From: Candidatus Marinacidobacterales bacterium
GTDB lineage: Bacteria; Acidobacteriota; Vicinamibacteria; Marinacidobacterales; SMYC01
Length of the DNA: 64,000 nt
Assembly (NCBI GenBank): GCA_965224085.1
Contig: CBDCYI010000005.1
Location: 2,016,001 to 2,080,000, forward strand
Direction of reading: 5' to 3'
The notes below the pieces were generated by a model. The model made no database searches, had not been told where the DNA came from, and saw nothing but the letters and a program-made list of their open reading frames with translations. The translations under genes and the position numbers were made by a program. This document shows, piece after piece, positions 1 through 64,000 of this stretch. Within the stretch, counting starts at the first letter, position 1, and the number at the start of each line of letters is the position of its first letter.

Positions 1-133
1 CGCGAGAGCGGGCGGCGCAAGCGACGTCCGCCCCGGCCTCCGCGAGCGCGAGCGCGGATTCGCGCCCGAGCCCCTTGCTGGCACCGATCACCAGAGCGAC
101 CTTGCCGGAAAGGTCGTACCAGGCGCGGGTCAT
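1..133 (-). CDS. SDR family oxidoreductase, 5' part (runs off window start)
   Basis: Manual translation from ATG at 133: MTRAWYDLSGKVALVIGASKGLGRESALALAEAGADVACAARSR; Rossmann GxxxGxG motif typical of SDRs. Not in ORF track. Confidence 0.85.
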   Translation of the reverse strand, partial: MTRAWYDLSGKVALVIGASKGLGRESALALAEAGADVACAARSR

Positions 134-148
134 TTCGTGCCTCAGTGC

Positions 149-247
149 GCGCTCACTCCTCGTTCCCGCCTTCGCCAAGGCTTCGGCGGGTCCGCCCGAA
201 GTTCTCGAGCCATTGGCGTACAACGAAGGCGGACGCGCGCTTGGCGC
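149..247. repeat. Intergenic REP/MITE-like repeat with a nested palindromic insert
   Basis: Insert 166-232 is bounded by the perfect 9-bp inverted repeat ccgccttcg/cgaaggcgg; the joined flanks match the reverse complement of 11103-11132. Confidence 0.6.
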
Positions 248-333
248 TCCCGTCCTCGGCCCATTCGGGCCGGTCTCGCGGCAGACGCGTTGGTGGCTGC
301 TCGGCACGGCGGCCTGCGTTTTTTAGCACCCTG

Positions 334-1722
334 CTATGCCTCGTCGTCCTTACTCTCCGGGGCGAGACGCGGTAGCAGATCCAGTGTATACGATCCTTTC
401 CGGAAAGCATCGTCCTTGAGCACGCGCTTCAGGAAGGGAGCAGTCGTGTGGATCGGGCCGATCACGAGCTCGGACAGTGCGCTCCGCATGGTATCGATCG
501 CCTCCTCGCGCGTCGCTCCGTGCGTAATCACCTTGGCCAGCAACGAATCATAGTAGAACGGCACCGCGTAGCCTTCGAACACATGCGTGTCGAATCGCAC
601 CGATGGACCCGCGGGAGATCTGAACGTCTCGATCGTTCCCGGTTGGGGGAGGAAACCGTCGTCCGGATCTTCCGCGTTGATACGGCACTCGATGGCATGA
701 CCTCGAAACGCGATGTCGCTCTGGCTCAATGACAGCTCGCCGGTTGCCGCTTCCTCGACCTGCGCCCGCACCAGGTCGACGCCGGTGATGGCTTCGGTGA
801 CCGGATGTTCCACCTGAATGCGAGCGTTCACCTCCAGGAAATAGAATCGATTGTCCGCGTCGACCAGGAACTCGACCGTCCCCGCGCTCCGGTAGCGCGT
901 CGCCTCCACGATGGTCAAGGCCGCTTCGTGAAGCTGGCGCGCGAGCTCGCGCGGAAGCGCGGGCGACGGCGCTTCCTCGAGCAGCTTCTGGTGACGGCGC
1001 TGGAGAGAGCAGTTGCGTTCTCCCAGATGAACCGCCTTTCCCTTCGAATCACAGAGGACCTGAACCTCGATATGTCGGGCCCCCTCGATGCGTCGTTCCA
1101 GATACAACGTGGGGTCACCGAACGAGGCGCGCGCTTCTGCCTGCGCGAGTGGGAAAGCTTCGACGAGGGCGTCCTCATCGGCGATCGGACGAATGCCCTT
1201 TCCGCCGCCGCCGGCCGCCGCCTTGAGCATCGCCGGGTAACCGATCGAGGCGGCGAGACGACGAGCGACGGAAAGCTCGCGCAGAGGCTGGTTCGAGCCC
1301 GGGATGACCGGGACGCCGGCGCTCTCAACGCTCCGCCGCGCTTGCAGCTTGTTACCCGCCAAACGCAGGCTCTCCGGACTGGGACCAATGAAAGTGAGCC
1401 CCGCCGTCGCGCAGGCCTCGGCGAAGCTTGCGTTCTCGGAGAGAAAGCCGTATCCGGGATGGATCGCGCTCGCGCCGGTTTGCCCGGCGGCCGCGAGAAC
1501 GGACTCGACGTTCAAGTAGCTCTGTGCAGGAGCGGGTGGCCCGATCAGGACCGCTTCGTCCGCGAGCCGCGCCGGAAGGGCCTCGACATCCGCTTCCGAG
1601 TAGACGGCCACGCTCTCGATCCCCATTTCCTTCAGCGTCCGGAGAATGCGAACCGCGATCTCACCACGGTTGGCGACGAGAACTTTTTCGAACATCGCGA
1701 CGCCGAACCCCGGGACGCTCAT
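334..1722 (-). CDS. accC: Biotin carboxylase (AccC-like)
   Basis: KVLVANRGEIAVR, IHPGYGFLSENA, KAAAGGGGKG, ERNCSLQRRHQK, FLEVNARIQVEHPVTE, YYDSLLAK motifs; ATGA overlap with the upstream gene (alternative start 1695). Confidence 0.93.
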   Translation of the reverse strand: MSVPGFGVAMFEKVLVANRGEIAVRILRTLKEMGIESVAVYSEADVEALPARLADEAVLIGPPAPAQSYLNVESVLAAAGQTGASAIHPGYGFLSENASFAEACATAGLTFIGPSPESLRLAGNKLQARRSVESAGVPVIPGSNQPLRELSVARRLAASIGYPAMLKAAAGGGGKGIRPIADEDALVEAFPLAQAEARASFGDPTLYLERRIEGARHIEVQVLCDSKGKAVHLGERNCSLQRRHQKLLEEAPSPALPRELARQLHEAALTIVEATRYRSAGTVEFLVDADNRFYFLEVNARIQVEHPVTEAITGVDLVRAQVEEAATGELSLSQSDIAFRGHAIECRINAEDPDDGFLPQPGTIETFRSPAGPSVRFDTHVFEGYAVPFYYDSLLAKVITHGATREEAIDTMRSALSELVIGPIHTTAPFLKRVLKDDAFRKGSYTLDLLPRLAPESKDDEA

Positions 1723-1976
1723 GATGCAGCACGAATCGAGAAGAGCGTTTGTCCGACGAGAACCGTCTCTCCGTTGACGCCCAGGATCTCGACCACTTCG
1801 CCGGCCACCGGGGCCTTGATCTTGGAATAGAGCTTCATCGACTCGAGCAGGGCCAACGTGTGACCCTCGTCGACCTGAGAGCCGACCTGGACGAACGGCT
1901 CTGCCTCCGGGTCAGTGCTTCGGTAGAAGACTCCCGATAGTCTCGCCTTGATCTCAACAAGGCCGGTTTCGGACAA
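1719..1976 (-). CDS. accB: Stand-alone biotin carboxyl carrier protein (biotinyl domain only, 85 aa)
   Basis: GVFYRS..PEAEPFVQVGSQV and ESMK biotinylation motif; TTG start. Confidence 0.85.
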   Translation of the reverse strand: MSETGLVEIKARLSGVFYRSTDPEAEPFVQVGSQVDEGHTLALLESMKLYSKIKAPVAGEVVEILGVNGETVLVGQTLFSIRAAS

Positions 1977-2005
1977 CTTCTGCTTCCATCGCGATATTCA
2001 ACTGA

Positions 2006-2034
2006 ACAGTAACGATCTCGAAGGGCTGTGTCAA
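2006..2034 (-). promoter_or_regulatory. Sigma70-type promoter for accB-accC-SDR
   Basis: TTGACA-N17-TACTGT on the minus strand. Confidence 0.6.
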
Positions 2035-2074
2035 TCTCAAGTGCTTCCAAAATGAGGACTAACGAGCCTTCTCG

Positions 2075-2094
2075 TTTTGACTCACGCGTCAAAA
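2075..2094. promoter_or_regulatory. Palindromic putative operator between divergent promoters
   Basis: TTTTGAC-N6-GTCAAAA with perfect 7-bp arms. Confidence 0.5.
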
Positions 2095-2099
2095 ATCCG

Positions 2100-2128
2100 T
2101 TGACTTTCCGGTGGGAGCCGTCTACCAT
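2100..2128 (+). promoter_or_regulatory. Sigma70-type promoter for the DUF885/GGT operon
   Basis: TTGACT-N17-TACCAT. Confidence 0.65.
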
Positions 2129-2148
2129 CCTCCTCCAGCGGACCCTCC

Positions 2149-3939
2149 TTGTCTGTCCGCCGATTGTCCTCCCCAGCCAGGAGGGCAGTGGCTCGCGAGC
2201 GCGAGGTGGCCCATTTGTCGAGTTTCCCAAGCGCGGGTTTCACGGTGGCGGTGGCGCTTCTCGCGCCGTCGCCGGCCGGCGCGACTGAGCACCCGGCCGC
2301 GCTTCTGGCCATCGTCGAAGAGTTGCGAGCGCTCCGCGTGCCGGACGAGATCGACGGCGTCCCCGACTACTCGGCCGCGGCGGTGGATCGCCAGAAGCGC
2401 GCTTTGAGAACGCTCGCTCAGCGATTCGACCGACTCGCCCCGGAGGGCTGGACACGGCACGACCGGGTGGACTATCTGCTCCTGCGCTCCGAGCTGGACC
2501 GTCTGGAGTACGTGCTCTACGTGGAGCGTCCGACGTCGCGGAACCCGAATTTCTACCTGTCATCGATCTCTTCGGCGGGAATGCTGAGCGGCGCCGCGCT
2601 GAGCCGGCTCGGACGGCTGGTCAGTCAGCCCCCGCCGTTCGATCCTGGAAGAACCGAGCGCATCCTCGAGCAGATGCGTTCGGTGCCGCCCCTGCTCACC
2701 GCCGCTCGGGCGAACCTCACCGAGGCCGACGCCCCGCGGGCCGAGTGGGCGCTCGAAACGCTGAAAGGCACCCTCGCAGGTAGCCGGCGGTTCGCCCAAG
2801 CCCTCGCACCGCATGTTCCGAAAGAGCTAAGAGGGGAGATCTCTGTCGCGGCCGAGCGCATGGGTGAAGCGTTCGACGGGTACGAGAGGTGGCTTCGCGA
2901 CAACCTGGACCAAATGGGAGAGCCGCGGCCGGCGGGCCGGAAACTCTATGACTGGATCCTGCGAAACGTTTGGCTTCTTCCCTACGACGCGGAGGACATC
3001 CTCCGGATGGGCGAGCAGGAGCTAGCGAGGCTCCAGGCGTTTACCGCGTTCGAAGAGAAGCGCAACGAGGGGCAGCCGAAGCTCGTCGCGGCAGTGACAA
3101 CCCGCGAGTACGCGACCAGAACGGAGCAAGAGGCAAGGCGCATCCGGGCGTTTCTGAAGGAAAAGGACGCCATCACGATTCCGTCACTGGTAGGTCCCTA
3201 CCGTCGTACCGTCATGCCGGACTACCTCCAAGCCTTTGCGCTGTGGAACGCCCTCAGTGGCTATCGCACCGGCGACGGCGGTGCCGTCAAGTATGCCGTG
3301 CCCGAAACGCACCCTTTCCAGAGCACCTACTGGGAAGCGATCATGCGCACCGACCCCGCCACGAACATCTTCCACGACGGCATTCCGGGTCATCACTTTC
3401 AAGGCCTGCTGGCGGCGGAGAATCCGTGTCCGGTGCGTCGCGGGCACAACGAGCGCTTCAAGAGCGAAGGGTGGGCCACCTACTGGGAAGAGGCCGCGGT
3501 GCAGCTCGGCTACTACGACGACCGGCCCAGGAGTCGCGAGCTGATCTACAGCTATCTCCGCCTGCGTGCGTTGCGCGTCATCGTGGACGTGAAGATGGCG
3601 CTGGGGGAGATGACGAAGGAGGAGGCGGTGGCGACGTTGATGTCGACGCCGATGGATCGGCGCATCGCGCGGGAGGAAGTCGACGATTTCTTCGCCGCCC
3701 CGACTGGCGGCATCGTCTACCTGATCGGCAAGCTTCAGATCGAATCCCTGCTTTCTAAACGCCGGCGACAGCTCGGCGACGACTTCCGTCTGCGCACGCT
3801 CCACGATGAGCTCATGACCGCCGGCTGGGTGCCTCTCGCGCTGACGGAATGGGAGATGACGGGAGAGTCGCGCGCGGTCCAGATCCTGTTCGAAGACCGT
3901 CGACCGCTACCGCGTTCGCAAAGTGGAGAGGGCTTCTGA
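2149..3939 (+). CDS. DUF885 family protein 1 (true start probably GTG 2188 or 2206)
   Basis: HDGIPGHHFQ, SEGWATYWEE, YLIGKLQI, FRLRTLHDELMTAGWVPL motifs; N-terminal hydrophobic stretch. Confidence 0.8.
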   Translation: MSVRRLSSPARRAVAREREVAHLSSFPSAGFTVAVALLAPSPAGATEHPAALLAIVEELRALRVPDEIDGVPDYSAAAVDRQKRALRTLAQRFDRLAPEGWTRHDRVDYLLLRSELDRLEYVLYVERPTSRNPNFYLSSISSAGMLSGAALSRLGRLVSQPPPFDPGRTERILEQMRSVPPLLTAARANLTEADAPRAEWALETLKGTLAGSRRFAQALAPHVPKELRGEISVAAERMGEAFDGYERWLRDNLDQMGEPRPAGRKLYDWILRNVWLLPYDAEDILRMGEQELARLQAFTAFEEKRNEGQPKLVAAVTTREYATRTEQEARRIRAFLKEKDAITIPSLVGPYRRTVMPDYLQAFALWNALSGYRTGDGGAVKYAVPETHPFQSTYWEAIMRTDPATNIFHDGIPGHHFQGLLAAENPCPVRRGHNERFKSEGWATYWEEAAVQLGYYDDRPRSRELIYSYLRLRALRVIVDVKMALGEMTKEEAVATLMSTPMDRRIAREEVDDFFAAPTGGIVYLIGKLQIESLLSKRRRQLGDDFRLRTLHDELMTAGWVPLALTEWEMTGESRAVQILFEDRRPLPRSQSGEGF

Positions 3940-3953
3940 TCGAAGGAGGATAG

Positions 3954-5717
3954 ATGATGAGGAACCTGAGATCGTTCGCAAGCCTAGGCATGCTCGTGCT
4001 CCCTGCAGTGTGGCTGGCAATGACGGAGGCGCGCGCCCAGGAGAGCCAACCGGTCCGCCACGCATCCCCGGAGCTCATCCAGCTCGCCGAAGAGTTTCGC
4101 GCCTTCCGCAGCCCGTTGTTTCGGCCGCGAACCTGGACTCCTACCCATCGGGTGGCTGGCGTGCCGGACTACGCGACGGTGGTGCGAGAGCAGCGAGAAG
4201 GACTGACGCGATTTCAAGAGCGACTGCGGGCCCTCGACCACCGCAGCTGGCCGGTGCACGACCGCGTCGACTACCTGGTGCTTCGCTCGGAGATGGACGA
4301 CGTTTTCTTCGAGCAGCACGTGCTGCGCGAGGTCGAGACCAATCCCAGCTACTACGTCGAGCAGGCCATCAACGGGGTCGCGCGGGAGATGGGTGACGTC
4401 GTTGCTTACAGTACGCAGAAGGCGGAAGCGATCATCGCCGCCTTCGAGCGGACCGGTCCCATCCTCGAGCAGACCGCCGGCAATATCGTGCTGGCCGAAA
4501 CCGCACCCGCGTTCGGCCGGATGGGCATGCGTCACGTGAAGAACATTCGAGCGCAATATGCCGCGGGCGTTCAACTTCTCGAGCCCCACTTCCCCGCGGG
4601 GCGTCGCGCGAGGCTGAGCTCGGCGGCCGAGCAAGCCGCGATCGAGCTCGAGAAGTACGGCACGTGGATCGAAGCGAACCTTCCGCAGATGAAAGGCCAG
4701 GCGCACGTCGGCCGGAAGAACATGGAGTGGTACTTCGAGCGGGTGAACTTCTCGCCCTGGAACGTCGAGGAGCTCCTGTTTCTCGGTGAGATGGAAAAGA
4801 ACCGCTTCCTCATGTCCATCGAGGTCGAAGAGACCGTAAACCAGGGGCTCAAAGAGCTCACGATGCCGACCACCGACGAGATGATCGAGTGGTTCCGGCT
4901 CACGTATCTGCAGACGAAGTACTGGCTGAAGGACACGGATCTCATCAGCTTCCATCCCTACATCGGGGAGTCGTACCTTCAAGCAGGAGCCTGGCAGGAG
5001 CCTTTCGGCCGCCTCGGCAACCGACCGGGGCTCATCGGTTTTCCCACCGAGCCGAAGCCGGAGCCCACCAAGCGGCTGTTCGTGGTCCCTGAAGGCCACT
5101 GGTTCACCGAAACGTACTGGGAGCGCACGATGCGGCTCGATCCGATCACCGACTACCAGCACTCCGACTGGCCGGGTCACTACTTCGAGGCCGCAGTGAC
5201 CAAGCGAAACCCTTGTCCCGTTCGGGCCGTTCACAAGGACACCGGCTTCTCGCAGGGCTGGGCGCACTACTGGGAGGAGCTGTTCCTGGACATGGGCTAT
5301 CCCTACTTGCGGGGACCGCGGACGCGTGAGCTCACGTACAACTTCCTGTTGTTGCGGGCGGTGCGGATCCCGCTCGACATCTATTTGTCCACCGGCGAGC
5401 ACTCGGTGGACGAGGCGGTTCAGTATCAGGTCGACCGCGTTCCCACGATGGAAGAGCACATCTCCCGGGCGGAGGTGGATATGTACGTGCGCTGGCCCTA
5501 TCAGGCTACGAGCTACATCGTGGGGAAGAAACAGATCGAGCAGATGCTTGCGGAGACGATCGTGAAGGGAGACTACAGCGTGAACTGGCGTGAGTTCCAC
5601 GATGCCATGCTCCAGTACGGACAGATCCCGCTGGCTCTGGTCCGATGGGAGCTGACAGGGAACTCCGATCAGGTCGAGGAGTTCTGGAAGGATCCGGATC
5701 GGCCGTCCACCGAATAG
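3954..5717 (+). CDS. DUF885 family protein 2, secreted
   Basis: RBS AGGAGG; signal peptide ending ARA; HSDWPGHYFE, SQGWAHYWEE, FHDAMLQYGQIPL. Confidence 0.8.
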   Translation: MMRNLRSFASLGMLVLPAVWLAMTEARAQESQPVRHASPELIQLAEEFRAFRSPLFRPRTWTPTHRVAGVPDYATVVREQREGLTRFQERLRALDHRSWPVHDRVDYLVLRSEMDDVFFEQHVLREVETNPSYYVEQAINGVAREMGDVVAYSTQKAEAIIAAFERTGPILEQTAGNIVLAETAPAFGRMGMRHVKNIRAQYAAGVQLLEPHFPAGRRARLSSAAEQAAIELEKYGTWIEANLPQMKGQAHVGRKNMEWYFERVNFSPWNVEELLFLGEMEKNRFLMSIEVEETVNQGLKELTMPTTDEMIEWFRLTYLQTKYWLKDTDLISFHPYIGESYLQAGAWQEPFGRLGNRPGLIGFPTEPKPEPTKRLFVVPEGHWFTETYWERTMRLDPITDYQHSDWPGHYFEAAVTKRNPCPVRAVHKDTGFSQGWAHYWEELFLDMGYPYLRGPRTRELTYNFLLLRAVRIPLDIYLSTGEHSVDEAVQYQVDRVPTMEEHISRAEVDMYVRWPYQATSYIVGKKQIEQMLAETIVKGDYSVNWREFHDAMLQYGQIPLALVRWELTGNSDQVEEFWKDPDRPSTE

Positions 5718-5750
5718 TGGACGTCACCAGAAGAGAGAGCCGAGAGGCAA

Positions 5751-7091
5751 GTGACAAATAACAACGAAGCGTCAAGCAACGTCCGATGGCGCATCATCGC
5801 CCTTCTGGTGGGCTTCAGCCTGGTGAGCTACATCCTCCGGATGAATATCTCCATCGCCGCCCAGTTCATGATGCCGGAGCTCGACATCACCCAGATACAG
5901 ATGGGGCAGATCTTCAGCGCGTTTCTGCTCGGCTACGCGCTGTTTCAGATCCCGCTCGGTGTCCTCGGAGACCGTCTGGGCTCCGGAATGCTGGTGACTC
6001 TCGGCGTCGTGTGGGCGGTGCTGACGGTGATCTCGGGGCTCCTGCCCGGCGTTGTCTTCGGGACCGGGACGGCCGCTTTCGTTCTGCTCGTTGTCGTGCG
6101 ATTCGTGCTGGGTGTCACCATCGCTGGCGTCTACCCCATCTCGGCGCTCACCGTGGCGAAGTGGCAGCCCGTGACGCAAAGGGCTTTTTCGTACTCGTTC
6201 ATCGTGGCCGGGGTCTTCATTGGCTCGGCGGTCACGCCGCCGATCGTGGCCTGGCTCATGGTGACGCTCGGCTGGAGAGAATCTTTCTATCTCGTGTCCG
6301 TTTTCGGCGTTGCAGCCGCTCTCACCTGGAAGTTCTACGGTGCCAACCATCCACGGGAGCATCCGGACGTCAGCCCCGGCGAGCTCGCGCTCATCACCGA
6401 GGGGCGGGAGCCCGCGGTGGGACCTCCTCCCGTGGGAGCGGTGTGGTGGACACTTCGCAACCCCTCGGTTCTCTTCCTGAGCGCCAGCTATTTCCTCGCC
6501 GGCTACGTGCTCTACACCTTCATTTTCTGGTTCTTCACGTATCTGGTGGAAGAGCGCCAGTTCACCCTCCTCGAGGGCGGCGTCTACGCGAGCTTGCCGT
6601 TCATCGCGGCGGGCATTCTGTCACCCGTTGGTGGTGCCATCTGCGACTGGTCGACGATGCGCTTCGGTCAGCGGTGGGGCCGACGACTCACCGCCTTCGC
6701 AGGACCGATTCTGGCCGGCGCACTGCTTTTCTGGGGAGCGCGAACCGAGAACGTGATTCTGGCCATCTGCGCGCTGGCGCTGAGCTTCGGTTTTCAAGAG
6801 TTCGCCGAAGCGGCCTATTGGTCGACCACCATGGATATCAGCGGCCGGATGACCGGCGCCGCGACGGGAATCCTGAACACGGCCAACAATCTCGGGGGCG
6901 TGGTCTCCACGGCGTTGATGCCGGTTCTGGTCCAGAAATGGGGGTGGGTTCCGGCCCTGGACAGTTGCAGCCTGCTGGCTGTTGTCTCGGCGGTGCTCTG
7001 GCTCGGCGTCCGTCCGGATCAGCCGATCGAAGTGCGGCAAGCGAACAGCGCGCAGGAGGTCGATGCCAGCTCGGCGGCTTCGCTTCCTTGA
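5751..7091 (+). CDS. MFS transporter, anion:cation symporter (glucarate/galactonate-like) family
   Basis: RWRII..SYILRMNISIA, YALFQIPLG, about 12 hydrophobic segments, GILNTANNLGG. Confidence 0.85.
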   Translation: MTNNNEASSNVRWRIIALLVGFSLVSYILRMNISIAAQFMMPELDITQIQMGQIFSAFLLGYALFQIPLGVLGDRLGSGMLVTLGVVWAVLTVISGLLPGVVFGTGTAAFVLLVVVRFVLGVTIAGVYPISALTVAKWQPVTQRAFSYSFIVAGVFIGSAVTPPIVAWLMVTLGWRESFYLVSVFGVAAALTWKFYGANHPREHPDVSPGELALITEGREPAVGPPPVGAVWWTLRNPSVLFLSASYFLAGYVLYTFIFWFFTYLVEERQFTLLEGGVYASLPFIAAGILSPVGGAICDWSTMRFGQRWGRRLTAFAGPILAGALLFWGARTENVILAICALALSFGFQEFAEAAYWSTTMDISGRMTGAATGILNTANNLGGVVSTALMPVLVQKWGWVPALDSCSLLAVVSAVLWLGVRPDQPIEVRQANSAQEVDASSAASLP

Positions 7092-7108
7092 GCCGGACGG
7101 AAACCACT

Positions 7109-7612
7109 ATGGAAAAAGAATACTTCGAAGACTACACGGTGGGCGAGACGTTCGTCAGCCCGGCCCGCACGGTGACCGAATCGGACACCAACGCTTTCGC
7201 GATGCTGACCGGAGACTGGCATCCTTTGCACACCGACGTGACCTACGCGGAGAGCTCGGTGTTCGGCGAGCGCATCGCGCACGGGATGCTCACGTTGATC
7301 CTCGGCTCCACACTGGTCCTACGCCTCGGACCCCACGTTTACCTGCCGAAGAGCTTCATCGCTTTTTATGGCATCGACCGGGTGCGTTTCACGGCCCCGG
7401 TAAAGATCGGGGACACCATCCACGCCGTGAACCGCGTCAAAGATCTCGCTCCCAAGGACGAGGAGCGAGGAATCCTCCACTACGACGGCACGGTCCAGAA
7501 CCAGCGCGATGAAACGGTTCTCGTCTGGGAGGTCCGCATGCTGGTGGGCTGTCGCCCCGGGCAAACCGGGAGGGAGGAACAGGCCGCTGTCGAAGTGGAT
7601 TCTCGTTCGTGA
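7109..7612 (+). CDS. MaoC-family (hotdog fold) dehydratase
   Basis: C-terminal part of ORF 5786..7612 from ATG 7109: YFEDYTVGE, FAMLTGDWHPLH, IAHGML, RFTAPVKIGDT. Confidence 0.88.
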   Translation: MEKEYFEDYTVGETFVSPARTVTESDTNAFAMLTGDWHPLHTDVTYAESSVFGERIAHGMLTLILGSTLVLRLGPHVYLPKSFIAFYGIDRVRFTAPVKIGDTIHAVNRVKDLAPKDEERGILHYDGTVQNQRDETVLVWEVRMLVGCRPGQTGREEQAAVEVDSRS

Positions 7613-7625
7613 GGAGGGAATTTTT

Positions 7626-9248
7626 ATGAAGAAGAAGAAACTGTGTCTTGCTGTCGCCACCGTTGTTCTCCTGGCTTCCGTCGCTTGTGGTCTGAGCAGC
7701 GGTGCCGGTGACTACCAGGCCCTCGTCGATCTCAACGACGAGTTTCTCGAGTTCCGCCGGCCGGCGATGACCAACGGCCTGCCAGACTACCGCAACGAAA
7801 CGATCGAGAGCCAGCGCGCGGGCCTGGAAAGCTTCGCCCAGCGGCTCCAGGCCATCGATCCGACGTCGTGGCCGGTGTCTCAGCAGGTGGACTACCTGCT
7901 CGTGCGGGCGCAGATCAATCGACTCGATTTCGATCATCGAGCGCGACGACGCTGGTCTCGTGATCCGGGCCTGTACGTCGACACCGTGCAGCGGCTGGCG
8001 TTCCATGAGTTTCCGCTCGAAGGGGAAAAGCTCGCCGAGCTGGAGACGCAGCTGGGCGGCGTTCCCGCTTTCCTGGCGCAGGCCGAAGACAACCTCACCG
8101 ACGGTGCGGGTGAGCTGACGATGCTCGCCCTCCGCAATCTCGTGACGGCCGACGGTGTGGGGCATGGCCATCCTTATCGGGAAGTGCCTCCCGCCGGCAC
8201 CATCGCCTGGTACGAGGATCTGGGTGAACAGCTCGAAAAGCACCACTCGGAGCTCGCCCCGAAAGCGAAAGAGGCGAAGGCGGCAGTCGAAGGATTCCAC
8301 CACTGGCTCAAAGCGAATCAAGGCCGGATGACCGCGCCTTCCGGAGTCGGCCGGGAGAACTACGACTGGTACCTTAAGTACGTAGCCATGATGCCCTTCA
8401 CGTGGGACGACGTGAACCGAATGGGCGATCGCGAGCTCCATCGGTCCTGGACCTTCCTGGAACTCGAAAGAAACAAGAACCGGAATCTGCCTCCGCTCGA
8501 GCCGGCGAAGAGTGCCGAGGACTACGCCCAGCGTATTCGCGAAGCGGATGAGCATATTCGGAAGTTCATCGTGGACATGGGCATCATCACCATCCCCGAC
8601 TACGTTGGCGACTTCGGCAGCAACGTTCCCTGGATCGTGCGCGAGGGCGGCAAGCGCAACTTCTGGGAGGAGGTCCAGTACCGCGATCCGCGGCCGGATC
8701 ACGTTCACGCCGTCATTCCAGGACATCGTTTCGACGGGCTGGTGAGAAGCCACGACGACCGGCCCGTTCGGGGTACGTACCGGGACAGAGGTCGTTCCGA
8801 GGGCTGGGGGTTTTATCTCGAGGAGATGATGCTGCAGGCGGGGCTTCTGGACGAGCGACCACGCACCCGGGAGCTCTATTACATCTTCCAGATTGCGCGT
8901 GCGGTTCGAAACCGCGCGGAAGCCCTGATGCATACCAACGACTTCACCGTCCAGGAAGCGGTGGACTACATGGTGGACAACACGCCCTTCATGGACGAAG
9001 ACGTGGCCCGGGTGGACGCCGAGATCTATCTGAAGACGCCGGGCTCGGGGATCGCCTATCAGATGGGGAAGCTTCAGATCGACGAGCTCATGATGGATCG
9101 CGCGCTTCAGCTGGGTGACAAGTTCAACTTGAAGGAGTTCCACGATGCGTTCATGGCGGCGGGAACGATCCCGATCTCGCTCATCCGTTGGGAAATGACC
9201 GGTTACGACGACGAGGTCAAGGACTTGTTCGAGAAGCCCGAAACATGA
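7626..9248 (+). CDS. DUF885 family protein 3, probable lipoprotein
   Basis: RBS GAGGAGG; MKKKKLCL..LLASVAC signal; VHAVIPGHRFD, SEGWGFYLEE, FNLKEFHD. Confidence 0.8.
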   Translation: MKKKKLCLAVATVVLLASVACGLSSGAGDYQALVDLNDEFLEFRRPAMTNGLPDYRNETIESQRAGLESFAQRLQAIDPTSWPVSQQVDYLLVRAQINRLDFDHRARRRWSRDPGLYVDTVQRLAFHEFPLEGEKLAELETQLGGVPAFLAQAEDNLTDGAGELTMLALRNLVTADGVGHGHPYREVPPAGTIAWYEDLGEQLEKHHSELAPKAKEAKAAVEGFHHWLKANQGRMTAPSGVGRENYDWYLKYVAMMPFTWDDVNRMGDRELHRSWTFLELERNKNRNLPPLEPAKSAEDYAQRIREADEHIRKFIVDMGIITIPDYVGDFGSNVPWIVREGGKRNFWEEVQYRDPRPDHVHAVIPGHRFDGLVRSHDDRPVRGTYRDRGRSEGWGFYLEEMMLQAGLLDERPRTRELYYIFQIARAVRNRAEALMHTNDFTVQEAVDYMVDNTPFMDEDVARVDAEIYLKTPGSGIAYQMGKLQIDELMMDRALQLGDKFNLKEFHDAFMAAGTIPISLIRWEMTGYDDEVKDLFEKPET

Positions 9249-9262
9249 GGCAGGAGGTCAAG

Positions 9263-10963
9263 ATGACGTACACGTTGCAACTCGGTCTCGCTCTCGCCGT
9301 CGCGCTCGCCGCCACGACGTCCGTGAGCCTTGCCCAGAAGTCTGCGGATTCTCGGGACGCGCTCCTCAACCAGGGACCCAAGGCCCTGGCCAGCGGCGAG
9401 TCAGCCATGGTGTCGACCCAGCTCCCCAACGTCACTCGAGCCGCTCTGAGAGTTCTGGCGGACGGAGGAAATGCGGTCGATGCCTTCGTGACCGCTGTTT
9501 TTCTCCAGCACGTCGAGGATACGCATCAAGTCTCGCACTTCGGTGCGATGTCCGGCCTCTACTATGAAGCTTCCACCGGGAACTACTATGCCTTCAACGC
9601 CTTCTCGGAGCGACCCCGGGCCGATCGATGCGGGAGCGGCAAGAAGGTCGGCCGGCTCGCGATTGGAGGCACGGTGCGAGGTCTCGAATCCCTGGCCAAG
9701 CGCTTCGGCACGATACCCTGGCCGAGCTATCTCGAGCCCGCCATCGCCTCGGCGGAGCAAGGGGTCCTCGTCACGAACTTCATGTACGCCCGTAACTACA
9801 ACTTGTGGGAAACGGGAGATCTGATTCAGCAGAACGAAGAGGCGCGAGCGTTCTACATGCCGGCGGGCCACCTCGTTCCGGTGGGCGGGTACTGGAAGAT
9901 GCCGGCCCTCGCGGAGACGCTCAGAAAGGTCGCGGAACACGGAGCAGACCATCTGTACAAAGGTGAGTGGGCGCAGAAATTCGTCGAGCAGGCCAAAAAG
10001 CGTGGCTACTGCGTCACCCTCGACGATCTCGCCGAGTACGAGACGCGCTGGCTCGAGCCGGCGCATTTCACGTATCGGGGCCACGAGATCATCGTCGAGC
10101 CGCCTCCCAACAAGGGCGGCCTGCTGGTCGGCCAGAACCTGAACGTACTGGAACAGTTCGACCTGAAGAGCAAAGGCCATTACGCGGAGTCGGCCGAGAC
10201 GCTCGAGATCATGGTCCGGAGCTTCGGCAAAGTCGAATCGGACATGAAGTGGTCGATCCAGGATCCGGCCGCCTACCACAACCCGTTCGAGCTCTGGTAC
10301 TCGAAGGAGTACGCGAAGATGAGCGCCGAGTACGTCCGGCAGACGATGCCGCAGCCGGGCGTCGATCTGTCGTCGGCGATGAAACGCGTGGCCATGGACA
10401 CCAAGGTGGCGTCGAACGTGATGAACCTGGGCAGCAACCACAACGTGATCGTCGACGCCGAAGGCAACTGGATTACGTCGCTCCACACCGGACACGGCGG
10501 TGCACCCGGTATCTTCATCGACGGCGTCCGCGCGACGGGCAGCGGGGTCAAAGCCGAGACGATGGGCCCGGGACGGCGCATTCTCGCCGAAGTGACGGGC
10601 GTGTTCGTGGCCCGAGACGGAAAGCCCTGGCTCTCGCTGGGGACACCCGGCTTTCCACCGCAACCGGTAACCGAAGTTCTCGTCAATATCCTTGACTTCG
10701 GGATGCATCCAAAGGAGGCCGCCGCCGTACCGCGATTCTGGGCTTTCCTCTACCGTCAGACGGACCGTCGCCTTCTTCGCATCGAATCGCGGATCTCGGA
10801 GAGCGTTCGCAACGGCATGGCAAGAAGTGGCATCCAGCTGGAAGAGCTCGGGGACTACAACTGGCATACCGGCTCGATGCAGATCGTCTGGCGGGATGCG
10901 GCGACCGGAAGGATTCACGGAGTCAGCGATCCGAGGCGACTCGGCCATGCCGAAGGCTTCTGA
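9263..10963 (+). CDS. GGT-fold Ntn hydrolase 1 (divergent, secreted)
   Basis: RBS AGGAGG; signal peptide; GGNAVDA, LEPAI, PPPNKGG, GSNHNVIVDAEGN, SDPRR. Confidence 0.85.
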   Translation: MTYTLQLGLALAVALAATTSVSLAQKSADSRDALLNQGPKALASGESAMVSTQLPNVTRAALRVLADGGNAVDAFVTAVFLQHVEDTHQVSHFGAMSGLYYEASTGNYYAFNAFSERPRADRCGSGKKVGRLAIGGTVRGLESLAKRFGTIPWPSYLEPAIASAEQGVLVTNFMYARNYNLWETGDLIQQNEEARAFYMPAGHLVPVGGYWKMPALAETLRKVAEHGADHLYKGEWAQKFVEQAKKRGYCVTLDDLAEYETRWLEPAHFTYRGHEIIVEPPPNKGGLLVGQNLNVLEQFDLKSKGHYAESAETLEIMVRSFGKVESDMKWSIQDPAAYHNPFELWYSKEYAKMSAEYVRQTMPQPGVDLSSAMKRVAMDTKVASNVMNLGSNHNVIVDAEGNWITSLHTGHGGAPGIFIDGVRATGSGVKAETMGPGRRILAEVTGVFVARDGKPWLSLGTPGFPPQPVTEVLVNILDFGMHPKEAAAVPRFWAFLYRQTDRRLLRIESRISESVRNGMARSGIQLEELGDYNWHTGSMQIVWRDAATGRIHGVSDPRRLGHAEGF

Positions 10964-10964
10964 G

Positions 10965-11135
10965 CAGGCGGCTCCTGAGAATGCATCGGCAGAGGCTGCC
11001 GAAGAGGAGGACGGGAGCAGCGAACGAGGAGTGAGCGACCATTGATGAAAGGCCGAAAGGCCGAAAAGCCGACGACACACCGAGCGCCGAGCGAGGAGCG
11101 AGGCGCCAGGCGCGCGAACGAGCAGTGAGCGCACA
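10965..11135. repeat. Intergenic repeat-derived sequence
   Basis: Two copies of gaacgag(g/c)agtgagcg plus aaaggccg tandem units; same motif family as 149-247. Confidence 0.5.
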
Positions 11136-11159
11136 ATGATACAAAAAAGGAGGAACGTA

Positions 11160-12881
11160 ATGAGAAGATCTAAATGGACCCAAGTCCTGGCAGTGGTGGG
11201 CGTCATCGCCTTTGCCTCCGCCGGGATAGCACAGGACGTACCGACCGACCCCGCCGATCCCCGGCTCAACCAGGGACCGAAACCGGAGGCGATCGGGGAG
11301 AAGGTCATGGTGGCCACCCAGCTGCCGCAGGTCAGCAATGTGGCGATCCAGGTGATGAAGGATGGAGGCAATGCGGTAGATGCCATGGTGGCGGCCGTCT
11401 TCATGCAGCACGTGAACGATTTTCACCAGGTCTCTCACTTCGGCTCGATGTCGGTCATCGGTTATGACGCCGCGACCGACAAGTACTGGGCGCTGAACGC
11501 GGTCTCCGAGCGCCCGCCGGCCGATCGCCACGAGCACGGGGACCCCGAGAAGGTCGCCATCGGTGGCGTCGTGCGCGGTCTCGAAGCGATCGCCGAACGC
11601 TACGGAAGCGGCACCATGGAGTGGTCGAGCTACCTTCAGCCGGCCATCACCTCGGCGGAGGAAGGCGTTGTCGTGACCTCCTTCATGTACGGCATCAACT
11701 ACGGGCTCATGGAGCGAGGTGAGCTCGTCAAGAACCCGGAGGCGCGCCAGGCCTACATGGCGAACGGTCATCTCGTTCCGGTCGGAGAGCGCTGGAAGCG
11801 CCCGAAGTTCGCCGAGACGCTTCGCAAGGTCGCCTCCGAAGGGGCCGACTACCTCTACACCGGAGCCTGGGCCAAGAAGTTCGTCGAGGCCGCCAACAAG
11901 AAAGACTATGCGGTCAGCATGCAGGACCTGGCGGAGTACGAGCCGAAGTGGGACGAGCCGACACGATTCACTTATCGGGGCCTCGAGTTCTACGGCTCCC
12001 CACCGCCGGACACCGGTGGCCTGATCGTCGGAAGCAACCTCAACATTCTGGAGAACTTCGATCTGAAGAGCATGGGCCACTACAGTGAGTCGCCCGAGGC
12101 CCTCGAGATCATGATCCGCGCCTTCGGCCGGGTCAACGACGAGACCCGTTGGGTCATCAAGGATCCGCTCAATTTCCGCATCCCCTCGGAGCTCTGGCTC
12201 TCCAAAGAGTACGGAAAGATGGGAGCCAAGTTCGTGGAGAACACGATGCTGCTTCCCAAAGTGGACCTCGCTCCCGCCACCGAGACCACCGCCGCATTGG
12301 TACAGCCGGCGACGCCGCTGTTTCCCGCCGGCGCCGACGGTGCGGACAGCGCCGATCTGGGAAGCAACCACAACGTCATCGTGGACTCGCAAGGGAACTG
12401 GGTGTCGATGCTCCACACCGGACACGGTGGTGCCCCGGGCATCTTCATCGATGGGGTGAGGGCGACGGGAAGTGGCGCCCGCGCCTACACCGCGGGTCCC
12501 GGCCGTCGACTGGTCCTGCCGATCACCGGGATCATCGTCGCCAAGGACGGAAAGCCGTGGCTGGCGATGGGTACCCCCGGCTCGCCTCCGCAGCCGGTGA
12601 CCGAGGTTCTGGTGAACATCATCGACTACGGCATGCATCCGAAAGATGCCGCAGACGCGCCGCGCTTCTGGGCCTTCCGAAACGACGAACGTGGGGTTCG
12701 CATCGAGTCCCGCATCTCCGACAGCGTGCGGAAGGGCATGAAGAGGAGGGGGATCAAGGTGACCGATCTCGGTGATTACAACTGGCACACCGGCTCCATG
12801 CAGATCATCTGGATGGGTGAGGACGGGAAGCTTCACGGAGCCACCGATCCCCGACGACTCGGAACGGTCATAGGTTACTGA
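11160..12881 (+). CDS. GGT-fold Ntn hydrolase 2 (divergent, secreted)
   Basis: RBS AGGAGG; signal peptide; GGNAVDA, GSNHNVIVDSQGN, GTPGSPPQP, TDPRR. Confidence 0.85.
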   Translation: MRRSKWTQVLAVVGVIAFASAGIAQDVPTDPADPRLNQGPKPEAIGEKVMVATQLPQVSNVAIQVMKDGGNAVDAMVAAVFMQHVNDFHQVSHFGSMSVIGYDAATDKYWALNAVSERPPADRHEHGDPEKVAIGGVVRGLEAIAERYGSGTMEWSSYLQPAITSAEEGVVVTSFMYGINYGLMERGELVKNPEARQAYMANGHLVPVGERWKRPKFAETLRKVASEGADYLYTGAWAKKFVEAANKKDYAVSMQDLAEYEPKWDEPTRFTYRGLEFYGSPPPDTGGLIVGSNLNILENFDLKSMGHYSESPEALEIMIRAFGRVNDETRWVIKDPLNFRIPSELWLSKEYGKMGAKFVENTMLLPKVDLAPATETTAALVQPATPLFPAGADGADSADLGSNHNVIVDSQGNWVSMLHTGHGGAPGIFIDGVRATGSGARAYTAGPGRRLVLPITGIIVAKDGKPWLAMGTPGSPPQPVTEVLVNIIDYGMHPKDAADAPRFWAFRNDERGVRIESRISDSVRKGMKRRGIKVTDLGDYNWHTGSMQIIWMGEDGKLHGATDPRRLGTVIGY

Positions 12882-12895
12882 CACTACATTGGATG

Positions 12896-12924
12896 GCGGG
12901 GTCTCTGACTCGAGGGGCCCCGCC
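12896..12924 (+). other. Intergenic stem-loop
   Basis: ggcggggtctct-N6-aggggccccgcc, no U-tract. Confidence 0.4.
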
Positions 12925-12940
12925 TCGAAAAGGAGGGGGC

Positions 12941-14662
12941 ATGCACTGCGCAAAAGCCATGCGGATGATACTGGTTGGTCTGCTCACCTGGCTCTCTGTG
13001 TCGACCGCCTGGAGCCAACCGACCCTGCCCGACGATGCACGGGACGCCATCTACAACCAGGGCCCGAAGCAGGAAGCGGTCGGCGACAAGGTGATGGTGT
13101 CGACGCAGCTTCCCATCGTGACCGAGACCGCCCTTCAGGTTCTTCGCGACGGGGGTAATGCGATCGATGCCTTCGTCACCGCCGTCTTTCTTCAAAACGT
13201 CGTCGACTATCACCAGGTGAGTCTCTTCGGTGCCATGGGCGGGCTCTATTACGAGGCGGCCACCGGGAAGTACCACGTCTTCGAGTCCTACTCGGAGAGA
13301 CCGCTCGCGGGTCGCTGTGGCGAAGGCGATCCTTCCAAGGTGGCCATCGGCGGCAAAGTGGCGGGCCTGAACGCTCTCGCCGAACGATTCGGCACCCGCA
13401 AGTGGGCGGAGTATCTCGATCCGGCCATCGCCGCGGCGGAAGAAGGTGTTCTAGTCACCTCCTTCATGTACGGCAGCAACTACAACAACTGGGAAACGGG
13501 CGACCTCATCCAGCAGAACGAGGAGGCCAGAGATTTCTACATGCCGGAGGGTCATCTCGTTCCGGTGGGCCACCGCTGGAAGATGCCGAAAGTGGCGGAG
13601 ACGTTGCGCCATATCGCCTCGGAGGGGGCCGACTATCTCTACACCGGCGCCTGGGGGAAGAAGTTCGTCGAGAAGTCACGCGAGAAAGGTTATTGCGTGA
13701 GCCTCGAAGACATGGCGGACTTCCAGGTGCGCTGGTCCGATCCCGTCCGCTCCACGTACCGCGGCTACGAGATCGTGAGCGAGTCGCCACCGAAAAAGGG
13801 TGGCGTTCAGATCGCCTACAACCTCAACATTCTCGAGAACTTCGATCTGAAGAGCCTCGGTCACTACGCGACGTCGGCGGAAAGCCTCGAGATCCTGACG
13901 AGGGCGCTCGGCAGGGTGGAGAACGATATGCGGTACGGGATCGCCGATCCGAAGGCGTTTCAGATCCCAACCGAGGTGTGGCTGTCGAAAGACTACGCCC
14001 GGTTCGGCGCCGATTTCGTACGGCAGACGATGGTCGTTCCCAACGTGGATTTGACGCCGGCCAAAGCAACGGCAGCGCTCCATCGTCTGGCCCCGACACG
14101 GATCGCGCGGTCCGCCGACGCGCCGCCGCTGGTCGACGAGAGCAATCACAACGTCATCGTCGATGCCGAAGGGAACTGGATCACGTCGCTTCACACCGGA
14201 CATGGCGGCGCGCCGGGGATCTTCATCGACGGCTTGCGGGCGACCGGGAGCGGTTTTCCCGGCCAGACGGTGGGCCCAGGCCGGCGGGTGAGCCCCAACA
14301 GCACCGGTACGATCGTGGCCAAGGACGGAAAGCCGTGGCTCGCTCTCGGCTCGCCGGGCGTACCGCCCCAGCCGGTGACCCAGATACTGGTGAACATCAT
14401 CGACTTCGGCATGGATCCCGGCGACGCCGCGGACGCACCGCGCTTTTTCGCCTTCCGTACCAACGAGCGGGTTCTGGCCATCGAGTCCCGCATCTCCGAC
14501 GACGTGCGAAAGGGTCTGAAGGCCCGCGGCATCAAGATCGAAGACCTTGGTCCGTACAACTGGCACACCGGCTCCATGCAAATCGTCTGGAGGGATCCGG
14601 AGACGGGAAAGCTTCACGGCGTGAGCGATCCCCGCCGACTCGGCCGCGCCGCCGGCTTCTGA
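12941..14662 (+). CDS. GGT-fold Ntn hydrolase 3 (divergent, secreted)
   Basis: RBS AGGAGG; signal peptide; GGNAIDA, ESNHNVIVDAEGN, GSPGVPPQP, SDPRR. Confidence 0.85.
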   Translation: MHCAKAMRMILVGLLTWLSVSTAWSQPTLPDDARDAIYNQGPKQEAVGDKVMVSTQLPIVTETALQVLRDGGNAIDAFVTAVFLQNVVDYHQVSLFGAMGGLYYEAATGKYHVFESYSERPLAGRCGEGDPSKVAIGGKVAGLNALAERFGTRKWAEYLDPAIAAAEEGVLVTSFMYGSNYNNWETGDLIQQNEEARDFYMPEGHLVPVGHRWKMPKVAETLRHIASEGADYLYTGAWGKKFVEKSREKGYCVSLEDMADFQVRWSDPVRSTYRGYEIVSESPPKKGGVQIAYNLNILENFDLKSLGHYATSAESLEILTRALGRVENDMRYGIADPKAFQIPTEVWLSKDYARFGADFVRQTMVVPNVDLTPAKATAALHRLAPTRIARSADAPPLVDESNHNVIVDAEGNWITSLHTGHGGAPGIFIDGLRATGSGFPGQTVGPGRRVSPNSTGTIVAKDGKPWLALGSPGVPPQPVTQILVNIIDFGMDPGDAADAPRFFAFRTNERVLAIESRISDDVRKGLKARGIKIEDLGPYNWHTGSMQIVWRDPETGKLHGVSDPRRLGRAAGF

Positions 14663-14668
14663 AGTACC

Positions 14669-14694
14669 GAGGGGGAGCCGAGGGGCTCCCCCTC
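14669..14694 (+). terminator. Stem-loop (terminator or mRNA-stabilising hairpin)
   Basis: gagggggagcc-gagg-ggctccccctc, perfect 11-bp stem; weak U-tract. Confidence 0.5.
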
Positions 14695-14718
14695 AGACTT
14701 CATGCAATGGTGGACGTG

Positions 14719-16332
14719 ATGAAAAGAAGCACTCTCGCCGCAATTCTTGGTTCCGTTGTACTGGCTCCTGCACCGGCCTATTCGCAAGGCGCCCACGCGG
14801 ACGTCGTTCGCTTGTACGATGAGCTCCAGGAGCTCCGAGAGCCAGAGTTCGTCGACGGTGTGCCGGATCTTTCATCGGAAGCGATAGAGAAGCAGAAGCG
14901 CGGCCTGGAAGCACTCCGTCGCGAGCTGAACATGATCGAGCCGAGAGCCTGGCCCGTTCCGCAACAGGTGGACTACCTGCTGGTGCGCGCGAAGATGGAC
15001 GAACTCGACTTTCATCATCGCGTCATAAAGCCGTGGGCGCGCGACCCGGGCTTCTATCTCGACTCGATAGCACAGATACCTTTTGCCGAGGTCCCGCTCG
15101 ACTCCGGGGAAGCCTCCGAGCTCGAACGTCGACTGCGGTCGGTGCCCGCCGTCCTGGAGCAGGCGAAGTCGTACTTGACGGAAGGCGCCCGCGATCTTTT
15201 GGTGGTCGCCCTCAGAAACCTGAAAGAGTCACGCCGCGTCGGCGGGGGACAGCCGATGCGGAACGAGCCACCCCCGGGTGTGGTTGGCTGGTACCAGGAC
15301 CTCGTCGAGCGCCTTGCCGACCAACATTCCGACCTGGTGCCGGTGGCGAAGGAAGCTCTCGCTGCCGTCGAGGGCTACCGGGACTGGCTCGAGGAGAACC
15401 GGGAGCAGATGACCGCTCCAGGTGGCATCGGACTCGACGACTACGACTGGTTCTTGAAGCACGCCCGCCTGATGCCCTTTACCGCCGGCGACGTGCGGGC
15501 CTTGGGAGAGCGGGAGGAGCAGCGCGGGTGGGCTTTTCTGAAGATCGAGCAGAACCAGAATCGAGACCTTCCCGAGCTCGAGCTGGCGAAAACAAGAGAA
15601 GAGTACATTGGACGCGTGCGGGAGGCGGACGTGCACATCCGGGCGTTCATCCGCACCGAGGGCATCTTGACGATCCCCGATTTCATCGGAGAGCTTGACC
15701 GGCACGTCCCGTGGGTGGAGCGTCCGACCGACTATCTTCGCTTCTGGGAGCAGCTCCAGTATCGCGATCCCCGTACCGACCACGTGCACGCCACGATCCC
15801 CGGCCACCAGTTCGACGGACGGATCCAGGCCCGGGACGAGCGGCCCATCCGGGCTGGGTACCGGGACGGCGCCCGCGGCGAAGGCTGGGGTTTCTATCTG
15901 GAAGAGATGATGCTTCAGGCCGGTCTTCTCGACGAGCGGCCCCGAGCTCGCGAGCTCTACTACATCGCCCAGCTCGGCCGGGCGGTCCGCATCGCCTCGG
16001 AGCTCATGATGCACGGCCGGGAGGGGTCGATCGAAGAGGCGGTCCGCTACATGCTCGAGCACACGCCCTGGATGGACGAGCACGTCGCCTGGTTCGACTG
16101 CGAGGTGTACCTGCGGCGGCCGACCTATGGCATTGGCTACACGATCGGAGCCGTCCAGATTCAGCAGCTCTTGTCCGACCGGGCCCGTCAGCTCGGGGAG
16201 GCCTTCGACCTTCGCGAGTTCCACGACGCGATTCTGGGCGCGGGGCGGATTCCCATCTCGATGACCCGATGGGAGATGACCGGCCTGGGCGATGAAGGGA
16301 GCAGGTTTTTTGACGACTCAGGCGGGCAGTAG
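14719..16332 (+). CDS. DUF885 family protein 4, secreted
   Basis: C-terminal part of ORF 13402..16332; MKRSTLAAILG signal; VHATIPGHQFD, GEGWGFYLEE, FDLREFHD. Confidence 0.8.
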   Translation: MKRSTLAAILGSVVLAPAPAYSQGAHADVVRLYDELQELREPEFVDGVPDLSSEAIEKQKRGLEALRRELNMIEPRAWPVPQQVDYLLVRAKMDELDFHHRVIKPWARDPGFYLDSIAQIPFAEVPLDSGEASELERRLRSVPAVLEQAKSYLTEGARDLLVVALRNLKESRRVGGGQPMRNEPPPGVVGWYQDLVERLADQHSDLVPVAKEALAAVEGYRDWLEENREQMTAPGGIGLDDYDWFLKHARLMPFTAGDVRALGEREEQRGWAFLKIEQNQNRDLPELELAKTREEYIGRVREADVHIRAFIRTEGILTIPDFIGELDRHVPWVERPTDYLRFWEQLQYRDPRTDHVHATIPGHQFDGRIQARDERPIRAGYRDGARGEGWGFYLEEMMLQAGLLDERPRARELYYIAQLGRAVRIASELMMHGREGSIEEAVRYMLEHTPWMDEHVAWFDCEVYLRRPTYGIGYTIGAVQIQQLLSDRARQLGEAFDLREFHDAILGAGRIPISMTRWEMTGLGDEGSRFFDDSGGQ

Positions 16333-16590
16333 AGAGCTTCGGATAGGGGAAGTTCAATTTTCCGAACGGAACGATCCAGCTGCCCGGATTGCCGTTCCGC
16401 GAAAATATATTCCAGCTAAACCACACAACACGAAGGGATTACGGGCTTGACGCGGCGCGTCACGGTCCAGGGCAATTTAAACTCTTGGGTCAAGAAAACC
16501 AAAATCTTGAATCTCCCTCGATCCAGAGACGGACCATACATCTAACATCAATGTTCTGAATGAGTTGTGAGCATTCACTGGAGGATCAAG

Positions 16591-16606
16591 TGGTATGTAT
16601 ATTGCA
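16591..16606 (+). promoter_or_regulatory. Sigma54-type -24/-12 promoter upstream of TBDR1
   Basis: TGGTATG-TATA-TTGCA (GG-N10-GC) in an AT-rich intergenic region. Confidence 0.55.
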
Positions 16607-16739
16607 TCCGTACCAAATGAGAGTTGTTCATTCGTGCCTTTGTTTTACTCGCCAGTGAACCGGGGATCGCTTCCTCGGTTTTGTCTATTTCTCGCCGGAC
16701 GCTGATCGAGTGGGCTCGGCGGCAAGGAGGATCCAAGCT

Positions 16740-19613
16740 ATGTCCTTAAATTCGTTGCTCCATCGACCTTCATGGCGTTTGACGCTGACGGCGGTGCTCG
16801 TTGTGGTGCTGGCCTCGGGGCTCGCCTTCGCCCAGGATCGGACGGGCGACATCTACGGCAAAGTCACCGACGACCAGGGACTCGGAATCCCTGGGGCGAC
16901 GGTCACCGTCACCAGCCCGGCGCACATCAAGACCGAGATAATCGTCACCGGCAACGAGGGAAACTACCGGGCCGTCCGCCTGAGCCCGGGCTCCTACACG
17001 GTGAAAGTAGAGCTTTCCGGTTTCCGGACGGTGACGAACCAAGAAGTGGTGCTGCTGGCGGGTCAGTCGATCGCGGTAAACGCGACGCTCTCACCCGCCG
17101 CGGTAGAGGAGACGATCACCGTCACCGGCGAGTCGCCCTTGGTGGACGTCAAGAACGTCCAGGTGATGCGGACGCTGGAAACGGAGCTTCTCGACAACAT
17201 CCCGAACGGTCGCAAGTACGCGGACCTTCTCACCACGGTGGCCGGGGTGCTCGACGCCGAGTACGGCTTCACGCCCGCCCAGACGGTGCACGGGAGCTCG
17301 CCCCGGGACAACCTGTACAACATCGACGGGGCGGCCTTGAACGACACCACGGTGGGTTATATCGCCACCGAGATCCCGATCGATATGATCGAAGAAGTCC
17401 AGATCACCACCAGCGGTATCTCGGCGGAGCACGGTCTGTCCACCGGGGGTGTGTTCAACTTCGTCACCAAATCGGGCGGTAACGACTTCAGCGGCACCGC
17501 CAACTTCTTTTACGAGGGCGAGGGCCTGACCGCGGACAACCTGACCCCCGAGCTTGCGGAGCAGATCCCCCAGGGAAGCGTCATCGAAAAGAACCAGGAG
17601 ATCGGCGGCACCGTCGGTGGTCCGATCAAGCGCGATAGTGTCTGGTTCTTTTTCAATTTGCGCCGGACCGAAGTGGATGTCGCAGAGCCTTTCCTTCCGC
17701 CGGGCTCGCCCCGTGCCACGAATCAGACCCACAGCTTCACCAAGGCGACCTGGCAGGCGCATGCGAACACCCGGATCGAAGGCTCCTTGACCACGCGGGA
17801 TCAGGACCAGAATCCCGGCAACGTCCGAAGCTTCTCGAACGCCGACGCCCCCGAGACCTGGGAGATCCTCAAACGCTCCCAGCGCATCGTTCACGTGGCC
17901 GCAACGCACGTCTTCTCGCAGAACACGCTCATGGACGCGCGATTCAACCGGGTGTTCAAGAACTTCGACCGGGAGTATCCCAACAATCCCGATCTCGTTG
18001 TGGGGTACAGAGACATCGGCACCAACAAGCAGTTCGGTGGTCAGTTCGACCGCAGAGGACTCCGAAGAACCTTGGCCCGCGACATCGGGCAGTTCCACGT
18101 CTCGCTCTCGAACTACAAGGAGAACTGGGGAGGCTCGCACGAGTTCAAGGGCGGTTTCTACGCGGAGCGCTCACCGTTCGATAACGAGAACTTCTGGCCG
18201 AACGGTGAGGACATCGAGCAGCGCCTGCGCTTCGGCGAGGCCCACCGCGTGCGCTTGTGCGTGTGTCCGCAGGACGGCGTCAAGTCGAGCATCGACCGCT
18301 ATGCCGCCTACTTCCAGGATCAGTGGACGATCACCGATCGGGTGACACTGAACGCCGGCATCCGCTGGGAGGGCACCGAGGGATGGATTCCGGAGCAGAG
18401 CGCCGGCGGCGGCCGATTCTTCGCCTTGGAGACCCAGGAAGAGCTACGGGACCAGATCAACTTGAGCACCTTCGCTCCGCGGCTGGGCGTCGCCATTGCG
18501 CTCGACGAGGCAGGGCGGAGTACGCTGAAGGCCAGCTACGGTCGTTACTACGCCATGCTCCTGAATCAGACGGCGCTCAGGCTCGTCCAGGTGGGAGGCT
18601 TCGAGGAATACCGGTGGAACGACCTCAACGGCGATCTCGTCTTCCAGGAAGGTGAGGCGGGAGCCCTGACCCGCGGGCGCAGCGCCGGTTTGCGCGAGTC
18701 CGATCCCGACTTGAAGCAGCAGTATGTCGACAACTTCAACATCACCTTCGAGCAGCAGTTCGGCCGCGACTTCGTTTTCTCCGTGGCCGGGATCATCAAG
18801 CGGGAGAACGACATCATCGAGACCGCTGACATCGGCCGGCCCTTCTCCGCCTACAACGAGGTCACCGTGACGAACCCCGTCGACGGACAGCCCATCAACA
18901 TCTTCGTTCTCGATCCTTCCTTTCTGGGCTCCCCCACGGTTACCTTCATCACCAACCCCAAAGATCCGACACCGCTGTTCCGGGACTTCGACGCTCTCGA
19001 GCTCGTGTTCCAGAAGCGCTTCCGCGAGGGCTGGCAGATGCTCGCCTCCTACACCTGGAGCAGCTCCTACGGCAACATTGGCAACAGCTACGGCTCGAGC
19101 TCCGGTGGCCGGTCCGTCTACGACAACCCCAACACCACCCTCATCAACATCGAGGGTCCTCTCGATATGGACGTGCCCCACGCCTTCAAGCTCCAAGGCA
19201 CCTATGTGTTCCCGCACGACGTCTGGGTCAGCGCTTACTATCAGGGCCTTTCCGGCTTCCCCCTCAAGCTCCCCCAGGATTTCCCCAGCGACCCGGCACT
19301 CGGGGCCCGCACGGTTCGCTTCTTCCGTGAGGATGTACCGGAAATGGTGGTCGAGAGCTTCATCGACATCGCCGGCACGCAGAGGGGCTCCGAGCGACAT
19401 GACTTCAAGCATCTCGTGAACTTGCGGGCGGAAAAGAAATTCAACCTGGGAGGCGGCGCGCGCATCGGCATCATCGCCGATGTGTTCAACCTGTTCAACA
19501 GCAGCCGGGTGACCACGGTTCAGTCGTTGCGCGTCGACCTGCCACAGTTCCACGTTCCGGCGCGGATCGAGTTCGCCCGCCGGCTTCGAATCGGTCTCCG
19601 CTTCGAGTTCTAA
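16740..19613 (+). CDS. TonB-dependent receptor 1 (Oar-like, N-terminal carboxypeptidase-regulatory-like domain)
   Basis: RBS AAGGAGG; signal peptide; PGATVTV, ETITVTGESPLVDV, VFNFVTKSGGN, YFQDQW, APRLG, DVFNLFN, C-terminal F. Confidence 0.9.
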   Translation: MSLNSLLHRPSWRLTLTAVLVVVLASGLAFAQDRTGDIYGKVTDDQGLGIPGATVTVTSPAHIKTEIIVTGNEGNYRAVRLSPGSYTVKVELSGFRTVTNQEVVLLAGQSIAVNATLSPAAVEETITVTGESPLVDVKNVQVMRTLETELLDNIPNGRKYADLLTTVAGVLDAEYGFTPAQTVHGSSPRDNLYNIDGAALNDTTVGYIATEIPIDMIEEVQITTSGISAEHGLSTGGVFNFVTKSGGNDFSGTANFFYEGEGLTADNLTPELAEQIPQGSVIEKNQEIGGTVGGPIKRDSVWFFFNLRRTEVDVAEPFLPPGSPRATNQTHSFTKATWQAHANTRIEGSLTTRDQDQNPGNVRSFSNADAPETWEILKRSQRIVHVAATHVFSQNTLMDARFNRVFKNFDREYPNNPDLVVGYRDIGTNKQFGGQFDRRGLRRTLARDIGQFHVSLSNYKENWGGSHEFKGGFYAERSPFDNENFWPNGEDIEQRLRFGEAHRVRLCVCPQDGVKSSIDRYAAYFQDQWTITDRVTLNAGIRWEGTEGWIPEQSAGGGRFFALETQEELRDQINLSTFAPRLGVAIALDEAGRSTLKASYGRYYAMLLNQTALRLVQVGGFEEYRWNDLNGDLVFQEGEAGALTRGRSAGLRESDPDLKQQYVDNFNITFEQQFGRDFVFSVAGIIKRENDIIETADIGRPFSAYNEVTVTNPVDGQPINIFVLDPSFLGSPTVTFITNPKDPTPLFRDFDALELVFQKRFREGWQMLASYTWSSSYGNIGNSYGSSSGGRSVYDNPNTTLINIEGPLDMDVPHAFKLQGTYVFPHDVWVSAYYQGLSGFPLKLPQDFPSDPALGARTVRFFREDVPEMVVESFIDIAGTQRGSERHDFKHLVNLRAEKKFNLGGGARIGIIADVFNLFNSSRVTTVQSLRVDLPQFHVPARIEFARRLRIGLRFEF

Positions 19614-19647
19614 GCGGGTACGGAAAAGGGAGTTCAACAAAGACCGG

Positions 19648-19672
19648 ATGGGGCGGCTTCGAGCCGCCCCGT
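19648..19672. terminator. Hairpin terminator after TBDR1 (likely bidirectional)
   Basis: atggggcggct-tcg-agccgccccgt. Confidence 0.65.
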
Positions 19673-19689
19673 TCGTCTCGCTTGAGGCG

Positions 19690-19795
19690 TTACGGTTTCA
19701 GCACCTGAAGGTACAGGCGCAGGAAGTTGAGGCCGAGGATTTTTTCGATGTCGGCGGACGAATGTCCCCGACGCTCGAGGCCCTGGCCGATGAAG
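19690..19795 (-). pseudogene. 3' relic of a membrane dipeptidase (M19-like) truncated at the IS
   Basis: Translates to FIGQGLERRGHSSADIEKILGLNFLRLYLQVLKP*, resembling the M19 C-terminal L..RG.S..DI.KILG.NFLR motif; no start. Confidence 0.65.
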
Positions 19796-19819
19796 TTCCT
19801 CGCGCTCCTTCTGGGTTAA

Positions 19820-21749
19820 GCGGAAGTTCCCGGCTTAGGCCAGACGTAATGTATTGAACGCGTGGAGTTTTTCATCAGGGAAGGTTTCCCGGCACTGGGA
19901 ACAAACCGAGCAGTTGCATTACGCGTTGTTGTGTTGAGTTGGCTTCGGTCACCATCTGGAATGGTGGAGCGGTCGGGTCGGCTTTGAGTTGGCAAAGGTT
20001 GAGACTGCGGGTAGCAAGCTCGGCAAGAAGCGTGGGGAAACTGTGAATAGGTAATCCGTCAGATGTGCGACGGACGCTCTTTTTGTTTTTGGCCGAAGTC
20101 GAGGGCAGAGCTGGCAAGACGGGGTCTCGGGTCTCGCGGTCGGCGTCAAGTTGCTCGTCGACGAAAAGTAGTGGAGCAAGGGCCTTTTTCATGTGCCATT
20201 GCACATAGTAGGCGAGCAAGCACAAGAAGATGTGTGCCCGCACGCGTTGGGCATCGCGATGGCGGATGGGTCGTACTAACAGGTCGATGCCCTTCAAACA
20301 ACGAAAGGCTTGTTCAACCTGAGAGAGCCGCTTGTAGCTGCGCACGGTGTCCTCGGCCGAGAGATGCTCAAGCGGCTCGCTGGTGCGGATTACGTAGATG
20401 CCGTCGCGTTCCGATTCTCGGCGAATGCTTTCCTCGCGTCTGCTGTAGCTAAAAAGGCTATCTTCGATCTTCAGTGTGAAGTGCTTGCCCACTTTGTAAT
20501 GGTTGAGCACCTTTCCGACCTTCTTGCCAATTTCAGCTTTGTCCAAAGGAGTTTTCGTTCGCCGGGCAACCTGTCGGCGGATCTTGTCGAACTTGGCCTC
20601 GGTCGCTTCAAGCAGGGCCTGGCGCTTCCTTCGCCTCTCTTCGGCCAGCAGAGGGTTGTAGCAAGCAATCAGTCGCTCACCGGGAAAATCAATAGAAGTG
20701 ATCTCCGCCAGGTTTTTTTGGTCGAACAGCGACAGCTGCAAACACTCCGTGTCCAGTAGTTTGCGAATCGCTGTCGAACGCAAGGCTGAGATCCAGCCAA
20801 GTCCTGGGTATTGCCTTAGAGCCTTAATCTGAGTCTGAGTGAGCAAGCCCCGGTCACCAACCAGCACCACCTGTTGAAGCTCAAAACGCTCACGAAGCTT
20901 TTGTACTTGATCCGGCAGTGTCGTCGGATCCCCTGTGTTCCCCGGGTAGACCTCCACGGCCACGGGACGTCCTTCGTGGTCCGTTAACACTCCATAGACA
21001 ACGATGGGTTTGCCCTTTTTACCATCTCGGCCGTAGCCGAAAAGAGCCAGTGGACAGGTGCGTCCTTCATAGTAGCTACTGCTCACATCGTAAAGCACCT
21101 GTGCACCCTCGGAAAGGTGTCGACTCGCCAGCTTCTTTTCGATCCGAGACTGGCGCTGGATCAACCAATCCATTGCCGCATAGAGATCATCTTCGTCCGC
21201 ATCGACCACGCCGAGCTCTTGCGCCAGCGTTGTCGTGTGCCACAGTCGTGTCGTGCCCAACTTCGAGCTGGGATGAATGAGTTGCTCGGCAATCATGGCG
21301 ATAACCAGATCGCGTTCGCGACATCGTTTCGACGCGATGAGTCTATCGAGTTCCAGTTGGTGGATGGTGCCGAGCACTGCCTCGACATGGCCGTGGGGCA
21401 GTGTCCGCTGCACGACGAACACATCCGACGGAGCCATCAAGGGCTCGTCTCTCAGTAAGCGTCGCAGGGCTTCGACCTTGGCCTTGGGCCACTCCGTCAG
21501 ATTGGCGATGGTGCGTTTTCGGATGCGCTTTCCCTCTCGCCAACCCTCGCGCAACAAGATGGCTGGCCGGGAGTTCCGGTTGGGAACGATGTCGACATAC
21601 ATGGCAACAATAATACACATAAAAAGCTTAATATCAATATAAAACAGATCAATACATGGGAAAACTTGTGGGGCCACGTTTTCTCGTTTCCCACTTAGAA
21701 TCAATGAATTACACCCCGTTCTAGGTGTTTCTGTTAGGGGAACTTCTGG
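19820..21749 (-). mobile_element. IS1634-family insertion sequence
   Basis: Imperfect terminal inverted repeats gcggaagttccc/gggaacttctgg, flanked by TTAA on both sides; lower GC than flanks. Confidence 0.8.
19875..21602 (-). CDS. IS1634-family DDE transposase
   Basis: MYVDIVPNRNSRPAILLREGWREG..KRTIANL, LYDVSSSYYEG, VGDRGL, YKRLSQVEQAFRCLK, RVRAHIFLC. Confidence 0.92.
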   Translation of the reverse strand: MYVDIVPNRNSRPAILLREGWREGKRIRKRTIANLTEWPKAKVEALRRLLRDEPLMAPSDVFVVQRTLPHGHVEAVLGTIHQLELDRLIASKRCRERDLVIAMIAEQLIHPSSKLGTTRLWHTTTLAQELGVVDADEDDLYAAMDWLIQRQSRIEKKLASRHLSEGAQVLYDVSSSYYEGRTCPLALFGYGRDGKKGKPIVVYGVLTDHEGRPVAVEVYPGNTGDPTTLPDQVQKLRERFELQQVVLVGDRGLLTQTQIKALRQYPGLGWISALRSTAIRKLLDTECLQLSLFDQKNLAEITSIDFPGERLIACYNPLLAEERRRKRQALLEATEAKFDKIRRQVARRTKTPLDKAEIGKKVGKVLNHYKVGKHFTLKIEDSLFSYSRREESIRRESERDGIYVIRTSEPLEHLSAEDTVRSYKRLSQVEQAFRCLKGIDLLVRPIRHRDAQRVRAHIFLCLLAYYVQWHMKKALAPLLFVDEQLDADRETRDPVLPALPSTSAKNKKSVRRTSDGLPIHSFPTLLAELATRSLNLCQLKADPTAPPFQMVTEANSTQQRVMQLLGLFPVPGNLP

Positions 21750-21753
21750 TTAA

Positions 21754-21873
21754 GGGCCCGTTCGGCCTTCGGCCCGCCTATTTTGCCATTTTAGGCAATT
21801 GATCATGTGGCGACGCGTATTGAAGGAATTTCTGATACAGGACACTACTAGGTGTTACTGTTAGGGCACTTCA
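21754..21873. repeat. MITE end fragment plus degenerate second copy of the IS end
   Basis: tgatacaggacacta resembles the end of the 38339-38552 MITE; 21848-21872 ctaggtgttactgttagggcacttc repeats 21721-21746. Confidence 0.55.
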
Positions 21874-21875
21874 AG

Positions 21876-24800
21876 CTAACGAGGCGGCTCGGTCGGCAGC
21901 GGAATGGGCCTCCCGGCCGACCAGCGGAGACCGTCGTCGTCGAGCTTCCGATGCAAGTCTGCCACCGGACCGGCGAGTAGACCGTTCAGCGTCTCGACCT
22001 GCCGGGACAGCTTGTCGCGCACTTCCCGGGTGAGCCGGCTCTGCTGCTCGGTGGGACGAGCGGTGGCGATCTCGATGTTGGCATAGAGCTGGCGGACGCC
22101 CTCGGCGAGGGGTGGAGCACCCGGCTGCTCCGCCCGGCTCCTTTCGCCTTTCCCGAGCATCGCGATCAACACTTCCTTGAGCGCCTCATCGATGCTCGCC
22201 ACCTGCTGAGCCAGAGATTCGTCCGGCTGGGAACGATCCTGGAGCAACGCCTGGATCTCGCCTAGCCGGTCCCTCGACTGCTCTGCGGTCGAGAGCACCG
22301 CTTTGACCGTCGCGAACATTCCGTCCAGTGCGAGGAGCGTGTCGTGCCAGGCCCGACGGTCCTCGTTGCTGATCGCTATCAGAGGATCGCCTTCGACGTC
22401 GATGCTCGTGCTTCGCTCCACGTCTCCCACCTTCAAACGAGCTCGATAGCTACCCGGTAGCACGAAAGCGCCACGAAGATCTCCAGTGACGAACGAGTAG
22501 GCTTCCTCCTCGCTCGGTTCGAAGTAAAGAGCGTGCCGTAGATCCCAAACGAGCCTCTGGACCCCCGTTCCCTCTTCGGCCTGCCGCGGCTCGAGACGCC
22601 GCAGGAGGTTTCCCTCCGCGTCGAGAATGTCCACTTGGACCCTCGGTGGCCCGGATTCCGAGAGGGCACCGTTCGTCGACGCCTCCGAGTCCGCCATCAC
22701 CTTTGGGTTCACGTAATAGGTGATGATGGCTCCGTCGGGCGGATTCGGCGCCGTGAAGTAGCGCTGGCCCTGGCTTCTCCGGCCGCGGTCGATGCGGTGC
22801 ATCTGCGTCGCCGGGCGAATCCGGGCTAGGTGCGCCTCCGTCGCCAGAACCTCTGGGGTCAGCTCGTCCAGGATGCTCATGTCATCGAGGATCCACAAGC
22901 CCCGGCCATGGGTTCCCAGCACCAGGTCGTTCTCCCGCGCTTGGATGACCATGTCGTGCACCGGGACCGTCGGAAGGTTATTCTTCAGCTCTACCCACTC
23001 GCCTCCGCCGGTGATGGAGATGAAAACACTCAGCTCCGTACCGACCACCACAAGATCGGGATTCCTTGGATGCTCCACGATGACGCGCGTAGAGCCGTGC
23101 TCGGGCAGATTCCCGGTGATGTTGCTCCAGCTCGCTCCGAAGTCGTCGCTCGTCACCACGTAGGGCCGGAAGTCGTTGTCTTTGTGCGCGTCGAACACCG
23201 CATAAATCGTCTCGGGCTTCGCGTGGGAGAGAACCACCCGGCTCACCCTCGTCTGATCCAAAACGCCGGGAAACTCCTGCACCGTCGTCCAGCTCTCGCC
23301 GTCGTCGCTCGTCACCGAGATCTGGCCATCGTCCGTGCCCACCACCAGCCGCCCCCGTTGAAGCGGTGACTCCGAAACGGTGGTGATGTTCCCGTAATCG
23401 GATGTCCCCTGATGGAGCGCGATAGCGTCCCGGGGCCACAGTTTTCCTTGAAGGGGAAGCTCGTAGTGGTCGAGCCGGCGGGTCAGGTCCGCGCTCACGA
23501 CCTCCCAGCTATCCCCACGGTCCGGGCTCCGGAAGACTTTGTTCGCCGCAAAGTAGAGCGTCCGGTAATCATGACGCGAGATGAGAATCGGTGAGCTCCA
23601 GTTCCATCGATACTTCTCGCCCTCCGGGGGCTGCGGCTGGATCAATCGACGCTCGCCGGTTCGGGTGTCGAAGCGAACCAGCCTTCCGTACTGGGACTCG
23701 GTATAGACGATGTGAGGTTGCTCGGGATCGATCTGCACGTGGAATCCGTCGCCGGGAACTGTCATGAACCAGTCGTCGTTCACGATGCCGTCGATGTTTC
23801 GGGTGCCGCTGGGACCGCCGAAGCTGTTGTTGTCCTGCGTGCCGCCGTAGACGTAATAGAAGGGCTCGCGCTCGTCGACCGACACCGTGTAGAACTGCAT
23901 CACCGGAAGATTCGGCATGAACTCCCAGTTCTCGCCGCGATCGTAGGACGCGTAGAGACCACCGTCGGTACCGAGAAGCACCCGCTTCGAGTTGTCGGGG
24001 TCGATCAGAAGCGCCCGGTGATCCACGTGAACGCCGCCGCCTTGAACCAGCTCTCGAAACGTCTTGCCGCCATCTTCGGACACCACCGAGCGGGTATTGG
24101 GAACGTAGACCCGATCGGGGTCTTCGGGGTCACAGCGAACGATCCCGTAGGACCAGCGGGTGGTGTGCTCGGAGGTGCGCCGTTGCCAGCTCGCACCTCG
24201 ATCGTCGGAGCGGAAGACGCCTCCTCTCTCCTGCGCGGCGACGGCGGCATAGACGGTGTCCGGCTGACTCGCGCAGACGCTCACGCCGATACGTCCGACT
24301 TCGCCTTCCGGAAGGCCCCTGGTCAGCTTCTTCCAGCTCTCACCGCCGTCGGTGCTCTTGAAGAGCCCGCCTTCCGGACCTCCTGCCACGAAGCTCCAGT
24401 TGCGCCGCTCCCTCTGGTGCGCTGCGGCATAGAGCACGTCCGGATCGCGCGGGTCCATGACGATGTCTGCGATTCCGGTGTGCTGGCTGATGTAGAGAAC
24501 CTTGGACCAGCTCTCGCCGCCGTCCTGCGTCTTGAAGAGCCCCCGCTCTTCGCCCGCTCCCCACAGCGAGCCGAGAGCTGCGACGTACACGATGTCGGGA
24601 TCTTCCGGGTGGACGAGCACCTCGCCGATGTGTCGGGTCTCGGTCAGACCCATGTGCTTGAAGCTCTTGCCACCGTCGTCCGATTTGTAGACGCCGTCGC
24701 CCCAGGAGTTGCTCCGGGCGTTGAAGTCCTCACCGGTGCCGACCCAGACCACGTTCGGGTTCGAAGGCGAAAGAGCCACGTCTCCTACCGAGGGCGTTGC

Positions 24801-25058
24801 TTCCCTCTCGAACACCGGTTCCCAGGTGACGCCGCGATTCGTGGTCTTCCACACCCCGCCGGTGGCGGAGGCGGCGTAGATCAGCTCGTCGCCGGTCGCG
24901 GCGATGCTGGTGATACGACCACTGACGATCCCGGGACCGATGGGACGCCACTCGAGCGCCGCCAGATGATCGCTCGTGAGCGGCTGAGCCACCGCCGGCA
25001 CGAGAGCCGCCGTCAGCAGGAAACCGGACAGGGAAAGCCGAAGCACCGCTTGGCTCAT
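21876..25058 (-). CDS. Secreted VPS10/BNR (Asp-box) beta-propeller protein
   Basis: RBS AAGGAGG; signal peptide; WRPIGP..SGRI, repeated S/TxDGGxSW boxes, GGTQDN, RWNWSSP, LGTHGRG. Confidence 0.85.
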   Translation of the reverse strand: MSQAVLRLSLSGFLLTAALVPAVAQPLTSDHLAALEWRPIGPGIVSGRITSIAATGDELIYAASATGGVWKTTNRGVTWEPVFEREATPSVGDVALSPSNPNVVWVGTGEDFNARSNSWGDGVYKSDDGGKSFKHMGLTETRHIGEVLVHPEDPDIVYVAALGSLWGAGEERGLFKTQDGGESWSKVLYISQHTGIADIVMDPRDPDVLYAAAHQRERRNWSFVAGGPEGGLFKSTDGGESWKKLTRGLPEGEVGRIGVSVCASQPDTVYAAVAAQERGGVFRSDDRGASWQRRTSEHTTRWSYGIVRCDPEDPDRVYVPNTRSVVSEDGGKTFRELVQGGGVHVDHRALLIDPDNSKRVLLGTDGGLYASYDRGENWEFMPNLPVMQFYTVSVDEREPFYYVYGGTQDNNSFGGPSGTRNIDGIVNDDWFMTVPGDGFHVQIDPEQPHIVYTESQYGRLVRFDTRTGERRLIQPQPPEGEKYRWNWSSPILISRHDYRTLYFAANKVFRSPDRGDSWEVVSADLTRRLDHYELPLQGKLWPRDAIALHQGTSDYGNITTVSESPLQRGRLVVGTDDGQISVTSDDGESWTTVQEFPGVLDQTRVSRVVLSHAKPETIYAVFDAHKDNDFRPYVVTSDDFGASWSNITGNLPEHGSTRVIVEHPRNPDLVVVGTELSVFISITGGGEWVELKNNLPTVPVHDMVIQARENDLVLGTHGRGLWILDDMSILDELTPEVLATEAHLARIRPATQMHRIDRGRRSQGQRYFTAPNPPDGAIITYYVNPKVMADSEASTNGALSESGPPRVQVDILDAEGNLLRRLEPRQAEEGTGVQRLVWDLRHALYFEPSEEEAYSFVTGDLRGAFVLPGSYRARLKVGDVERSTSIDVEGDPLIAISNEDRRAWHDTLLALDGMFATVKAVLSTAEQSRDRLGEIQALLQDRSQPDESLAQQVASIDEALKEVLIAMLGKGERSRAEQPGAPPLAEGVRQLYANIEIATARPTEQQSRLTREVRDKLSRQVETLNGLLAGPVADLHRKLDDDGLRWSAGRPIPLPTEPPR

Positions 25059-25083
25059 AGCGCCCTCCTTCAACAACATCGGT

Positions 25084-25157
25084 TCAGAGAATCCAGCCGC
25101 GGAGCTTGCCGGTCGCGTCGCGCCAGACGAGCTGGATGGAGCCGGTATGCCAGTTGT
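25084..25157 (-). pseudogene. Relic C-terminus of a sixth GGT-fold paralog
   Basis: Translates to NWHTGSIQLVWRDATGKLRGWIL*, versus GGT5 NWHTGSIQLVWRDDAGKLHG. Confidence 0.75.
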
Positions 25158-25197
25158 CCGGATCGACCGCATGACGAGACCTCCGCAAAACGACCAC

Positions 25198-26610
25198 TCA
25201 CTGAGAGCGGCCGATGACCAGTAGTTCTTGCTGCCGGGCAACGAAGTACCCCACCCCGTTGTCGGTGAGCCGGGCGTTCTCCTCGATGCGAATCGGCACC
25301 ACTTTGCCGTCCCACTCGGGGATGGGCGTGCTCACGTGAAGCTCGACCGAATACCAGGCTTCGGCTGCAAGCGGATAGCGCACACGATCCCCGTAGGCGA
25401 ACGGCCAGTCGATGGCAACCCGCGCGCCGATGTCGTGGGTGGAGTTTCCGACCGAATGGGAGTAGATGCCGACCTCCGGCTGGGTGGGGTCGGCTTCCAC
25501 GGCGCCGCCGGTCTTGGGCTGGCCGGCGTAGTACCCCATCATGCCGATGTCCTCCATCGTCAGCTCCCAGACCTCGTGTGCAATCGCCCCTGGTTTCATG
25601 TTCGCGGTCAGGACATCGGTCACCTTCATCGCGTCTGCGAAGGCCTTCTGGAGGCTTTCCGGGGCCTCCGTCTCACCGGGCTTCAGCACGTAGGCGGTTC
25701 GCTTGATGTCGGTACGGTAGTCGATGAAGGCAAGGCCCGCGTCGACCGAAAGGACGTCGCCCGGCTCGACGGTGTGCTCCGGGGTGTTGGTAGGAAGGTT
25801 CTCACCGTTGCGGGTGATGCGTATACCCGGCAGAAACTCCACCTGGAGACCGAGCTCCATCGCTCGCTGTCGCATCCACCAGTGAATGTTGTTCGCCGTC
25901 GTCTCTCCCACCGTCACGACCGCATCGGAGAACGCCTCTTCCTCCCAGGCCACCGTCCACTCGCAGAGATCACGAAAAACCTCGATCTCGTCGGCGATGT
26001 GCATCGTGCGAAAGTCGCGGACCAGCAGCTCCGCCGACACCATGCGGGACGCGTACTCGGGACCCAGGGTGTCCTCCAGAAACGTCCTCAGCGTCCACGA
26101 CAGGCCGTCAGCCATCGGAAGCGTCGGAGAGACGTTGATCCCGATCCTTTCCGGATCCCGCTCCCCCACGACCTTCTTCAAGTGGGGGCTGACACCCCCC
26201 TCGGTGTAGCCGTAGTAGATGAGTTCGTCGTAGGCGTCTCGAATCGTCGTGTCTCGGAGCTCGTGAGAGCCAATGAAGATCTTCTCCGGCGTGTCACCTC
26301 CCCGGTCGAAGAAGAGATAGGCATTGCGCACACCTCCCCAGCCTCCTCCGATCTCCGAGAGGATCGGGTCGGTGTGGTGCTCCCGGCTGAACACCAGCCA
26401 TAGATCGATGTCGTGCGCGCGCATGGCCGGGAGGAGCACGCCGTCCAGACGCTTTTGAATGAGGCGCTTTCGAATCTCAAAGCGCTCCCTGGCGTCCGGA
26501 ATCTCGAGTGTCTCGGTGGGACTCGCGGCGTCCCCGGCCCCGGAGGGACCGCAGCCGTTGGCGGCGAGGACGACCAGAAGAGTCGTCAGAAGCAGTCTAA
26601 TCCGAATCAT
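25198..26610 (-). CDS. M24 family (Xaa-Pro-like) aminopeptidase, probable lipoprotein
   Basis: LAANGC lipobox-like signal; metal ligands in VDAG, TDIKR, SHSVG, VELH, RIEE. Confidence 0.82.
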   Translation of the reverse strand: MIRIRLLLTTLLVVLAANGCGPSGAGDAASPTETLEIPDARERFEIRKRLIQKRLDGVLLPAMRAHDIDLWLVFSREHHTDPILSEIGGGWGGVRNAYLFFDRGGDTPEKIFIGSHELRDTTIRDAYDELIYYGYTEGGVSPHLKKVVGERDPERIGINVSPTLPMADGLSWTLRTFLEDTLGPEYASRMVSAELLVRDFRTMHIADEIEVFRDLCEWTVAWEEEAFSDAVVTVGETTANNIHWWMRQRAMELGLQVEFLPGIRITRNGENLPTNTPEHTVEPGDVLSVDAGLAFIDYRTDIKRTAYVLKPGETEAPESLQKAFADAMKVTDVLTANMKPGAIAHEVWELTMEDIGMMGYYAGQPKTGGAVEADPTQPEVGIYSHSVGNSTHDIGARVAIDWPFAYGDRVRYPLAAEAWYSVELHVSTPIPEWDGKVVPIRIEENARLTDNGVGYFVARQQELLVIGRSQ

Positions 26611-26619
26611 CGCGTCACC

Positions 26620-27993
26620 TCATTCCCTGATTCCCTTTTCCGCCATGAGCTTTTCGATCTCATCCGGCTCGATGGGAGCATGGGCGGTGAGCCACTCGTG
26701 GCCGTCCTCCGTCACCACGATGACGTCCTCGAAACGAACGGCGAACTCGTCCGCCTGGACGTTCCACTCGATGACAAAGCACATGCCGGGCTCCCAGGGA
26801 ATGTCGTAGTCGCCCACATCGTGGATCTCCATGCCCACGAAGTGGCTGATTCCGAAGAGCACGGTGCGCTCGCCTAGCCCCGCCTCCGCCATGAGCCGGT
26901 CCTTGAGCGCCTGGCTCTTCCGGAACGTACCTCCGGGCTTCACCGCCGCGATCGTCTCTTTCTGGATCCGGGTGACGATCTCGGCGATACGGCGCTGCTC
27001 GCGCGTGTACTTGCCGCTCACCGGAATCGTGCGCCCGAAGTCCGAGGTGTAGTGCTTGTACTCGGCGCCGATGTCGTAGCTGATCATGTCGCCGTCCTTG
27101 ACCGGCCAGGACCCGAGACGCGGCGTGAGGCCGATCGGCCACTCGCGCTCGCCCCGTGGCCTCGGCGGTCCGGTAATTCTCACGTTGGTACGGAACGACG
27201 GGGCGGCGTGCTCGTAGGCGAAGACGAAGTTCACGATGGCGCCGATCTGCTGTGTCGTCAACCCGGCGCGGACCGCCCTGGCAGATTCCTTATACGCCTC
27301 GACCGTGATGTCCGAGGCTTTGCGCAAGAGCTCGATGTCCTTCTCGTCGTGGATCATCCGGAGTCGGTTCAGGATGTCGCTGGCGTCCTTCATCTGGACC
27401 TCGGGCGAGAAGTAGCGGATGCGATTCGCCACGTCCAGCCGCTCCGGTGGCGTGGTCGACAGGTTCAAGAAGCGCTGGTAGTTGAAATAGACGATCTTCT
27501 CCGTCCCCAGCGCCCGGGAGAGGTCGGTGGCCAGGGGCTTGCTGCCACGCTGCCAGGTTCGCAGCAGAGAGTAGTCGCTCATCGCATCCGACAGGTGCTC
27601 CAGAAAGAGCTGGTAGGGATAAACGTACTCGATCCCCGTCTTGTTCCGGACGGTTTCCGGATCCCCCGACGTGTAGAGGATCTCCCGGTAGGTTTCCGCG
27701 CCCGGGGCCATCACCAGGGCCGACTCCCAGGTGTCGGCTCCATCGAGCCCGGTCAGGTAAATGAAGTCGTGGAGATCGGAGTGGGGTACGAAGAACTCGT
27801 AGATGAAGTCCTGGTCCTTCTTGGACGCCATGATGACGGCGATACCGCCTTCCATCGCGCTTTGGAACCTCGCGCGGCGCGCGCGGTGATGCTCGACGTC
27901 TATCGGCTCTTCCTCGCGCTGAGACCAACCCAACGGGGCCTGCAAAAGAGCGAAGCACAACACGAAACGAAAGATCCGGGTCGCTCTCGTCAT
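26620..27993 (-). CDS. M24B aminopeptidase P-like peptidase, secreted
   Basis: RBS AAGGAG; signal peptide; DFIYLTG, YDIGAE..YTSDFGRTIPVSG, SHFVGMEIHDVG, RFED. Confidence 0.85.
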   Translation of the reverse strand: MTRATRIFRFVLCFALLQAPLGWSQREEEPIDVEHHRARRARFQSAMEGGIAVIMASKKDQDFIYEFFVPHSDLHDFIYLTGLDGADTWESALVMAPGAETYREILYTSGDPETVRNKTGIEYVYPYQLFLEHLSDAMSDYSLLRTWQRGSKPLATDLSRALGTEKIVYFNYQRFLNLSTTPPERLDVANRIRYFSPEVQMKDASDILNRLRMIHDEKDIELLRKASDITVEAYKESARAVRAGLTTQQIGAIVNFVFAYEHAAPSFRTNVRITGPPRPRGEREWPIGLTPRLGSWPVKDGDMISYDIGAEYKHYTSDFGRTIPVSGKYTREQRRIAEIVTRIQKETIAAVKPGGTFRKSQALKDRLMAEAGLGERTVLFGISHFVGMEIHDVGDYDIPWEPGMCFVIEWNVQADEFAVRFEDVIVVTEDGHEWLTAHAPIEPDEIEKLMAEKGIRE

Positions 27994-28012
27994 ACGAAAC
28001 TCCTTGTCGAAC

Positions 28013-28120
28013 TTACAGAGGCATTGGAATCCGACGATACGGCGTCCATCGAACGCCGGCACCATCCCGTTGTTCGCGGAGCACGGCGAGGACAACGAGC
28101 GACTTGCGGCGAGACCTCAT
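28013..28120 (-). pseudogene. 35-aa ORF, probable internally deleted gene remnant
   Basis: AGGAGG RBS then MRSRRKSLVVLAVLREQRDGAGVRWTPYRRIPMPL*; starts like a signal peptide that is cut short. Confidence 0.35.
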
Positions 28121-28218
28121 GGCCACCTCCTGGGCAAAGCGAGCAACATAGCAGAGCAAACAGAATCCGACCGTGCCCGCTCCAAGCGGAGGGATTCTAC
28201 CGCCGGGTCAATAAAATC

Positions 28219-29118
28219 TCAAGCCGGGGAAGATGCGCGCGGCGTGAGACCGCAGATGTCGGCGACACGCTCCATGACATGCCGGAGAATCCGGAGATCG
28301 GGGTCATCCTCCTTGATGGGAGTATCCATGACGAGGTGATCGATACCCAGTTCCACGTGCCGGGCGTGGGTCTCGGCGTTGATCGGGTAGGTGTTTCCCG
28401 GACGCGCGATGACGGGAAGCGAGTCGTAGTCTCGACCGATTTGCTCGCAAAAGCCCTTTAGCTTGCCGAGTCCCTTCTTCAGCTGCTCCAGCGTAATCTG
28501 GGTCGGGTGCCAACCGTCTCCCACCCGGGCCACCCTTCGGAGCGTCGCGTCGCTGTGCCCGCCCCAGAAGACCGGAATCGTCGGCTGGACGGGTCGCGGA
28601 TACATTTTGAATCCGGACACCTGCCAGAATTCGCCCTGGAAGTCGACCGTTTCGCCGCTCCAGCACTGGCGCATGAGCTCGATCATCTCGGCGGCGCGCT
28701 TTCCTCTCCGGGAAAACGGCACATCGATCAGGTCGAACTCCTCTTCCATCCATCCCGCTCCCACTCCGAGGATGAAACGGCCACCGGTAAGGTAGTCCAG
28801 AGTGGAGAGCTGCTTCGCGAGAAGGAGGGGATTCCTGAGTGGAATCACCGCCACGGAGGTGCCGACTTTCAGGTTGGGGCAGCTCGCAGCGGCCCAGCAC
28901 AGCGACAACAGAGGGTCGAGCCAGGCGGTTTCCGGCGGGTAGTCCCACCGACCGTGCGAACGGTAGGGGTAGTAGGCCTCCACGGTTTCCGAGAGCGCCA
29001 CATGATCGGTCACCCAGACCGAGTGGTAACCCAACTCCTCCGCCCAGTGGGCGACCTTCGTCATGTTCTCCGGACTGGCCTTCGATCCCGCGTTAGGGAT
29101 GATGACTCCCGCCTCCAT
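28219..29118 (-). CDS. LLM-class (luciferase-like) oxidoreductase, Rv2161c-like, probably F420-dependent
   Basis: AEELGYHSVWVTDHV, LDPL, LLAKQLSTLDYLTGGRFILGVGAGW, RVARVGDGW. Confidence 0.85.
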   Translation of the reverse strand: MEAGVIIPNAGSKASPENMTKVAHWAEELGYHSVWVTDHVALSETVEAYYPYRSHGRWDYPPETAWLDPLLSLCWAAASCPNLKVGTSVAVIPLRNPLLLAKQLSTLDYLTGGRFILGVGAGWMEEEFDLIDVPFSRRGKRAAEMIELMRQCWSGETVDFQGEFWQVSGFKMYPRPVQPTIPVFWGGHSDATLRRVARVGDGWHPTQITLEQLKKGLGKLKGFCEQIGRDYDSLPVIARPGNTYPINAETHARHVELGIDHLVMDTPIKEDDPDLRILRHVMERVADICGLTPRASSPA

Positions 29119-29238
29119 GGGGCCTCCTTTGCGACTCGTAGGTCAAACCGCCGGATGATAGCATAGCTCCGGAGCCTCTTCCGGTAACGCGCGTCCTGGA
29201 TTCCACTGAGGCGATCGCGGCATAATTAGGAGGTGCTC

Positions 29239-31338
29239 ATGAAGGAACGAGCGCGTCGAACCGCGTGGGCTCTGGTGCTTTGCCTGGCGTCGGCCACGAT
29301 CGCGGCTGGCCAGGAGAAGCTCCTCGAACGCCTGTCGGAGGAGCACCGTCTCTGGCTCGAACAGGATGTCCGCTACATCATTACCGATCGAGAGAGAGAC
29401 GTTTTTCTTTCTCTCGAAACGTTGGAAGAGCGGGATCGCTTCATCGAGGCCTTTTGGCGAAGGCGTGATCCGTCGGCCGCCACGCCCGCGAACGAGTTCA
29501 AGGAAGAGCACTACCGGCGCATCGAGCACGCCAACAAGATTCTGGGGCGCGGGACACACCTGGAAGGATGGCGGACGGATCGCGGTCGCTACTACATCAT
29601 ACTGGGGGAGCCGCGGAGCATCGAGCGGTTCGGTGGCCACCCCGACGTCTACGACTCCGAGCTCTGGATGTACGACGGTGATACCCGCAGGGGCCTTCCC
29701 CCTTTTTTCTATCTTCTGTTCTTCCAGAAGGCCGATGTCGGCGAGCTGAGGCTCTACCATCCCGTGCTCGATACCCCGGAAGGGCTGCTCCGGGGCACGA
29801 CCCACCTGCCGGGCGCGGCCAATGTTGGCGCTCTGGAGACCCTGGAGAACATGTCGACGGAGCTCGCCCACGCCTCGCTCACGTATGACGCGAGCGAAGC
29901 GCCCGACTTAATTGGCGGCGAGCCCTCGCTGGGGGTCAACATCGTTCTCGCCCGAATCGAAGACTCTCCCAAGCGGCTCGTTCGCACGGACTGGGCGGCC
30001 GCCTGGCAGGTATACCGCAACCGGGTCGCTGCGGAGTACTCCTTCAACTATGTTCCCAATCGGCACGTCTTCGCCGTCATGGTCGGCCCGGAAGCAACGC
30101 CCTTCGTTCACTACAGCATCGAGCTCGACCCGGAAAGTTTCGGTCTCGAAGCGGACGACAACGGCAACAAGTTCTATACGACGCTGGACGTGACCTTCGA
30201 AGCGATGGATCCCGAAGGGAGGCTCGTTTTTTCCACCACGAACTCCGCCTACGTCGAGCTCACGCCCGAGCAGGTCCGTAGCGTGCAGAGGGCGCCCTTT
30301 GCCTACCAGGACGATGTGCCGGTCCTGCCCGGCCGCTACACGCTTTCGGTGATTCTGAGAAACCGCGCCATGACCAGCTATACGGTCGCCGAAGCCGAAG
30401 TGGAGGTCCCATCGTTCGAGCCCGGCCGTCCGGCGCTCGCCGACGTGATCTTGTATCACGGCGCCGAGATGGCTTTTGCGCAGTCCATCGACCCGCTGGA
30501 AATTCGGACCTTTCAGCTCGGAGGTCTTCGTCTCGAGCCCGCATCGGACCGTTTGTTTGCGGTTGGTGAAGCCATTAACGTTTTCACTCAGAGCTATGAG
30601 TCGCCACCGGGCTACCAGGTGACGTTCGAGCTCGTCGATGGGGAGCGCGTCTTCGACTCTGCCGTGACCGTGCTCTTCGAGTCGTCGGGCGGCGGGGTCA
30701 CCGCGGAGTTGACCACGTTGGGGATGGAGGGCGGGAACTATCAGGTCCGAGCGCGACTTCTCACGCCCGGTGGTGAGCTTTCGGCGGAGCGATCGGTACC
30801 GATCGTGCTGTCTCCACGGACGGCGGTCCCCCGCCCGGGATTCGTTTTTCGAAGAGCATTCGATACGAGAATCCCGGGACTGCTCTCGCTCACAATGGCC
30901 GACCAGTTATCGAATGTGGGTCGGCACGACGAGGCTCGAGCCGAGTACGAGAAGGTTGTCGCCGCGGAGAATCCGGATCTCGCTCAGGCTCGCTGGAAGC
31001 TCGCCATGGCTTACCTCAGGACTCAGGATGGGGCGCGAGCCCTCTCCCTCCTCGCGCCGCTCGAGCAATCCCACGCTTCGCGTTTCGAAGTCGTTGCCGG
31101 GCTCGGCTTCGCGCATTACTTCCAGAGAGATTTTCAGAGGGCGAGCGAGTATCTGGCGAAGGCGATGACGATCCGTCCTCCGGATGCCAGTCTCTTGAAC
31201 ATCGCGGCCGACTGCCACGAGCGCCTGGGGAACCCGGACAAGGCCAAGGCCTATTTCCGGCGCTCGCTCGAGCTGAACCCCAACCAGGAGGGCGTCAAGG
31301 CTCGCCTTGCCGAGCTGTCCAGCAACGAGTACTTCTAA
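29239..31338 (+). CDS. GWxTD domain protein with C-terminal TPRs
   Basis: WLEQDVRYII, FIEAFWRRRDP, GWRTDRGRYYIILGEP; RBS AGGAGG; TPR-like C-terminus. Confidence 0.88.
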   Translation: MKERARRTAWALVLCLASATIAAGQEKLLERLSEEHRLWLEQDVRYIITDRERDVFLSLETLEERDRFIEAFWRRRDPSAATPANEFKEEHYRRIEHANKILGRGTHLEGWRTDRGRYYIILGEPRSIERFGGHPDVYDSELWMYDGDTRRGLPPFFYLLFFQKADVGELRLYHPVLDTPEGLLRGTTHLPGAANVGALETLENMSTELAHASLTYDASEAPDLIGGEPSLGVNIVLARIEDSPKRLVRTDWAAAWQVYRNRVAAEYSFNYVPNRHVFAVMVGPEATPFVHYSIELDPESFGLEADDNGNKFYTTLDVTFEAMDPEGRLVFSTTNSAYVELTPEQVRSVQRAPFAYQDDVPVLPGRYTLSVILRNRAMTSYTVAEAEVEVPSFEPGRPALADVILYHGAEMAFAQSIDPLEIRTFQLGGLRLEPASDRLFAVGEAINVFTQSYESPPGYQVTFELVDGERVFDSAVTVLFESSGGGVTAELTTLGMEGGNYQVRARLLTPGGELSAERSVPIVLSPRTAVPRPGFVFRRAFDTRIPGLLSLTMADQLSNVGRHDEARAEYEKVVAAENPDLAQARWKLAMAYLRTQDGARALSLLAPLEQSHASRFEVVAGLGFAHYFQRDFQRASEYLAKAMTIRPPDASLLNIAADCHERLGNPDKAKAYFRRSLELNPNQEGVKARLAELSSNEYF

Positions 31339-31488
31339 TAGCCTCTATCGGGGTCGACAAGGTTCAACAGAGGTTGTCCCTCCTGCCACCGTTTTTCCGC
31401 CGGGATTGAGGTTCAGCTGGATTTCCCGCTCAATTGCACCCTAACCTAATGATGGATTTCGCCTTCACTCTGAGTATTTACACTACGG

Positions 31489-31527
31489 GATATCGACAAC
31501 GACGGTTATCTCGACGTCTATGTAGGG
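31489..31527 (+). pseudogene. Orphan FG-GAP repeat fragment
   Basis: Translates to DIDNDGYLDVYVG; in-frame stop shortly upstream; abuts the stop of the convergent CRTAC1-like gene. Confidence 0.45.
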
Positions 31528-31528
31528 C

Positions 31529-33202
31529 TCACGGAACGACCCCCAACCCTTCTACCGCGATGAGACGCCGGCCAGCCGCTGCGGGACCGAGCTTCTCCAC
31601 CTCTCCCGAAGGCCATCGGATCACGATTCTCTCCGCGCTTTCGGCGGAAGCCAGGCCGAATAGCAGCGCCAGCGGCCCCTGCGAGAGATAGCTTGAGCCC
31701 GCTTTGATCTCTTTGAAGTACTTTTTTCCACCCGCTTCGATGGTCACCCGGGCTCCGACGGCGTCCCGGTTGGACCGACGCCCGACCAGACGGAGGCCAA
31801 TCCAGCGATTGCGGTTGCCTCCTTCGTTCCGCAAAAGCAGGGGTGCTTCACCGGACATGGTCACCAGGATGTCTTCGTCTCCGTCATCGTCGAAGTCGCC
31901 GGGAGCTGCTCCGCGGCCGACCATCTCTCGGCTGAATCCCGGTCCGGCTCGGTGGGAGATTTCCTCGAAGACCCCGTCCCCTCGGTTCTGGAATAGAAAG
32001 TTTCTTTCCCGATAAGTCGAAAGGCGATTAAAAAGATCGATGTTGTCCAGGATATGACCATTCGCCACGAAAATATCGAGAAGGCCGTCATTGTTGTAGT
32101 CGAAGAAGAACGTGCCAAAGCCAAGAAAGTTGATGGAAGGCTCGGCCAGCCCGGTACTATATGACCGATCGATGAACACTCCGCCGGGTTGCCCCTGGTA
32201 AAGAGCGTTGTACTCGAAGTCGAAGTTGGTAACGATAATATCTAACCAACCGTTCCCGTCATAGTCGCCGAAGTCGTTTCCCATGCCGGCTTGTGCTTGC
32301 CCGTCTTCACTGTAGCCGATCCCGGCGCTAAGGGTCACGTCGGTGAATCGTCCTTGTCCTTCGTTACGATAGAGAAAGTTGCGCATAGTGTCGTTGGCCA
32401 CGTGGAGATCGAGGTCGCCGTCGTTATCGTAGTCACCCCAGACGACACCCAAGCTCTTGCCTTCGTCCTTGACGTATACGCCCGCCGAGGCGGTGACCTC
32501 GGTGAAGGTACCGTCGCCTCTGTTCCGGTACAGCAGGTTCGGGACAGGATCGTAAATCACCGGATGACAGTAAGCGCGGAGGTTTCTCGCCCGGTCGCCA
32601 CAAAATTTGTGATTGCTCAGGCTGAAGTCCACGTAGCGGCATACGAAGAGGTCGACAAAGCCGTCGCCATCGAAATCCGCGAACGCCGCACTCGTGCTCC
32701 AGGCACCCGCCTCGACTCCCGCGTAGGCCGTGACATCGGAGAAGGTACCGTCGCCGTTATTCCGATAGAGAACGTTGGCGCCGAAATTCGTCACGTAGAT
32801 GTCGAGGTCCCCATCATTGTCGACGTCGGCGGCAGCCATTCCCATTCCAAAACCTGGCTCGCCCACGCCAGCCAAGGCGGTCACGTCTAAAAACGTGCCA
32901 TCGTCGTTGTTGCGGTAGAGCACATTGGTGGGCGGTTTCTGCAGAAGCTCCGAGCCTGGAAGCGGCGCTCCATTTAACAAGTAGATATCCAGGTCCCCGT
33001 CTCCGTCATAGTCGAAAAAGCCTCCTCCGGAGCCCATGGTCTCCACCATGTACTTTTCATCTGTGGCGCCTTTGTAATGGATAAAATCGATTCCGACCTG
33101 CTGGGTCACGTCGACGAAAACTACCCGCTCCGGGTTCAGGGAGAAAAACAGTACTACCGCCCCGAGGGGGATCAACGCTTGCCCCGCCCCGAGCGCAATC
33201 AA
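31529..33202 (-). CDS. CRTAC1/ASPIC-UnbV family FG-GAP repeat protein 1
   Basis: Multiple DYDGDGDLD-type repeats, ETMGSGG, SNRDAVGARV, GSSYLSQ, IRWPSG; TTG start overlapping the upstream TGA. Confidence 0.88.
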   Translation of the reverse strand: MIALGAGQALIPLGAVVLFFSLNPERVVFVDVTQQVGIDFIHYKGATDEKYMVETMGSGGGFFDYDGDGDLDIYLLNGAPLPGSELLQKPPTNVLYRNNDDGTFLDVTALAGVGEPGFGMGMAAADVDNDGDLDIYVTNFGANVLYRNNGDGTFSDVTAYAGVEAGAWSTSAAFADFDGDGFVDLFVCRYVDFSLSNHKFCGDRARNLRAYCHPVIYDPVPNLLYRNRGDGTFTEVTASAGVYVKDEGKSLGVVWGDYDNDGDLDLHVANDTMRNFLYRNEGQGRFTDVTLSAGIGYSEDGQAQAGMGNDFGDYDGNGWLDIIVTNFDFEYNALYQGQPGGVFIDRSYSTGLAEPSINFLGFGTFFFDYNNDGLLDIFVANGHILDNIDLFNRLSTYRERNFLFQNRGDGVFEEISHRAGPGFSREMVGRGAAPGDFDDDGDEDILVTMSGEAPLLLRNEGGNRNRWIGLRLVGRRSNRDAVGARVTIEAGGKKYFKEIKAGSSYLSQGPLALLFGLASAESAERIVIRWPSGEVEKLGPAAAGRRLIAVEGLGVVP

Positions 33203-34707
33203 CGCTTGCTCTCGCCCGCCGCCAGGAGAGCACGGTAATGTTCCATGGCTTCCTCGGCTTCGACGGTCTTCCCTAAAGCGCGGTAGGCCGCCGAGAGGTT
33301 GAGCTGGACTGAAGGGTTGGACGGCGAAAGCGACGCCTCCTTGAGAAAGCACCCGACCGCCTCGGCGTGGCGGCTTTCGTCGGCTGCCAGCACTCCGAGC
33401 AGCGACCATGCATCCGGTATCGCCGGATCGAGCTCGAGCGCGCGGCGAAGCTCGCTTTCGGCCTCCTCGCCTTTGCCTGTCCGCGCGGCAAAAAGCCCGG
33501 CGAGGAAATGGTACTCGCCGACCGTCGTCTCCTGATTAATAGCACGGGTTATATGCCTTTGAGCTTCATTCAAATTCCCGCTCGAATAGGCAATTTTTGC
33601 CAACGTGGCGTGAGCCTCGGCACTTTCCGGATCGAGCTCGAGAATCGACTCGAATTCTGCTCGAGCCTCTTGCACTTTGCCTTGTTCGAGCAGCTCACGC
33701 GCCGTTGTCGCGGATGCCATGATCCGGGCACGGCGCCGATCGGACTCCTGCGCATCCTTCTCAAGGCTGCGAAAACGCCGCTGGGCCTCTCCTGCTTCTA
33801 CCGCTCGCCCGAGGCGCCGGTAGATGTCGGCAAGAGCGAAATGTACTTGCGGCGAGCTCGGGTGATCGTTGGCAACTTGCTGGAGCTCCGCCAGACTTTC
33901 TTCAAGATGCCCTTGCCTTGCCAGGATACGACCCAAGAGGAGCCGTGCCGGCTCATGCTGCGAGTCGACCTCGAGCGCTTTGCGCAAATATCTCACCGCC
34001 TCTCCACGCTCTTCCGAGTTACGGCTTAGCCCTTCGCCAATGCGAAAGAAGAGATCGGGGGGGACGTTTCTTACAGTGAGGCCCGCTTTCCAAACGGTGA
34101 TGGCCTCTTCGTACCGCTTGGCCCCGGCGAGCTGCTCCCCCAGGAGCAAACGCGCGTCCAGGTCTTCGGGTCGAAGCTCGATATAGTGCTTCAGTGTTGA
34201 CGTGGCTTTATCGGTGGCGCCCTGTGCCTGCTCCACCGCCGCCAGAATCTCGAGCGCCTCGGGTAGAGGAGGAGGGCCCGCCGCTTTCTCTAGAATCGCC
34301 GCCGCCTCTTCCAACCGGCTGGCCCAATAAAGCGACTCACCCAGGGCGAGAAGAATCTCCTGCTCCTCGGGCGCCAGGTTGGCCGCTTTGCGAAAAGCCT
34401 CGAGGGCCTCGGTCGAAAGCCCTAGTTTTTCCAGAATCATTCCTATGTTGTAGTGAACGTAGGCGTTTTCAGGAGCCAGAAAAGCCGCGGAGCGAAATAC
34501 CTGGAGAGCCTCGAGGTCTTTTCCTTGGTTGAAAAGCTCGACGCCCCGGCGGAAGGGCTCGTCGATCTGCACCTGCGGCTCGGTAAACCCGGTCGCCGCG
34601 ACCCACGCTATCGCCGCGACGGACACGGCGCTTCGCGCACGCCGGCCCCAGGAGCAACGACTCCTTTCAACGATCTGATTTCCATTTCGGCACTCTTTTT
34701 CACACAA
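33199..34707 (-). CDS. Tetratricopeptide-repeat protein
   Basis: Serial TPR helices (AYVHYNIG, ARLLLG, AHATLA, AWSLLG); RBS AAGGAGG. Confidence 0.85.
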   Translation of the reverse strand: MCEKECRNGNQIVERSRCSWGRRARSAVSVAAIAWVAATGFTEPQVQIDEPFRRGVELFNQGKDLEALQVFRSAAFLAPENAYVHYNIGMILEKLGLSTEALEAFRKAANLAPEEQEILLALGESLYWASRLEEAAAILEKAAGPPPLPEALEILAAVEQAQGATDKATSTLKHYIELRPEDLDARLLLGEQLAGAKRYEEAITVWKAGLTVRNVPPDLFFRIGEGLSRNSEERGEAVRYLRKALEVDSQHEPARLLLGRILARQGHLEESLAELQQVANDHPSSPQVHFALADIYRRLGRAVEAGEAQRRFRSLEKDAQESDRRRARIMASATTARELLEQGKVQEARAEFESILELDPESAEAHATLAKIAYSSGNLNEAQRHITRAINQETTVGEYHFLAGLFAARTGKGEEAESELRRALELDPAIPDAWSLLGVLAADESRHAEAVGCFLKEASLSPSNPSVQLNLSAAYRALGKTVEAEEAMEHYRALLAAGESKR

Positions 34708-34920
34708 AGACGGACCTCCTTATCCGCCGGGCGTCCGGCCGCTCTTGAAGCGATCGGGAGCTCGAGCGAAACGGATCAGTGCGTGAGCTTCTCCATTGCG
34801 CGGTCCAAAGTAGCAAACGGCTCGTGCCGGGATCAACTTAAGCTCTTTCTACCGTGCAGTCAAAGCATCATTGTATCGAACCGGCGCCGGCGGTTGGTCA
34901 GGCCGTGGTTGGGACGCCGC

Positions 34921-34955
34921 GTTGTTCTTGACAACGATGGGGGCGATGGTATAAA
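34921..34955 (+). promoter_or_regulatory. Sigma70 promoter upstream of TBDR2
   Basis: TTGACA-N16-TATAAA with extended TG; related copy upstream of TBDR4. Confidence 0.65.
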
Positions 34956-35107
34956 CAGAGCAAGTTGCAGACTACTCGCGCAATTACGAGGGCTTACCCA
35001 TACGTTAATTTCTGGCCGCGGGAGGGTGCTGAGGCTTTTTACAAGCGCCGAACTTTCGATCGCGGAGACGGTATCCAGGTTTTCCCGTCAGATTGAAGGA
35101 GAGACAG

Positions 35108-37945
35108 ATGTTTAGTAGGTCATTCAAGTACTTGGTTAAATTCGTCCCCTTCATCCTGTTGCTTTTGGGAGCAGGCAGCGTCCTTGCGCAGAATGTCACC
35201 GGGACTCTCTATGGGAAGGTAATGGATGAATCTGGCCTTCTGGTACCTGGCGTCACCGTGACCGTGAGCAGCCCGCAGCTCATCCAAGGTGTCGAAGTTC
35301 GTGTCACGACAGCCACGGGAACCTATCGCGTTCCCAACCTCCCTCCCGGCACCTATTCGGTGAAGGCCGAGCTTTCGGGATTCCAAACCGTGACTCGCGA
35401 GGCCATCGTGCTGCTCACCGGCGCGTCACTGGCGATCGACTTTATGCTGAAACTGACGCCCGTTGCAGAGACCATCACGGTCACCGGCGAGTCACCCCTC
35501 GTCGACGTGAAGAGCACGAACCTGACCCGTCACATTGATAGCGACGTGGTGGAAAACATCCCTGTCGCCCGAAACTTCGCCGCTCTCCTCGAGACCGCCC
35601 CCGGCATCCTTGATAGCGAATATGGTTTCTCGCCCGCCCAAACCGTGCACGGCAGCTCGGTCCGAGACAACGTGTATAACTTGGATGGGGCCAACGCGAA
35701 CGACAACGCCGTGGGCTACATGTTCTCTGACATACCCTACGACATCATCGAGGAGGTCCAGATCACGAGCGGCGGAATCTCTGCCGAGTACGGGCAGGCC
35801 GCCGGCGCCGTCTTCAGTTTCATCACCAAGTCGGGCGGAAACGACTTCAGTGGCGGCGGGAACTTCTTCATCGTCAACGAAGACCTCCAAGGGAACAACC
35901 TCACCGACGAGCTGAGGGCACAGGTGCCGCAGGGAACGGAGGAAATAAAGAATCTGGATTTCGGAGTCTACGGGGGCGGCCCGGTGATAAAAGACAGGAT
36001 CTGGTTCTTTGGCAACCTTCGGCGGCTCGATATCGAGCGGACGCAGCCGGACTTCACCGCGCAAAACCCGACCATCACGGAAAACCAGTATTTCATCAAG
36101 GGTACCGCGCAGGTCAATCCCAGCAACAAGATCCAAGGCTCATACACGCAGCGAGATTTCAACCTTTTCCCCGGAAACGCCGGCTTCGCAAGGAATGACA
36201 ACCCGGAGACCTGGTCCAACAGCTTTCGGCCTTTCAAGGTCGCCTATCTGACCTGGACGAGCCTTCTCACCGAGAACACTTTTCTCGACGCGAGCTACAG
36301 CATCAACACGGCGCGGTTCAATACCACCTATGATAATTTCGAGGTGGGTTACTTCGACATTGCCACCGGAAAACACTCCGGTGGGATAACCGGCCCAATC
36401 GGCCCAACCCTCAACCGGGACACGAATTATCTGAGGGCGAGCGTGTCGACCTTTCAAGATGCGTGGGGGGGACGCTCGCACAACCTCAAGGTAGGCGTGG
36501 ATTACGCCTACGTTCCCTTCGCATGGACCCGGACACTCCCCGGCGACATGGTCCACCGCTTGAACAACGGCAGAGCCCACCGCATACGTTTGTACAACAC
36601 CCCGCTTGGATTTCTGGGACTCAACGTGACCCGCTGGGCGGGATATGTTCAGGATGAATGGACGCTCAACGATCGGGTGACGCTCAACCTCGGTGTCCGG
36701 CTCGAGTCGAACGAAGGCTGGGCGCCGGAGCAGCACGGCGGCGGCGGGCGATGGTTCCCGCGGGTCGACTTCGCGGAGGTGCGCGACCAAATGAAGTGGT
36801 TCAATACGGCCCCTCGGCTAGGGTTGATCTGGGATGCGACCGGCGACCAAAGGACTTCGGTCAAGTTCAGCTACTCCCGATACTATCAAGCGGCGCTCAG
36901 TCAGCATGTTTTCAACGGCGTCCGAAACGGGACCTCTTTCCAGGAGTATGACTGGATCGACCGCAACGGCGATCTCTTCTTCCAGGATGGCGAACAGGGA
37001 GCGCTCCGGTCGGATCTCCGTGCCAACACGAACATCTTCGACCCCGACCTGAAACAACCGTACGTGGATGAGTTCTATGTGGGAGTGGATTGGCAGGTAA
37101 AGAACAACGTCTCCCTGTCCGTGGCGGGGATCGTCAAGCGTGAGCGGAACCTCATGGAGACGATCGACCTTTCGAAGCCGTTTTCCGAGGCCTATAACCC
37201 CGTTAGCGTCACCAACCCGATCGATGGCCAGGCCATGACGATTTTTGCTTTGGATCCTGCCTTCCAGGGCGTTCAGCGCATCCGGACTCTCACCAATCCC
37301 ACCGATCCGATCACTCTCGTGCGGGACTACAAAGGGATCGATCTCGTCCTGCGGAAAAGGATGAGCGATGGATGGCAGTTTGAAGGATCGCTCGTTTTGA
37401 GCCGCTCGGAGGGAAATACTGGAAACAGCTTTGGAGCTAGCACCGGCGGCCGCCCCCTTTACGACAATCCCAATACTCTGATCAACATCGACGGTCCTCT
37501 CGACTTGGATACCCCCGTTCAGCTCAAATTCGCGGGAACCTATATCGCACCTTACGACATTTTGTTTAGCGCCTTCTACAGTGGGATCTCCGGCTTCCCC
37601 ATCAAACCACCGTCGGGTTTTCCGACGGATGTCCTCGGGGCCTATACCGTTCGCTTCACCCCCGCTGACAACCCTGGGATCGTTACGGAGAGCTTCATCG
37701 ATGTGGCGGGTCAGCCACGCGGCACCAACCGGACCGATTTCCGACACAAGCTGTCCTTCCGCGCCGAAAAGGAGTTCGTGATGGGTACCTGGAGGCTCGG
37801 GTTCATCGCGGACGTTTTCAACCTCTTCAACATCAGTACGGTCACGGCGGTACAGACCCTTCGGTTCGACCATCCGAATTTCCTGAAGCCGGCTATCATC
37901 GAGCTACCTCGCACCTTGCGGCTAGGCATTCGCATAAACTATTGA
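35108..37945 (+). CDS. TonB-dependent receptor 2 (Oar-like)
   Basis: Signal peptide; FSPAQTVHGSSVRDN plug motif, ITKSGGN, YVQDEW, APRLG, DVFNLFN, terminal Y. Confidence 0.9.
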   Translation: MFSRSFKYLVKFVPFILLLLGAGSVLAQNVTGTLYGKVMDESGLLVPGVTVTVSSPQLIQGVEVRVTTATGTYRVPNLPPGTYSVKAELSGFQTVTREAIVLLTGASLAIDFMLKLTPVAETITVTGESPLVDVKSTNLTRHIDSDVVENIPVARNFAALLETAPGILDSEYGFSPAQTVHGSSVRDNVYNLDGANANDNAVGYMFSDIPYDIIEEVQITSGGISAEYGQAAGAVFSFITKSGGNDFSGGGNFFIVNEDLQGNNLTDELRAQVPQGTEEIKNLDFGVYGGGPVIKDRIWFFGNLRRLDIERTQPDFTAQNPTITENQYFIKGTAQVNPSNKIQGSYTQRDFNLFPGNAGFARNDNPETWSNSFRPFKVAYLTWTSLLTENTFLDASYSINTARFNTTYDNFEVGYFDIATGKHSGGITGPIGPTLNRDTNYLRASVSTFQDAWGGRSHNLKVGVDYAYVPFAWTRTLPGDMVHRLNNGRAHRIRLYNTPLGFLGLNVTRWAGYVQDEWTLNDRVTLNLGVRLESNEGWAPEQHGGGGRWFPRVDFAEVRDQMKWFNTAPRLGLIWDATGDQRTSVKFSYSRYYQAALSQHVFNGVRNGTSFQEYDWIDRNGDLFFQDGEQGALRSDLRANTNIFDPDLKQPYVDEFYVGVDWQVKNNVSLSVAGIVKRERNLMETIDLSKPFSEAYNPVSVTNPIDGQAMTIFALDPAFQGVQRIRTLTNPTDPITLVRDYKGIDLVLRKRMSDGWQFEGSLVLSRSEGNTGNSFGASTGGRPLYDNPNTLINIDGPLDLDTPVQLKFAGTYIAPYDILFSAFYSGISGFPIKPPSGFPTDVLGAYTVRFTPADNPGIVTESFIDVAGQPRGTNRTDFRHKLSFRAEKEFVMGTWRLGFIADVFNLFNISTVTAVQTLRFDHPNFLKPAIIELPRTLRLGIRINY

Positions 37946-38177
37946 CGGCTGAATGGAATCGCTTGATTGTGGGTGAACCGAACCGGACCTGCGGGCGGAG
38001 CGTGCCGATCGAGTCGCGAATCCGCCCTCGCCGTTCGAGAAGGAGATAACGGCCAGGCGTATCAAGCTGTAAGATCTCGGGCTGACGGCCGACTTGACGC
38101 CGATCGTTTGTGAACGATCCGACGAGTGATTTGCACCGGGTGACCACTTCGCGACGGTTCGTCTCTACCGCCGGTTT

Positions 38178-38342
38178 CTAGTCCCCTGGAACAGAGGTTC
38201 GTGGCCTAAAGCTCGAGGTCATTTTGTGGGCTGGCAAGGCGTGACGACGAAGTCATATTGGGATATTTTGAGGAGAAACAACGCAGCCAGCGCGCAAAAG
38301 GGCCCGCGATTTAGGTTACGAATCTCTGTTCCAGGGGACTAG
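38178..38342. mobile_element. MITE (165 bp, CTAG ends)
   Basis: Perfect terminal inverted repeat ctagtcccctggaacagag/ctctgttccaggggactag; near-identical copy at 49975-50194. Confidence 0.8.
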
Positions 38343-38552
38343 CGTCCTGTATCCGTATCAGTGGTTCGTTGCATAAAACTCGAGGCCGTTTGGTGTGTTG
38401 GCGCGGCGTGGCGACGAAGTCATATCTGGATATTTCGAGCCGCTTTCCGCAGCGAGCCTGTCGAGCGGAGGCCGAACGCAATAATGTGCAACGAAGCCAG
38501 CGCGCGAAAGGGGCCGAGATTTATGTGACGTACTACTGAGACAGGGCACTAG
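38339..38552. mobile_element. Related MITE in tandem, sharing the CTAG
   Basis: Ends ctagcgtcctgtatc/gagacagggcactag; core ggcgtggcgacgaagtcatat shared with the neighbouring element. Confidence 0.65.
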
Positions 38553-38566
38553 CGTTGGAGGATATT

Positions 38567-40210
38567 ATGGGAAAGCGATGCAAGGTCGCCACCCCTTTCA
38601 TAGTCGGAGTTCTTTTAGGAACCGTCCCCATGTGGAGTGGCGGAGCATTCGCGGAATCTTCCGGGTTTGTGGCCATCAATGTCGAAGAGATACGACTCGC
38701 CAACGGTTTTCGAGTCCTTCTCGTCGAGGATCATCGAGTTCCTCGCGTCGCCGCAAGCCTGTGGTACCGCTTGGGCGCCATTCGCGAATTGAGTGGTGAG
38801 CACGGCTCGACGCACTTCCTCGAGCACGCGGTGCATCAAGGGACCACCACCGTAGGCACCCGCAACTTCGAGGCGGAGAAACCAATCCTAAGGGAAATCC
38901 ACGAGACCGAGCAGAAGCTCGTGGAAGTCTGGAATCGAGAGCGCAACCGTCTTCGGGAACGGAATGTCTTCTATGACGAGCTTGACTGGCCGACGACACC
39001 CGAGATGGACAGCCTGCGGCAACGGCTCTACGAGCTCGAAGACCAGGACTCTCAATACCGCGAGTTCTGGGCCGAGTACAACTGGTATCGGCGCTACGGC
39101 GCCATCGCCCACGCCGATCCGGTGCCCGCGACGACGTGGAAAGAATATCTGGAAATCGATATCGACCTGCCGAAGGAGGCGATCGAGCTTTTGTTCCGCC
39201 TGGAGGCCGACCGGATGGTCAATGCGGTTCTACGAGGATGGGAGGCCCAGCGCTTTACCGTGCTGGAGCAGATTCTCAACCGACACGTGCTGCCAGAGAC
39301 GGGGCGCTTCTCAGAAGCGATCGATGGCGTCACCGGCCTGGCACACCCGGCGTACAACTCGGCCCAAGGGCATTTCCGGGATTTCGCCTACTACAATCGC
39401 ACCAGCATGCTGCGCGTCTACGACGACTACTTCGTGCCGAGCAATGCGACTCTCGCCTTGGTCGGAGACATCGCGCCCGGTGAGGCTCGCACTCTCGCCG
39501 AACGATATTTCGGCCAGCTCGCCCGAGGAGCGGAGTCACCGGCTCTCATGGATGTCGAAGCGGAACCGGTCCCGGGAGGCGCGGTGCGGCTCGACTGGCT
39601 AGAGCCCATGGACCCTCGGGTGATCCTTCGTTATCGCGTACCCGGGGTTGGTCACCCGGAAAGGCCGGTGTTCGACACCATCGCAGCCCTTACCCGTGGC
39701 CGTCACGGCCTCTTTGCGGCAAGTCTCGCGCGCAAGCCGGGCTCTCCTACGAACGTGGATTTCCAGGCTGCCCCGACACGCCTGGGATCCACTAACGTCA
39801 TCGATTTCATCGCGAAAGCGCGCCGCGACGAAGACGTTCCCGGCCTCGAAGAGACCCTGCTCGCGGTGCTGGACGACCTGCAAAAAAAACGCATCGACGC
39901 GAAGGCCCTGGAGCGAGCGCGGAAAGCCTTGCGCTTGGAGTGGGACCGGACTCGATCGGAGCGGAGAGAGCTCGCCAAAGCGCTCGGCCAATTTCAGGTG
40001 ATGGATAGCTGGGAAACGCTTCAGACCTTTATGGAAGCTCGGCTGAGCGCATCGGTCGAAGACATTCAACGAGCGGCGCGGCGATATTTTGTGCCTTCGA
40101 ACCGCGTCATCGTCATCGCGCGAGAGAGACCGCTTTCGCACGAGCGACCCGGCTCGCGCGCGACGACCTCGATGGCCCCAATGGCCTCAATGGAAGGAAA
40201 CGAGCCATGA
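38567..40210 (+). CDS. M16-fold peptidase, HxxEH subunit (alpha 1), secreted
   Basis: LANGFRVL, GSTHFLEH, LEADRM, YFVPSNATLALVGD; signal peptide. Confidence 0.85.
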   Translation: MGKRCKVATPFIVGVLLGTVPMWSGGAFAESSGFVAINVEEIRLANGFRVLLVEDHRVPRVAASLWYRLGAIRELSGEHGSTHFLEHAVHQGTTTVGTRNFEAEKPILREIHETEQKLVEVWNRERNRLRERNVFYDELDWPTTPEMDSLRQRLYELEDQDSQYREFWAEYNWYRRYGAIAHADPVPATTWKEYLEIDIDLPKEAIELLFRLEADRMVNAVLRGWEAQRFTVLEQILNRHVLPETGRFSEAIDGVTGLAHPAYNSAQGHFRDFAYYNRTSMLRVYDDYFVPSNATLALVGDIAPGEARTLAERYFGQLARGAESPALMDVEAEPVPGGAVRLDWLEPMDPRVILRYRVPGVGHPERPVFDTIAALTRGRHGLFAASLARKPGSPTNVDFQAAPTRLGSTNVIDFIAKARRDEDVPGLEETLLAVLDDLQKKRIDAKALERARKALRLEWDRTRSERRELAKALGQFQVMDSWETLQTFMEARLSASVEDIQRAARRYFVPSNRVIVIARERPLSHERPGSRATTSMAPMASMEGNEP

Positions 40211-41706
40211 AAATGGAAAGAGAGAAAATTTACCGGGCTCTGGTGCCGATGGCGGCACTCACTCTGGCCACCGCTCTTTCGCTGGCGGGCTGTGCTGGCG
40301 GATCGAATGGCGAAGAGGAGATATTACCAGGGCGCTCTCGTCCTTTGTTGGAGCACGACTGGCCTCATCCTCGTGACTTTGAGTTTGCCCCCAGCACTTT
40401 CACACCGCCAGATGCTGCTGGAGCTTTGGTGAACACGACGACGGGCCTTCGCGCTTACATCATCCCTGATGCATCGGACCCGCTGGTGCGAGTTACCGCG
40501 GCGGTGCCGTTGGGCCGACTCTATGAGCAGTCGGGCGAAGCCGGAGCTTCGAGGCTCTTGACGGAGCTTTTGACTCGTCACGGCCCGGCTGATCCAAACC
40601 GGCCTCTTTCGCTGCGCCTGGAGTCCCTGGGAACGGCTCTCCAGATGGAGGAGGATCTCGACGTGACGCAGATCTCAGTAGAGGTGCTGGCCGAGGACTG
40701 GCAGGAAGGACTGGCCGTGCTGATCGATGTCCTCCGGCGCCCTGACTTCGAAAATAGCGTTCTCCGTCACTATCGTACCGGTCCCGGGTACTCGACCCCT
40801 ACTTCGCGTGCTTCGGGAAGTGGATTCCAGCCTAAAGTGGAGCTCGAGAGAATTCTCGCTGGCTACCCGCTCGCGCCGGCCGATCCAGGCCTATCGGTGA
40901 CGAGCCAAGCGCTACGCGCCCTGGCGGGGCGTACGCTGCGGCCAAACAGGGTCGTCCTCGGCGTTTCAGGCAACGTGCCGAGGGCCGAGGTGGAGGCAGC
41001 GTTGAACAAGTTAAGCGAAGGCTGGGACACCACAGAAGAGCCGCTCCGAGTCGCCGAGCTGACCGGAGAAGCAAGAGTCCAAGAAAAGCTCCACACCATT
41101 GATGTGCCAAGCCTCGAGGGCTGGATTGCCACCGGCCGCCCGGTAGGGCCGGTTCCCGAATCGGAGCGGGCCGCTGTCGCGGTGATGGCTCACATCCTCG
41201 GGACGCGCCTCAACATTGCCGTCCGCGAGATCCGCGGGCTTGCCAATCACACCGTTTTCGTGCTCCCGGACACGGCGAGCGGAGCCGGTCTCTGGCATGT
41301 GAGAACGGGCGGTCGCACGGAGGCTGTGGCACCTCTCGTCAAGTTCTGCTGGGAAGAAATCGAGAAAATGCACCAACCTACCGAGCCCATCACCGAGGAC
41401 GAGATCGAACAGGCCAAGGGCGCGTTGGTGCTGAGTAGCTGGCAGGCAGCTCTCGACGGCGCCCGGCAGGCGAGCGCGACTTACGCGGTGGAAACTGTAC
41501 GGCGCGGGGCTTTGGACGCACTGCTTCAGTGGCCCGAAGCCGTTAGAGCGGTCACGGTCCAGCAGGTCAAGGAGGTTGCGCAAAAGTACCTGAGCGCGGA
41601 AGAGATGGTTACGGTTGTCGTCGGTCCAATCGATAAAATCCGAGAGGCACGTCACCCCCGATGGCCCGTCGATTTGAGCGCGCTTGAATCGACTCCCACG
41701 TCTTGA
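40207..41706 (+). CDS. M16-fold non-catalytic partner (beta 1), lipoprotein
   Basis: LSLAGC lipobox; no HxxEH; VREIRGLAN, TEDEIEQAKG, TVVVGP; ATGA coupling to alpha 1. Confidence 0.8.
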   Translation: MKMEREKIYRALVPMAALTLATALSLAGCAGGSNGEEEILPGRSRPLLEHDWPHPRDFEFAPSTFTPPDAAGALVNTTTGLRAYIIPDASDPLVRVTAAVPLGRLYEQSGEAGASRLLTELLTRHGPADPNRPLSLRLESLGTALQMEEDLDVTQISVEVLAEDWQEGLAVLIDVLRRPDFENSVLRHYRTGPGYSTPTSRASGSGFQPKVELERILAGYPLAPADPGLSVTSQALRALAGRTLRPNRVVLGVSGNVPRAEVEAALNKLSEGWDTTEEPLRVAELTGEARVQEKLHTIDVPSLEGWIATGRPVGPVPESERAAVAVMAHILGTRLNIAVREIRGLANHTVFVLPDTASGAGLWHVRTGGRTEAVAPLVKFCWEEIEKMHQPTEPITEDEIEQAKGALVLSSWQAALDGARQASATYAVETVRRGALDALLQWPEAVRAVTVQQVKEVAQKYLSAEEMVTVVVGPIDKIREARHPRWPVDLSALESTPTS

Positions 41707-41740
41707 CGAGCGCTCGAAGCTGAACCGCGGAGGCAACGCA

Positions 41741-43339
41741 ATGAGGAAAAGCACTACGGCATTGGCCCTTTGGGTGATCTTCCCTTTTTGTTTGACTGGA
41801 GGTGTCGAGCGGCTCGAGGCGGCCACAGATTCCATACAGGAGATCGTGCTCGAAAACGGGTTTCGAGTGCTGGTCGTCGAGAAAACCGCCGTGCCCCGGG
41901 TGGCTGCGAGTCTCTGGTATCGGGTAGGAGGGATAGCCGAAGCTCAAGGTGAGCACGGCTCCACCCACTTTCTCGAGCATTTGATCCATCAGGGAACAAC
42001 GACCGTGGGCACTAGAGACTTCGCGGCGGAAAAACCCATTTTGAGAGAGATCTATGAAACGGAACAGAAGCTGATTGAAGTTTGGAATCGGGAACGTAAT
42101 CGCCTGAGGGAGCGAAATGTCTTTTACGATGAGCTTGACTGGCCTACGACGCCGGAGATGGTGAAGTTGCGCCAGCGGCTCTACGAGCTGGAGGACCAAG
42201 ATTCGGAGCTTCGAGAGTTCTGGGCCGAGTACAACTGGTACCGACGTTACGGCGGCCGTGCTCGGCACGCCGATCCCGTGCCCGCGACGACGGGAAACGA
42301 GCATATGGACATCTCTCTCGACCTCCCTAAAGAAAACCTCGAGCTCCTCTTCCGGCTCGAGGCGGAGCGGATGGTCAATGCGGTTTTGCGCGGTTGGGAG
42401 GCTCAGCGATTCACCGTTTTCGAGCAGATCCTCAACAGCCACAGCCGGCCGGAGAGAGGGAGATTCTATCAGGCAATTAACGGAGTAACGGGGCTCGCCC
42501 ACCCGATATACCTGTCCGCGGGAGGGCATATGCGGGACTTCGCCTACTTCAATCGCGCCAGTATGCTCCGGATGTACGAGAAGTATTTCGTCCCCGGAAA
42601 TGCCACCCTCGTTCTGGTTGGTGACGTGTCGCTCGGGCAGGTTCGCTCCCTCGCCGAGCGCTACTTCGGTCGCATCCCCAAAGGAGCCGAGGCGCCGGCC
42701 CGGATGGACTACGAAGCGGAGCCGGTTCCCGGAGGCGCCGCGCGGCTCGACTGGTTGGAACCGCTGGATCCACGAATCATCATTCGGTTCCGCATTCCCG
42801 GCGTCGGGCACCCCGACCGGCCAGCGTTCGATGCCCTTGCGGCGGTGTTGCGAGGCCGTCACGGGGTGCTGGCTCGCGCCTCGAGGTTAAGGGAGGGTGG
42901 ATCGCGCGACCCATTTCGCGAGGTCGACTTTCAAGCATCGGCGCCGCGTTCTGGCTCGCCCCGCACCATCAGCCTCGTGGCCCGGGCGCGACGGGATGAC
43001 GATCTTCCCAAGCTCGAGCAAATGATGCTCGCGGCTTTAGAGGAGCTGCGCCAGGGAAAACTGGCTTCAGGGGATTTGAACCGGGCGCGAAAAGCGATGC
43101 GCCTGCAGTGGGAGCAGATCCGCTCGAGCCGTGGCAATCTGGCTTCGGAGCTCGGACGGTTCCAGGTGATGGACAGTTGGAGAACGCTCGAGCCCTATAT
43201 GGACGCGCGAGAGAAGGCTTCCATTGAAGACATCCGCCGCGTCGCCGAGCGCTATCTCGTTCCGGCCAACCGCACCATCGCCACGTCGCGTCGAAATCCC
43301 GCACCGAACGCTCTCCTGGCACGCACAAGCCCGGAGTAG
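41741..43339 (+). CDS. M16-fold HxxEH subunit (alpha 2)
   Basis: GSTHFLEHLIHQGT; paralog of alpha 1. Confidence 0.85.
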   Translation: MRKSTTALALWVIFPFCLTGGVERLEAATDSIQEIVLENGFRVLVVEKTAVPRVAASLWYRVGGIAEAQGEHGSTHFLEHLIHQGTTTVGTRDFAAEKPILREIYETEQKLIEVWNRERNRLRERNVFYDELDWPTTPEMVKLRQRLYELEDQDSELREFWAEYNWYRRYGGRARHADPVPATTGNEHMDISLDLPKENLELLFRLEAERMVNAVLRGWEAQRFTVFEQILNSHSRPERGRFYQAINGVTGLAHPIYLSAGGHMRDFAYFNRASMLRMYEKYFVPGNATLVLVGDVSLGQVRSLAERYFGRIPKGAEAPARMDYEAEPVPGGAARLDWLEPLDPRIIIRFRIPGVGHPDRPAFDALAAVLRGRHGVLARASRLREGGSRDPFREVDFQASAPRSGSPRTISLVARARRDDDLPKLEQMMLAALEELRQGKLASGDLNRARKAMRLQWEQIRSSRGNLASELGRFQVMDSWRTLEPYMDAREKASIEDIRRVAERYLVPANRTIATSRRNPAPNALLARTSPE

Positions 43340-43380
43340 AACGTACCGCGAGACGGTGTGAGGGGTGGAGGACGGAGATC

Positions 43381-44967
43381 ATGACGAAATCACTCTTTGT
43401 GGCGAAGCTGTTTGCCGTAGGAATGCTGGCGACAGGGCCACTGACGATGGCTTCAAGTGGGAGTCAGGTATCCCGGTCGGCCGCAAAAGCACTGCCCGCA
43501 GTCGAAGTTCAGGAGCTCGTCCTCGATAACGGCTTCCGGGTGCTGGTTGTCGAGGACGCGCGGGTACCCCGGGTGGCGGCAAGTCTCTTCTATCGCGTCG
43601 GAGCACTGCAGGAGAGGCAGGGCGAGCACGGCTCCACCCACTTTCTCGAGCATGCTATCCATCAGGGAACGACGAGCGTGGGCACTAGAAACTTCGAGGC
43701 GGAAATACCCATTTTGAGGGAGATCTATGAAACGGAACAGGAGCTGATCGCGCTCTGGAATCAAGATAGGAATCAGCTGCGGGAGCGGAACATCTTCTTC
43801 GATGAGCTCGACTGGCCGACCTCTCCTGAGATGGAGCGACTCAGGCAGCACCTTTACGAGCTCGAAGATCAAGACACGCAATACCGGGAGTTCTGGGCCG
43901 AGTACAACTGGTACCGGCGTTACGGCGGCCGTGCTCGGCACGCCGATCCCGTGCCCGCGACGACGGGAAACGAGCATATGGACATCTCTCTCGACCTCCC
44001 TAAAGAAAACCTCGAGCTCTTCTTCCGTTTGGAAGCAGACCGCATGGTCAACGCGGTCCTTCGTGGATGGGAAGCGCAACGGTTCACCGTGCTCGAACAG
44101 ATCCTCGGAAGGTGGAGCCGGCGGGACACGAGACTCGCCGAAGCTCTTCTAGGAGTGAGCGGCTATGCTCATCCTGTTTACACGCGGACGGCCTGGGGAC
44201 ATCTGCGCGACTTCGCTTATTTCAATCGCGCGAGCATGCTCCGCATCTACGATGACTACTTTGTGCCTAACAATGCGACCCTGGCACTGGTGGGAGACAT
44301 CTCGCTGCGAGAGGTGCGCTCCCTCGCCCAGCGCTACTTCGGCCGCATTCCCAGAGGGCCAAAGCCTCCGGCACGCATGGATCTGGAAGCGGAGCCACCG
44401 CCAGGAGGCGCCGTCCGGCTCGATTGGTTGGAGCCCTTGGAGCCGCGGGTGCTCATTCGCTACCGCATCCCGGCGGTCGGGCATCCTGATCGACCTGTGT
44501 TCGACACCATAGCTGCCTTACTGAAAGGCCCACAGGGCATGCTTGGCGCGAAGCTCCTGGGTGAACGCGGACTGGCTCCTGGCGTCGATTTGCAAGTCAC
44601 TGCAAGCCGTAGAGGAACGCCCGGGGCGATCGACCTCGTATCGGTGGCGGGGCGCGATGAAGACCTGGCTACGATTGAGAGCGCGATGCTCGAAGTCGTT
44701 GACGAATTGCGTCAAGGACGAGTCGACCCCAAAGCACTCGAACGAGCTCGTAAGGCACTGCGACTGGAATGGGAACGGATGAGGTCAGATCGGGACGAGC
44801 TGGCATATCAGCTAGCGGGCCATGCCGTCTTTGACAGCTGGGAAACGTTGCCGCTCCAGATGGAAGCCCGACTGGGGACGTCCTTGGAGGACATTCAGCG
44901 AGCAGCTAGACAATACCTCGTGTCGGTGAACCGGGTGATTGCCACCTCGCGTCGTAACCCGAGGTGA
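43381..44967 (+). CDS. M16-fold HxxEH subunit (alpha 3)
   Basis: GSTHFLEHAIHQGT; paralog of alpha 1. Confidence 0.85.
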   Translation: MTKSLFVAKLFAVGMLATGPLTMASSGSQVSRSAAKALPAVEVQELVLDNGFRVLVVEDARVPRVAASLFYRVGALQERQGEHGSTHFLEHAIHQGTTSVGTRNFEAEIPILREIYETEQELIALWNQDRNQLRERNIFFDELDWPTSPEMERLRQHLYELEDQDTQYREFWAEYNWYRRYGGRARHADPVPATTGNEHMDISLDLPKENLELFFRLEADRMVNAVLRGWEAQRFTVLEQILGRWSRRDTRLAEALLGVSGYAHPVYTRTAWGHLRDFAYFNRASMLRIYDDYFVPNNATLALVGDISLREVRSLAQRYFGRIPRGPKPPARMDLEAEPPPGGAVRLDWLEPLEPRVLIRYRIPAVGHPDRPVFDTIAALLKGPQGMLGAKLLGERGLAPGVDLQVTASRRGTPGAIDLVSVAGRDEDLATIESAMLEVVDELRQGRVDPKALERARKALRLEWERMRSDRDELAYQLAGHAVFDSWETLPLQMEARLGTSLEDIQRAARQYLVSVNRVIATSRRNPR

Positions 44968-45046
44968 CCTTACCGTTACCAACACCCACAACCAAGCTGG
45001 GTCAATCGCAGGCCCCCATTCTCCGGATCCCACCCGTGCCGGTAAG

Positions 45047-46756
45047 GTGAAGCGGACCGCCATACGATCCATCGCCTCTGTGCTGGCGCTGGTGATGGGA
45101 CCGCCGTACCCTTTGCTGTCATTCCAAGAAGGCCAAGAAGGCCAAGAAGGCCAAGAAGGAATGCTCTTTCGGGAAGTGACGGACGAGGTGAAGCTCGGCT
45201 TCCGGCATGAGCCCGGTGATGAGGCACGCTTCCTCCTGCCCGAGATCATGGGCTCGGGCGGCGCCTTTCTCGACTATGACGACGACGGGGATCTGGACAT
45301 CTACCTCATTCAAGGGGGTAAGCTAGACGGGCGAGGTATCGAGCCGCCGCGGAATCGTCTCTTTCGGCAGAACGCCGATGGCGGATTCACCGACGTCACC
45401 GCGCAGTCCGGGCTAGGAGACACTGGGTATGGAATAGGCATAGCCGTGGGCGACATCGACAATGACGGCCGCGTCGACGTCTTTGTCTCTAATTACGGAC
45501 GCGATGCGCTTTATCGCAATGACGGTGGAGGCAAGTTCACGAACATCGCGGCTGGCGCGGGTATCGCAGGGAAAGAGTTTTCGGCCTCGGCCGTCTTCTG
45601 TGACTACGATGGAGACGGATTCCTTGACCTCTATGTGACGCATTATGTCGACTATGACCCGGACAAAGGTTGCGTCAGAGAAGACGGAAGCCCCGACTAC
45701 TGTAGCCCGCAGAGTTTCCCCGGAACTAGCGATGCCCTGTATCACAACGAGGGTGACGGTACGTTCACCGACGTGTCCGGTAGGGCGGGCATTCAGCAGA
45801 TCGCTGCTCCCGGACTTGGCGTGGTGTGCACGGATCTCAACGGTGACCAGCTCCCCGATTTCTACGTGGCCAACGACGGCGAGGCCAATCAGCTTTGGGA
45901 GAATCAAGGCAAAGGCAAGTTCGTCGATCAAGCGTTCTTGCAGGGCCTCGCCTTGAATGTGTTCGGCCAGCCGGAAGCCGGTATGGGGATCACCATAGGC
46001 GATGTGGACGGCGATGGCGACTTCGATCTATTTCTTACGCACCTGACCAACCAGACCAACACACTCTACCTGAACACCGGCGCGCTGGGATTCGAGGATC
46101 GATCGGCGGCGGCGGGTCTAGCGTCCTCGAGTCTTCCTCGGACGGGGTTTGGAACCGGGTTTTTCGACTACGACCACGACGGCGATCTCGACATTGCGGT
46201 GGTGAATGGTCGGGTGCAGCGCCACCTGACGGTTTCCGGGGCTCGACTGGAACCCTACTGGAATCCTTACGCCGAGCCAAATCTTCTCCTCAGAAACGAC
46301 GGAGCGGGTCGTTTCAGCAACGTCAGCTCCCTGGCGGGGTCGTTTGGCTCCGAGATAGAGGTAAGCCGCGGCCTAGCACTTGGTGATGTGGACAACGATG
46401 GAGACCTCGATATCTTACTCACCAATACAGCGGGGCCCGCCCGACTCTTTCGCAACCAAGCACGGAAGCAAGGCAGTTGGCTGGCGGTACGGGCCATCGA
46501 TCTGAAGCTCAAGCGAGATGCCTACGGTGCGGTCATCATCGTGGTTGCGGACGGCAAGGAGTATGTGCGAGTGGTCCAGCCAGGCTTCAGCTATCTGTCG
46601 AGCAATGACCCGCGGGTCCATTTTGGCTTTCCCGGAGTGGAAAAAGCCGAGAGCATCCGCGTTCTCTGGCCGGACGGAAGCGAAGAGGTCTTTCCCGGCG
46701 TTGATTTGGGTCAAAGCGTCGTCTTGGAAAAGGGTCGGGGAGGCCGAAAACGTTAA
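45047..46756 (+). CDS. CRTAC1/ASPIC-UnbV family FG-GAP repeat protein 2 (start uncertain)
   Basis: PEIMGSGGAFLDYDDDGDLD, further FG-GAP repeats, SYLSSNDPRVHFG, VLWPDG. Confidence 0.85.
   Translation: MKRTAIRSIASVLALVMGPPYPLLSFQEGQEGQEGQEGMLFREVTDEVKLGFRHEPGDEARFLLPEIMGSGGAFLDYDDDGDLDIYLIQGGKLDGRGIEPPRNRLFRQNADGGFTDVTAQSGLGDTGYGIGIAVGDIDNDGRVDVFVSNYGRDALYRNDGGGKFTNIAAGAGIAGKEFSASAVFCDYDGDGFLDLYVTHYVDYDPDKGCVREDGSPDYCSPQSFPGTSDALYHNEGDGTFTDVSGRAGIQQIAAPGLGVVCTDLNGDQLPDFYVANDGEANQLWENQGKGKFVDQAFLQGLALNVFGQPEAGMGITIGDVDGDGDFDLFLTHLTNQTNTLYLNTGALGFEDRSAAAGLASSSLPRTGFGTGFFDYDHDGDLDIAVVNGRVQRHLTVSGARLEPYWNPYAEPNLLLRNDGAGRFSNVSSLAGSFGSEIEVSRGLALGDVDNDGDLDILLTNTAGPARLFRNQARKQGSWLAVRAIDLKLKRDAYGAVIIVVADGKEYVRVVQPGFSYLSSNDPRVHFGFPGVEKAESIRVLWPDGSEEVFPGVDLGQSVVLEKGRGGRKR
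45124..45159 (+). repeat. Coding tandem repeat (ccaagaagg)x4 = (QEG)4
   Basis: Four perfect 9-bp units. Confidence 0.9.
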
Positions 46757-47046
46757 GCAAGAAGAGAAAAATTCTCAGATTTCGCGAAGTGAAGGATAAA
46801 TCCAAGGCTTCGTATTTTTGCAATCCAAGAAAATGGAATTCGCATCAGCCCATGGAACCGAGATTACATCTTCTTTTGTTTCACATGGTTAAACCCGACA
46901 TCTGGATGTGGCTTGGTGTAGATCCGTCAACTAACTGGTTAGTGAAATTCAAATATATGGATAGATCCAATCTCTCGGTCTTCTTCTTTCGTCACTAACC
47001 GTTTGCCTTAGAACTACTTACAGCTAAGGACTGCCTGCCCGTATTG

Positions 47047-47062
47047 TGGTACACATTTCGCA
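47047..47062 (+). promoter_or_regulatory. Possible sigma54-type promoter upstream of TBDR3
   Basis: TGGTACA-CATT-TCGCA (GG-N10-GC) in an AT-rich region. Confidence 0.4.
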
Positions 47063-47245
47063 CGGAATAAGAACTGTTATCACCTGAGCGCGGCTGAGGA
47101 ACAGCGGAGACCTCACGATAGACTGTCCACGCGTCATCGACCGGCTGAGACAGCTTTATTTCGAATGGTTGAGCACCTGGTTTCAATTTCCGAGCACTCC
47201 GATCGTTAACTGGGTCCGATTCAAATCCTGAAAGGAGGGAGGAAA

Positions 47246-49859
47246 ATGCTGCATAAGTTATTCGACCTCTTACGCAACTTAGCGCCCCCAGCTATGTTGA
47301 CCCTGGCTGTATTGCTAGTCGGAGCGGGCACCGCCTTCTCGCAAGAGGTGACGGGAACCCTCTATGGGAAGGTCGCTGACGAGTCCGGCCTGGCCGTCCC
47401 TGGAGTGACGGTCACAATAAGCAGTCCACAGTTTATCAAGGAGGCGGAGGTTCGTCTCACTACCGGCACTGGAACCTATCGCGTGCCGAACCTCCCTACT
47501 GGCTTCTACACCGTGAAGGTTGAGCTTCCAGGCTTCCAGACCATCACTCGCGAGGGTATCGAGCTGCAGGCGGGTTCATCAATAAAAATCGATTTTAACC
47601 TCAAGTTGAGCCCTCTCGAGGAGAGCATCACCGTCACCGGAGAATCGCCGCTCGTTGACGTCAGAGGCGCGGAGACGATGCGGACAGTGGAAACCGCAAT
47701 CATCGAGAATATTCCTACCAATCGCAGGATTGAGGAGGTCCTTACTAGCGCTCCGGGCATCATCGATAGCCAGTATGGTTTCTCGCCCGCCCAGACAGTT
47801 CACGGTAGCTCGGTTCGGGACAACCTCTATAACCTCGATGGGGCCGGCACCAACGATACCACGGTCGGATACAATGCCATGCCTATCCCATATGACATCG
47901 TGGAGGAGGTTCAGATCACCACCGGGGGCATTTCTGCCGAGTTTGGCCAGGCCAGTGGCGCGGTTTTCAATATCATCACCAAGTCGGGAGGGAACGATCT
48001 GCGCGGCGAGGCCAACGTCTTCTTGGTGAACGATAGCTTGCAAGCGGACAACCTCACCGACGAACTTCGTGCCCAGGGGCTCGAAAAAGGAACGACCGAA
48101 AAAAAGAACTTGGAGTACGGATTCGTTTTGGGCGGGCCACTGAAGCGAGATAGGGTCTGGTTCTTTGGTAACGTCCGCTGGTTCGATGTAGAACGGACCC
48201 AGGCTGGAAGCGCTGTTCAGCCAGGCTCTAGTCAATTTCAGAGAGGAATTCGGCCTCAACGCAGTAGGCACTCGTGACCTCGACACCGGGCTCGACTCTG
48301 GAGGTTGGACCGGCACACGGGGCCCCACCTTCCAGCGGGACAAGAGGACGATCAAGGCCAACATCTCGCACTACGTCGATCAGTGGGCTGGCACACACAG
48401 CATCAAGGCAGGGTATATTAACGAATTCTCTCCCTTTGCGCGGGTCCGAGACATTTTCGGGGACACGCACCTCCGGACTCGAAGCGGGGTGCCGCACCGA
48501 GTTCGACTCTACAATACACCGAGGGAGCCCAGAACCAATGTGTCGTTTAACGCCCTGTTCCTCCAGGACGAGTGGACCGTAGGAGACCGCGTCACACTAA
48601 GCCTGGGCGTGCGCTCCGAGTGGACCGAAGGCTGGCAGCCCGACCAGCAAAGTGGAGGGGGCATGTGGTTCCCCGTCGAGAACTTCCCAGAGGAACGCGA
48701 CCAGATCAGCTGGTTCAACACGGCGCCACGGCTCGGAGCGGTATGGGATGTCAGAGGCGATCAAAGGACTTCTGTCAAGGCGAGTTATGGCCGCTATTAC
48801 ATGTCCCTTCTCAACCAGCACGTTCTCACTGGCAACCGCGGCCAGGCCGGCTACCAGGAGTTCGACTGGATGGACCTCAACGGTGACCTCAAGTTCCAGG
48901 ACGGCGAGCAGGGCACCCTGCGCAACGATAATCGGTCAAGTCAGAATACCTTCGACCCCGACTTGATACAGCCGTACGTAGATACGATTCACGTGGGCGT
49001 GGACCAGCAGCTGGGAAATGACTTCGTCGTGTCCGTGGCCGGGATCTTCAAGAGAGAGCGGGACATTATCGAAACGATCGATCTATCCAAGCCTTTCGAC
49101 AAATATAACCCGTTCACTGTAACCAACCCAATTGACGGCCAACCCTTGACCATCTTTGCATTGGACGAGAGCCTTCAAGGTGTGCAGCGAATCCGATATC
49201 TCACCAACCCCACCGATCCGGTGGTTCTCAAGCGGGACTACAAAGGAATCGAGATCGTAGCTCGCAAGCGGATGAGCGACGGCTGGCAGTTTACTGGCTC
49301 GCTCAATCTCGGCCGGTCCGAGGGCAACATCGGCAACAGTTTCGGCGCCAGCTGGGGAGGGCACCGAGTCTACGACGACCCGAACGCCTTTCTTAATATT
49401 GACGGTCCGCTCGACTTGGACTCTCCCGTCCAGATCAAGCTCTTCGGGAGCTACCAGGCTCCTTACGAAATCATGGCGAGCGTGTTCTACCAGGGGCTTT
49501 CCGGCTTTCCGATCAAGCCCAACTCGGGTTTCCCGTCGGACATACTGGGTGCGTACACGGTTCGCTTCAGCCGCAACGATCACCCAGAGATTGTCGCGGA
49601 GAGCTTCATCGACGTCGCCGGTCAGCCGAGAGGAACGAACCGCCAAGACTTCCGGCACCTGCTCTCGTTCCGCGCGGAAAAACAGATTGAAATGGGTGAT
49701 AGGGCGAGACTGAGTCTGGTGGCCGACGTCTTCAACATTTTAAACACCAGCACCGTCCTCGCGGTGGATTCGCTGCGGTTCGGCAGTCCCAATTTCCTCG
49801 GGCCGGCCATCATTGAGCTTCCTCGTACCTTGCGGGTGGGACTGCGGTTTGCCTTCTAA
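47246..49859 (+). pseudogene. TonB-dependent receptor 3, internal deletion with frameshift near 48203
   Basis: Homology to TBDR2 stops at ..VERTQ (48202) and resumes in another frame at 48204 (LEALFSQ..GPTFQRD..HRVRLYNTP); about 79 codons present in TBDR2 are missing. Confidence 0.85.
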
Positions 49860-49915
49860 TCTAGCTGGAGGACCGGAGGAGATAGAAAGAGTTCGGGTCT
49901 GGTCTGAACGGAAAC

Positions 49916-49969
49916 ATGGCCACCTCGCCATTGTGTCGCCGTGCGCGATGATGAGGCGGGGTGGCCATT
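49916..49969 (+). terminator. Long imperfect hairpin after TBDR3
   Basis: atggccacctcgcc...ggcggggtggccat. Confidence 0.45.
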
Positions 49970-49974
49970 GCACT

Positions 49975-50194
49975 CTAGTCCTCTGGAACAGAGGTTCGTG
50001 GCCTAAAGCTCGAGGTCATTTTGTGGGCTGGCAAGGCGTGACGACGAAGTCATATTGGGATATTTCGAGGAGAAACAACGCAGCCACCAGAGCATCATTC
50101 AAGCCGCGGTGATTCACGCGCTGACCAATGACACGATCGTAGCGGGCAAAAGGGCCCGAGATTTAGGTTACGAATCTCTGTTCCAGGGGACTAG
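49975..50194. mobile_element. MITE copy (220 bp) with about 55 bp internal insertion
   Basis: Near-identical to 38178-38342, with extra sequence after caacgcagcc. Confidence 0.8.
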
Positions 50195-50328
50195 CTCGTT
50201 GCTCGAGAGGATGATTGCCAACCGGGTTCTTGTTGGCATCGAGATTGCGATACACCAGGTCTACGATCATCCAGAGTCTGCGTGACTCGAGGAGGACCGG
50301 GCCTCGCAAGACAAGAAAGGAGGCAGTC

Positions 50329-52068
50329 GTGCGTTACTTGAGATTTTTGACTTTGGCACTCATGGCGTTCGCCGTCGCCGGCAGCATCGCTCCGGAGACC
50401 AGGGCGCAAAAGAGTGCCCTCGCCAACCTACCTACGGATCCGAGGGATCCGCTGCTCAACCAGGGACCAAAGAAGGTGGCGGTGGGAGAGAGCGTGATGG
50501 TGAGCACGCAGCTACCCATTGTGACGGAAGCTGCGCTCCAGGTGCTGCGCGAGGGAGGCAACGCCATCGACGCCTTCATCACGGCGGTGTTCCTGCAGAA
50601 TGTGGTCGACTACCACCAGGGCTCTCTCTTCGGCGCGATGGGAGGGCTTTACTATGAGGCAGCCACGGGGAAGTATCACGTCTTTGAGTCCTATTCCGAG
50701 CGGCCGCTCGCCGGACGCTGCGGCGAAGGCGACCCATCACAGGTGGCGATCGGAGGCAAAGTTCTCGGCCTCGAGGCGCTGGCCAAGCGCTTCGGCACCC
50801 GGGAGTGGCCGAGCTATGTCGAACCGGCGATTGCCGCGGCAGAGGAAGGCGTCCTGGTCACCTCGTTCATGTTCGCCAGCAATTACAACTCCTGGGAAAA
50901 CCGCGACTTGATCCAGAAAAACAAAGAGGCCAGCGAGTTCTACATGCCGGACGGGCATCTGGTCCCGGTGGGTCATCGCTGGAAGATGCCAAAGTTAGCG
51001 GAGACTCTGCGGAAGATTGCCTCCGAGGGAGCGGACTACCTTTACACCGGCGCCTGGGGACAGAAGTTCGTGCGTGAGACCAGGAAGAAGGGTTACTGCG
51101 TGAGCATGGAGGACATGGCGGGTTTCGAGGTGCGGTGGGGAGAGCCGGTGCGCACGACGTACCGGGGGTATGAGATTTTCAGCGAGCCGCCTCCGAAGAA
51201 GGGCGGTATCCAGATCGGCTACAACTTGAACATCCTGGAAAACTTCGATCTCAAGAGCCTGGGGCATTATAGCGAGTCAGCGGATACGCTGGAGATCATG
51301 ACACGCGCCTTCGGCCGGGTCGAGGACGATCTTCGCTACGCGATCGCCGACCCCCTGAGCTTTCAGATCCCGTCCCAGATCTGGCTTTCGAAGGACTACG
51401 CCAAGATCGGAGCCGACTTTGTGCGCAGCACCATGGTGCTGCCGAACGTGGACCTGACGCCGCCCGAGAAGTCGACAACGGCAAGCAACGAGGCCGGAGG
51501 CACTCGTCTCGCCCGCGTGCTGGAGGGGCTGCCGACAGTCGACGAGAGTAACCACAATGTGATCGTGGACGCGGAAGGAAACTGGATCTCCTCGTTGCAT
51601 ACCGGGCACGGAGGAGCTCCGGGAACTTTCATCGATGGTATTCGAGCCAGGGGTAGCGGATTCCCCGGGCAGACAGTGGGGCCGGGGCGTCGCGTCAGTC
51701 CCAACAGCACCGGTACGATCGTGGCCAAAGACGGCAAACCTTGGCTGTCGCTGGGCTCTCCGGGTGTGCCGCCCCAGCCGGTGACGGAGGTGCTGGTCAA
51801 TATCATCGATTTCGGCATGCATCCCACAGAAGCGGCCGATGAAACCCGCTTCTTCGCGTTCCGCACCGCCGAGCGTGTCCTCGCGATCGAATCGAGGATT
51901 TCCGAGGAGGTACGCAAAGGGATGGCGGCGCGCGGCATCCAGCTCGAACACCTGGGTCCCTACAACTGGCATACCGGGTCGATGCAAATCATCTGGCGTG
52001 ACCCAACCACCGGGAAGCTACACGGGGTTACCGATCCGCGACGGCTCGGCCACGCAGCAGGGTTCTAA
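50329..52068 (+). CDS. GGT-fold Ntn hydrolase 4 (divergent, secreted)
   Basis: RBS AAGGAGG plus GTG; ESNHNVIVDAEGN, GSPGVPPQP, TDPRR; most similar to GGT3. Confidence 0.85.
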   Translation: MRYLRFLTLALMAFAVAGSIAPETRAQKSALANLPTDPRDPLLNQGPKKVAVGESVMVSTQLPIVTEAALQVLREGGNAIDAFITAVFLQNVVDYHQGSLFGAMGGLYYEAATGKYHVFESYSERPLAGRCGEGDPSQVAIGGKVLGLEALAKRFGTREWPSYVEPAIAAAEEGVLVTSFMFASNYNSWENRDLIQKNKEASEFYMPDGHLVPVGHRWKMPKLAETLRKIASEGADYLYTGAWGQKFVRETRKKGYCVSMEDMAGFEVRWGEPVRTTYRGYEIFSEPPPKKGGIQIGYNLNILENFDLKSLGHYSESADTLEIMTRAFGRVEDDLRYAIADPLSFQIPSQIWLSKDYAKIGADFVRSTMVLPNVDLTPPEKSTTASNEAGGTRLARVLEGLPTVDESNHNVIVDAEGNWISSLHTGHGGAPGTFIDGIRARGSGFPGQTVGPGRRVSPNSTGTIVAKDGKPWLSLGSPGVPPQPVTEVLVNIIDFGMHPTEAADETRFFAFRTAERVLAIESRISEEVRKGMAARGIQLEHLGPYNWHTGSMQIIWRDPTTGKLHGVTDPRRLGHAAGF

Positions 52069-52076
52069 GTAAGCTG

Positions 52077-52120
52077 GAAGCCGGGGTAGGGGTCCGCCAG
52101 GTATCCCTTCTCCGGGCTTC
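52077..52120 (+). other. Intergenic stem-loop
   Basis: gaagccggggtagggg...cccttctccgggcttc. Confidence 0.35.
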
Positions 52121-52151
52121 TCTGTAAACTCGGAAGAAGAGGAGTAGCGAG

Positions 52152-53762
52152 ATGGCCAGGAAGTGGATGACGGTAGTTTTTTTCCAGATCGGACTGCTGC
52201 TGGGAACCCATGCGGCGCCATCGGGCTCCCTCGCCTCCCAATTCCCGGCGGTGGAGATTCAAGAGCTCGTGCTCGACAACGGATTTCGGGTGTTAGTCGT
52301 GGAGGATCACCGGGTTCCCCGCGTGGCCGCGAGTCTCTGGTATCGCGTGGGGTCGATCGCGGAGGCCCAAGGCGAGCACGGCGCTGCGCACTTCCTCGAG
52401 CACATGGTGTTCCAGGGGACGACTTCGGTGGGGACCAAGGACTTTGCAGCGGAAGTGCCGATCCTGCGCGAGATTTACGAGACCGAGCAGAGGCTACTGA
52501 AAATCTGGAATGGGGAGAGGAATCGCCTGCGAGAGCGTGACGTCTTCTACGACGAGCTCGAGTGGCCGACCACGAGCAGAATGGACGAGGTGCGCCAGCG
52601 GCTTTACGAGCTTGAGGACGAGGATTCCGAGTACCGTGATTTCTGGGCAGAGTACAACTGGTATCTGCGCCACGGCGCCCTCATGCGGCATACCGATCCC
52701 GTCCCGGCGACCACCTTCAAGGAGCACATAGAGATTGATATTGACCTTCCCAAGGAAAACCTCGAGCTGTTCTTTCGGCTCGAGGCGGACCGGATGGTCA
52801 ACGCGGTCTTTCGAGGCTGGGAGGCTCAGCGGTTTACGGTGCTAGAGCAAAGGCTGAACCGACAGGGCCGTGCAGCGACTCGGTTCGATTACGAGGCGCT
52901 GGACGGAGTCACGTTCCTGGCTCACCCCGTGGCCCACCCCGCCGGTGGGAATTTACGGGATTTCGCGTACTTCAATCGCGCCGACATGTCCCGCATGTAC
53001 GACGCTTACTTCGTGCCCAACAACGCGAGAGTCGTTCTCGTGGGAGACGTCACGCTTACTGAGGTACGACCCCTGGCGGAGCGTTTCTTCGGTCGCCTGA
53101 AGAAAGGTGCCGAGCCCCCCGCCCGTATGGACTACGAGGCGGAGCCGGTTCCTGGAGGCGCCATTCGACTCGACTGGATGGAGCCTCTGGACCCTCGAGT
53201 CTTCGTACGTTACCGAATGCCGGGTGTGGGTCATCCGGACCGCCCGGTATTCGACACGATCGCCGCGCTCCTGACAGGGCCGCATGGCATGATCGGCGCC
53301 GATTTCACCGCTGGGGGCGGCGGTCGCACCTCGACCCAACCCGTTGACTTCGGGGTTTCTGCGCCGCGCGTTGGGGTGCCGTACGTGCTCAGCATCGTCG
53401 GCTCGGCGCGAAGCGATGACGATCTCCCCGACACCGACAGAGCAATCCTTTGAGCGGTCGAGAACTTGCGACAAGGACGAATCGATGCGAGCGCACTCGA
53501 ACGAGCGCGCAAATACATGCGTCTGGAATGGGACCAACTGCGTGCTGATCGTGGTGGCCTGGCGAGTGCGCTGGGAAGTTTCGACGTGATGGATAGCTGG
53601 AAGATTCTCCAATCGCACATGGAGGTGCGCGAAACTTCCTCGGCGGAGGACGTCCAGCGGATCGCACAGCGATATCTCGTTCCCTTCAACCGGGTGATCG
53701 CCACATCGCGTCAGAAACCGCTCGCCCCGGAAAGCCGTTCTCCTCACGGCCCGGTTCTCTAA
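52152..53762 (+). pseudogene. M16-fold HxxEH subunit (alpha 4) with in-frame TGA at 53451-53453
   Basis: GAAHFLEHMVFQGT; ORFs 52152..53453 and 53466..53762 are in the same frame and read AIL*AVENLRQG versus paralog AILEVVQELRQG. Confidence 0.8.
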
Positions 53763-53777
53763 CTGAGGCTCCGCGAC

Positions 53778-55277
53778 ATGAAAAACCGAGTCAAACAACA
53801 AAGGTGGCGCCGATGGCTGGCGCCGTTCAACGCGGTACTTGCGGTCGTCACCGCTTGGGGTTCGGTGGCTTGTAATCAGGCCACCGAAGGCAGAGAGGAA
53901 ACATTGCCAGGCCGCACTCGTGCGTTGCTCGCTCATGACTGGCCGCATCCCCGCGATTACCAGTTCGCGCCGAGCCAGTTCGAGCCACCGAATCCTGCCG
54001 AGGCCTTGGTGACGACCGACAGTGGGGTTCGCGCCTACGTTATCGCTGAGAGCTCGGAACCCGTTGTGCGAATCACCGCGGCTCTTCCGCTGGGACGGCT
54101 GCATGAGCGGGCGAACGAGGCTGGAGCTTCGGAGCTCATAACTCGAACCCTGACCCGAATCGGCCCAGAAGATCCGGAGCGTCCGTTGTCTCTGAGGCTC
54201 GATCGCCTGGCCACTCGGTTCGACGTCGAGGAGGCGCTGGACTTGACCCGTATCTCGCTCGAGGTGCTGGCCGAGGACTGGCGCGAGGCGCTCTCTCTGA
54301 TGATCGATGTCCTTCGGCGCACCGAGTTCAACGATAGCTCCATTCGCAGCTACCGTACCGGCCCTGGGTACGGTTTCTCCCGTCGTGCCGCGGACCCAGG
54401 GTTCCGGCCGAAGGTCGAGCTCGAGCGGATCCTTGGAGGATATCCTCTCGCACCGCCAGAGCCTGGACTCTCGGTCACGACCAACGGGGTTCAGGCGCTT
54501 GTCTCGCGGAGCTTGCGAGCGAACCTTGTGGTTCTCGGTGTCGGGGGAAACGTGCCGCGCTCCGAGGCTCTGGCCGCCCTCGATGATCTGACGAGGGGCT
54601 GGGAACGCGCCACAGGATCACCGGAAGCAGCGTCGCTCCCTCGCTTGGGCAACGAGCCAGAATCGGTACACACCGTTGACGCGCCGAGCCTCGAAGGATG
54701 GATAGCGATCGGTCGGGCGATTGATGGGATTCCGGAAACGGAGCGCGCCGCGGTCTCGGTGCTCGCCCACATTCTCGGCGTCCGCTTGAACATCGCGGCT
54801 CGCGAGATCCGAGGCCTCGCGAACAAAACGATCTTTTTGTTGCCGGAGACCGGAAGCGGAGCCGGGCTTCTGCACGTCCGCACGGGCGGCCGTTTGGAAG
54901 CGGTAGCTCCCCTCGTGAAGTACACCCTCGACGAGATCGACCGAATCCAAGAGCCGGATGACTCCATCACGAATGAAGAGCTGGAACGCGCAAAAGGCGC
55001 GCTCGTCCTGGGCAAGTGGCAGGGGGCACTGGACGGTGCTCGTACGGCGAGTGAGACTTATGCGGTCGAGACGGTACGCTACGGCACAACGGACCGCGTG
55101 CTCGAGTGGCCGGAGGCGGTAGAGGCCGTGACGGTGGAGGAGATCCGGGCGTTGTCCACCAAGTATTTAGCACGCGACCAGATGGTGACGGTCATCGTAG
55201 GGCCAATCGAAAAAATCCGGGCCGCACGCCATCCCCGCTGGCCCGTTGATCTTGAAACTCTGGTGAGCTCCAACTAA
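53778..55277 (+). CDS. M16-fold partner (beta 2), probable lipoprotein
   Basis: GSVAC; HDWPHPRDY; AREIRGLANKT; RHPRWPVDL. Confidence 0.8.
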   Translation: MKNRVKQQRWRRWLAPFNAVLAVVTAWGSVACNQATEGREETLPGRTRALLAHDWPHPRDYQFAPSQFEPPNPAEALVTTDSGVRAYVIAESSEPVVRITAALPLGRLHERANEAGASELITRTLTRIGPEDPERPLSLRLDRLATRFDVEEALDLTRISLEVLAEDWREALSLMIDVLRRTEFNDSSIRSYRTGPGYGFSRRAADPGFRPKVELERILGGYPLAPPEPGLSVTTNGVQALVSRSLRANLVVLGVGGNVPRSEALAALDDLTRGWERATGSPEAASLPRLGNEPESVHTVDAPSLEGWIAIGRAIDGIPETERAAVSVLAHILGVRLNIAAREIRGLANKTIFLLPETGSGAGLLHVRTGGRLEAVAPLVKYTLDEIDRIQEPDDSITNEELERAKGALVLGKWQGALDGARTASETYAVETVRYGTTDRVLEWPEAVEAVTVEEIRALSTKYLARDQMVTVIVGPIEKIRAARHPRWPVDLETLVSSN

Positions 55278-55328
55278 CCCTCGGTCGCGAAAAGATGGGC
55301 GAGGTCTCAACGAGAGGCCGGACTTTTC

Positions 55329-56864
55329 TCACCGCTCGGCGTCGGTAGGCTGGAGGGCGTCGAGATCTACCGGCCACCGCGGATGGCGGGCCGCCCGAAT
55401 CTTCTCCAGGGGGCCGACGACCACCGTGACCATCGCCGCTGGATCCAAATATCTTTGTGCCGTCGCTTTCACTTGGTCGGCGTTCACCGCCTGCACCGAC
55501 GCCGGCCAATCGAGCAATCGCTCGACTCCGCCACGTCGGACGGTCTCGACGGCATAGGTCGTGCTGGCCTGACGGGCACCGTCCAACGCTTTCTGCCAAG
55601 CGCCCAGAATGAGAATCCCCTTGGCTCGCTCGATCTCCTCGTCGGTGATGGTATCGGTCGGAGAATGAATCCGCCTCACTTCCTCGAGACAGAATTTGAC
55701 GAGCGGCGCCACCGATTCCTGCCGGCCGCCCGTCCGGATATGGAGCAGCCCGGCCCCGCTTCCGGTCTCCGGCAAAACAAAGATCGTATGATTCGCCAGC
55801 CCGCGCATCTCTCGTACGGCAATGTTCAGCCGCGTGCCGAGGATCTCTTTGAGCACCGCCAGTGGCGCCTGTTCGGACTCTGGGACGGGTTCGATCGCAC
55901 GACCGATAGCGATCCAGCCTTGCCTTGGAACGACCCATGCGCCCAGGCTCGGCTCGTCGAGCGTCTGGAGCCAACGAGAGGGTGGTGGAGGTTGGCGAAA
56001 CGAGCGCGTCTCCACGACACCCGCTGCACTCTCCCAGCCATCGGTGAGGTCGTTGAGGGCGGCGTGGAGATCGGCACTTGGCACACTACCGCCGACGCCG
56101 AACACGACACGGTTGGATCTCAGAGTACGCGCCGCCAGTGCCCGGACGGCTTCGGGCCTCACCGGAATCCCTGGATCCGGCGGCGCGAGAGGATAACCTC
56201 CCATCATGCGCTCGAGCTCGACCTTGGGTCGGAAATCGACCTCCTCGACGCGGGAGTTCGGGGTCGAATAGCCAAGCCCGGTGCGATGCCCGCGGAGAAG
56301 AACCTCATCCAGGGGTCCTCGCAACAGATCCACCACTAAGCCAAGGCCTTTGAGCCAATCGTCCGGAAGCACTTCCAAGGAGACCTGCGTGAAGTCCAGC
56401 GCCTCTTCCACCTCCAGCTCCGTTCCGAGCTCGTCCAAACGATCCGGAAGAGACCCCTGGGAGGTTCGGGCCCTGCGCCCGGCCACAATTCCAGTCAGCA
56501 CGCGCGCCGCGCCGGCTTCGCCATCTCGCTCGTAGAGCCGGCCCAGCGGCAGCGCTGCCGTGATACGTACCACGGGATCCGTGGTATCCGGGATCACATA
56601 GGCACGAACGCCGCTCGCGCTCGTGACCAGGGCTTCCTCCGCATCGGGCGGTTCGAACGTGGTCGGGGTGAACGTGTAGTCGCGTGGGTGCGGCCAGTCA
56701 TGTTCGACCAGCGGCCGGGAGCGGCCGGGCAACGTGTCCCCCTCACGGTCGAGAGCACCGCCACAGCTCATCGTTGCCCAAGCCGCCATCGCCACGGCCA
56801 GTCCGGCTCTCGTGGCGCCTTTCGGTGGAACGAGCCTCGTTGCCAGAACGGTCGCGATTGTCAT
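55329..56864 (-). CDS. M16-fold partner (beta 3), probable lipoprotein
   Basis: ATMSC; HDWPHPRDY; VREMRGLANHT; RHPRWPVDL. Confidence 0.8.
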   Translation of the reverse strand: MTIATVLATRLVPPKGATRAGLAVAMAAWATMSCGGALDREGDTLPGRSRPLVEHDWPHPRDYTFTPTTFEPPDAEEALVTSASGVRAYVIPDTTDPVVRITAALPLGRLYERDGEAGAARVLTGIVAGRRARTSQGSLPDRLDELGTELEVEEALDFTQVSLEVLPDDWLKGLGLVVDLLRGPLDEVLLRGHRTGLGYSTPNSRVEEVDFRPKVELERMMGGYPLAPPDPGIPVRPEAVRALAARTLRSNRVVFGVGGSVPSADLHAALNDLTDGWESAAGVVETRSFRQPPPPSRWLQTLDEPSLGAWVVPRQGWIAIGRAIEPVPESEQAPLAVLKEILGTRLNIAVREMRGLANHTIFVLPETGSGAGLLHIRTGGRQESVAPLVKFCLEEVRRIHSPTDTITDEEIERAKGILILGAWQKALDGARQASTTYAVETVRRGGVERLLDWPASVQAVNADQVKATAQRYLDPAAMVTVVVGPLEKIRAARHPRWPVDLDALQPTDAER

Positions 56865-56868
56865 CGCT

Positions 56869-58494
56869 CTACCGCCCCTCTGTCGGAAGCCCGCTCGAGG
56901 GTTCAACGCTCTCATCACTTCCGGGATTTCGATGCGCCGTCACGATGACGCGGTTGGAGCGGACCAGGTATCGCCTCGCTGCGCGTTCGATATCCTTCAC
57001 CGAAACTCGCTCCCGCGCTTCAACGTGAGATTGCATCGTGTTCCAGCTGTGCATCACCTCGAACCGTCCCAATTCATAGGCGAGGTCAGCGCGACTCGAG
57101 CGGATCTGATTCCAGTCGAGCCGTAGCTCCCTGCGCGCCTGCTCGAGCGTCTTCGGGTCGACTTGACCCTGACGCAACTCTTGCACCACCTCCAATATGG
57201 CGCTCTCGATTGCCCCGAGGTCCTCGTCCCCGCGCCCCATGCCGACGAGGTCGATCGCGCTCGGCGAGCCGGTGCGCGACGCGGATACCCGAAAATCGAC
57301 GCCGGTTGCAAGCTCTCGTTTGTCGCTGAGCTTCCGGTTCAGCATGCGTCCGACCAGCGCTGCGATCGTGTCGAAAACCGGCCGATCGGGATGGCCGACG
57401 CCGGGGATGCGGTAGCGAACGATGACCCTCGGATCCACGGGCTCCAGCCAGTCGAGCCGGATGGCACCCCCAGGAACCACTTCCGCCTCGAGATCCATCC
57501 AGGCGGGTGGCTCCGCTCCCCTCGGGATCCGGCCGAAATATTGCTCGGCGAGAGGTTCGACCTCGCTCCGGGTAATGTCCCCCACGAGGACGAGGCTCGC
57601 GTTGTTGGGTACGAAGTAATCATCGTACATGCGCAGCATGCTGGCCCGACTGTAGAACGCGAAATCCCTCAAATGGCCGCCGGAGCGCCGGAACATCGGA
57701 TGTACGACTCCGGTAACTCCGTTCATCACCTCATAGAACCTTCCCCTCGGATCGGCGGCCCGTTGGCGTCCTCCCAGGATCTGCTCGAGCACGGTAAACC
57801 GCTGGGCCTCCCATCCCCTCAGGACCGCGTTGGCCATGCGATCCGCCTCCAGCCGAAACAGAAGCTCGATGTTCTCCCTGGGCATGTCGAGGTCGATCTC
57901 GAGCGCCTCGTGCCCGGTCGTGGCCGGCACCGGATCGGTATGTCTGCTGACAGCCCCGTACCGACGATGCCAGTTGTATTCGGCCCAGAATTCCCTGTAT
58001 TGCGCATCCTCGTCCTCCAGCTCGTACAATCGCTGCCGCAACTGCTCGATTTCGGGGGTCGTCGGCCAGTCGAGGTCGCCGTGAAAGACGTCGCGCTGCC
58101 GGAGGCGGTTTCTCTCACGGTTACGGGCGGCCAGGAGCTTCTGCTCGGTCTCGTAGATCTCGCGCAAGAGGGATTTCTCAGCCTCGAAGTTGTTCGTGCC
58201 AACGGTCGTGGTCCCCTGGTGCACCATGTGCTCGAGGAAGTGGGTCGAGCCATGCTCGCCAATACGCTCCTGCAACGAGCCCAGGCGGTACCACAGACTC
58301 GCTGCGACGCGAGGGACCCGGTGATCCTCCACGACTAACACCCGGAATCCGTTGTCGAGCACGAGCTCTTGAACGTCGACCAGGGGAAAAGACGAAGACG
58401 GCTCGACGGAGGACTGGCTGTCGCTCGATCGCACGGAGGCTAGCCCTATGAGGAGCGTGGTGGCGACGGCACTCGTCAGGAGGAAGGGTCGCAT
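56869..58494 (-). CDS. M16-fold HxxEH subunit (alpha 5)
   Basis: GSTHFLEHMVHQGT; signal peptide. Confidence 0.85.
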   Translation of the reverse strand: MRPFLLTSAVATTLLIGLASVRSSDSQSSVEPSSSFPLVDVQELVLDNGFRVLVVEDHRVPRVAASLWYRLGSLQERIGEHGSTHFLEHMVHQGTTTVGTNNFEAEKSLLREIYETEQKLLAARNRERNRLRQRDVFHGDLDWPTTPEIEQLRQRLYELEDEDAQYREFWAEYNWHRRYGAVSRHTDPVPATTGHEALEIDLDMPRENIELLFRLEADRMANAVLRGWEAQRFTVLEQILGGRQRAADPRGRFYEVMNGVTGVVHPMFRRSGGHLRDFAFYSRASMLRMYDDYFVPNNASLVLVGDITRSEVEPLAEQYFGRIPRGAEPPAWMDLEAEVVPGGAIRLDWLEPVDPRVIVRYRIPGVGHPDRPVFDTIAALVGRMLNRKLSDKRELATGVDFRVSASRTGSPSAIDLVGMGRGDEDLGAIESAILEVVQELRQGQVDPKTLEQARRELRLDWNQIRSSRADLAYELGRFEVMHSWNTMQSHVEARERVSVKDIERAARRYLVRSNRVIVTAHRNPGSDESVEPSSGLPTEGR

Positions 58495-58589
58495 CCCGGC
58501 ATTCCTTTCCGTGCAGCGGAGCGTCCGTTAGCCGGGAGGGAGCTCGCGATCTAGGAGTCCCCCTCGAGGTGCTCGGTGCTCGGCGCCCA

Positions 58590-60320
58590 TCAGAATCCGT
58601 TGGCATGACCGAGGCGTCGCGGATCGGTCACCCCATGAAGTTTGCCGGCATCATCGCGCCAGACAAGTTGGATCGAGCCGGTATGCCAGTTGTACGGTCC
58701 AAGCTCCTCGATCTGGATCCCGCGCGCCGAAAGCTCCTTGCGCAGGGCATCGGGAATGCGGGACTCGATGCGAAGATACCCGACGTTGCCAAAGTCTCGG
58801 TCCACTCCCCTGTCACGGTACGCCCAGAAGCGCGGCGCGTCGATGGCCTCTTTCGGCGGCATACCGAAGTCGAGGATGTTGATCAGAACCTCGGTAACCG
58901 GCTGCGACGGCAATCCCGGTGAGCCGATCGCCAGCCAGGGCTTGCCGTCCTTCGCGATCATCGTCGCGGTCACGTGCGTCGAAAAACGTCGGCCGGGTCC
59001 GCTCGTGCGCTGCCATCTTCCGCTGCCGGTAGATCTCACGCCGTCGACGAACACACCCGGCATACCACCATGCCCGGTATGAAGATAAGTAATCCAGTTG
59101 CCCTCGGCGTCGACGATGACGTTGTGATTGCTGTCGTCGCCGTAGGGGTCGACCTTACTCCAGGGTCCGGCTGGTCGCAGCGAAGCATAATCATCGGTAG
59201 CTCTCGCCGGCGCGAGGTCCGCTTTCGGCATGCTGGTCCGCACGAACTCGGCTCCCATCTTGCCGTACTCCTTCGAAAGCCATAGCGCCGACGGGATGTG
59301 GAAGCTGCGCGGATCCCCCATGGCATAGCGAATCTCGTTCTCCACCCGGCCGAGCGCGCGCACCATGATCTCCAGCGTTTCTGCCGACTCCGTGTAATGT
59401 CCCGCTTTCTTCAGGTCAAAGTTCTCCAGGATGTTCAGGTTGTAGCCAAGATTCAGACCCCCGGCCACCGGAGGCGGCTCACTGATGATCTCGTGGCCCC
59501 GGTACGTAAAACGCACCGGCTCCTGCCAGAGCACCTCGTAAGCGCTCAGATCTTCCAGGCTCACGCGCCCGCCACGCTTGTTCGCTTCCTTCACGAACTT
59601 CTGGGCCCACGCTCCCTTGTAGAGGTAATCCGAACCCTCCGAGGCTACCTTGCGGAGAGTTTCTGCGAGCGCCGGCATCTTCCAGCGGTGCCCCACCGGC
59701 ACCAGGTGCCCTTCGGGCATGTAGAACTCCCGGGCCTCTTTGTTCTCCTTGATCAAATCCCTGTTTGACCAATTGGAATAGTTGTTGCCATACATGAAGG
59801 AGGTGACGACGAACCCTTCCTCGGCGGTGGCGATGGCAGGCTCGACATAACTGGCCCACTCCTGCGTGCCGAAGCGCTTCCACAGTTGCTCCAGCGCGAG
59901 CACCTTGCCCGCAATCGAAACCTTCATCGGGTCGCCGTGCTCGCCGCGCTCGGCGAGAGGCTTTGCGCCATAAGCATTGAAGGCGTAATACTTCCCGGTT
60001 GCCGCCTCATAGTAGAGCCCGGTCATCGCGCCAAAAAGAGAGACTTGATGGTAGTCCACGACGTTTTGGAGGAACGTCGCGGTGATGGCCGCATCCACGG
60101 CATTACCACCTTCACGGAGGACCTCGAGCGCCGTCTCCGTGACGATGTGGAGTTGCGTGCTCACCATCACCTTGTCGCCTATCGCTTCGGGTTTAGGGCC
60201 CTGATTGAGCAGCGGATCTCTGGGATCGGTGGGTCCCGGCTCAATCTGGCCCATCGCTGCCGGCACCATGCCCGTGAAGATGAGAGTCAAGACTAGGGCC
60301 GGTAATGTGACCGAACGCAT
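58590..60320 (-). CDS. GGT-fold Ntn hydrolase 5 (divergent, secreted)
   Basis: RBS GAGGAGG; DSNHNVIVDAEGN, GSPGLPSQP, TDPRR. Confidence 0.85.
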   Translation of the reverse strand: MRSVTLPALVLTLIFTGMVPAAMGQIEPGPTDPRDPLLNQGPKPEAIGDKVMVSTQLHIVTETALEVLREGGNAVDAAITATFLQNVVDYHQVSLFGAMTGLYYEAATGKYYAFNAYGAKPLAERGEHGDPMKVSIAGKVLALEQLWKRFGTQEWASYVEPAIATAEEGFVVTSFMYGNNYSNWSNRDLIKENKEAREFYMPEGHLVPVGHRWKMPALAETLRKVASEGSDYLYKGAWAQKFVKEANKRGGRVSLEDLSAYEVLWQEPVRFTYRGHEIISEPPPVAGGLNLGYNLNILENFDLKKAGHYTESAETLEIMVRALGRVENEIRYAMGDPRSFHIPSALWLSKEYGKMGAEFVRTSMPKADLAPARATDDYASLRPAGPWSKVDPYGDDSNHNVIVDAEGNWITYLHTGHGGMPGVFVDGVRSTGSGRWQRTSGPGRRFSTHVTATMIAKDGKPWLAIGSPGLPSQPVTEVLINILDFGMPPKEAIDAPRFWAYRDRGVDRDFGNVGYLRIESRIPDALRKELSARGIQIEELGPYNWHTGSIQLVWRDDAGKLHGVTDPRRLGHANGF

Positions 60321-60457
60321 AGCTACCTCCTCTCGGGGAATGCTTTGCTCCCGAGGCTCTTGGAAAAGTTTTTCCAGAATGAAGATCGATCTCAAACGAG
60401 CGCCCTTAGAAAAATTTCTGTCGGGCTTTCTCCTGGTGGTTAGGATGTCTCATTGGA

Positions 60458-60493
60458 CTCCGGGGTGACGGGATCAAGCCCGCCACCCCGGAG
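60458..60493 (-). terminator. Hairpin between TBDR4 and GGT5
   Basis: ctccggggtgacggg-N6-cccgccaccccggag. Confidence 0.55.
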
Positions 60494-60549
60494 CCGATTC
60501 TCGCCGGCTGCCTGCCGAGACCCTTGCTCGCGTGGCCGGCACCGAGGCG

Positions 60550-63390
60550 CTAAAAACGGAGGCGCACCCCAATTTGCAGGGTGCGCGGCAGCTCGATGAC
60601 GGCCGGTTTCCCAAAATTGGAGAGGTCGAATCTCAAGGTCTGGACAGCCGTGACGGTGCTTACATTGAGCACGTTGAAGACGTCGGCCGTAAGATCCAAG
60701 TTCAAACGGCTGCCAAGTACAATCGCCTTTTCGGCACGGAACGATAGCAGGTGCAGAAAGTCTTGTCGGTTCGTTCCTCTCGGCTGACCGGCGAACTCGA
60801 TGAAGCTCTCTACCACGATGGCCGGGTTATCCTCCGCGAACACACGAATCGTGGGGGAGCCCAGGACGTCCGATGGGAAACCCGAGTCGGGCTTGATGGG
60901 GAAGCCGGAGATCCCCTGGTAGAACGCGCTCACCATGATTTGGTAAGGAGCCTGGTAGCTGCCGACGAGCTTGATCTGGACGGGAGCGTCCAAGTCGAGC
61001 GGACCGTCAATATTGATCAAGGTGTTCGGGTTGTCGTAGATTTGGTGTCCTCCCCAGGTGGCGCCGAAACTGTTGCCGATATTGCCGTCGGACCGGCCGA
61101 GGTTGAGCGAGCCAGTAAACTGCCAGCCGTCGCTCATCCGCTTGCGAGCGGCGATCTCGAGTCCTTTGTAGTTCCGCTCGAGAGGCACCGGATCGGTGGG
61201 GGTGGTGAGGTAGCGGATTCGTTGCGCCCCCACGAATTCCGGTTTCAGAGCGAAGGCCGTCATAGACTGGCCATCGATCGGGTTGATGACGTCGAGCGGA
61301 TCATAGGCAGAGAAGGGCCTGCCTATGTCTACGGTCTCCAGGATGTCCCGGTCGCGTTTGAAAATCCCGCTCACCGAGATGGCAAAGTTGTTTCCGATCT
61401 GCTGCTCGACTCCCACGTGGAGCGCGTCCGTGTAAGGTGCCTTCAAATTGGGATCGAACTGATCCAGATTTGTCGAGAAATTTCGGCGCAGGGTCCCCTG
61501 TTCGCCGTCCTGGAAGAAGAGATCGCCGTTAAGGTCATTCCAATCGTACTCCTGAAAGCTGGCCGCGTTCTGGAGGGCGAGCGACATGTGCTGATTCATG
61601 AGCGCCACGTAATATCGGCCAAAATTCAGCTTAAAGGAGGTCCGCTGGTCACCCTTGAGATCCCACACCAGCCCCAGCCGAGGGGCGACGGTGAACCAAT
61701 CGATCTGATTGCGTTGCTCGGCGAAGGTCACCTCGGGAAACCACCGACCCCCACCGCCCGTCTGCTCGGGGTGGAACCCCTCACTCCATTCGAACCGGGC
61801 CCCCAGATTCAGGGTGACCCGATCTTTCAGCGTCCATGCATCCTGGACGAACCCCGCCTGGCGGTTGACGTGCCGGCCCTGCAGCACCGGGAGCTGGTAA
61901 AGCCGAATCCGGTGTGCCGCTCCGTTCCTGTACCGGTGAAGCATTTCATCGGGGAGTTCGAATCGCCTCCAAAGCGGTGCAAATTCGTACTCGAAACCCG
62001 CCTGGAGATTGTGTTCGCCTCCCAAGAAGTCCCCGCTGAAGTAAGAGAAGTTGGCCTTGATATTTCTTTTCTCTCGGTTTTTGTAGTTGTTGACCGTGCG
62101 TGTCCATCCGCAGCAATCTAGCCCAGTGCCAATGTCCCGACCGCCCGATATCTCGGAATTGACAAAACCGCCCCCGCTCTGCTGCAAGGTCTGGACAAAC
62201 TTTATGTCCATATAGGTGTTTTCATTCAGCACCTGTGTCAGGGACACAAAAATGATCTTCTGATACCGGTCAGCGTCACGCCACGTCTCGGGCGAATCGT
62301 TGGTTCGAAAGCTGGCGCCGGTCGGAAACTCCGTACGGTCGCGCTGGGTGTAGGAGCCCATGAGGCGCGTATTCTCCGTTAGCTGCGTGGTGACCTTGAC
62401 GAAGCCTTGAGTGTCGGAAACGTCTATATCTCTGGCTGTGAAGTCCGGACGCGTGAAGTCGATGTCAAACCTGCGGATATTCCCGAAATACCAGACCTTA
62501 TCCTGCAGGATCGGACCGCCCAGGGTGAAGCCGTAATTCACGTTCTTGTTGATCGTCGTTCCCTGTTCGAGTCCCTGGTCGATGAGCTCGTCGGTGAGGT
62601 TGTCCCCTTGTAGCCCATCATTCTGTAAGAAAACGTTGACATTACCTTCGTGTTGGTTTCCACCCGACTTGGTCACGAAGTTGAACACCGCGCCGCTCGC
62701 CTGACCGAACTCGGCAGAAATGCCTCCGCTAGTGATCTGAACCTCGTCGAGAATGTCGTATGGGAGGTCGGTGAACGTGTAGCCCACCGTGTTATCGTTA
62801 ATGTTTGCGCCGTCGACGTACGAGACGTTGTCTCGAACCGAACCTCCGTGCACGGTTTGCGCCGGAGCAAAGGCGTATTGGCTATCGATGACACCCGGAG
62901 CGGTGACAAGGAGCTCGTCAAAGCGGTTTGCCGAGGGGAGATTCTCCACAATGGCACTGTCGACGATGCGCTGCGTCTTGGTGTTCCTCACATCGATGAT
63001 TGGCGATTCGCCAGTTACCGTGACGGTCTCCTGAACGGCACTAATGTTCAAGGTAACATCAATCGCTAGCGATGCTCCTGCCTCCAGAACGATCTCCTCG
63101 TGGGAAGTCGTTTGGAATCCTGGCAGCTCGATTTTTACCCTATAGACGCCAGGGGGAAGACTTGGAACACGATAAGTCCCTTCATTGCCGGTGACTCGGA
63201 CCTCCGTGTCCTTGATGAGCTGCGGACTGGATACGGTTACCGTCGCACCGGGGATACGGCTACCGCTCGCGTCGACGACCCTGCCGTAGAGGGTTCCGGT
63301 GAGTTCCTGCGCAAGGACACTACCTGCTCCCATCAGCAATAGGATGGACAGGACAAAACTAACCGAATTCATCACGAATCTATTGGACAT
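60550..63390 (-). CDS. TonB-dependent receptor 4 (Oar-like)
   Basis: RBS AAGGAG; signal peptide; FAPAQTVHGGSVRDN, VTKSGGN, FVQDAW, APRLG, terminal F. Confidence 0.9.
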   Translation of the reverse strand: MSNRFVMNSVSFVLSILLLMGAGSVLAQELTGTLYGRVVDASGSRIPGATVTVSSPQLIKDTEVRVTGNEGTYRVPSLPPGVYRVKIELPGFQTTSHEEIVLEAGASLAIDVTLNISAVQETVTVTGESPIIDVRNTKTQRIVDSAIVENLPSANRFDELLVTAPGVIDSQYAFAPAQTVHGGSVRDNVSYVDGANINDNTVGYTFTDLPYDILDEVQITSGGISAEFGQASGAVFNFVTKSGGNQHEGNVNVFLQNDGLQGDNLTDELIDQGLEQGTTINKNVNYGFTLGGPILQDKVWYFGNIRRFDIDFTRPDFTARDIDVSDTQGFVKVTTQLTENTRLMGSYTQRDRTEFPTGASFRTNDSPETWRDADRYQKIIFVSLTQVLNENTYMDIKFVQTLQQSGGGFVNSEISGGRDIGTGLDCCGWTRTVNNYKNREKRNIKANFSYFSGDFLGGEHNLQAGFEYEFAPLWRRFELPDEMLHRYRNGAAHRIRLYQLPVLQGRHVNRQAGFVQDAWTLKDRVTLNLGARFEWSEGFHPEQTGGGGRWFPEVTFAEQRNQIDWFTVAPRLGLVWDLKGDQRTSFKLNFGRYYVALMNQHMSLALQNAASFQEYDWNDLNGDLFFQDGEQGTLRRNFSTNLDQFDPNLKAPYTDALHVGVEQQIGNNFAISVSGIFKRDRDILETVDIGRPFSAYDPLDVINPIDGQSMTAFALKPEFVGAQRIRYLTTPTDPVPLERNYKGLEIAARKRMSDGWQFTGSLNLGRSDGNIGNSFGATWGGHQIYDNPNTLINIDGPLDLDAPVQIKLVGSYQAPYQIMVSAFYQGISGFPIKPDSGFPSDVLGSPTIRVFAEDNPAIVVESFIEFAGQPRGTNRQDFLHLLSFRAEKAIVLGSRLNLDLTADVFNVLNVSTVTAVQTLRFDLSNFGKPAVIELPRTLQIGVRLRF

Positions 63391-63521
63391 TTTCTTCTCC
63401 TTGAAACTGACGGTAACAAACTGGATGCCCTCTCCGCGGTCGAAAGCGCGGCACCCGGATAGGCTCATCGCGCCAAACTGCAACTAGACTAAGACTAGAA
63501 CTAGAATCACGACATACGCTC

Positions 63522-63556
63522 TCTATACCATCGCTCATCGTTTGTCAAGAACAACG
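63522..63556 (-). promoter_or_regulatory. Sigma70-like promoter upstream of TBDR4, homologous to that of TBDR2
   Basis: cgttgttcTTGACAaacgatgagcgatggTATAGA (15-bp spacer). Confidence 0.55.
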
Positions 63557-64000
63557 AGGCGGATGGGACCGCGGCTTGGCCGGCGCACCAAACACCCGAA
63601 GACACGGATGATGGAAATTTTGACTGCGCGATAGAAAGTCCTGCGAGGACCTCGGGCGCCTCTAGGTTGAATAGCAGGGAAATTCAGCAACTCTTGAGGC
63701 CGGCTCGCTGGCCCCCTTTGGATTGCCGGTGTCACCAAAGCAGGGCGTATGGTGGTAACCTGACTCGGCGGTCTTGAGGAGGTTTTCTCCGCGTTGCTCT
63801 TGGTCAGAGCATTTGAAAAGGCAAAGTAAAGTGCAGTGAGCAAGAAGAGGCGGGGAAGGAAGCGCTCGGCGTCAGAGCCGAGGGGCTTCCTGCGGCGAAC
63901 GAGGCAAGCCTTACTGGTGTTGGGCATCCTAGCGATTCTTCTCGCTATAGCCAGCCGGCTACTTCGAGAGGGGCCATCGGTTCCGCATCCGGATACGTCG

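What the first reader, a model, noticed from the sequence alone, without database searches (positions are those of the whole stretch)
2149..63390. Candidate undescribed TonB-coupled import and periplasmic amide/peptide-processing system built from re-wired GGT, M16 and DUF885 folds
Seen: 4 paralogous TBDRs sharing a plug motif (YxFxPAQTVHGxSxRDN) are co-oriented with 5 GGT-fold, 8 M16-fold and 4 DUF885 genes. Nearby are 2 M24 peptidases and an M19 relic, and almost all of these proteins have signal peptides or lipoboxes. Each expanded family departs from the canonical catalytic motif in every paralog. Established: TBDR plus M16 protease pairs (FusA/FusC, YddB/PqqL) import and cleave proteins. 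Inference: this is a utilisation-locus-like system for an unusual peptide or amide substrate class (for example acylated, isopeptide-linked or non-proteinogenic), with modules diversified by duplication. The substrate cannot be determined from the sequence.
Basis: partly seen in the sequence, partly recalled or inferred. Interest (0 to 1): 0.9.

Follow-up and report, generated by a model that had tools for sequence, protein, structure and literature searches.

The report
TonB receptor operons with rewired hydrolases
This Acidobacteriota region holds four outer-membrane receptor operons, each paired with secreted amide- or peptide-cutting enzymes from uncharacterised subfamilies, which most likely scavenge peptide-like nutrients and resemble known receptor-plus-protease import systems rather than a wholly new machine.

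Summary
The gene content is real: 4 TBDRs (one broken), 5 GGT-fold genes, 8 M16 genes, 4 DUF885 genes and 2 M24 genes. All three quoted motifs are present at the stated frequency.

Two "rewired" claims hold:
- All 5 GGT-fold proteins have Ser where GGTs have the Thr nucleophile, lack the conserved PLSSMxP and Gly-Gly motifs, and score below NCBI's GGT cut-off.
- All 4 DUF885 proteins lack the Glu of HExxPGH.

The M16 claim fails. Five M16 genes keep HFLEH, and the other three are lipoprotein partner subunits, as is usual for M16B heterodimers.

The 61 kb is not one system. It holds four TBDR-led operons of two types, separated by an IS1634 element and unrelated genes:
- DUF885/GGTx3/TBDR, with M24 nearby.
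- TBDR-(GGT)-M16a-M16b.

One operon is decaying. Its recent four-gene duplicate elsewhere in the genome is intact.

Linkage recurs outside this genome: 17 of 39 loci with this GGT subfamily hold a same-subfamily TBDR, DUF885 or M16a. Among 79 canonical GGT loci the figures are 3, 0 and 2. The subfamily is clade-restricted (2 of 400 sampled genomes of the phylum).

Best reading: TonB-dependent peptide/amide scavenging loci, a new variant of protease-associated import systems. Substrate and transport direction remain unknown.

The parts
2149..3939 (+). DUF885_1 (motif HDGIPGHH; Glu of HExxPGH replaced by Asp)
   Evidence: Pfam PF05960 5.6e-60. Motif seen. PDB relatives read HEAxPGHH.
3954..5717 (+). 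DUF885_2 (HSDWPGHY; Glu lost)
   Evidence: Pfam. Alignment.
5751..7091 (+). MFS transporter of the anion:cation symporter type. Candidate inner-membrane uptake step for an organic-acid product.
   Evidence: PF07690 5.8e-53. TIGR00893 subfamily 186 bits, below its 395-bit cut-off.
7100..7612 (+). MaoC-like (R)-hydratase domain protein
   Evidence: PF01575 1.7e-24. PaaZ C-terminal/RipB-like matches, all below cut-offs. Start codon not determined.
7626..9248 (+). DUF885_3 (HAVIPGHR; Glu lost; lipobox-like ASVAC)
   Evidence: AF2 model pLDDT 93.7. Best fold matches are the DUF885 entries 3u24, 3o0y and 3iuk. Orthologs at 74-79% identity in family f3 keep HAVIPGHRFD.
9188..10963 (+). GGT-fold Ntn-hydrolase paralog 1 (SNHNVIVD). 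An ATG at about 9245 is a possible start.
   Evidence: PF01019 2.1e-71. Motif at 10433-10456. PDB alignment.
11136..12881 (+). GGT-fold paralog 2 (SNHNVIVD)
12893..14662 (+). GGT-fold paralog 3 (SNHNVIVD)
   Evidence: TIGR00066 232.6 bits against a cut-off of 357.85.
14707..16332 (+). DUF885_4 (HATIPGHQ; Glu lost)
16710..19613 (+). TBDR_1 (CarboxypepD_reg N-terminal domain, plug, barrel). Ends the DUF885/GGT operon.
   Evidence: Plug motif at 17262-17312.
19714..19788 (-). Possible C-terminal remnant of an M19 dipeptidase gene
   Evidence: PF01244 14.6 bits, E 0.067, profile positions 292-316. Weak.
19875..21704 (-). IS1634-family transposase. It interrupts the conserved neighbourhood between TBDR_1 and the M24 pair.
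   Evidence: NF033559 310 bits against a cut-off of 100.
25198..26610 (-). M24_1 (divergent M24 peptidase)
   Evidence: PF00557 4.4e-12. A same-subfamily M24 lies in 4 of 39 related GGT loci, e.g. two copies in L135.
26620..28095 (-). M24_2 (Xaa-Pro aminopeptidase-like, with signal peptide)
   Evidence: PF00557 6.6e-33 plus AMP_N. PRK10879 114.8 bits, below cut-off.
35093..37945 (+). TBDR_2, first gene of the M16 operon. A TTGACA-N17-TATAAA box lies at about 34928-34955, and the leader is conserved with that of TBDR_4.
38555..40210 (+). M16_1, alpha-type (HFLEH; PVPATT; about 75-residue insertion)
40207..41706 (+). M16_2, beta-type partner (lipobox SLAGC). Its start overlaps the M16_1 stop by 4 bases.
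41684..43339 (+). M16_3, alpha-type (HFLEH; PVPATT)
43381..44967 (+). M16_4, alpha-type (HFLEH; PVPATT)
44939..46756 (+). FG-GAP/UnbV_ASPIC protein, conserved last gene of this operon in G003 and G012
   Evidence: Same order in L038 and L160.
47246..49859 (+). TBDR_3, broken. A 238-bp deletion between 48202 and 48205 relative to the paralog at C5:698761-701640 shifts the frame.
   Evidence: Two ORFs. Frames. blastn against the paralog. RNA-library contigs carry extra letters at the same place.
50215..52068 (+). GGT-fold paralog 4 (SNHNVIVD)
52152..53762 (+). M16_5, alpha-type, with an in-frame TGA at 53451-53453. Homology continues in frame after it.
   Evidence: the genome search reports "1 TGA".
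53778..55277 (+). M16_6, beta-type partner (GSVAC lipobox-like)
55329..56918 (-). M16_7, beta-type partner (ATMSC lipobox-like, by eye)
56869..58494 (-). M16_8, alpha-type (HFLEH; PVPATT)
58590..60395 (-). GGT-fold paralog 5 (SNHNVIVD; Ser422 at the nucleophile position)
   Evidence: TIGR00066 240.1 bits against a cut-off of 357.85. AF2: low-confidence linker 391-419, then a strand from 422.
60550..63483 (-). TBDR_4, first gene of the minus-strand TBDR-GGT-M16a-M16b operon
   Evidence: No PDB sequence match at E<=0.01.

Best explanation
The region holds four separate TonB-dependent-receptor operons of two related types, not a single machine.

**Type 1 (2149-19613, with the M24 pair beyond an IS insertion).** Four Glu-less DUF885 proteins, an MFS transporter and a MaoC protein, three tandem GGT-fold Ntn hydrolases, and a TBDR.

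**Type 2 (35093-46756; 47246-55277; 63483-55329).** A TBDR, then (in two of the three) one GGT-fold hydrolase, then M16B alpha (HFLEH) and lipoprotein beta subunits.

**Proposed mechanism (inferred).**
1. The TBDR takes up an oligopeptide or peptide-like amide compound.
2. The M16 alpha/beta clamshell cuts it in the periplasm.
3. The GGT-fold enzymes autoprocess to expose an N-terminal Ser. They act as amidohydrolases on an amide that is not a standard gamma-glutamyl bond.
4. M24 enzymes trim Xaa-Pro ends.
5. The Glu-less DUF885 proteins bind the substrate, or process it by a non-canonical route.
6. In type 1, the MFS transporter moves an acidic product inward.

**Shown:** gene families, motifs, operon structure, conservation of linkage, and en bloc duplication.

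**Inferred:** direction of transport, catalysis, and substrate.

Functionally this is a clade-restricted variant of protease-associated import systems (FusA/FusC, YddB/PqqL).
For: **Families and motifs**
- Family assignments. Motifs.
- Tight spacing and co-orientation within each operon. M16_1 and M16_2 overlap by 4 bases, and GGT_2 and GGT_3 are 11 bases apart.
- N-terminal export signals in 28 of 28 proteins inspected, by heuristic.
- M16 alpha-type genes keep HFLEH in all 7 copies of the genome that were aligned. Their closest solved relatives are M16B peptidases: 4nnz at 2.2e-35, and the active subunit 3amj_C at 6.6e-26.

**GGT fold**
- Ser aligns with the nucleophile of B. licheniformis GGT chain 4y23. 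It is invariant in alignment A1 of 15 sequences.
- 99 of 120 database relatives match S-[ND]-H by regex, none has Thr, and 21 did not match the regex.
- The neighbouring Thr of the Thr-Thr dyad position is invariant (T440).
- In the AF2 model a low-confidence linker (391-419) is followed by a strand starting at 422, as expected for an Ntn precursor.

**Linkage within the genome**
- A third, intact TBDR-GGT-M16a-M16b module lies at C5:693459-701640.
- It is 85-97% identical to module 47246-55277 in all four proteins. The minus-strand module is 58-67% identical. The four genes therefore duplicate as a unit.

**Linkage outside the genome**
- TBDR-DUF885-GGTx3 occurs in family f3 genomes (L031, L032, L034, L035), in a named MAG contig (L051), and in metagenome contigs (L135, L136, L139).
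- TBDR-GGT-GGT-M16a occurs in L142.
- Overall, 17 of 39 loci have a same-subfamily partner: TBDR 15, DUF885 11, M16a 6.
- Among 79 canonical GGT loci the figures are TBDR 3, DUF885 0 and M16a 2.

**Phyletic overlap among 40 relatives** (tallied by eye from the tables, using higher cut-offs than the tools' own)
- This GGT subfamily is in 13 genomes and the PVPATT-type M16a in 12, with 11 shared. The DUF885_3 type is in 11.

**Other**
- A shared promoter-like box and leader lie upstream of TBDR_2 and TBDR_4.
- RNA-library contigs identical to the window cover TBDR_4 and GGT_5 in two runs. DNA carry-over was not excluded.
- Precedent for TBDR plus periplasmic M16 import: PMC6793856 (abstract and section 6 read).
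Against: - 22 of 39 loci with this GGT subfamily show no partner in the DNA fetched. Some of those contigs are short, but L040-L043, L046-L048, L132, L133 and L141 have about 10 kb on each side.
- In family f3 the M16 pair lies more than 100 kb from the GGT cluster. It sits only loosely near other, weaker-scoring TBDRs, in 2 of the 3 loci examined.
- The genomes that share the synteny fall into about two clades plus a few contigs, so the counts overstate independence.
- One module in the window is decaying, so that copy at least is dispensable.
- No TonB, ExbB or ExbD gene and no regulator was seen among the 38 ORFs scanned.
- The TBDRs have no detectable sequence relation to solved TBDTs. That search covered all PDB chains, which include FusA and YddB according to PMC5095587 (search listing only) and PMC6793856.
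- Thr-to-Ser mutants of canonical GGTs are impaired in processing and activity (passages of PMC8062742). Activity of the natural Ser form is therefore not assured.
- Loss of the HExxH Glu argues that the DUF885 proteins may not be hydrolases at all.
- Nothing here shows the direction of transport or any substrate.
Confidence: 0.5

Rival explanations
1. Export rather than import. The TBDRs work like Myxococcus Oar, which has the same N-terminal PF13620 domain and is required for secretion of the protease PopC. They would move the co-encoded hydrolases (GGT-fold, M16, DUF885) across the outer membrane, where these act as extracellular or surface enzymes.
For: - All four TBDRs have CarboxypepD_reg (PF13620) + Plug + barrel.
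- PMC6434023 (abstract start and two passages seen) states that Oar's N-terminal extension is a PF13620 domain and that Oar is required for PopC secretion.
- The beta-type M16 subunits and DUF885_3 are lipoprotein-like. Such proteins could be surface-exposed.
Against: - Oar and PopC are not reported there as an operon pair.
- SusC-type importers carry the same N-terminal domain family. That is recalled, not tested here.
- The MFS transporter in operon type 1 fits uptake of a product.
- No sequence comparison with Oar was possible with the tools used.
Confidence: 0.13
2. No common function. The span is a mosaic of locally amplified gene families in a genome rich in paralogs and pseudogenes. TBDR adjacency reflects duplication history and the sheer abundance of TBDRs and secreted peptidases in Acidobacteriota.
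For: - The genome has 28 ORFs matching the TBDR model, 25 the GGT model and 19 the DUF885 model.
- Unrelated genes and an IS element lie inside the span.
- Many singleton copies exist: 22 of 39 loci.
- Broken copies exist.
- Many split M19 matches suggest widespread gene decay.
Against: - The same gene order recurs across two families at 57-79% protein identity and in metagenome contigs.
- Partner frequency is far above that of canonical GGT loci.
- All four genes of a module were duplicated together.
- Genes within operons overlap or nearly abut.
Confidence: 0.15
3. Processing of an imported peptidic or lipopeptide metallophore, or of an iron-carrying protein, for metal acquisition. The TBDR imports it. 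The Ntn hydrolase deacylates it, or the M16 cleaves it, to release the metal.
For: - Fus and YddB/PqqL are iron-linked TBDT+M16 systems (PMC6793856 abstract).
- Periplasmic Ntn acylases remodel lipopeptide siderophores in loci that also encode TonB receptors (PMC13592322, passages).
- MaoC and an organic-anion MFS transporter would suit a released acyl chain.
Against: - Those acylases belong to the penicillin-acylase branch, not the GGT fold.
- No siderophore biosynthesis, Fur-type or ABC iron-uptake genes were found among the 38 ORFs scanned.
- No riboswitch or other Rfam match was found in the window.
- Multiple M24 genes and a possible M19 remnant fit peptide catabolism better.
Confidence: 0.08
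4. Ordinary gamma-glutamyltransferases acting on glutathione or gamma-glutamyl peptides, as the public annotations say.
For: - PF01019 matches at 1e-69 to 1e-78.
- Sources name relatives "gamma-glutamyltranspeptidase/glutathione hydrolase".
Against: - Scores of 240.1 and 232.6 bits fall below the TIGR00066 cut-off of 357.85.
- The nucleophile is Ser, not Thr.
- The PLSSMxP stretch aligns with non-conserved residues, and the second Gly of GSPGG is never Gly in the 116 of 120 relatives that matched the regex.
- The Arg equivalent to EcGGT R114 aligns with a variable residue (by eye).
Confidence: 0.04

Closest known systems
Protease-associated import systems (Pectobacterium FusA/FusC; E. coli YddB/PqqL), PMC6793856
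   Same: A TonB-dependent outer-membrane transporter is encoded next to a periplasmic M16 zinc protease. Distribution is sporadic and lifestyle-linked. Other proteases are sometimes associated.
   Different: - Those systems are described in Proteobacteria, with FusA-type barrels and single-chain M16 proteases of about 900 residues (FusC/PqqL).
- Here the TBDRs carry a CarboxypepD_reg N-terminal domain and match no solved TBDT by sequence.
- Here the M16 is a two-gene alpha/beta pair with an insertion of about 75 residues.
- GGT-fold and DUF885 partners are not part of the described systems, judging from the parts of the paper read. Its supplements were not seen.
Bacteroidota SusC/SusD polysaccharide and peptide utilisation loci (recalled)
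   Same: A TBDR with the same N-terminal domain family leads an operon of secreted or lipoprotein hydrolases. There are multiple paralogous loci per genome. A lipoprotein gene lies directly next to the TBDR (DUF885 in the f3 genomes and in L051).
   Different: No SusD/RagB family was found among the 38 ORFs scanned. The enzymes are amidases and peptidases, not glycoside hydrolases. A binding role for DUF885 is only conjecture.
Myxococcus xanthus Oar (TBDT required for PopC secretion), PMC6434023
   Same: PF13620 N-terminal extension + plug + barrel. Functional link to a protease.
   Different: Oar acts in secretion. No sequence comparison was made here, and no GGT, M16 or DUF885 partners are described in the passages seen.
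E. coli / B. licheniformis gamma-glutamyltranspeptidase and class IV cephalosporin acylase (MEROPS T03; PDB 2e0w, 4y23, 2nlz)
   Same: Same fold and two-subunit precursor layout (profile E 2.4e-63, 4e-56 and 2.8e-46). The conserved second Thr position is kept. The nucleophile sits at the start of a strand after a flexible linker.
   Different: Ser replaces the Thr nucleophile. PLSSMxP and the second Gly of the Gly-Gly pair are absent. Scores fall below the TIGR00066 cut-off. Genes occur in tandem triplets within TBDR operons.
Sphingomonas sp. A1 M16B heterodimer (PDB 3amj, active and inactive subunits) and Pseudomonas 4nnz
   Same: HxxEH alpha subunit plus a partner subunit encoded adjacently. 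LEADRMxN block conserved.
   Different: - About 75 extra residues lie between HFLEH and the strand that normally reads NAxT, here PVPATT.
- The canonical E-x6-E stretch aligns with WEAQRFTVLEQ (E-x7-E).
- The beta subunits are lipoproteins and are barely detectable by sequence (only 5hxk at 6.9e-05).
DUF885 structural-genomics proteins (PDB 3u24, 3o0y, 3iuk), function unknown
   Same: Same fold (Foldseek E 4.8e-16 to 4.5e-11, TM 0.64-0.72). The EGW..Y.EE block is kept. The deposited names read "putative lipoprotein".
   Different: Those entries read HEAxPGHH/Y. The window's four copies and their orthologs lack the Glu. Beyond DUF885, the only fold resemblance is a weak one to M32 carboxypeptidase (5giv_C, E 0.51, probability 0.75).

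Membership tests
Gamma-glutamyltransferase (MEROPS T03 / TIGR00066) | GGT fold / PF01019 match over both subunits | tested here: met
   PF01019 at 1e-69 to 1e-78 in 5 of 5. Profile against E. coli GGT chain 2e0w: 2.4e-63.
Gamma-glutamyltransferase (MEROPS T03 / TIGR00066) | N-terminal Thr nucleophile of the small subunit | tested here: not met
   - Ser aligns with that position in 4y23.
- Ser is invariant in 15 of 15 sequences.
- 99 of 120 relatives match S[ND]H, none has Thr, and 21 did not match the regex.
- By regex, 60 of 82 canonical GGT ORFs read T.H and none reads S; the other 22 did not match the regex.
Gamma-glutamyltransferase (MEROPS T03 / TIGR00066) | Conserved gamma-glutamyl-binding and oxyanion residues (Arg of the large subunit, PLSSMxP, Gly-Gly) | tested here: not met
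   Read by eye from the HMMER alignment: PLSSMTP aligns with l-v-l-e-i-t-g, GSPGG aligns with GsPGv, and the Arg aligns with a variable residue. The second Gly is never Gly in the 116 of 120 relatives that matched the regex. The importance of these residues is taken from passages of PMC8062742 and from the abstract start of PMC6769717.
Gamma-glutamyltransferase (MEROPS T03 / TIGR00066) | Score at or above NCBI's curated equivalog cut-off | tested here: not met
   240.1 and 232.6 bits against a cut-off of 357.85, for 2 of the 5 paralogs scanned.
Gamma-glutamyltransferase (MEROPS T03 / TIGR00066) | Autocatalytic cleavage into large and small subunits | not testable with these tools
   The only hint is indirect: AF2 gives a low-confidence linker at 391-419 and a strand from Ser422.
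M16B zinc peptidase heterodimer | HxxEH zinc-binding/catalytic motif in the active subunit | tested here: met
   HFLEH is present in M16_1, M16_3, M16_4, M16_5 and M16_8 and in 2 further genomic copies. It is absent from M16_2, M16_6 and M16_7, as expected for partner subunits.
M16B zinc peptidase heterodimer | Distal Glu zinc ligand (canonical E-x6-E, about 76 residues after HxxEH; recalled) | tested here: inconclusive
   HMMER aligns the 3amj_C stretch KKEIQVIAEER with an invariant RFTVLEQIL block that has no Glu at the last position. Two invariant Glu residues (WEAQRFTVLEQ) lie there with a spacing one residue longer. No coordinates were available to check the geometry.
M16B zinc peptidase heterodimer | Adjacent genes for an active and a non-catalytic subunit | tested here: met
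   Three alpha/beta pairs: 38555/40207, 52152/53778 and 56869/55329. M16_3 and M16_4 are extra alpha-type genes without their own beta partner. Physical association was not tested.
DUF885 (PF05960; Peptidase_MA clan) | Pfam match above the gathering score, and the DUF885 fold | tested here: met
   120-205 bits against a cut-off of 32.4 in 4 of 4. The model matches 3u24, 3o0y and 3iuk.
DUF885 (PF05960; Peptidase_MA clan) | HExxH-type motif with the catalytic Glu (HExxPGH in solved members) | tested here: not met
   - The window copies read H-D, H-S, H-A and H-A.
- Both His residues are invariant in 52 aligned sequences.
- Of 54 full-length representatives, 23 read HE and 31 do not; one of the 31 is probably misaligned.
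DUF885 (PF05960; Peptidase_MA clan) | Downstream Glu block (EGW..Y.EE), a candidate third metal ligand | tested here: met
   Kept in 4 of 4 paralogs, one as QGW. E392, G393, E399 and E400 are nearly invariant in A3.
Protease-associated import system (Fus / YddB-PqqL) | TBDT gene adjacent to an M16 protease gene | tested here: met
   Three operons in the window and one elsewhere in the genome. Also present in G003, G012 and L142.
Protease-associated import system (Fus / YddB-PqqL) | FusA-type transporter and FusC/PqqL-type single-chain M16 | tested here: not met
   TBDR_4 has no PDB sequence match at E<=0.01. M16_8 matches PqqL chains only over about 55 residues around HxxEH (1.5e-09). The proteins here are two chains of about 500 residues each.
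Protease-associated import system (Fus / YddB-PqqL) | Import of a protein substrate, and iron-dependent expression | not testable with these tools
   No experiment was possible. No iron-related genes were seen in the window.
SusC/SusD-type utilisation locus | SusD/RagB-family lipoprotein next to the TBDR | tested here: not met
   No SusD/RagB family was found among the 38 ORFs scanned against Pfam.

The most novel reading that the evidence does not exclude
These operons define a new type of TonB-dependent utilisation locus in host-associated Acidobacteriota.
- A Glu-less, metal-binding DUF885 lipoprotein has become the substrate-capture partner of the receptor, an analogue of SusD built from a dead zincin.
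- A Ser-nucleophile branch of the GGT fold supplies tandem amidohydrolases for amide bonds that ordinary peptidases cannot cut, for example isopeptide, N-acyl or D-/non-proteinogenic linkages in host matrix or natural-product peptides.
- The M16 pairs and M24 enzymes finish the job.
Probability: 0.2. Interest if true: 0.75.

Novelty: new variant of a known kind. Interest (0 to 1): 0.55.

Why it matters
- If the operons work as proposed, they extend receptor-plus-protease import beyond Proteobacteria. They also add two enzyme classes whose chemistry is unknown: a natural Ser-nucleophile branch of the GGT fold, and a large Glu-less branch of DUF885.
- Public annotation calls the first "gamma-glutamyltransferase" and leaves the second nameless. 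Metabolic reconstructions of these bacteria therefore mis-assign several genes per genome (8 copies in this genome).
- RNA libraries labelled as sponge metagenome carry identical sequence, and relatives of the GGT subfamily come largely from Acidobacteriota metagenome bins. The substrates may therefore bear on how such symbionts feed on host or community peptides.
- The loci give a concrete, small set of proteins to express and screen.

Tried and rejected
- **Genome-collection scan with the full-length GGT alignment.** It picked a generic GGT pattern, so 79 of the 80 loci returned were canonical GGTs. I kept them only as a control set.
- **hmmalign of canonical GGTs to my subfamily HMM.** It misaligned the linker region, so I dropped it and used regex counts instead.
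- **Phylum-wide search.** It scored only the top 3 candidates per genome, so "2 of 400" is a lower bound.
- **Rfam scan of the window.** No match.
- **ESM Atlas.** It only returned GGT-domain clusters.
- **k-mer search for a motif shared by all TBDR upstream regions.** It found nothing shared by three or more regions. Only TBDR_2 and TBDR_4 share a box.
- **RNA-library contigs.**
  - M16_7 and M16_8 (55329-58494) had almost no cover, and 53094-55309 had none.
  - Contigs over 47223-49289 carry extra letters at 48202/48205. They may come from the intact paralog (95% nucleotide identity), so they do not show expression of the broken copy.
- **Complex prediction was not used.** The alpha/beta M16 pair is a textbook pair, and no other binding claim is strong enough to justify a job.
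- **AF2 models.** They gave no coordinates, so I could not check the zinc-site geometry of M16a or DUF885.
- **Literature searches.**
  - DUF885: 17 papers hold the term, none in title or abstract.
  - Acidobacteria, TBDR and M16, sponge Acidobacteriota, and a Ser nucleophile in the GGT family: none described these subfamilies.
  - Subscription papers and supplements were not searchable.
- **Genes considered and rejected as operon members.** BNR/sortilin-like (21876-25241), F420 LLM (28219-29118), GWxTD/TPR (29233-31338), and the TPR plus FG-GAP pair (31529-34707). No conserved linkage to the operons was seen. The exception is the FG-GAP gene at 44939-46756.

Full report
**What is there**

The window is G000:C5:2016001-2080000 of a 6.87-Mb, 12-contig genome at about 60% G+C. 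I scanned 38 long ORFs against Pfam. The results were:
- 4 DUF885 genes.
- 5 PF01019 (GGT) genes.
- 8 M16 genes.
- 4 TonB-dependent receptors with a CarboxypepD_reg N-terminal domain, a plug and an OMP_b-brl_4/TonB barrel.
- 2 M24 peptidases.
- An MFS transporter, a MaoC-domain protein, an IS1634 transposase, a BNR/sortilin-like protein, an F420-type LLM oxidoreductase, a GWxTD/TPR protein, a TPR protein and two FG-GAP/UnbV_ASPIC proteins. A biotin carboxylase lies at the left edge. NCBIfam refined several of these.

- SNHNVIVD in 5 of 5 GGT-fold genes.
- PVPATT in 5 M16 genes.
- The plug motif in 4 of 4 TBDRs.

A simple hydropathy and lipobox inspection found an N-terminal hydrophobic segment in all 28 proteins examined. 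Lipobox-like Cys sites occur in DUF885_3, M16_2 and M16_6 and in M16_7 (by eye). This is a heuristic, not a trained predictor.

**Anatomy**

The genes form four TBDR-containing operons, not one block.
- **Operon E (2149-19613, + strand):** DUF885, DUF885, MFS, MaoC, DUF885, GGT, GGT, GGT, DUF885, TBDR_1.
- **Operon D (35093-46756, + strand):** TBDR_2, M16a, M16b, M16a, M16a, FG-GAP/ASPIC.
- **Operon A (47246-55277, + strand):** TBDR_3, GGT, M16a, M16b.
- **Operon B (63483-55329, - strand):** TBDR_4, GGT, M16a, M16b. It converges on operon A.

Spacing within operons is tight. M16_1 and M16_2 overlap by 4 bases, and GGT_2 and GGT_3 are 11 bases apart.

Between E and D lie an IS1634 transposase, a 25-residue possible M19 remnant (E 0.067), the BNR protein, the two M24 genes and unrelated genes.

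Operon A is damaged.
- TBDR_3 lacks 238 bp that its paralog at C5:698761-701640 has. This shifts the frame.
- M16_5 carries an in-frame TGA at 53451-53453, and homology continues after it.

**Catalytic motifs**

*GGT fold.*
- In the profile alignment to B. licheniformis GGT chain 4y23, the subfamily's Ser sits on the nucleophile position. The review PMC8062742 lists 4y23 as the T399A precursor mutant (passages). The following His and the "..VD..GN" block are conserved.
- The Ser (S422 in GGT_5) is invariant in 15 of 15 aligned sequences. So is T440, which lines up with the second Thr of the catalytic dyad.
- Among the best 120 database relatives, 99 match S-[ND]-H and none has Thr. The other 21 did not match my regex.
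- By regex, 60 of 82 canonical GGT ORFs from diverse bacteria read T.H and none reads S.
- The PLSSMxP stretch aligns with unrelated residues. The abstract start of PMC6769717 calls that stretch highly conserved. The second Gly of GSPGG is never Gly in the 116 of 120 relatives that matched the regex.
- Two paralogs score 240.1 and 232.6 bits against TIGR00066, whose cut-off is 357.85.
- The review records that Thr-to-Ser mutants of E. coli and H. pylori GGT are impaired. The B. licheniformis T399S entry is cut off in the passage seen. A natural, conserved Ser form is therefore noteworthy.
- An AF2 model (pLDDT 79.3) shows a low-confidence linker at 391-419, followed by a strand starting at residue 422. 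That is the layout of an Ntn precursor.

*DUF885.*
- The solved relatives 3o0y and 3u24 read HEAxPGHH/Y.
- The four window copies read HDGIPGHH, HSDWPGHY, HAVIPGHR and HATIPGHQ. They keep the EGW..Y.EE block, once as QGW.
- The f3 orthologs keep HAVIPGHRFD, so the Glu loss is old and under selection.
- A full-library search gave 5814 relatives at E<=0.001. Among 54 full-length representatives of the best 150, 23 read HE and 31 do not; one of the 31 is probably misaligned. Both His residues are invariant in a 52-sequence alignment.
- The model of DUF885_3 is confident (pLDDT 93.7). It matches only the three DUF885 structural-genomics entries, then weakly an M32 carboxypeptidase.

*M16.*
M16_1, M16_3, M16_4, M16_5 and M16_8 all carry HFLEH.
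- Their best solved relatives are M16B peptidases, including the active subunit of the Sphingomonas heterodimer.
- PVPATT replaces the strand that reads NAxT in those relatives. An insertion of about 75 residues precedes it.
- The usual E-x6-E stretch aligns with an invariant WEAQRFTVLEQ (E-x7-E). The third zinc ligand is therefore unresolved.
- M16_2, M16_6 and M16_7 lack HxxEH, have lipobox-like signals and follow an alpha-type gene. That is what partner subunits of M16B heterodimers look like.

**Is the linkage more than chance?**

*Within the genome.*
- HMMs built from the window paralogs find 8 copies of this GGT subfamily.
- They find a third, intact TBDR-GGT-M16a-M16b module at C5:693459-701640.
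- They also find a divergent GGT/TBDR pair on C11 and a TBDR-DUF885 pair on C4.
- The intact module is 85-97% identical to operon A in all four proteins, whereas A against B is 58-67%. The four genes were therefore copied as a unit, and one copy is now decaying.

*In 40 relatives.*
- This GGT subfamily occurs in two clades. One is the window's own family (G003, G012, G004). The other is family f3 (genera g15 and g17).
- G003 and G012 share both operon types.
- The f3 genomes and a named MAG contig (L051) have TBDR-DUF885-GGT-GGT-GGT, often with an M24 gene nearby.

*In metagenomes.*
- A scan keyed on SNHNVIVD returned 20 loci.
- Among them were DUF885-GGT-GGT-TBDR with two M24 genes (L135), TBDR-GGT-GGT-M16a (L142), DUF885-GGT (L144) and GGT-M16a (L146).

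*Counts.*
- Counting all 45 fetched loci outside G000, 39 hold a GGT of this subfamily (at least 750 bits). Of those 39, 17 have a same-subfamily partner: TBDR 15, DUF885 11, M16a 6 and M24 4. The other 22 have none.
- In 79 loci around canonical GGTs from many phyla, TBDR occurs in 3, M16a in 2 and DUF885 in 0.

*Caveats.*
- The positive loci come from few lineages, and three contigs (L051, L136, L139) are near-identical.
- Some negative loci are short contigs. Ten negative loci, however, have full flanks.
- In f3 the M16 pair lies elsewhere, next to weaker TBDR matches in 2 of 3 loci.
- In an even sample of the phylum, only 2 of 400 other genomes had the subfamily at E<=1e-120, with the top 3 candidates scored per genome. 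There it was mostly unlinked.

*Phyletic patterns.* I tallied these by eye from the tables, using higher cut-offs than the tools' own. The GGT subfamily is in 13 of 40 relatives and the PVPATT-type M16a in 12 of 40, with 11 shared. The DUF885_3 type is in 11 of 40.

**Other clues**

- The MFS transporter belongs to the anion:cation symporter group, and MaoC resembles (R)-specific enoyl-CoA hydratases. Both matches are below the family cut-offs. They would suit uptake and handling of an acidic or acyl product, but this is weak evidence.
- TBDR_2 and TBDR_4 share a TTGACA-N17-TATA(A/G)A box and a conserved block just before the ribosome-binding site. Their proteins are only 58.8% identical. This hints at common regulation.
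- No Rfam family matches the window.
- Metatranscriptome libraries, some labelled sponge metagenome, hold contigs identical to the window over TBDR_4 and GGT_5. DNA carry-over cannot be excluded.

**Comparison with what is known**

- TBDT plus periplasmic M16 protease is an established kind of system: the protease-associated import systems FusA/FusC and YddB/PqqL. PMC6793856 describes them as widespread in Proteobacteria (abstract and section 6 read; a term search of that paper finds no mention of Acidobacteria or Bacteroidetes).
- The present loci work like that kind but are not members. The TBDRs match no solved TBDT by sequence. The M16 is a two-gene pair. GGT-fold and DUF885 partners are new to the arrangement.
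- The receptor architecture equals that of Myxococcus Oar, which is needed for secretion of a protease (PMC6434023, passages). An outward direction is therefore a live rival.
- No paper in the searchable library has DUF885 in its title or abstract. My searches for these subfamilies in Acidobacteria found nothing. Supplements and subscription journals were not seen.

**Verdict**

- Best reading (confidence about 0.5): clade-restricted TonB-dependent peptide/amide scavenging operons, a new variant of a known kind. They are built around two uncharacterised enzyme subfamilies whose active sites really do differ from their families' norms, plus ordinary-looking M16B pairs.
- Substrate, direction of transport, and whether the DUF885 proteins catalyse anything remain open.

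Noticed in passing
window 47246-49859 and 52152-53762: One of the four operons is decaying. TBDR_3 has a 238-bp deletion between 48202 and 48205 relative to its 95%-identical paralog. M16_5 has an in-frame TGA at 53451-53453. The intact sister module lies at G000:C5:693459-701640.
   Followed up: yes
window 19714-21704 (-): An IS1634-family transposase lies directly beside a 25-residue match to the C-terminal end of peptidase M19 (E 0.067). It is possibly the stump of a dipeptidase gene cut by the insertion. No inverted repeats or target duplication were looked for.
   Followed up: partly
window about 34928-35092, and about 63484-63560 on the minus strand: The upstream regions of TBDR_2 and TBDR_4 share a TTGACA-N17-TATA(A/G)A box and a conserved block of about 45 nt just before the ribosome-binding site. 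The proteins themselves are only about 59% identical. This is a candidate shared regulatory element. There is no Rfam match.
   Followed up: partly
window 31529-34707 (-) and 44939-46756 (+); also G000:C5:443770-451727: FG-GAP/UnbV_ASPIC (CRTAC1-like) proteins are abundant: 25 ORFs match the model genome-wide. One is the conserved last gene of the TBDR_2 operon in G000, G003 and G012. Another is paired with a TPR protein. Their role is unknown.
   Followed up: no
G000, whole genome (e.g. C9:819489-820374, C11:693106-693840, C9:223011-223787): Several M19 peptidase matches are split into adjacent pieces. GGT, DUF885 and M16 fragments also occur (C4:1186878-1189498). This suggests many pseudogenes or assembly indels in this genome.
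   Followed up: no
G000:C9:396046-401926: Three tandem DUF885 genes of a different subfamily keep the Glu (HE[YW]WPGHTYE). A fourth of that type sits next to a TBDR at C4:306538-311605. TBDR-DUF885 pairing is therefore not limited to the Glu-less branch.
   Followed up: partly
window 55329-63600; runs X14, X16, X19, X21: RNA-seq libraries from three studies, some labelled sponge metagenome, contain contigs 95-100% identical to the TBDR_4/GGT_5 region. DNA runs of several coded organisms hold 73-97% of the sampled words of the stretch.
   Followed up: partly
L055 (Ilumatobacteraceae MAG contig), match 3035-4366: A distant GGT-family gene (33% identity) reads S-C-E at the aligned nucleophile position, in an alignment that was unreliable for distant sequences. 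It may be another non-Thr branch of the family.
   Followed up: no
window 28219-29118 (-): A TIGR03619-family F420-dependent LLM oxidoreductase (233.7 bits, above its 166.9-bit cut-off) sits in an Acidobacteriota genome. F420 biosynthesis genes were not looked for.
   Followed up: no

Follow-up and report, generated by a model that had tools for sequence, protein, structure and literature searches.

Serine in place of the catalytic threonine in an expanded GGT-fold family of a marine Acidobacteriota genome: candidate periplasmic amidohydrolases with a rebuilt acyl pocket

Five intact open reading frames in the window (the whole stretch of 64 000 nucleotides that was analysed) encode members of the gamma-glutamyltranspeptidase (GGT) superfamily in which Ser stands in the column of the catalytic Thr and the residues of the gamma-glutamyl pocket are replaced. 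On balance, these proteins are taken to be periplasmic, self-cleaving Ser-Ntn amidohydrolases of the GGT fold that act in peptide scavenging, probably on a non-standard substrate. Copies 1–3 form a tandem trio (9263-14662) and copies 4 and 5 lie separately (table 1). Copy 3, analysed from position 12962 (566 aa), was used as the query and for modelling. The motifs given in the original prediction were confirmed in all five frames: SNHNVIVD and LHTGHGG are shared by every copy, G(S/T)PG(F/S/V/L)P(P/S)QP takes the place of GSPGG, and NNxMDDF is absent, with FIDG(V/L/I)RA(T/R)GS (FVDGVRSTGS in copy 5) standing where LLNNQMDDFS would be expected. An Arg-Arg pair (GPGRR) is invariant. The N-termini of all five copies were judged by eye to be signal-peptide-like, and the proteins are predicted to be exported.

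All five copies matched PF01019 (G_glu_transpept) with E values of 1e-69 to 1e-78 and 235.8-266 bits, the gathering score being 27 bits. A search of NCBIfam returned no family-specific model and two GGT equivalogs only, both under their cut-offs (TIGR00066, 210.3-240.3 bits versus 357.85; NF007187, 149-174 bits versus 990), and matches in the ESM Atlas were generic 'gamma-glutamyltranspeptidase domain-containing protein' clusters with nothing more specific. MEROPS places the GGT family (T03) among the threonine peptidases, and sources label the present proteins gamma-glutamyltranspeptidase/glutathione hydrolase. The AF2 model of copy 3 (pLDDT 86.5, pTM 0.88) had the GGT fold, and the top Foldseek matches were the GGT precursors 2e0w and 4y23 (probability 1.00, TM 0.81-0.84 by target length). 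Residues 370-390 of the model are disordered, a variable linker with pLDDT <50 precedes the Ser, and Ser394 opens a beta-strand (394-400), as in GGT precursors. By Pfam match, predicted fold (a GGT-type Ntn-hydrolase fold in the model) and the hydroxyl residue at the nucleophile position, the family is assigned to the GGT superfamily.

Active-site residues were compared using a MAFFT alignment of the window copies with E. coli K-12 GGT, which uses T391, R114, N411, Q430/D433 and S462/S463 and has its oxyanion hole at G483-G484. The Ser of the window copies aligned with T391 and the Asn with T392; H393, T409 and G483 were retained, as was the VIVD strand. A second alignment (HMMER) placed 'eSnHnvivD' on 'eAtHftvtD' of 4y23, the B. 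licheniformis T399A precursor. The R114 position was occupied by Y, F or V and the G484 position by V, F, S or L (W or S in the other Ser-type copies of the genome), the N411, Q430 and D433 positions fell in deletions or replaced stretches, S462/S463 were not retained, and a 12-residue lid loop was missing. None of the six gamma-glutamyl-binding residues (R114, N411, Q430, D433, S462, S463) was therefore matched, in loops whose alignment is uncertain owing to deletions. With an acyl pocket remodelled from that of E. coli GGT, these enzymes probably prefer something other than standard gamma-glutamyl compounds, and it is plausible that gamma-glutamyl activity has been lost. The earlier claim that the pocket is absent carries less weight as an argument than was given to it, because extremophile GGTs described in the available part of a review (PMC8062742) also lack R114 and S462/S463, so that pocket divergence alone is compatible with gamma-glutamyl substrates.

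The nucleophile column was examined in two sets of homologues. All but one of the 120 nearest database homologues (119) kept Ser, with LHT and HGG also nearly invariant; in the remaining one, P0050 (446 aa), the sequence diverges ahead of the Ser site. Such a column places the Ser match far beyond chance. Representatives at E<=1e-3 numbered 12,633, of which 150 were taken in, and the 124 full-length cluster representatives nearest the query had Ser in 41 cases and Thr in 82, giving a hydroxyl residue in 123 of 124. The proposal of a Ser nucleophile gains support from these counts, from the retention of T409 and G483 and from the strand start in the model, and the Ser is probably the nucleophile, an assignment for which the comparisons give good support. 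A Ser in this position need not be competent in a GGT scaffold, since Thr-to-Ser mutants of canonical GGTs are weak, with poor processing and 89-92% of activity lost according to the part of the review that was available (PMC8062742).

The following mechanism is proposed. The precursor would be exported by the Sec pathway and would cleave itself at the X-Ser bond (G/E/D-Ser391..410), giving a large subunit of ~390-410 aa (signal peptide included) and a small subunit of 172-180 aa with Ser, rather than Thr, as its N-terminal nucleophile. The Ser hydroxyl would attack an amide carbonyl, aided by the residue's own free amino group, the Thr equivalent to T409 and the backbone NH around G483, and the resulting acyl-enzyme would be resolved by water. 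From gene context, the site of action would be the periplasm and the substrate peptide-like material imported by the neighbouring TonB-dependent receptors, with M16, DUF885, M24 and S9 peptidases as partners. Other amide bonds are probably cut during peptide scavenging, perhaps those that these peptidases cannot cut.

Table 1. Ser-type copies, their Ser codons and neighbouring genes, in positions of the window.
Feature	Position	Strand	Remarks
DUF885 protein	7509..9248	+	PF05960 E 1.1e-44; directly 5' of copy 1, co-directional
Copy 1, putative Ser-type GGT-fold hydrolase	9263..10963	+	566 aa from M at 9263; alternative upstream start (9248 region) possible; PF01019 E 1.7e-71
Copy 1 Ser391 codon	10433-10435	+	AGC
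Copy 2, putative Ser-type GGT-fold hydrolase	11136..12881	+	581 aa; PF01019 match, motifs
Copy 2 Ser410 codon	12363-12365	+	AGC
Copy 3, putative Ser-type GGT-fold hydrolase	12893..14662	+	589 aa from ATG at 12893
Copy 3 Ser394 codon	14141-14143	+	AGC
DUF885 protein	14710..16332	+	Start approximate; PF05960 E 5.7e-42; directly 3' of copy 3, co-directional
TonB-dependent receptor	16710..19613	+	CarboxypepD_reg N-domain; 3' of the DUF885-GGTx3-DUF885 block
TonB-dependent receptor	47210..49859	+	Two overlapping frames, 47210-48277 and 48192-49859; 5' of copy 4
Copy 4, putative Ser-type GGT-fold hydrolase	50329..52068	+	579 aa; PF01019 match, motifs
Copy 4 Ser407 codon	51547-51549	+	AGT
M16 (insulinase-like) peptidase gene pair	52152..55277	+	3' of copy 4
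M16 peptidase gene pair	55329..58494	-	3' of copy 5
Copy 5, putative Ser-type GGT-fold hydrolase	58590..60320	-	576 aa; PF01019 match, motifs
Copy 5 Ser397 codon	59130-59132	-	AGC
TonB-dependent receptor	60550..63483	-	5' of copy 5

Eight Ser-type copies were found in the genome (five in the window), and all are under purifying selection, with paralogue dN/dS of 0.10-0.34 and dS >0.97 except in one recent pair. Copy 4 shares 97-98% identity with one of the additional copies, located at G000:C5:~697 kb. The genome also encodes a canonical GGT with 51% identity to that of E. coli, in which R114, T391, D433, S462, S463 and G483-G484 are all in place, so gamma-glutamyl work would already be covered. 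Further Thr-type paralogues number ~10, and the GG pair was retained in 10 of 10 of those aligned. Contigs from RNA libraries (metatranscriptomes) of four studies covered 20-30 of 30 bins of the genes at >=95% identity; because DNA carry-over is possible, this coverage was not counted as evidence of transcription.

Gene neighbourhoods were compared within the genome and across distant loci. Three units of the order TonB-dependent receptor (TBDR)-GGT-M16-M16 and one DUF885-GGTx3-DUF885-TBDR block were present genome-wide, the second unit of the window (copy 5) being inverted relative to the first (copy 4). As assembled, the receptor gene 5' of copy 4 is frameshifted, and the first M16 gene after copy 4 contains an in-frame TGA at 53451-53453. 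An S9 peptidase adjoins the other two genome copies, and the peptidase families among the neighbours were M16, DUF885, M24 and S9 overall. Only close relatives share this context, as seen at 13 loci with identities of >=80%. No single neighbour recurred across 16 distant loci from several phyla (94 of 121 candidate ORFs scanned), an S9 peptidase adjoining the gene in 3 of the 16. With no universal partner, the context gives only a general indication of peptide or amide catabolism.

Three other readings were weighed against the same evidence. The proteins might still be gamma-glutamyl hydrolases acting on glutathione, gamma-glutamyl peptides or poly-gamma-glutamate through other binding residues, with Ser as a tolerated nucleophile. 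Membership of PF01019 and the GGT annotation in sources agree with this, a peptide-scavenging context would suit gamma-glutamyl peptides, the invariant Arg-Arg pair could act as a carboxylate clamp, and the extremophile GGTs show that R114 and S462/S463 can be replaced (PMC8062742, available part). It is nevertheless considered unlikely, given the loss of all six E. coli pocket residues, the lid loop and G484, the scores far below the TIGR00066 cut-off, and the presence of a canonical GGT and the Thr-type paralogues, beside which eight more genes for the same reaction would be redundant.

Pseudoenzymes that do not autoprocess, such as proteins that would partner the adjacent receptors and peptidases in the periplasm by binding or in a chaperone-like way, were judged improbable. 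Two features that the review calls invariable, the Thr and the Gly-Gly pair, are both altered here, and canonical GGTs work poorly once their Thr is mutated to Ser (PMC8062742, available part); against this, a strictly hydroxyl column (S/T 123/124; Ser 119/120) would be unexpected in dead proteins, T409, G483 and the VIVD strand are kept, and the low dN/dS points the same way. A role in natural-product biosynthesis or tailoring, like that of LmbA/Ant6 (C-C bond cleavage), in place of catabolic amidase activity is very improbable: GGT homologues with non-amide chemistry are known (PMC5519988, available part) and LmbA2991 (6j3a) was among the fold matches (TM 0.75-0.76), but LmbA-type enzymes use Thr, the sequence similarity is weak (E 5e-8 to 2e-15), no NRPS, PKS or tailoring genes were found in the window or at three other loci of the genome, and the neighbours are receptors and peptidases, with export signals on the proteins themselves.

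The putative Ser-type amidohydrolases were then set beside characterized relatives. E. coli GGT (2e0w, 2dbu; MEROPS T03) shares the Pfam family, the fold (TM 0.84 by target length), an exported precursor of similar length, a hydroxyl residue at the processing site, and H393, T409, G483, R459 and the C-terminal DPR motif; it is only 28-29% identical to the window copies and has T391, T392, the pocket, the lid loop and G484, which are changed here. The B. licheniformis and B. subtilis enzymes (4y23, 3a75) likewise have no lid loop, and the window Ser falls exactly on their residue 399, but they have a Thr nucleophile, an intact gamma-glutamyl pocket and the Gly-Gly pair. HpxW oxamate amidohydrolase (5hft) and CapD (3g9k) are GGT-family members with, by their entry titles, substrates other than glutathione; they are distant (E 1e-10 to 2e-22 over the large subunit only) and their nucleophile is Thr. 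The B. halodurans class IV cephalosporin acylase/GGT-like protein (2nlz; TM 0.82) and extremophile GGTs also depart from the E. coli pocket, but have Thr (TTY-type clade), keep Gly-Gly, are 24% identical and lie in an all-Thr half of the tree. According to the available part of the review (PMC8062742), they show that the GGT fold accepts other acyl groups, and the class IV acylases are marked by a pocket that resembles that of GGT except for Asn in the place of D433. Assignment as a class IV cephalosporin (glutaryl-7-ACA) acylase was rejected, the required position being F, R or a gap here (replaced or deleted). LmbA/Ant6 are GGT-fold Ntn enzymes with a function other than glutathione metabolism, and differ in their natural Thr nucleophile, actinobacterial biosynthetic clusters and weak sequence similarity; in the part of PMC5519988 that was available, Ant6 is said to be able to exchange its Ntn residue between Thr and Ser/Cys, and the Thr of LmbA2991 is described as irreplaceable.

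Searches of PDB sequences with copy 3, the subfamily profile and three members of other Ser clades returned known Thr-type GGT entries only, and the fold search gave the same Thr-type set. No natural Ser-nucleophile GGT homologue was found in the literature searched, in which subscription journals are thinly covered and from which absence is unproven, and titles and abstracts gave nothing relevant on an expansion of GGTs in sponge microbiomes or Acidobacteria. Universal conservation in GGTs is stated for the catalytic Thr and for the Gly-Gly pair (PMC4568574; also PMC8062742, available part, which calls G484, the second oxyanion-hole Gly, invariably conserved), and exchanging Thr for Ser cripples three model GGTs, among them the Bacillus enzyme, whose T399S mutant has its activity down by 89% (PMC8062742, available part). 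A natural Ser branch would therefore show a re-tuning of the scaffold for Ser.

The notion of a Ser-type subfamily was upheld in that Ser is invariant within it, but had to be widened: the trait extends beyond this subfamily and, on the tree, marks a far larger uncharacterised Ser-rich branch of PF01019. Tentatively, this natural branch (a third of the 124 representatives nearest the query) may be without Gly-Gly pair or gamma-glutamyl pocket and with repeated Ser/Thr swaps, the window family being one expanded clade of periplasmic amidases by which marine Acidobacteriota would use imported peptide-like nitrogen compounds closed to ordinary peptidases. If so, the chemistry or the specificity of these enzymes would be new, and the loci for peptide use that are linked to TonB receptors would gain a new component. 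The expansion to eight copies, tied to sets of peptidases and to TonB-dependent receptors, suggests that these bacteria use one particular organic-nitrogen substrate, and the blanket annotation as gamma-glutamyltranspeptidase/glutathione hydrolase should be corrected. Engineered GGTs already serve as cephalosporin acylases, and the Ser-type branch is a possible pool of unexplored amidases and acylases. A survey of the phylum found the type in at least 4 of 201 genomes, a lower bound because just 6 candidates were scored per genome. The gene also occurs in MAGs of the genus Wenzhouxiangella. At least 10 Ser/Thr switches were counted on the 150-row tree, and the Ser codons of the window copies (AGC or AGT) are a single base away from Thr codons (ACC or ACT).

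The five gamma-glutamyltranspeptidase (GGT)-fold ORFs described in the original prediction were all found intact (table), with the motifs SNHNVIVD, LHTGHGG and G(S/T)PG(F/S/V/L)P(P/S)QP exactly as claimed; F(I/V)DG(V/L/I)R(A/S)(T/R)GS is likewise common to all copies. Each ORF matches Pfam PF01019 (G_glu_transpept; E 1e-69 to 1e-78) in two stretches that omit the region around the active-site loops, and scores below cut-off for the NCBIfam GGT equivalog TIGR00066 (210-240 bits; cut-off 357.85) and for NF007187 (149-174 bits; cut-off 990). Identity to copy 1 is 59-64% among the window copies. Judged by eye, all five N-termini look like Sec signal peptides, followed in every copy by a conserved P-T-D-P-x-D-P-L-L-N-Q-G-P-K stretch.

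Ser-type GGT-fold genes of the genome (copies 1-5, window positions; others, contig positions)
Gene	Position	Strand	Remarks
Copy 1	9263-10963	+	Intact ORF, PF01019; tandem with copies 2 and 3
Copy 2	11136-12881	+	Intact ORF, PF01019; tandem with copies 1 and 3
Copy 3	12893/12962-14662	+	Intact ORF, PF01019; tandem with copies 1 and 2
Copy 4	50329-52068	+	Intact ORF, PF01019
Copy 5	58590-60320	-	Intact ORF, PF01019
Outside window	C5:~697 kb		97-98% identical to copy 4
Outside window	C4:~1.18 Mb
Outside window	C11:~0.15 Mb

Residues were mapped by aligning the five copies with the annotated ggt gene of E. coli K-12 (28-29% identity), and residue roles (T391, R114, N411, Q430, D433, S462/S463, G483/G484) were taken from PMC8062742 and PMC4568574. 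T391 is replaced by Ser and T392 by Asn, R114 by Y/F/V and G484 by V/F/S/L; H393, T409, R459 and G483 are retained. L410-F414, I418-A420 and a 12-residue lid loop are absent by deletion, DGVRATG stands in place of the NNQMDDF stretch (Q430, D433), and S462/S463 are lost. On this alignment the E. coli pocket residues and G484 are thus missing from the window copies, in the sense that no equivalent residue stands at the aligned column, since loop alignments beside deletions are uncertain. HMMER independently aligned 'eSnHnvivD' on 'eAtHftvtD' of the B. licheniformis GGT T399A precursor mimic. The Ser codons are AGC/AGT, one base off ACC/ACT.

Among the 120 database proteins nearest in sequence (53-99% identity), 119 have Ser in the nucleophile column, the sole exception being P0050, a 446-aa product that diverges upstream of the site. 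The following residues are mostly N-H, with SNA/SCA, SDH, SCH and SQH as variants, and LH(T/S) and HGG are retained throughout. Paralogue dN/dS is 0.10-0.34, and with dS above 0.97 in every pair except one recent one, the Ser-type paralogues are, by this measure, old. An AlphaFold2 model of copy 3 (input alignment of 25 sequences; pLDDT 86.5, pTM 0.88) has residues 370-390 disordered (pLDDT <50) and Ser394 opening strand 394-400, a predicted arrangement of the kind expected of an Ntn precursor. Its top Foldseek matches (TM 0.74-0.84 by target length) include the E. coli T391A and B. licheniformis T399A precursors, B. halodurans 'cephalosporin acylase', LmbA2991 and a T. acidophilum GGT-related protein. 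Family, fold and a strongly constrained Ser at the nucleophile column are established by these data, and the proposal that this Ser is the nucleophile is well supported by its conservation, its alignment with T391/T399 and its place at the head of the modelled strand.

Sequence searches of the PDB with copy 3, a subfamily profile and three members of other Ser clades returned no Ser-type structure; all matches were of the familiar Thr type (GGTs of E. coli, H. pylori, Bacillus, P. nitroreducens and human; CapD, HpxW, LmbA, 2nlz and 2i3o). No natural Ser-type GGT homologue was found in the literature searched, most subscription journals being outside its scope. In PMC8062742, the catalytic Thr and the Gly-Gly pair are called 'invariably conserved' in GGTs, and processing and activity are impaired in T391S (E. 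coli), T380S (H. pylori, -92% activity) and T399S (B. licheniformis, -89% activity). Ant6 is described as capable of Thr/Ser/Cys nucleophile exchange, and the Thr of LmbA2991 as irreplaceable (PMC5519988).

When 1.84 billion cluster representatives were searched exhaustively with HMMER, 12,633 matched at E≤1e-3, of which 842 reached E≤1e-30. Among the best 150 of the 12,633, 124 were at least 500 aa long and carried Thr (82), Ser (41) or Arg (1) in the nucleophile column when aligned jointly with E. coli GGT. A 150-row FastTree phylogeny was built from these representatives together with the window copies, the own-genome paralogues and E. coli; its rows are the query's nearest relatives rather than a fair PF01019 sample, its supports are optimistic and its root is arbitrary. 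In it, the 17 rows of the SNH(N) family form one clade (support 100), which is nested in a 30-row clade (support 100) alongside SCH/SCE types and three members with Thr (TNH, TNH, TSH). A second Ser-rich clade (41 rows, support 98) contains SCH/SNH, SHH/SYH/SYQ and SDA/SAG/SDG types and, together with the 30-row group and one further Thr-type row (P0133), makes up a Ser-rich half of 72 rows with weak basal support (74). The remaining large clade (75 rows, support 100) is Thr throughout and includes E. coli GGT. The tree requires at least 10 Ser/Thr changes. Among the Ser-rich rows, the residue at G484 varies and Ser sometimes stands at G483. Judged from these alignments, the trait extends beyond the window subfamily, which is one clade of a much larger Ser-rich, uncharacterised part of the GGT superfamily.

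The genome holding the window (6.87 Mb, 12 contigs) has eight Ser-type copies, five in the window and three elsewhere, and around a dozen PF01019 paralogues of the Thr type. Among the latter, one is 51% identical to E. coli GGT, keeps R114, T391, T392, H393, T409, D433, S462, S463 and G483-G484, and has Glu at 411 and 430, like B. subtilis; by these residues a separate canonical GGT is present. Gly-Gly is kept in 10 of 10 aligned Thr-type paralogues, G484 being lost in the Ser type only. PF01019 is strongly expanded overall (35 Pfam matches, ~20 genes, several fragments included), and one match, C11:1213156-1213482, has three in-frame TGA codons. The Ser-type family occurs in 8 of 31 related genomes (own included; 1-10 copies each) and was not found in two of four others of the genus, these being 93-94% complete. 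Matches at E≤1e-120 occur in at least 4 of 201 genomes (own included) of an even phylum sample, a lower bound, scoring having been limited to six candidates per genome. Across species-representative genomes, 49 loci were located, in Acidobacteriota, Aminicenantes, Gemmatimonadota and gammaproteobacterial Wenzhouxiangella MAGs. Such a distribution, with these copy numbers, marks the family as accessory, patchily distributed and expansion-prone.

In this genome the Ser-type genes have receptor and peptidase genes as neighbours. The window as a whole forms an uptake and peptidase island, with four DUF885 proteins, TonB-dependent receptors (TBDRs) with CarboxypepD_reg domains, eight M16 and two M24 genes, two FG-GAP/ASPIC proteins and one BNR/sortilin protein. 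Copies 1-3 belong to a compact block of genes all in one orientation, DUF885-GGT-GGT-GGT-DUF885-TBDR. Each of copies 4 and 5 is part of a TBDR-GGT-M16-M16 unit, and the two units (47210-55277, +; 55329-63483, -) are inverted, face each other and meet at their downstream M16 ends; a third is on the same contig, at C5:693-701 kb. The other two Ser-type copies each adjoin a same-strand S9 (PD40 + prolyl-oligopeptidase-type) peptidase, and one also faces a TBDR. A TBDR-DUF885-GGTx2-3 block was found in 13 of the 49 loci, followed by an M24 gene in 11, these 13 being non-independent as all are close relatives (≥80% identity). No neighbour was universal among 16 loci at greater distance, for which 94 of 121 candidate ORFs were scanned; in these, an adjacent gene encodes an S9 peptidase (3), an amidohydrolase (3), an FMN-dependent dehydrogenase (3) or a second PF01019 protein (2).

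The most economical reading is a self-processing periplasmic Ser Ntn amidohydrolase whose acyl pocket has been rebuilt and which has repeatedly been recruited into gene sets for peptide scavenging. The precursor would process itself, the product would be catalytic and periplasmic, and its substrate would be other than gamma-glutamyl. The last point is the weakest, because R114 and S462/S463 are also missing from extremophile GGTs (PMC8062742); the same observation favours proteins that are still gamma-glutamyl hydrolases, which is nevertheless rather unlikely, and a new acyl specificity is plausible. That the proteins are pseudoenzymes is improbable, and a role as biosynthetic tailoring enzymes more so. 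As a putative self-processing Ser amidohydrolase, the subfamily is of moderate to good value for enzymology and annotation, the hypothesis being directly testable with one recombinant protein.

Several further features of the loci were recorded. Between the C5 unit and that of copy 4, the GGTs share 97-98% identity (dS 0.022) but the M16 genes only 85-87%, a pattern suggestive of gene conversion or uneven divergence. Three own-genome Ser-type loci have DDE transposase genes alongside (window 19875-21704, -; L081, 1789-2790; L082, 11355-12236), which fits recent rearrangement and duplication of GGT units. The TBDR upstream of copy 4 (47210-49859, +) is split into two overlapping frames, 47210-48277 and 48192-49859, pointing to a single frameshift within the ~85-bp overlap, from either a pseudogene or an assembly error. 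An in-frame TGA (53451-53453) interrupts the M16 gene next downstream of copy 4 (52152-53750, +); past this codon, the same frame looks by eye like the C-terminal portion of the M16 paralogue 56869-58494. As assembled, this unit therefore has two disrupted genes out of four, and copy 4 is intact. In three Vicinamibacteria/Acidobacteriota MAG contigs (loci L067, L069 and L078) an FMN-dependent dehydrogenase gene (PF01070) follows the Ser-type gene on the opposite strand, and in two of these a Thr-type PF01019 paralogue follows too. At 35093-46756 (+) a TBDR is followed by four tandem M16 genes (38555-44967) and an FG-GAP/ASPIC (UnbV) protein, a receptor-linked set with no GGT-fold gene. DUF885 is regarded as a metallopeptidase-like family with an HExxPGH-type motif. 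The H-x3-PGH motifs of the four window paralogues (2149-9248 and 14710-16332, +) are HDGIPGHH, HSDWPGHY, HAVIPGHR and HATIPGHQ, with no Glu after the first His, and if the family motif is of the HExxPGH type these copies may be unusual.

Follow-up and report, generated by a model that had tools for sequence, protein, structure and literature searches.

The closest described relatives of the proteins reported here are two-gene M16B peptidases, Sph2681/Sph2682 of Sphingomonas sp. A1 (3amj, 3ami) and PA0371/PA0372 of Pseudomonas (4nnz), in which a subunit carrying HxxEH is likewise joined to an inactive partner. M16 enzymes, among them insulin-degrading enzyme, MPP, PreP and pitrilysin, are defined by HxxEH and a distal Glu. 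To our knowledge, this Glu, which lies on helix α4, binds zinc in every characterised M16 enzyme. Its change to Gln abolishes zinc binding and activity in pitrilysin and insulin-degrading enzyme, and Gln is a rare zinc ligand; a literature search for such third-ligand mutants (E189Q, E169Q) returned nothing relevant. The exceptions to the M16 pattern listed in a 2025 review concern only loss or alteration of HxxEH. In M16B heterodimers, an Arg/Tyr (R/Y) pair of the partner completes the active site (review, section 3.2), so that this premise of an earlier, sequence-only reading of the locus holds. The pair is absent from MPP and the bc1 core proteins, and MPP is active without it (review). In FusA/FusC of Pectobacterium and YddB/PqqL of E. 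coli (PMC6793856, PMC6071955), the gene of a TonB-dependent receptor neighbours that of a periplasmic M16 protease, by which the protein taken up is processed. FusC/PqqL is a single chain of ~920 residues with a canonical H-H-E site (FusC H80, H84, E165; PMC6071955); these systems were described in Proteobacteria.

The window, by which we mean the whole 64,000-nucleotide stretch of Candidatus Marinacidobacterales (Acidobacteriota) DNA analysed here, contains within positions 38567..58494 three gene pairs in which alpha precedes beta, plus two further alpha genes (Table 1). The alphas are 61–65% identical to alpha1 in a five-alpha alignment and the betas 57–60% identical in a three-beta alignment. 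PF05193 matches all eight proteins and PF00675 the five alphas and beta1; because of an insert, the PF00675 match of the alphas is limited to profile positions 1-54 or 1-57. The likely start of alpha1 is ATG 38567, codon 5 of its ORF and the same start as in the sequence-only reading, and its stop overlaps the ATG of beta1 as ATGA.

Table 1. Genes and motifs of the M16 region and its flanks (window coordinates).
Feature	Position	Strand	Evidence and remarks
TonB-dependent receptor	35093..37945	+	Pfam CarboxypepD_reg, Plug, OMP_b-brl_4, TonB_dep_Rec_b-barrel; N-terminal carboxypeptidase-regulatory-like domain; directly 5' of alpha1
alpha1, HFLEH subunit	38555..40210	+	551 aa ORF; Pfam PF00675 (profile positions 1-54 only) and PF05193
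alpha1 motif positions	HFLEH 38813-38827; DPVPATT 39116-39136; QRFTVLEQ 39248-39271	+	
beta1, partner subunit without HxxEH	40207..41706	+	lipobox LAGC; REIRGLAN 41224-41247
alpha2, extra alpha without own beta	41684..43339	+	QRFTVFEQ; likely start is internal ATG near 41741
alpha3, second extra alpha	43381..44967	+	ORF, Pfam, alpha alignment; AlphaFold2-modelled member
FG-GAP / ASPIC-UnbV (CRTAC1-like) protein	44939..46756	+	Pfam FG-GAP_3, UnbV_ASPIC; last gene of alpha1-beta1-alpha2-alpha3 row
Broken TonB-dependent receptor, two ORFs	47246..49859 (47246-48277 and 48489-49859)	+	Pfam; tblastn with intact paralogue
Gamma-glutamyltranspeptidase (GGT) paralogue, upstream of alpha4	50215..52068	+	Pfam G_glu_transpept 1.8e-69; NCBIfam TIGR00066 match below cut-off
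alpha4, truncated by in-frame TGA	52152..53765 (ORF to stop 52152-53453, 433 aa)	+	all motifs present
beta2, REIRGLAN	53778..55277	+	Pfam, beta alignment
beta3, REMRGLAN, downstream of alpha5	55329..56918	-	Pfam, beta alignment
alpha5	56869..58494	-	Pfam, alpha alignment
GGT paralogue, upstream of alpha5	58590..60395	-	Pfam 1.1e-78
TonB-dependent receptor, first gene of receptor-GGT-alpha5-beta3 module	60550..63483	-	Pfam; same four-gene order at G000:C5 ~693-702 kb (L011)

One module of the window is decaying. Its receptor lacks ~100 barrel residues and changes frame, such that an intact receptor paralogue aligns to it by tblastn in two different frames, over residues 48-345 and 447-977 respectively. 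The alpha4 of this module is cut by an in-frame TGA (53451-53453), beyond which the reading frame stays alpha-like for ~105 codons; only four alphas are therefore full-length. The stretch 52960-53599 is covered by contigs of three runs from as many studies; they show 0, 0 and 1 differences, none of them at the TGA. The contigs of an RNA run (X18) are only 90-95% alike, cover 12 of 30 bins and most likely come from relatives, and thus give no evidence of expression.

The sequence-only reading had noted that all five alphas keep HFLEH and carry QRFTV(L/F)EQ and DPVPATT in place of the usual ERxVVxEE and NAxT, and that all three betas carry RE(I/M)RGLAN. Both observations were borne out, the columns concerned being invariant in the respective alignments (alpha1 numbering: HFLEH 87-91, D188-P-V-P-A-T-T194, Q232-R-F-T-V-x-E238-Q239; beta: R340-E-x-R-G-L-A-N347). 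Among the 120 matches listed for alpha, at 55-96% identity, HFLEH and Q....EQ each occur in 120 and DPVPA[STN]T in 119, the remaining one having APVPAST; R[EA]xRGL[ASTC]N occurs in 120/120 listed beta homologues. As judged from these aligned sequences, the motifs of both subunits are not chance. The alphas thus carry the HxxEH of an active M16B subunit and do not show the loss of HxxEH seen in non-catalytic M16 homologues.

An HMMER profile alignment to 3amj_C places Q232, E238 and Q239 at E124, E130 and E131 of Sph2681. The zinc site of Sph2681 consists of 51-HALEH-55 and E131 (review table), so that the last Glu of ERxVVxEE is indeed the third zinc ligand, as had been supposed. At this distal position of helix α4 (HxxEH-x~76-E), Gln replaces Glu in 5/5 alphas and 120/120 listed homologues. 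The helix is free of gaps in two MAFFT alignments and in the 3amj_C alignment, and because these agree we set aside the shifted register of an HMMER alignment to 4nnz_A, which opens a two-residue gap before the helix. Two proteins (P0199 and P0264) that appeared in hmmalign to have Gln at position 8 were likewise dismissed, as MAFFT gives Glu there. Both Gln codons switch synonymously between CAG and CAA among 11 gene copies; together with the invariance of Gln, this synonymous variation indicates a selected rather than a decayed site. Gln232, which replaces the Glu seven residues before the ligand Glu, is the less telling change, because that Glu is not universal in M16 and Gln occupies the first helix position in proteins that keep the ligand Glu (for example P0244, P0245 and a paralogue of 922 residues from this genome).

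The beta subunits fit the non-catalytic M16 class, with the stretch aligned to HxxEH reading ASRLLTELL, without His. When a beta profile is aligned to 3amj_B, N347 falls on the Tyr of RGLSY, that is, on the Tyr of the R/Y pair: the Arg (R340) is kept and the Tyr is Asn in 3/3 betas and 120/120 listed homologues. Loss of this Tyr is no sign of inactivity, because active MPP also lacks it. MPP is an M16B heterodimer that resembles the present proteins in this respect; it keeps, however, HxxEH-x76-E and a glycine-rich loop in its partner, whereas here the Glu is absent and no such loop was identified. Beta Cys29 is invariant in 62 sequences, and a lipobox-like motif occurs in 95/120 listed betas versus 8/120 listed alphas. 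Both subunits are predicted to be exported, alpha through Sec and beta as a lipoprotein. A conserved N-terminal strap of ~45 residues follows the beta lipobox, and the match to 3amj_B starts at beta profile position 79 (chain residue 8). We considered the HDWPHPRD strap of beta as a source of a metal ligand and rejected it: His54 is not conserved, and the predicted contacts fall on alpha 206-228 and the insert, not on 87-91.

Structure prediction supports an M16B heterodimer. The alpha3 model (AlphaFold2; mean pLDDT 91.7, pTM 0.89) retrieves with Foldseek active M16B subunits as its best matches, namely 3ami_A (E 1.5e-28), 4nnz_A (TM 0.90 on target) and 5euf_A, and Pfam together with these comparisons recovers the two-domain fold (Peptidase_M16 and Peptidase_M16_C). 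The alpha1-beta1 pair is predicted with an ipSAE of 0.92 against 0.00 for the best of three controls, where the mark applied to ipSAE is reached by 116/157 solved complexes and 2/215 mismatched pairs; at least 95% of the contacts recur between runs, and the partner pLDDT is 90. This score may stem from likeness to solved M16B heterodimers. The predicted interface joins alpha 230-239 and 187-189 to beta 340-348. Gene order and predicted complex thus match a clamshell whose active and inactive subunits come from adjacent genes. Alpha precedes beta in each of the three window pairs, as it does in 6/6 distinct related loci.

The closest PDB sequence matches are 4nnz_A (1e-41) and 3amj_C (3.9e-35) for alpha and 3amj_B (3.2e-14) for beta; the closest folds are likewise Sph2681/PA0371-type chains (TM 0.86-0.90, normalised on target), and a heterodimer is predicted here as well. 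Unlike the Sph2681/Sph2682 type, the present family has Gln for Glu131 and Glu124, Pro for the Asn of NAxT, and Asn for the partner Tyr. The spacer between HxxEH and the NAxT position measures ~97 residues in alpha compared with ~24 in the short-insert M16 sequences compared, and matches of the 3amj/4nnz type skip alpha profile positions 97-202. The same architecture and helical insert occur in uncharacterised canonical M16B proteins of ~500 residues (for example P0150, P0235 and the paralogue G000:C9:451235-452812), where the insert is mostly 77-84 residues long as against 94-97 in the family. These long-insert proteins are 24-33% identical to the family over their full length and are separated from the Gln clade by the split that sets it apart. 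They retain LNAxT as well as REFYxERDVVxEERR, in which both Glu residues and Tyr231 are present. Net charge and Arg/Lys content, compared between the family and its canonical relatives, follow base composition and are uninformative on substrate.

An M16B phylogeny, which the sequence-only reading had named as a check, traces the Gln trait to a clade with one origin: the non-canonical site is real but not peculiar to the window. Within a wider clade that has Gln at the ligand position (SH-aLRT 100) and includes fused proteins of ~1,100 residues, the family forms the most derived branch. Of 120 fused relatives, all have this Gln, as well as Glu90 and His91, and 119 have His87. On the branch to the clade, the Asn of NAxT changed to Thr or Pro, Tyr231 to Asp or Glu, and the partner Tyr was lost (kept in 0/118 fused C-halves and 0/120 listed betas). 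Together, these co-changes resemble a concerted remodelling of the site. As all four lie on one branch, they count as one event rather than as repeated covariation.

The tight family (at least 55% identity) is known from Acidobacteriota and Gemmatimonadota and is rare in the phylum, with 3 of 401 sampled genomes, this one (G000) included, at E 1e-100 or better. A pattern scan of genome contigs found only 3 loci; the same genome also carries canonical M16 genes with E...EE and RGLAY. Homologues bear only the source names 'insulinase/pitrilysin family protein' or 'predicted Zn-dependent peptidase', the ESM Atlas gave only generic 'Zn-dependent peptidase' clusters, and no NCBIfam model matched the proteins above its own cut-off. 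A literature search for a description of the Gln variant or of this type of locus found none, so that this conserved alpha variant is apparently undescribed.

Each of the three window modules, like the related loci L002, L011 and L012, has a TonB receptor within ~10 kb, adjoining the M16 gene as in the Fus and Ydd-PqqL systems; profiles and Pfam found no receptor in L001, L003 and L009. In contrast to Fus/PqqL, there are two chains of ~500 residues each rather than one, one of them predicted to be lipid-anchored, with Gln at the ligand position, and the receptors are of the carboxypeptidase-regulatory-domain type. The neighbouring hydrolases comprise GGT, DUF885 and M24.

We propose, with a probability of roughly one in two, that the complex has a remodelled metal site but continues to act as a metal-dependent oligopeptidase in the periplasm. 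We favour such a peptidase because HxxEH is kept, whereas inactive M16 subunits have lost the motif. Against it stand the effect of the Glu-to-Gln change in pitrilysin and insulin-degrading enzyme, the rarity of Gln as a zinc ligand, the missing transition-state Tyr of the partner (absent from active MPP too), the decay of one window module, the scarcity of the family in its phylum and the origin of the co-changes in a single event. Metal binding, catalysis, location and substrate of the complex, as we infer them, would be the following. As elsewhere in M16, His87 and His91 would hold the metal and Glu90 would activate water. Gln239 would supply the third ligand through its amide oxygen, although in this family the neighbouring Glu238 may do so instead. 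On shutting of the clamshell, the beta loop R340...N347 would close over the site. The complex would degrade, in the periplasm and beside GGT, DUF885 and M24 hydrolases, peptides arriving through the adjacent TonB-dependent receptors. More tentatively, the Gln clade, comprising this family and the fused ~1,100-residue proteins of Balneolaceae, Cyclonatronaceae, Gemmatimonadota and Acidobacteriota, could represent a new inverzincin catalytic subclass with a neutral His-His-Gln metal set and with the NAxT Asn, Tyr231 and partner Tyr re-tuned; its members here would be anchored by lipid in the periplasm and work together with TonB-receptor/GGT import modules. The sequence-only reading had offered a changed metal geometry, a different reaction or a binding role, and is partly borne out: the site is indeed non-canonical, is under purifying selection and fits a changed metal site, and any of the three options may apply.

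The main rival, which we regard as unlikely though worth serious attention, is a catalytically dead clamshell that would bind peptides or unfolded proteins but leave them uncut, for instance as a lipoprotein-anchored device that captures cargo and hands it over for the TonB receptors. It agrees with the replacement of three residues, namely the canonical third ligand, the Glu upstream of it and the Tyr of the partner, as well as with the lipoprotein character of beta and the position of the pairs beside receptors; binding-only inactive M16 halves are well known (MPP alpha, core proteins). However, HFLEH, including its general-base Glu, persists in 120/120 listed family members and nearly invariantly in the 120 fused relatives, whereas known inactive M16 subunits, the beta described here among them, have lost HxxEH, and relaxed selection would not leave an invariant Gln.

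It is improbable that the complex is an ordinary zinc peptidase in which Glu238 takes the ligand position after a small helix shift, the outcome that would overturn the proposal of the sequence-only reading by its own criterion. Glu238 is invariant in the family (120/120 listed homologues) and its position is at least 90% conserved over the whole long-insert group; a Glu was already there in canonical relatives, and its conservation therefore need not mean a new role. The residue before the invariant Gln is Asp, Asn, Glu or Gln in the fused relatives, with Asn in 37/120 and Gln in 4/120, which rules out the adjacent Glu as a general substitute and led us to reject a universal carboxylate at this place across the clade. 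The invariant Gln and the co-changes at NAxT, residue 231 and the partner Tyr would also be left unexplained. Different chemistry, with another metal or a non-standard bond such as those of gamma-glutamyl or acidic substrates, would match the adjacent GGT genes, the removal of two site carboxylates and the fixation of a new acidic E/D231 and a new His83. The receptor-GGT-alpha-beta order occurs three times in this genome; GGT linkage is nevertheless seen only in this genome and was not found by profiles in L001, L002, L003 and L009, and we consider this explanation a long shot. Post-translational conversion of Gln to Glu, restoring the canonical site, is most improbable: its precedent comes only from an unrelated system (PMC9304363), the locus holds no hint of a deamidase, and the Glu codon, one base away, is used in 0/240 sequences.

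In the Gln clade, which numbers hundreds of environmental proteins and whose source names span several bacterial phyla, HxxEH is kept and Gln is fixed at the third-ligand position. If its members are active, the clade would be a natural test of the third ligand's role in metal affinity and water activation, and would caution against labelling M16 proteins by motif alone as 'inactive' or as an 'ordinary zinc protease'. The repeated receptor-GGT-alpha-beta modules suggest an unstudied peptide-scavenging system in Acidobacteriota.

The sequence-only reading had equated the altered motifs of this M16 family with catalytic positions of M16B heterodimers. These equivalences are right, because profile alignments of both subunit types pair the positions concerned. 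The profile of the alphas, the putatively catalytic HFLEH subunits, matches active M16B subunits (4nnz_A, 1e-41; 3amj_C, 3.9e-35), each match being split into two parts that leave out profile positions 97-202. The 3amj_C alignment places Q232, E238 and Q239 of alpha1 opposite E124, E130 and E131 of Sphingomonas Sph2681, whose zinc site is tabulated as 51-HALEH-55 plus E131 (Table 1 of a 2025 review, PMC12731061). Table 2 of that review gives insulin, dynorphin A and bradykinin among peptides assayed with Sph2681/Sph2682. The beta profile matches the inactive subunit 3amj_B (Sph2682; 3.2e-14), with N347 opposite the Tyr of RGLSY, that is, the Tyr of the R/Y pair. Two MAFFT alignments, each with 126 rows, show no gap in the ligand helix; Arg228 never varies in them, and Val237 and Glu239 reach at least 90% conservation (alpha3 numbering). 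We take a shifted, gapped HMMER register to 4nnz_A to be an error; the 3amj alignment and the two MAFFT alignments agree on a register without gaps.

The motifs themselves were all seen as that reading had described them: HFLEH, DPVPATT and QRFTV(L/F)EQ are common to all five alphas of the window (61-65% aligned identity to alpha1), and RE(I/M)RGLAN to all three betas (57-60%). Among the homologues listed by a word-indexed search (120 alphas at 55-96% identity and 120 betas at 51-97%), HFLEH, the His four residues upstream and Q....EQ each occur in 120/120 alphas, DPVPA[STN]T in 119 with APVPAST in the remaining one, and R[EA]xRGL[ASTC]N in every beta. Both CAG and CAA are used for each Gln across 11 gene copies from the window and related loci. 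The His at alpha residue 83 (alpha1 and alpha3 numbering; for example window 38801-38803), found in all 120 family members listed, could act as an additional ligand or in the second shell; 78% of canonical relatives carry Thr there, and the fused sister group carries Val, Ala, Ile or Thr. The listed homologues come mostly from Gemmatimonadetes, with three named MAG loci from Acidobacteriota, and their source names read only 'predicted Zn-dependent peptidase', 'zinc protease' or 'insulinase/pitrilysin family protein'. An NCBIfam search of the family proteins gave no model at or above cut-off.

An exhaustive search of 1.84 billion representatives returned 14,665 relatives at E 0.001 or better. 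The best 150 of these are mostly proteins of ~500 residues in which a long helical insert separates HxxEH from NAxT and which are otherwise canonical (LNAxT, REFYxERDVVxEERR). A few of the best 150 carry Gln in place of the ligand Glu, namely P0126 and P0130 (EERMILVEQ, LTATT) and fused proteins of ~1,100 residues (EKEVVI[DE]Q, TAST). A quick IQ-TREE tree (LG+G4, motif columns kept in) was built from 71 of 126 rows: all 18 with Gln, 8 of 25 with a short insert and, from the 83 canonical long-insert rows, 45 (38 picked at random and 7 of 12 named additions that the set did not yet contain). One branch (SH-aLRT 100) splits off 11 family rows together with six other Gln rows, and within this split the fused proteins, on the one hand, and P0126 plus the family, on the other, each form a group at 100. 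The seventh of the other Gln rows is P0269, which no longer has HxxEH and falls elsewhere in the tree. Because the family and the six other rows share one branch, the tree indicates a single origin of the Glu-to-Gln change. Later changes in the window's family are Glu233 to Gln, Thr83 to His, Lys95 to Gln, and Thr192 to Pro with a two-residue insertion. The altered ligand, the NAxT Asn, residue 231 and the partner Tyr all changed on one branch, so that these four co-changes count as one event and not as repeated covariation. Residue 231 is Glu in alpha3 and corresponds to Glu230 of alpha1. P0121, a metagenome protein of 1035 aa with both RGLAN and QRFTVLEQ, is a fusion in beta-then-alpha order, opposite to the gene order and to the ~1,100-residue fused sister group.

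The AlphaFold2 model of alpha3 (126-row alignment; mean pLDDT 91.7, pTM 0.89) has insert helices at 105-128, 130-133, 149-165 and 173-180 and a ligand helix at 230-245. Foldseek ranks active M16B first (3ami_A, 1.5e-28, TM 0.86 on target), with further matches to 4nnz_A (TM 0.90 on target) and 5euf_A; the top chains have ~400-420 residues versus 528 in the model. Complex prediction for alpha1 40-540 and beta1 38-499 with Zn (three runs, three controls) gave a median ipSAE of 0.92 versus 0.00 for the best control, with contacts agreeing to at least 95% between runs and a partner pLDDT of 90. Of 157 solved complexes 116 reach this mark, as do 2 of 215 mismatched pairs; the pass may reflect likeness, since solved M16B heterodimers exist. 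Alpha residues 230-239 and 187-189 and beta residues 340-348 are part of the predicted interface, and the model thus sets the beta R...N loop against the active-site helix, an arrangement found in closed M16 enzymes. An N-terminal beta segment that is conserved, residues 40-65 (LPGRSRPLLEHDWPHPRD...), runs in the model along alpha helix 206-228 and the insert, and the match to Sph2682 begins only past it. This segment, nearly invariant, follows the lipobox (beta1, window ~40324-40401) and is found in beta2 and beta3 too.

Genes of the M16 row in the window, with the upstream transposase. The alpha/beta naming of the mitochondrial processing peptidase runs opposite to that used here.
Feature	Position	Strand	Basis
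TonB-dependent receptor	35093-37945	+	ORF, Pfam
alpha1	38555-40210	+	
beta1	40207-41706	+	
alpha2	41684-43339	+	
alpha3	43381-44967	+	
FG-GAP/ASPIC protein	44939-46756	+	
TonB-dependent receptor, two pieces	47246-48277 and 48489-49859	+	
Gamma-glutamyltranspeptidase (GGT)	50215-52068	+	
alpha4	52152-53453	+	
beta2	53778-55277	+	
beta3	55329-56918	-	
alpha5	56869-58494	-	
GGT	58590-60395	-	
TonB-dependent receptor	60550-63483	-	
DDE transposase	19875-21704		

Upstream of this row lie four DUF885 genes, three further GGT, one further receptor, two M24 peptidases, a sortilin/BNR protein, a second FG-GAP/ASPIC protein and the transposase. Paralogous exported hydrolases are unusually densely packed in the 64-kb island. 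Its totals are five GGT paralogues, four DUF885, two M24, two FG-GAP/ASPIC and the sortilin/BNR protein (window 1-35000 and 50215-60395), alongside five TonB-receptor genes, one of them broken. An ATGA overlap joins the alpha1 stop to the beta1 start.

Part of the row is degrading. An in-frame TGA at 53451-53453 shortens alpha4 to 433 residues, past which the same frame remains alpha-like for ~105 codons. In contigs from three runs belonging to three studies, the stretch 52960-53599 shows 0, 0 and 1 differences, and the TGA is the same in all; because they agree there, the stop is real DNA and not an assembly slip, and it looks like a recent nonsense mutation. The receptor at 47246-49859, just upstream, lacks ~100 barrel residues and has a frame change. 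As a whole, the receptor-GGT-alpha4-beta2 module has the look of a degenerating copy of an intact one at L011, a related locus of the same genome (G000:C5 ~693-702 kb) whose alpha is very similar to alpha4. An alpha fragment with a TAA (G000:C4:645959-646619) and a beta fragment with a TGA (G000:C4:1188737-1189309) are further remains of an expanding and decaying family.

The alphas begin with putative Sec-type signal peptides, judged by inspection, and a lipobox-like motif occurs in 95/120 betas versus 8/120 alphas among the homologues listed; the beta Cys is invariant in 62 aligned sequences. The genome holds seven alpha-like genes (at least 61% identity) and five full-length betas; in each of the two copies lying outside the window, an alpha is again followed by a beta. 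The order receptor-GGT-alpha-beta recurs three times (window 63483-55329, window 47246-55277, decaying, and L011). In other genomes the constant part is the alpha-beta pair only, with a receptor and M24 (L002), an S9 peptidase (L001), HtrA-like proteases (L003) or PD40 and amidohydrolase proteins (L009) as neighbours. At E 1e-100 or better, 3 of 401 sampled Acidobacteriota genomes, this one included, contain the family. The same genome has canonical M16 genes, one with a long insert (MNAFT, ERDVVHEERR) and one of 423 residues (RGLAYSVYS). A third, a 922-residue single-chain M16 paralogue (G000:C5:519011-521776, minus strand; HLFEH, NQRDVVKNERR), retains the ligand Glu, preceded by Asn, but starts the helix motif with Gln.

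We propose, with a probability of about 0.5, that the clamshell is a metal-dependent oligopeptidase with a remodelled first metal shell. That the site still works is suggested by three facts, which lead us to favour this reading: the two His and the general-base Glu are kept throughout, the ligand-position Gln is invariant, and the residues around the site have been rebuilt in concert. Gln239 is the only ligand candidate common to the whole clade, with Glu238 as a possible alternative in the window's family. Counting against the oligopeptidase, Glu-to-Gln mutants of pitrilysin and insulin-degrading enzyme reportedly have neither zinc nor activity. The main rival, which we consider less likely, would be a clamshell without catalysis that binds peptides on behalf of the receptors. 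Inactive M16 halves on record have lost HxxEH (PMC12731061), and the betas here, unlike the alphas, resemble them in this respect.

An ordinary enzyme whose metal is bound by Glu238 is unlikely. The Glu before the Gln is invariant in the window's family, unlike in the fused group, where 120 relatives of P0135 (source names include Balneolaceae, Cyclonatronaceae, a Gemmatimonadota soil bin, Vicinamibacterales and Acidobacteria) have Asp 73, Asn 37, Glu 6 and Gln 4 times at this position (239, alpha3 numbering). In the same sample, His87 is kept in 119/120, and Glu90, His91, Thr192, Glu or Asp at 231, Glu233 and Gln240 in 120/120. The Gln itself is thus the constrained residue, being invariant while the residue before it varies. 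Fused relatives with Asn-Gln at 239-240 are of the RQFEAEREVVVNQ type and have no neighbouring carboxylate, which, judging from these sequences, is not generally required in the clade. The C-terminal halves of the fused relatives in general read R-T-x-T-G-I-T-[SA]-A-L versus the canonical R-x-x-x-G-L-A-Y, with the Tyr in 0/118. Altered chemistry or an altered substrate class is improbable, its sole hint being the GGT linkage observed in this one genome; post-translational conversion of the Gln to Glu is highly improbable.

A literature search of open-access main text found no description of a Gln at the M16 third-ligand position, and the exceptions given in the 2025 M16 review concern only HxxEH itself (PMC12731061). 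Fold, gene organisation and HxxEH place the clamshell in the M16B lineage, but the distal Glu and the R/Y Tyr, two defining catalytic features, are both absent, and we therefore regard these proteins as a divergent M16B clade and not as ordinary members. Among described systems, the nearest in function is the protease-associated import system of Proteobacteria (PMC6793856, PMC6071955), whose protease is single-chain and canonical, whereas the putative one described here is two-chain and a Gln variant.
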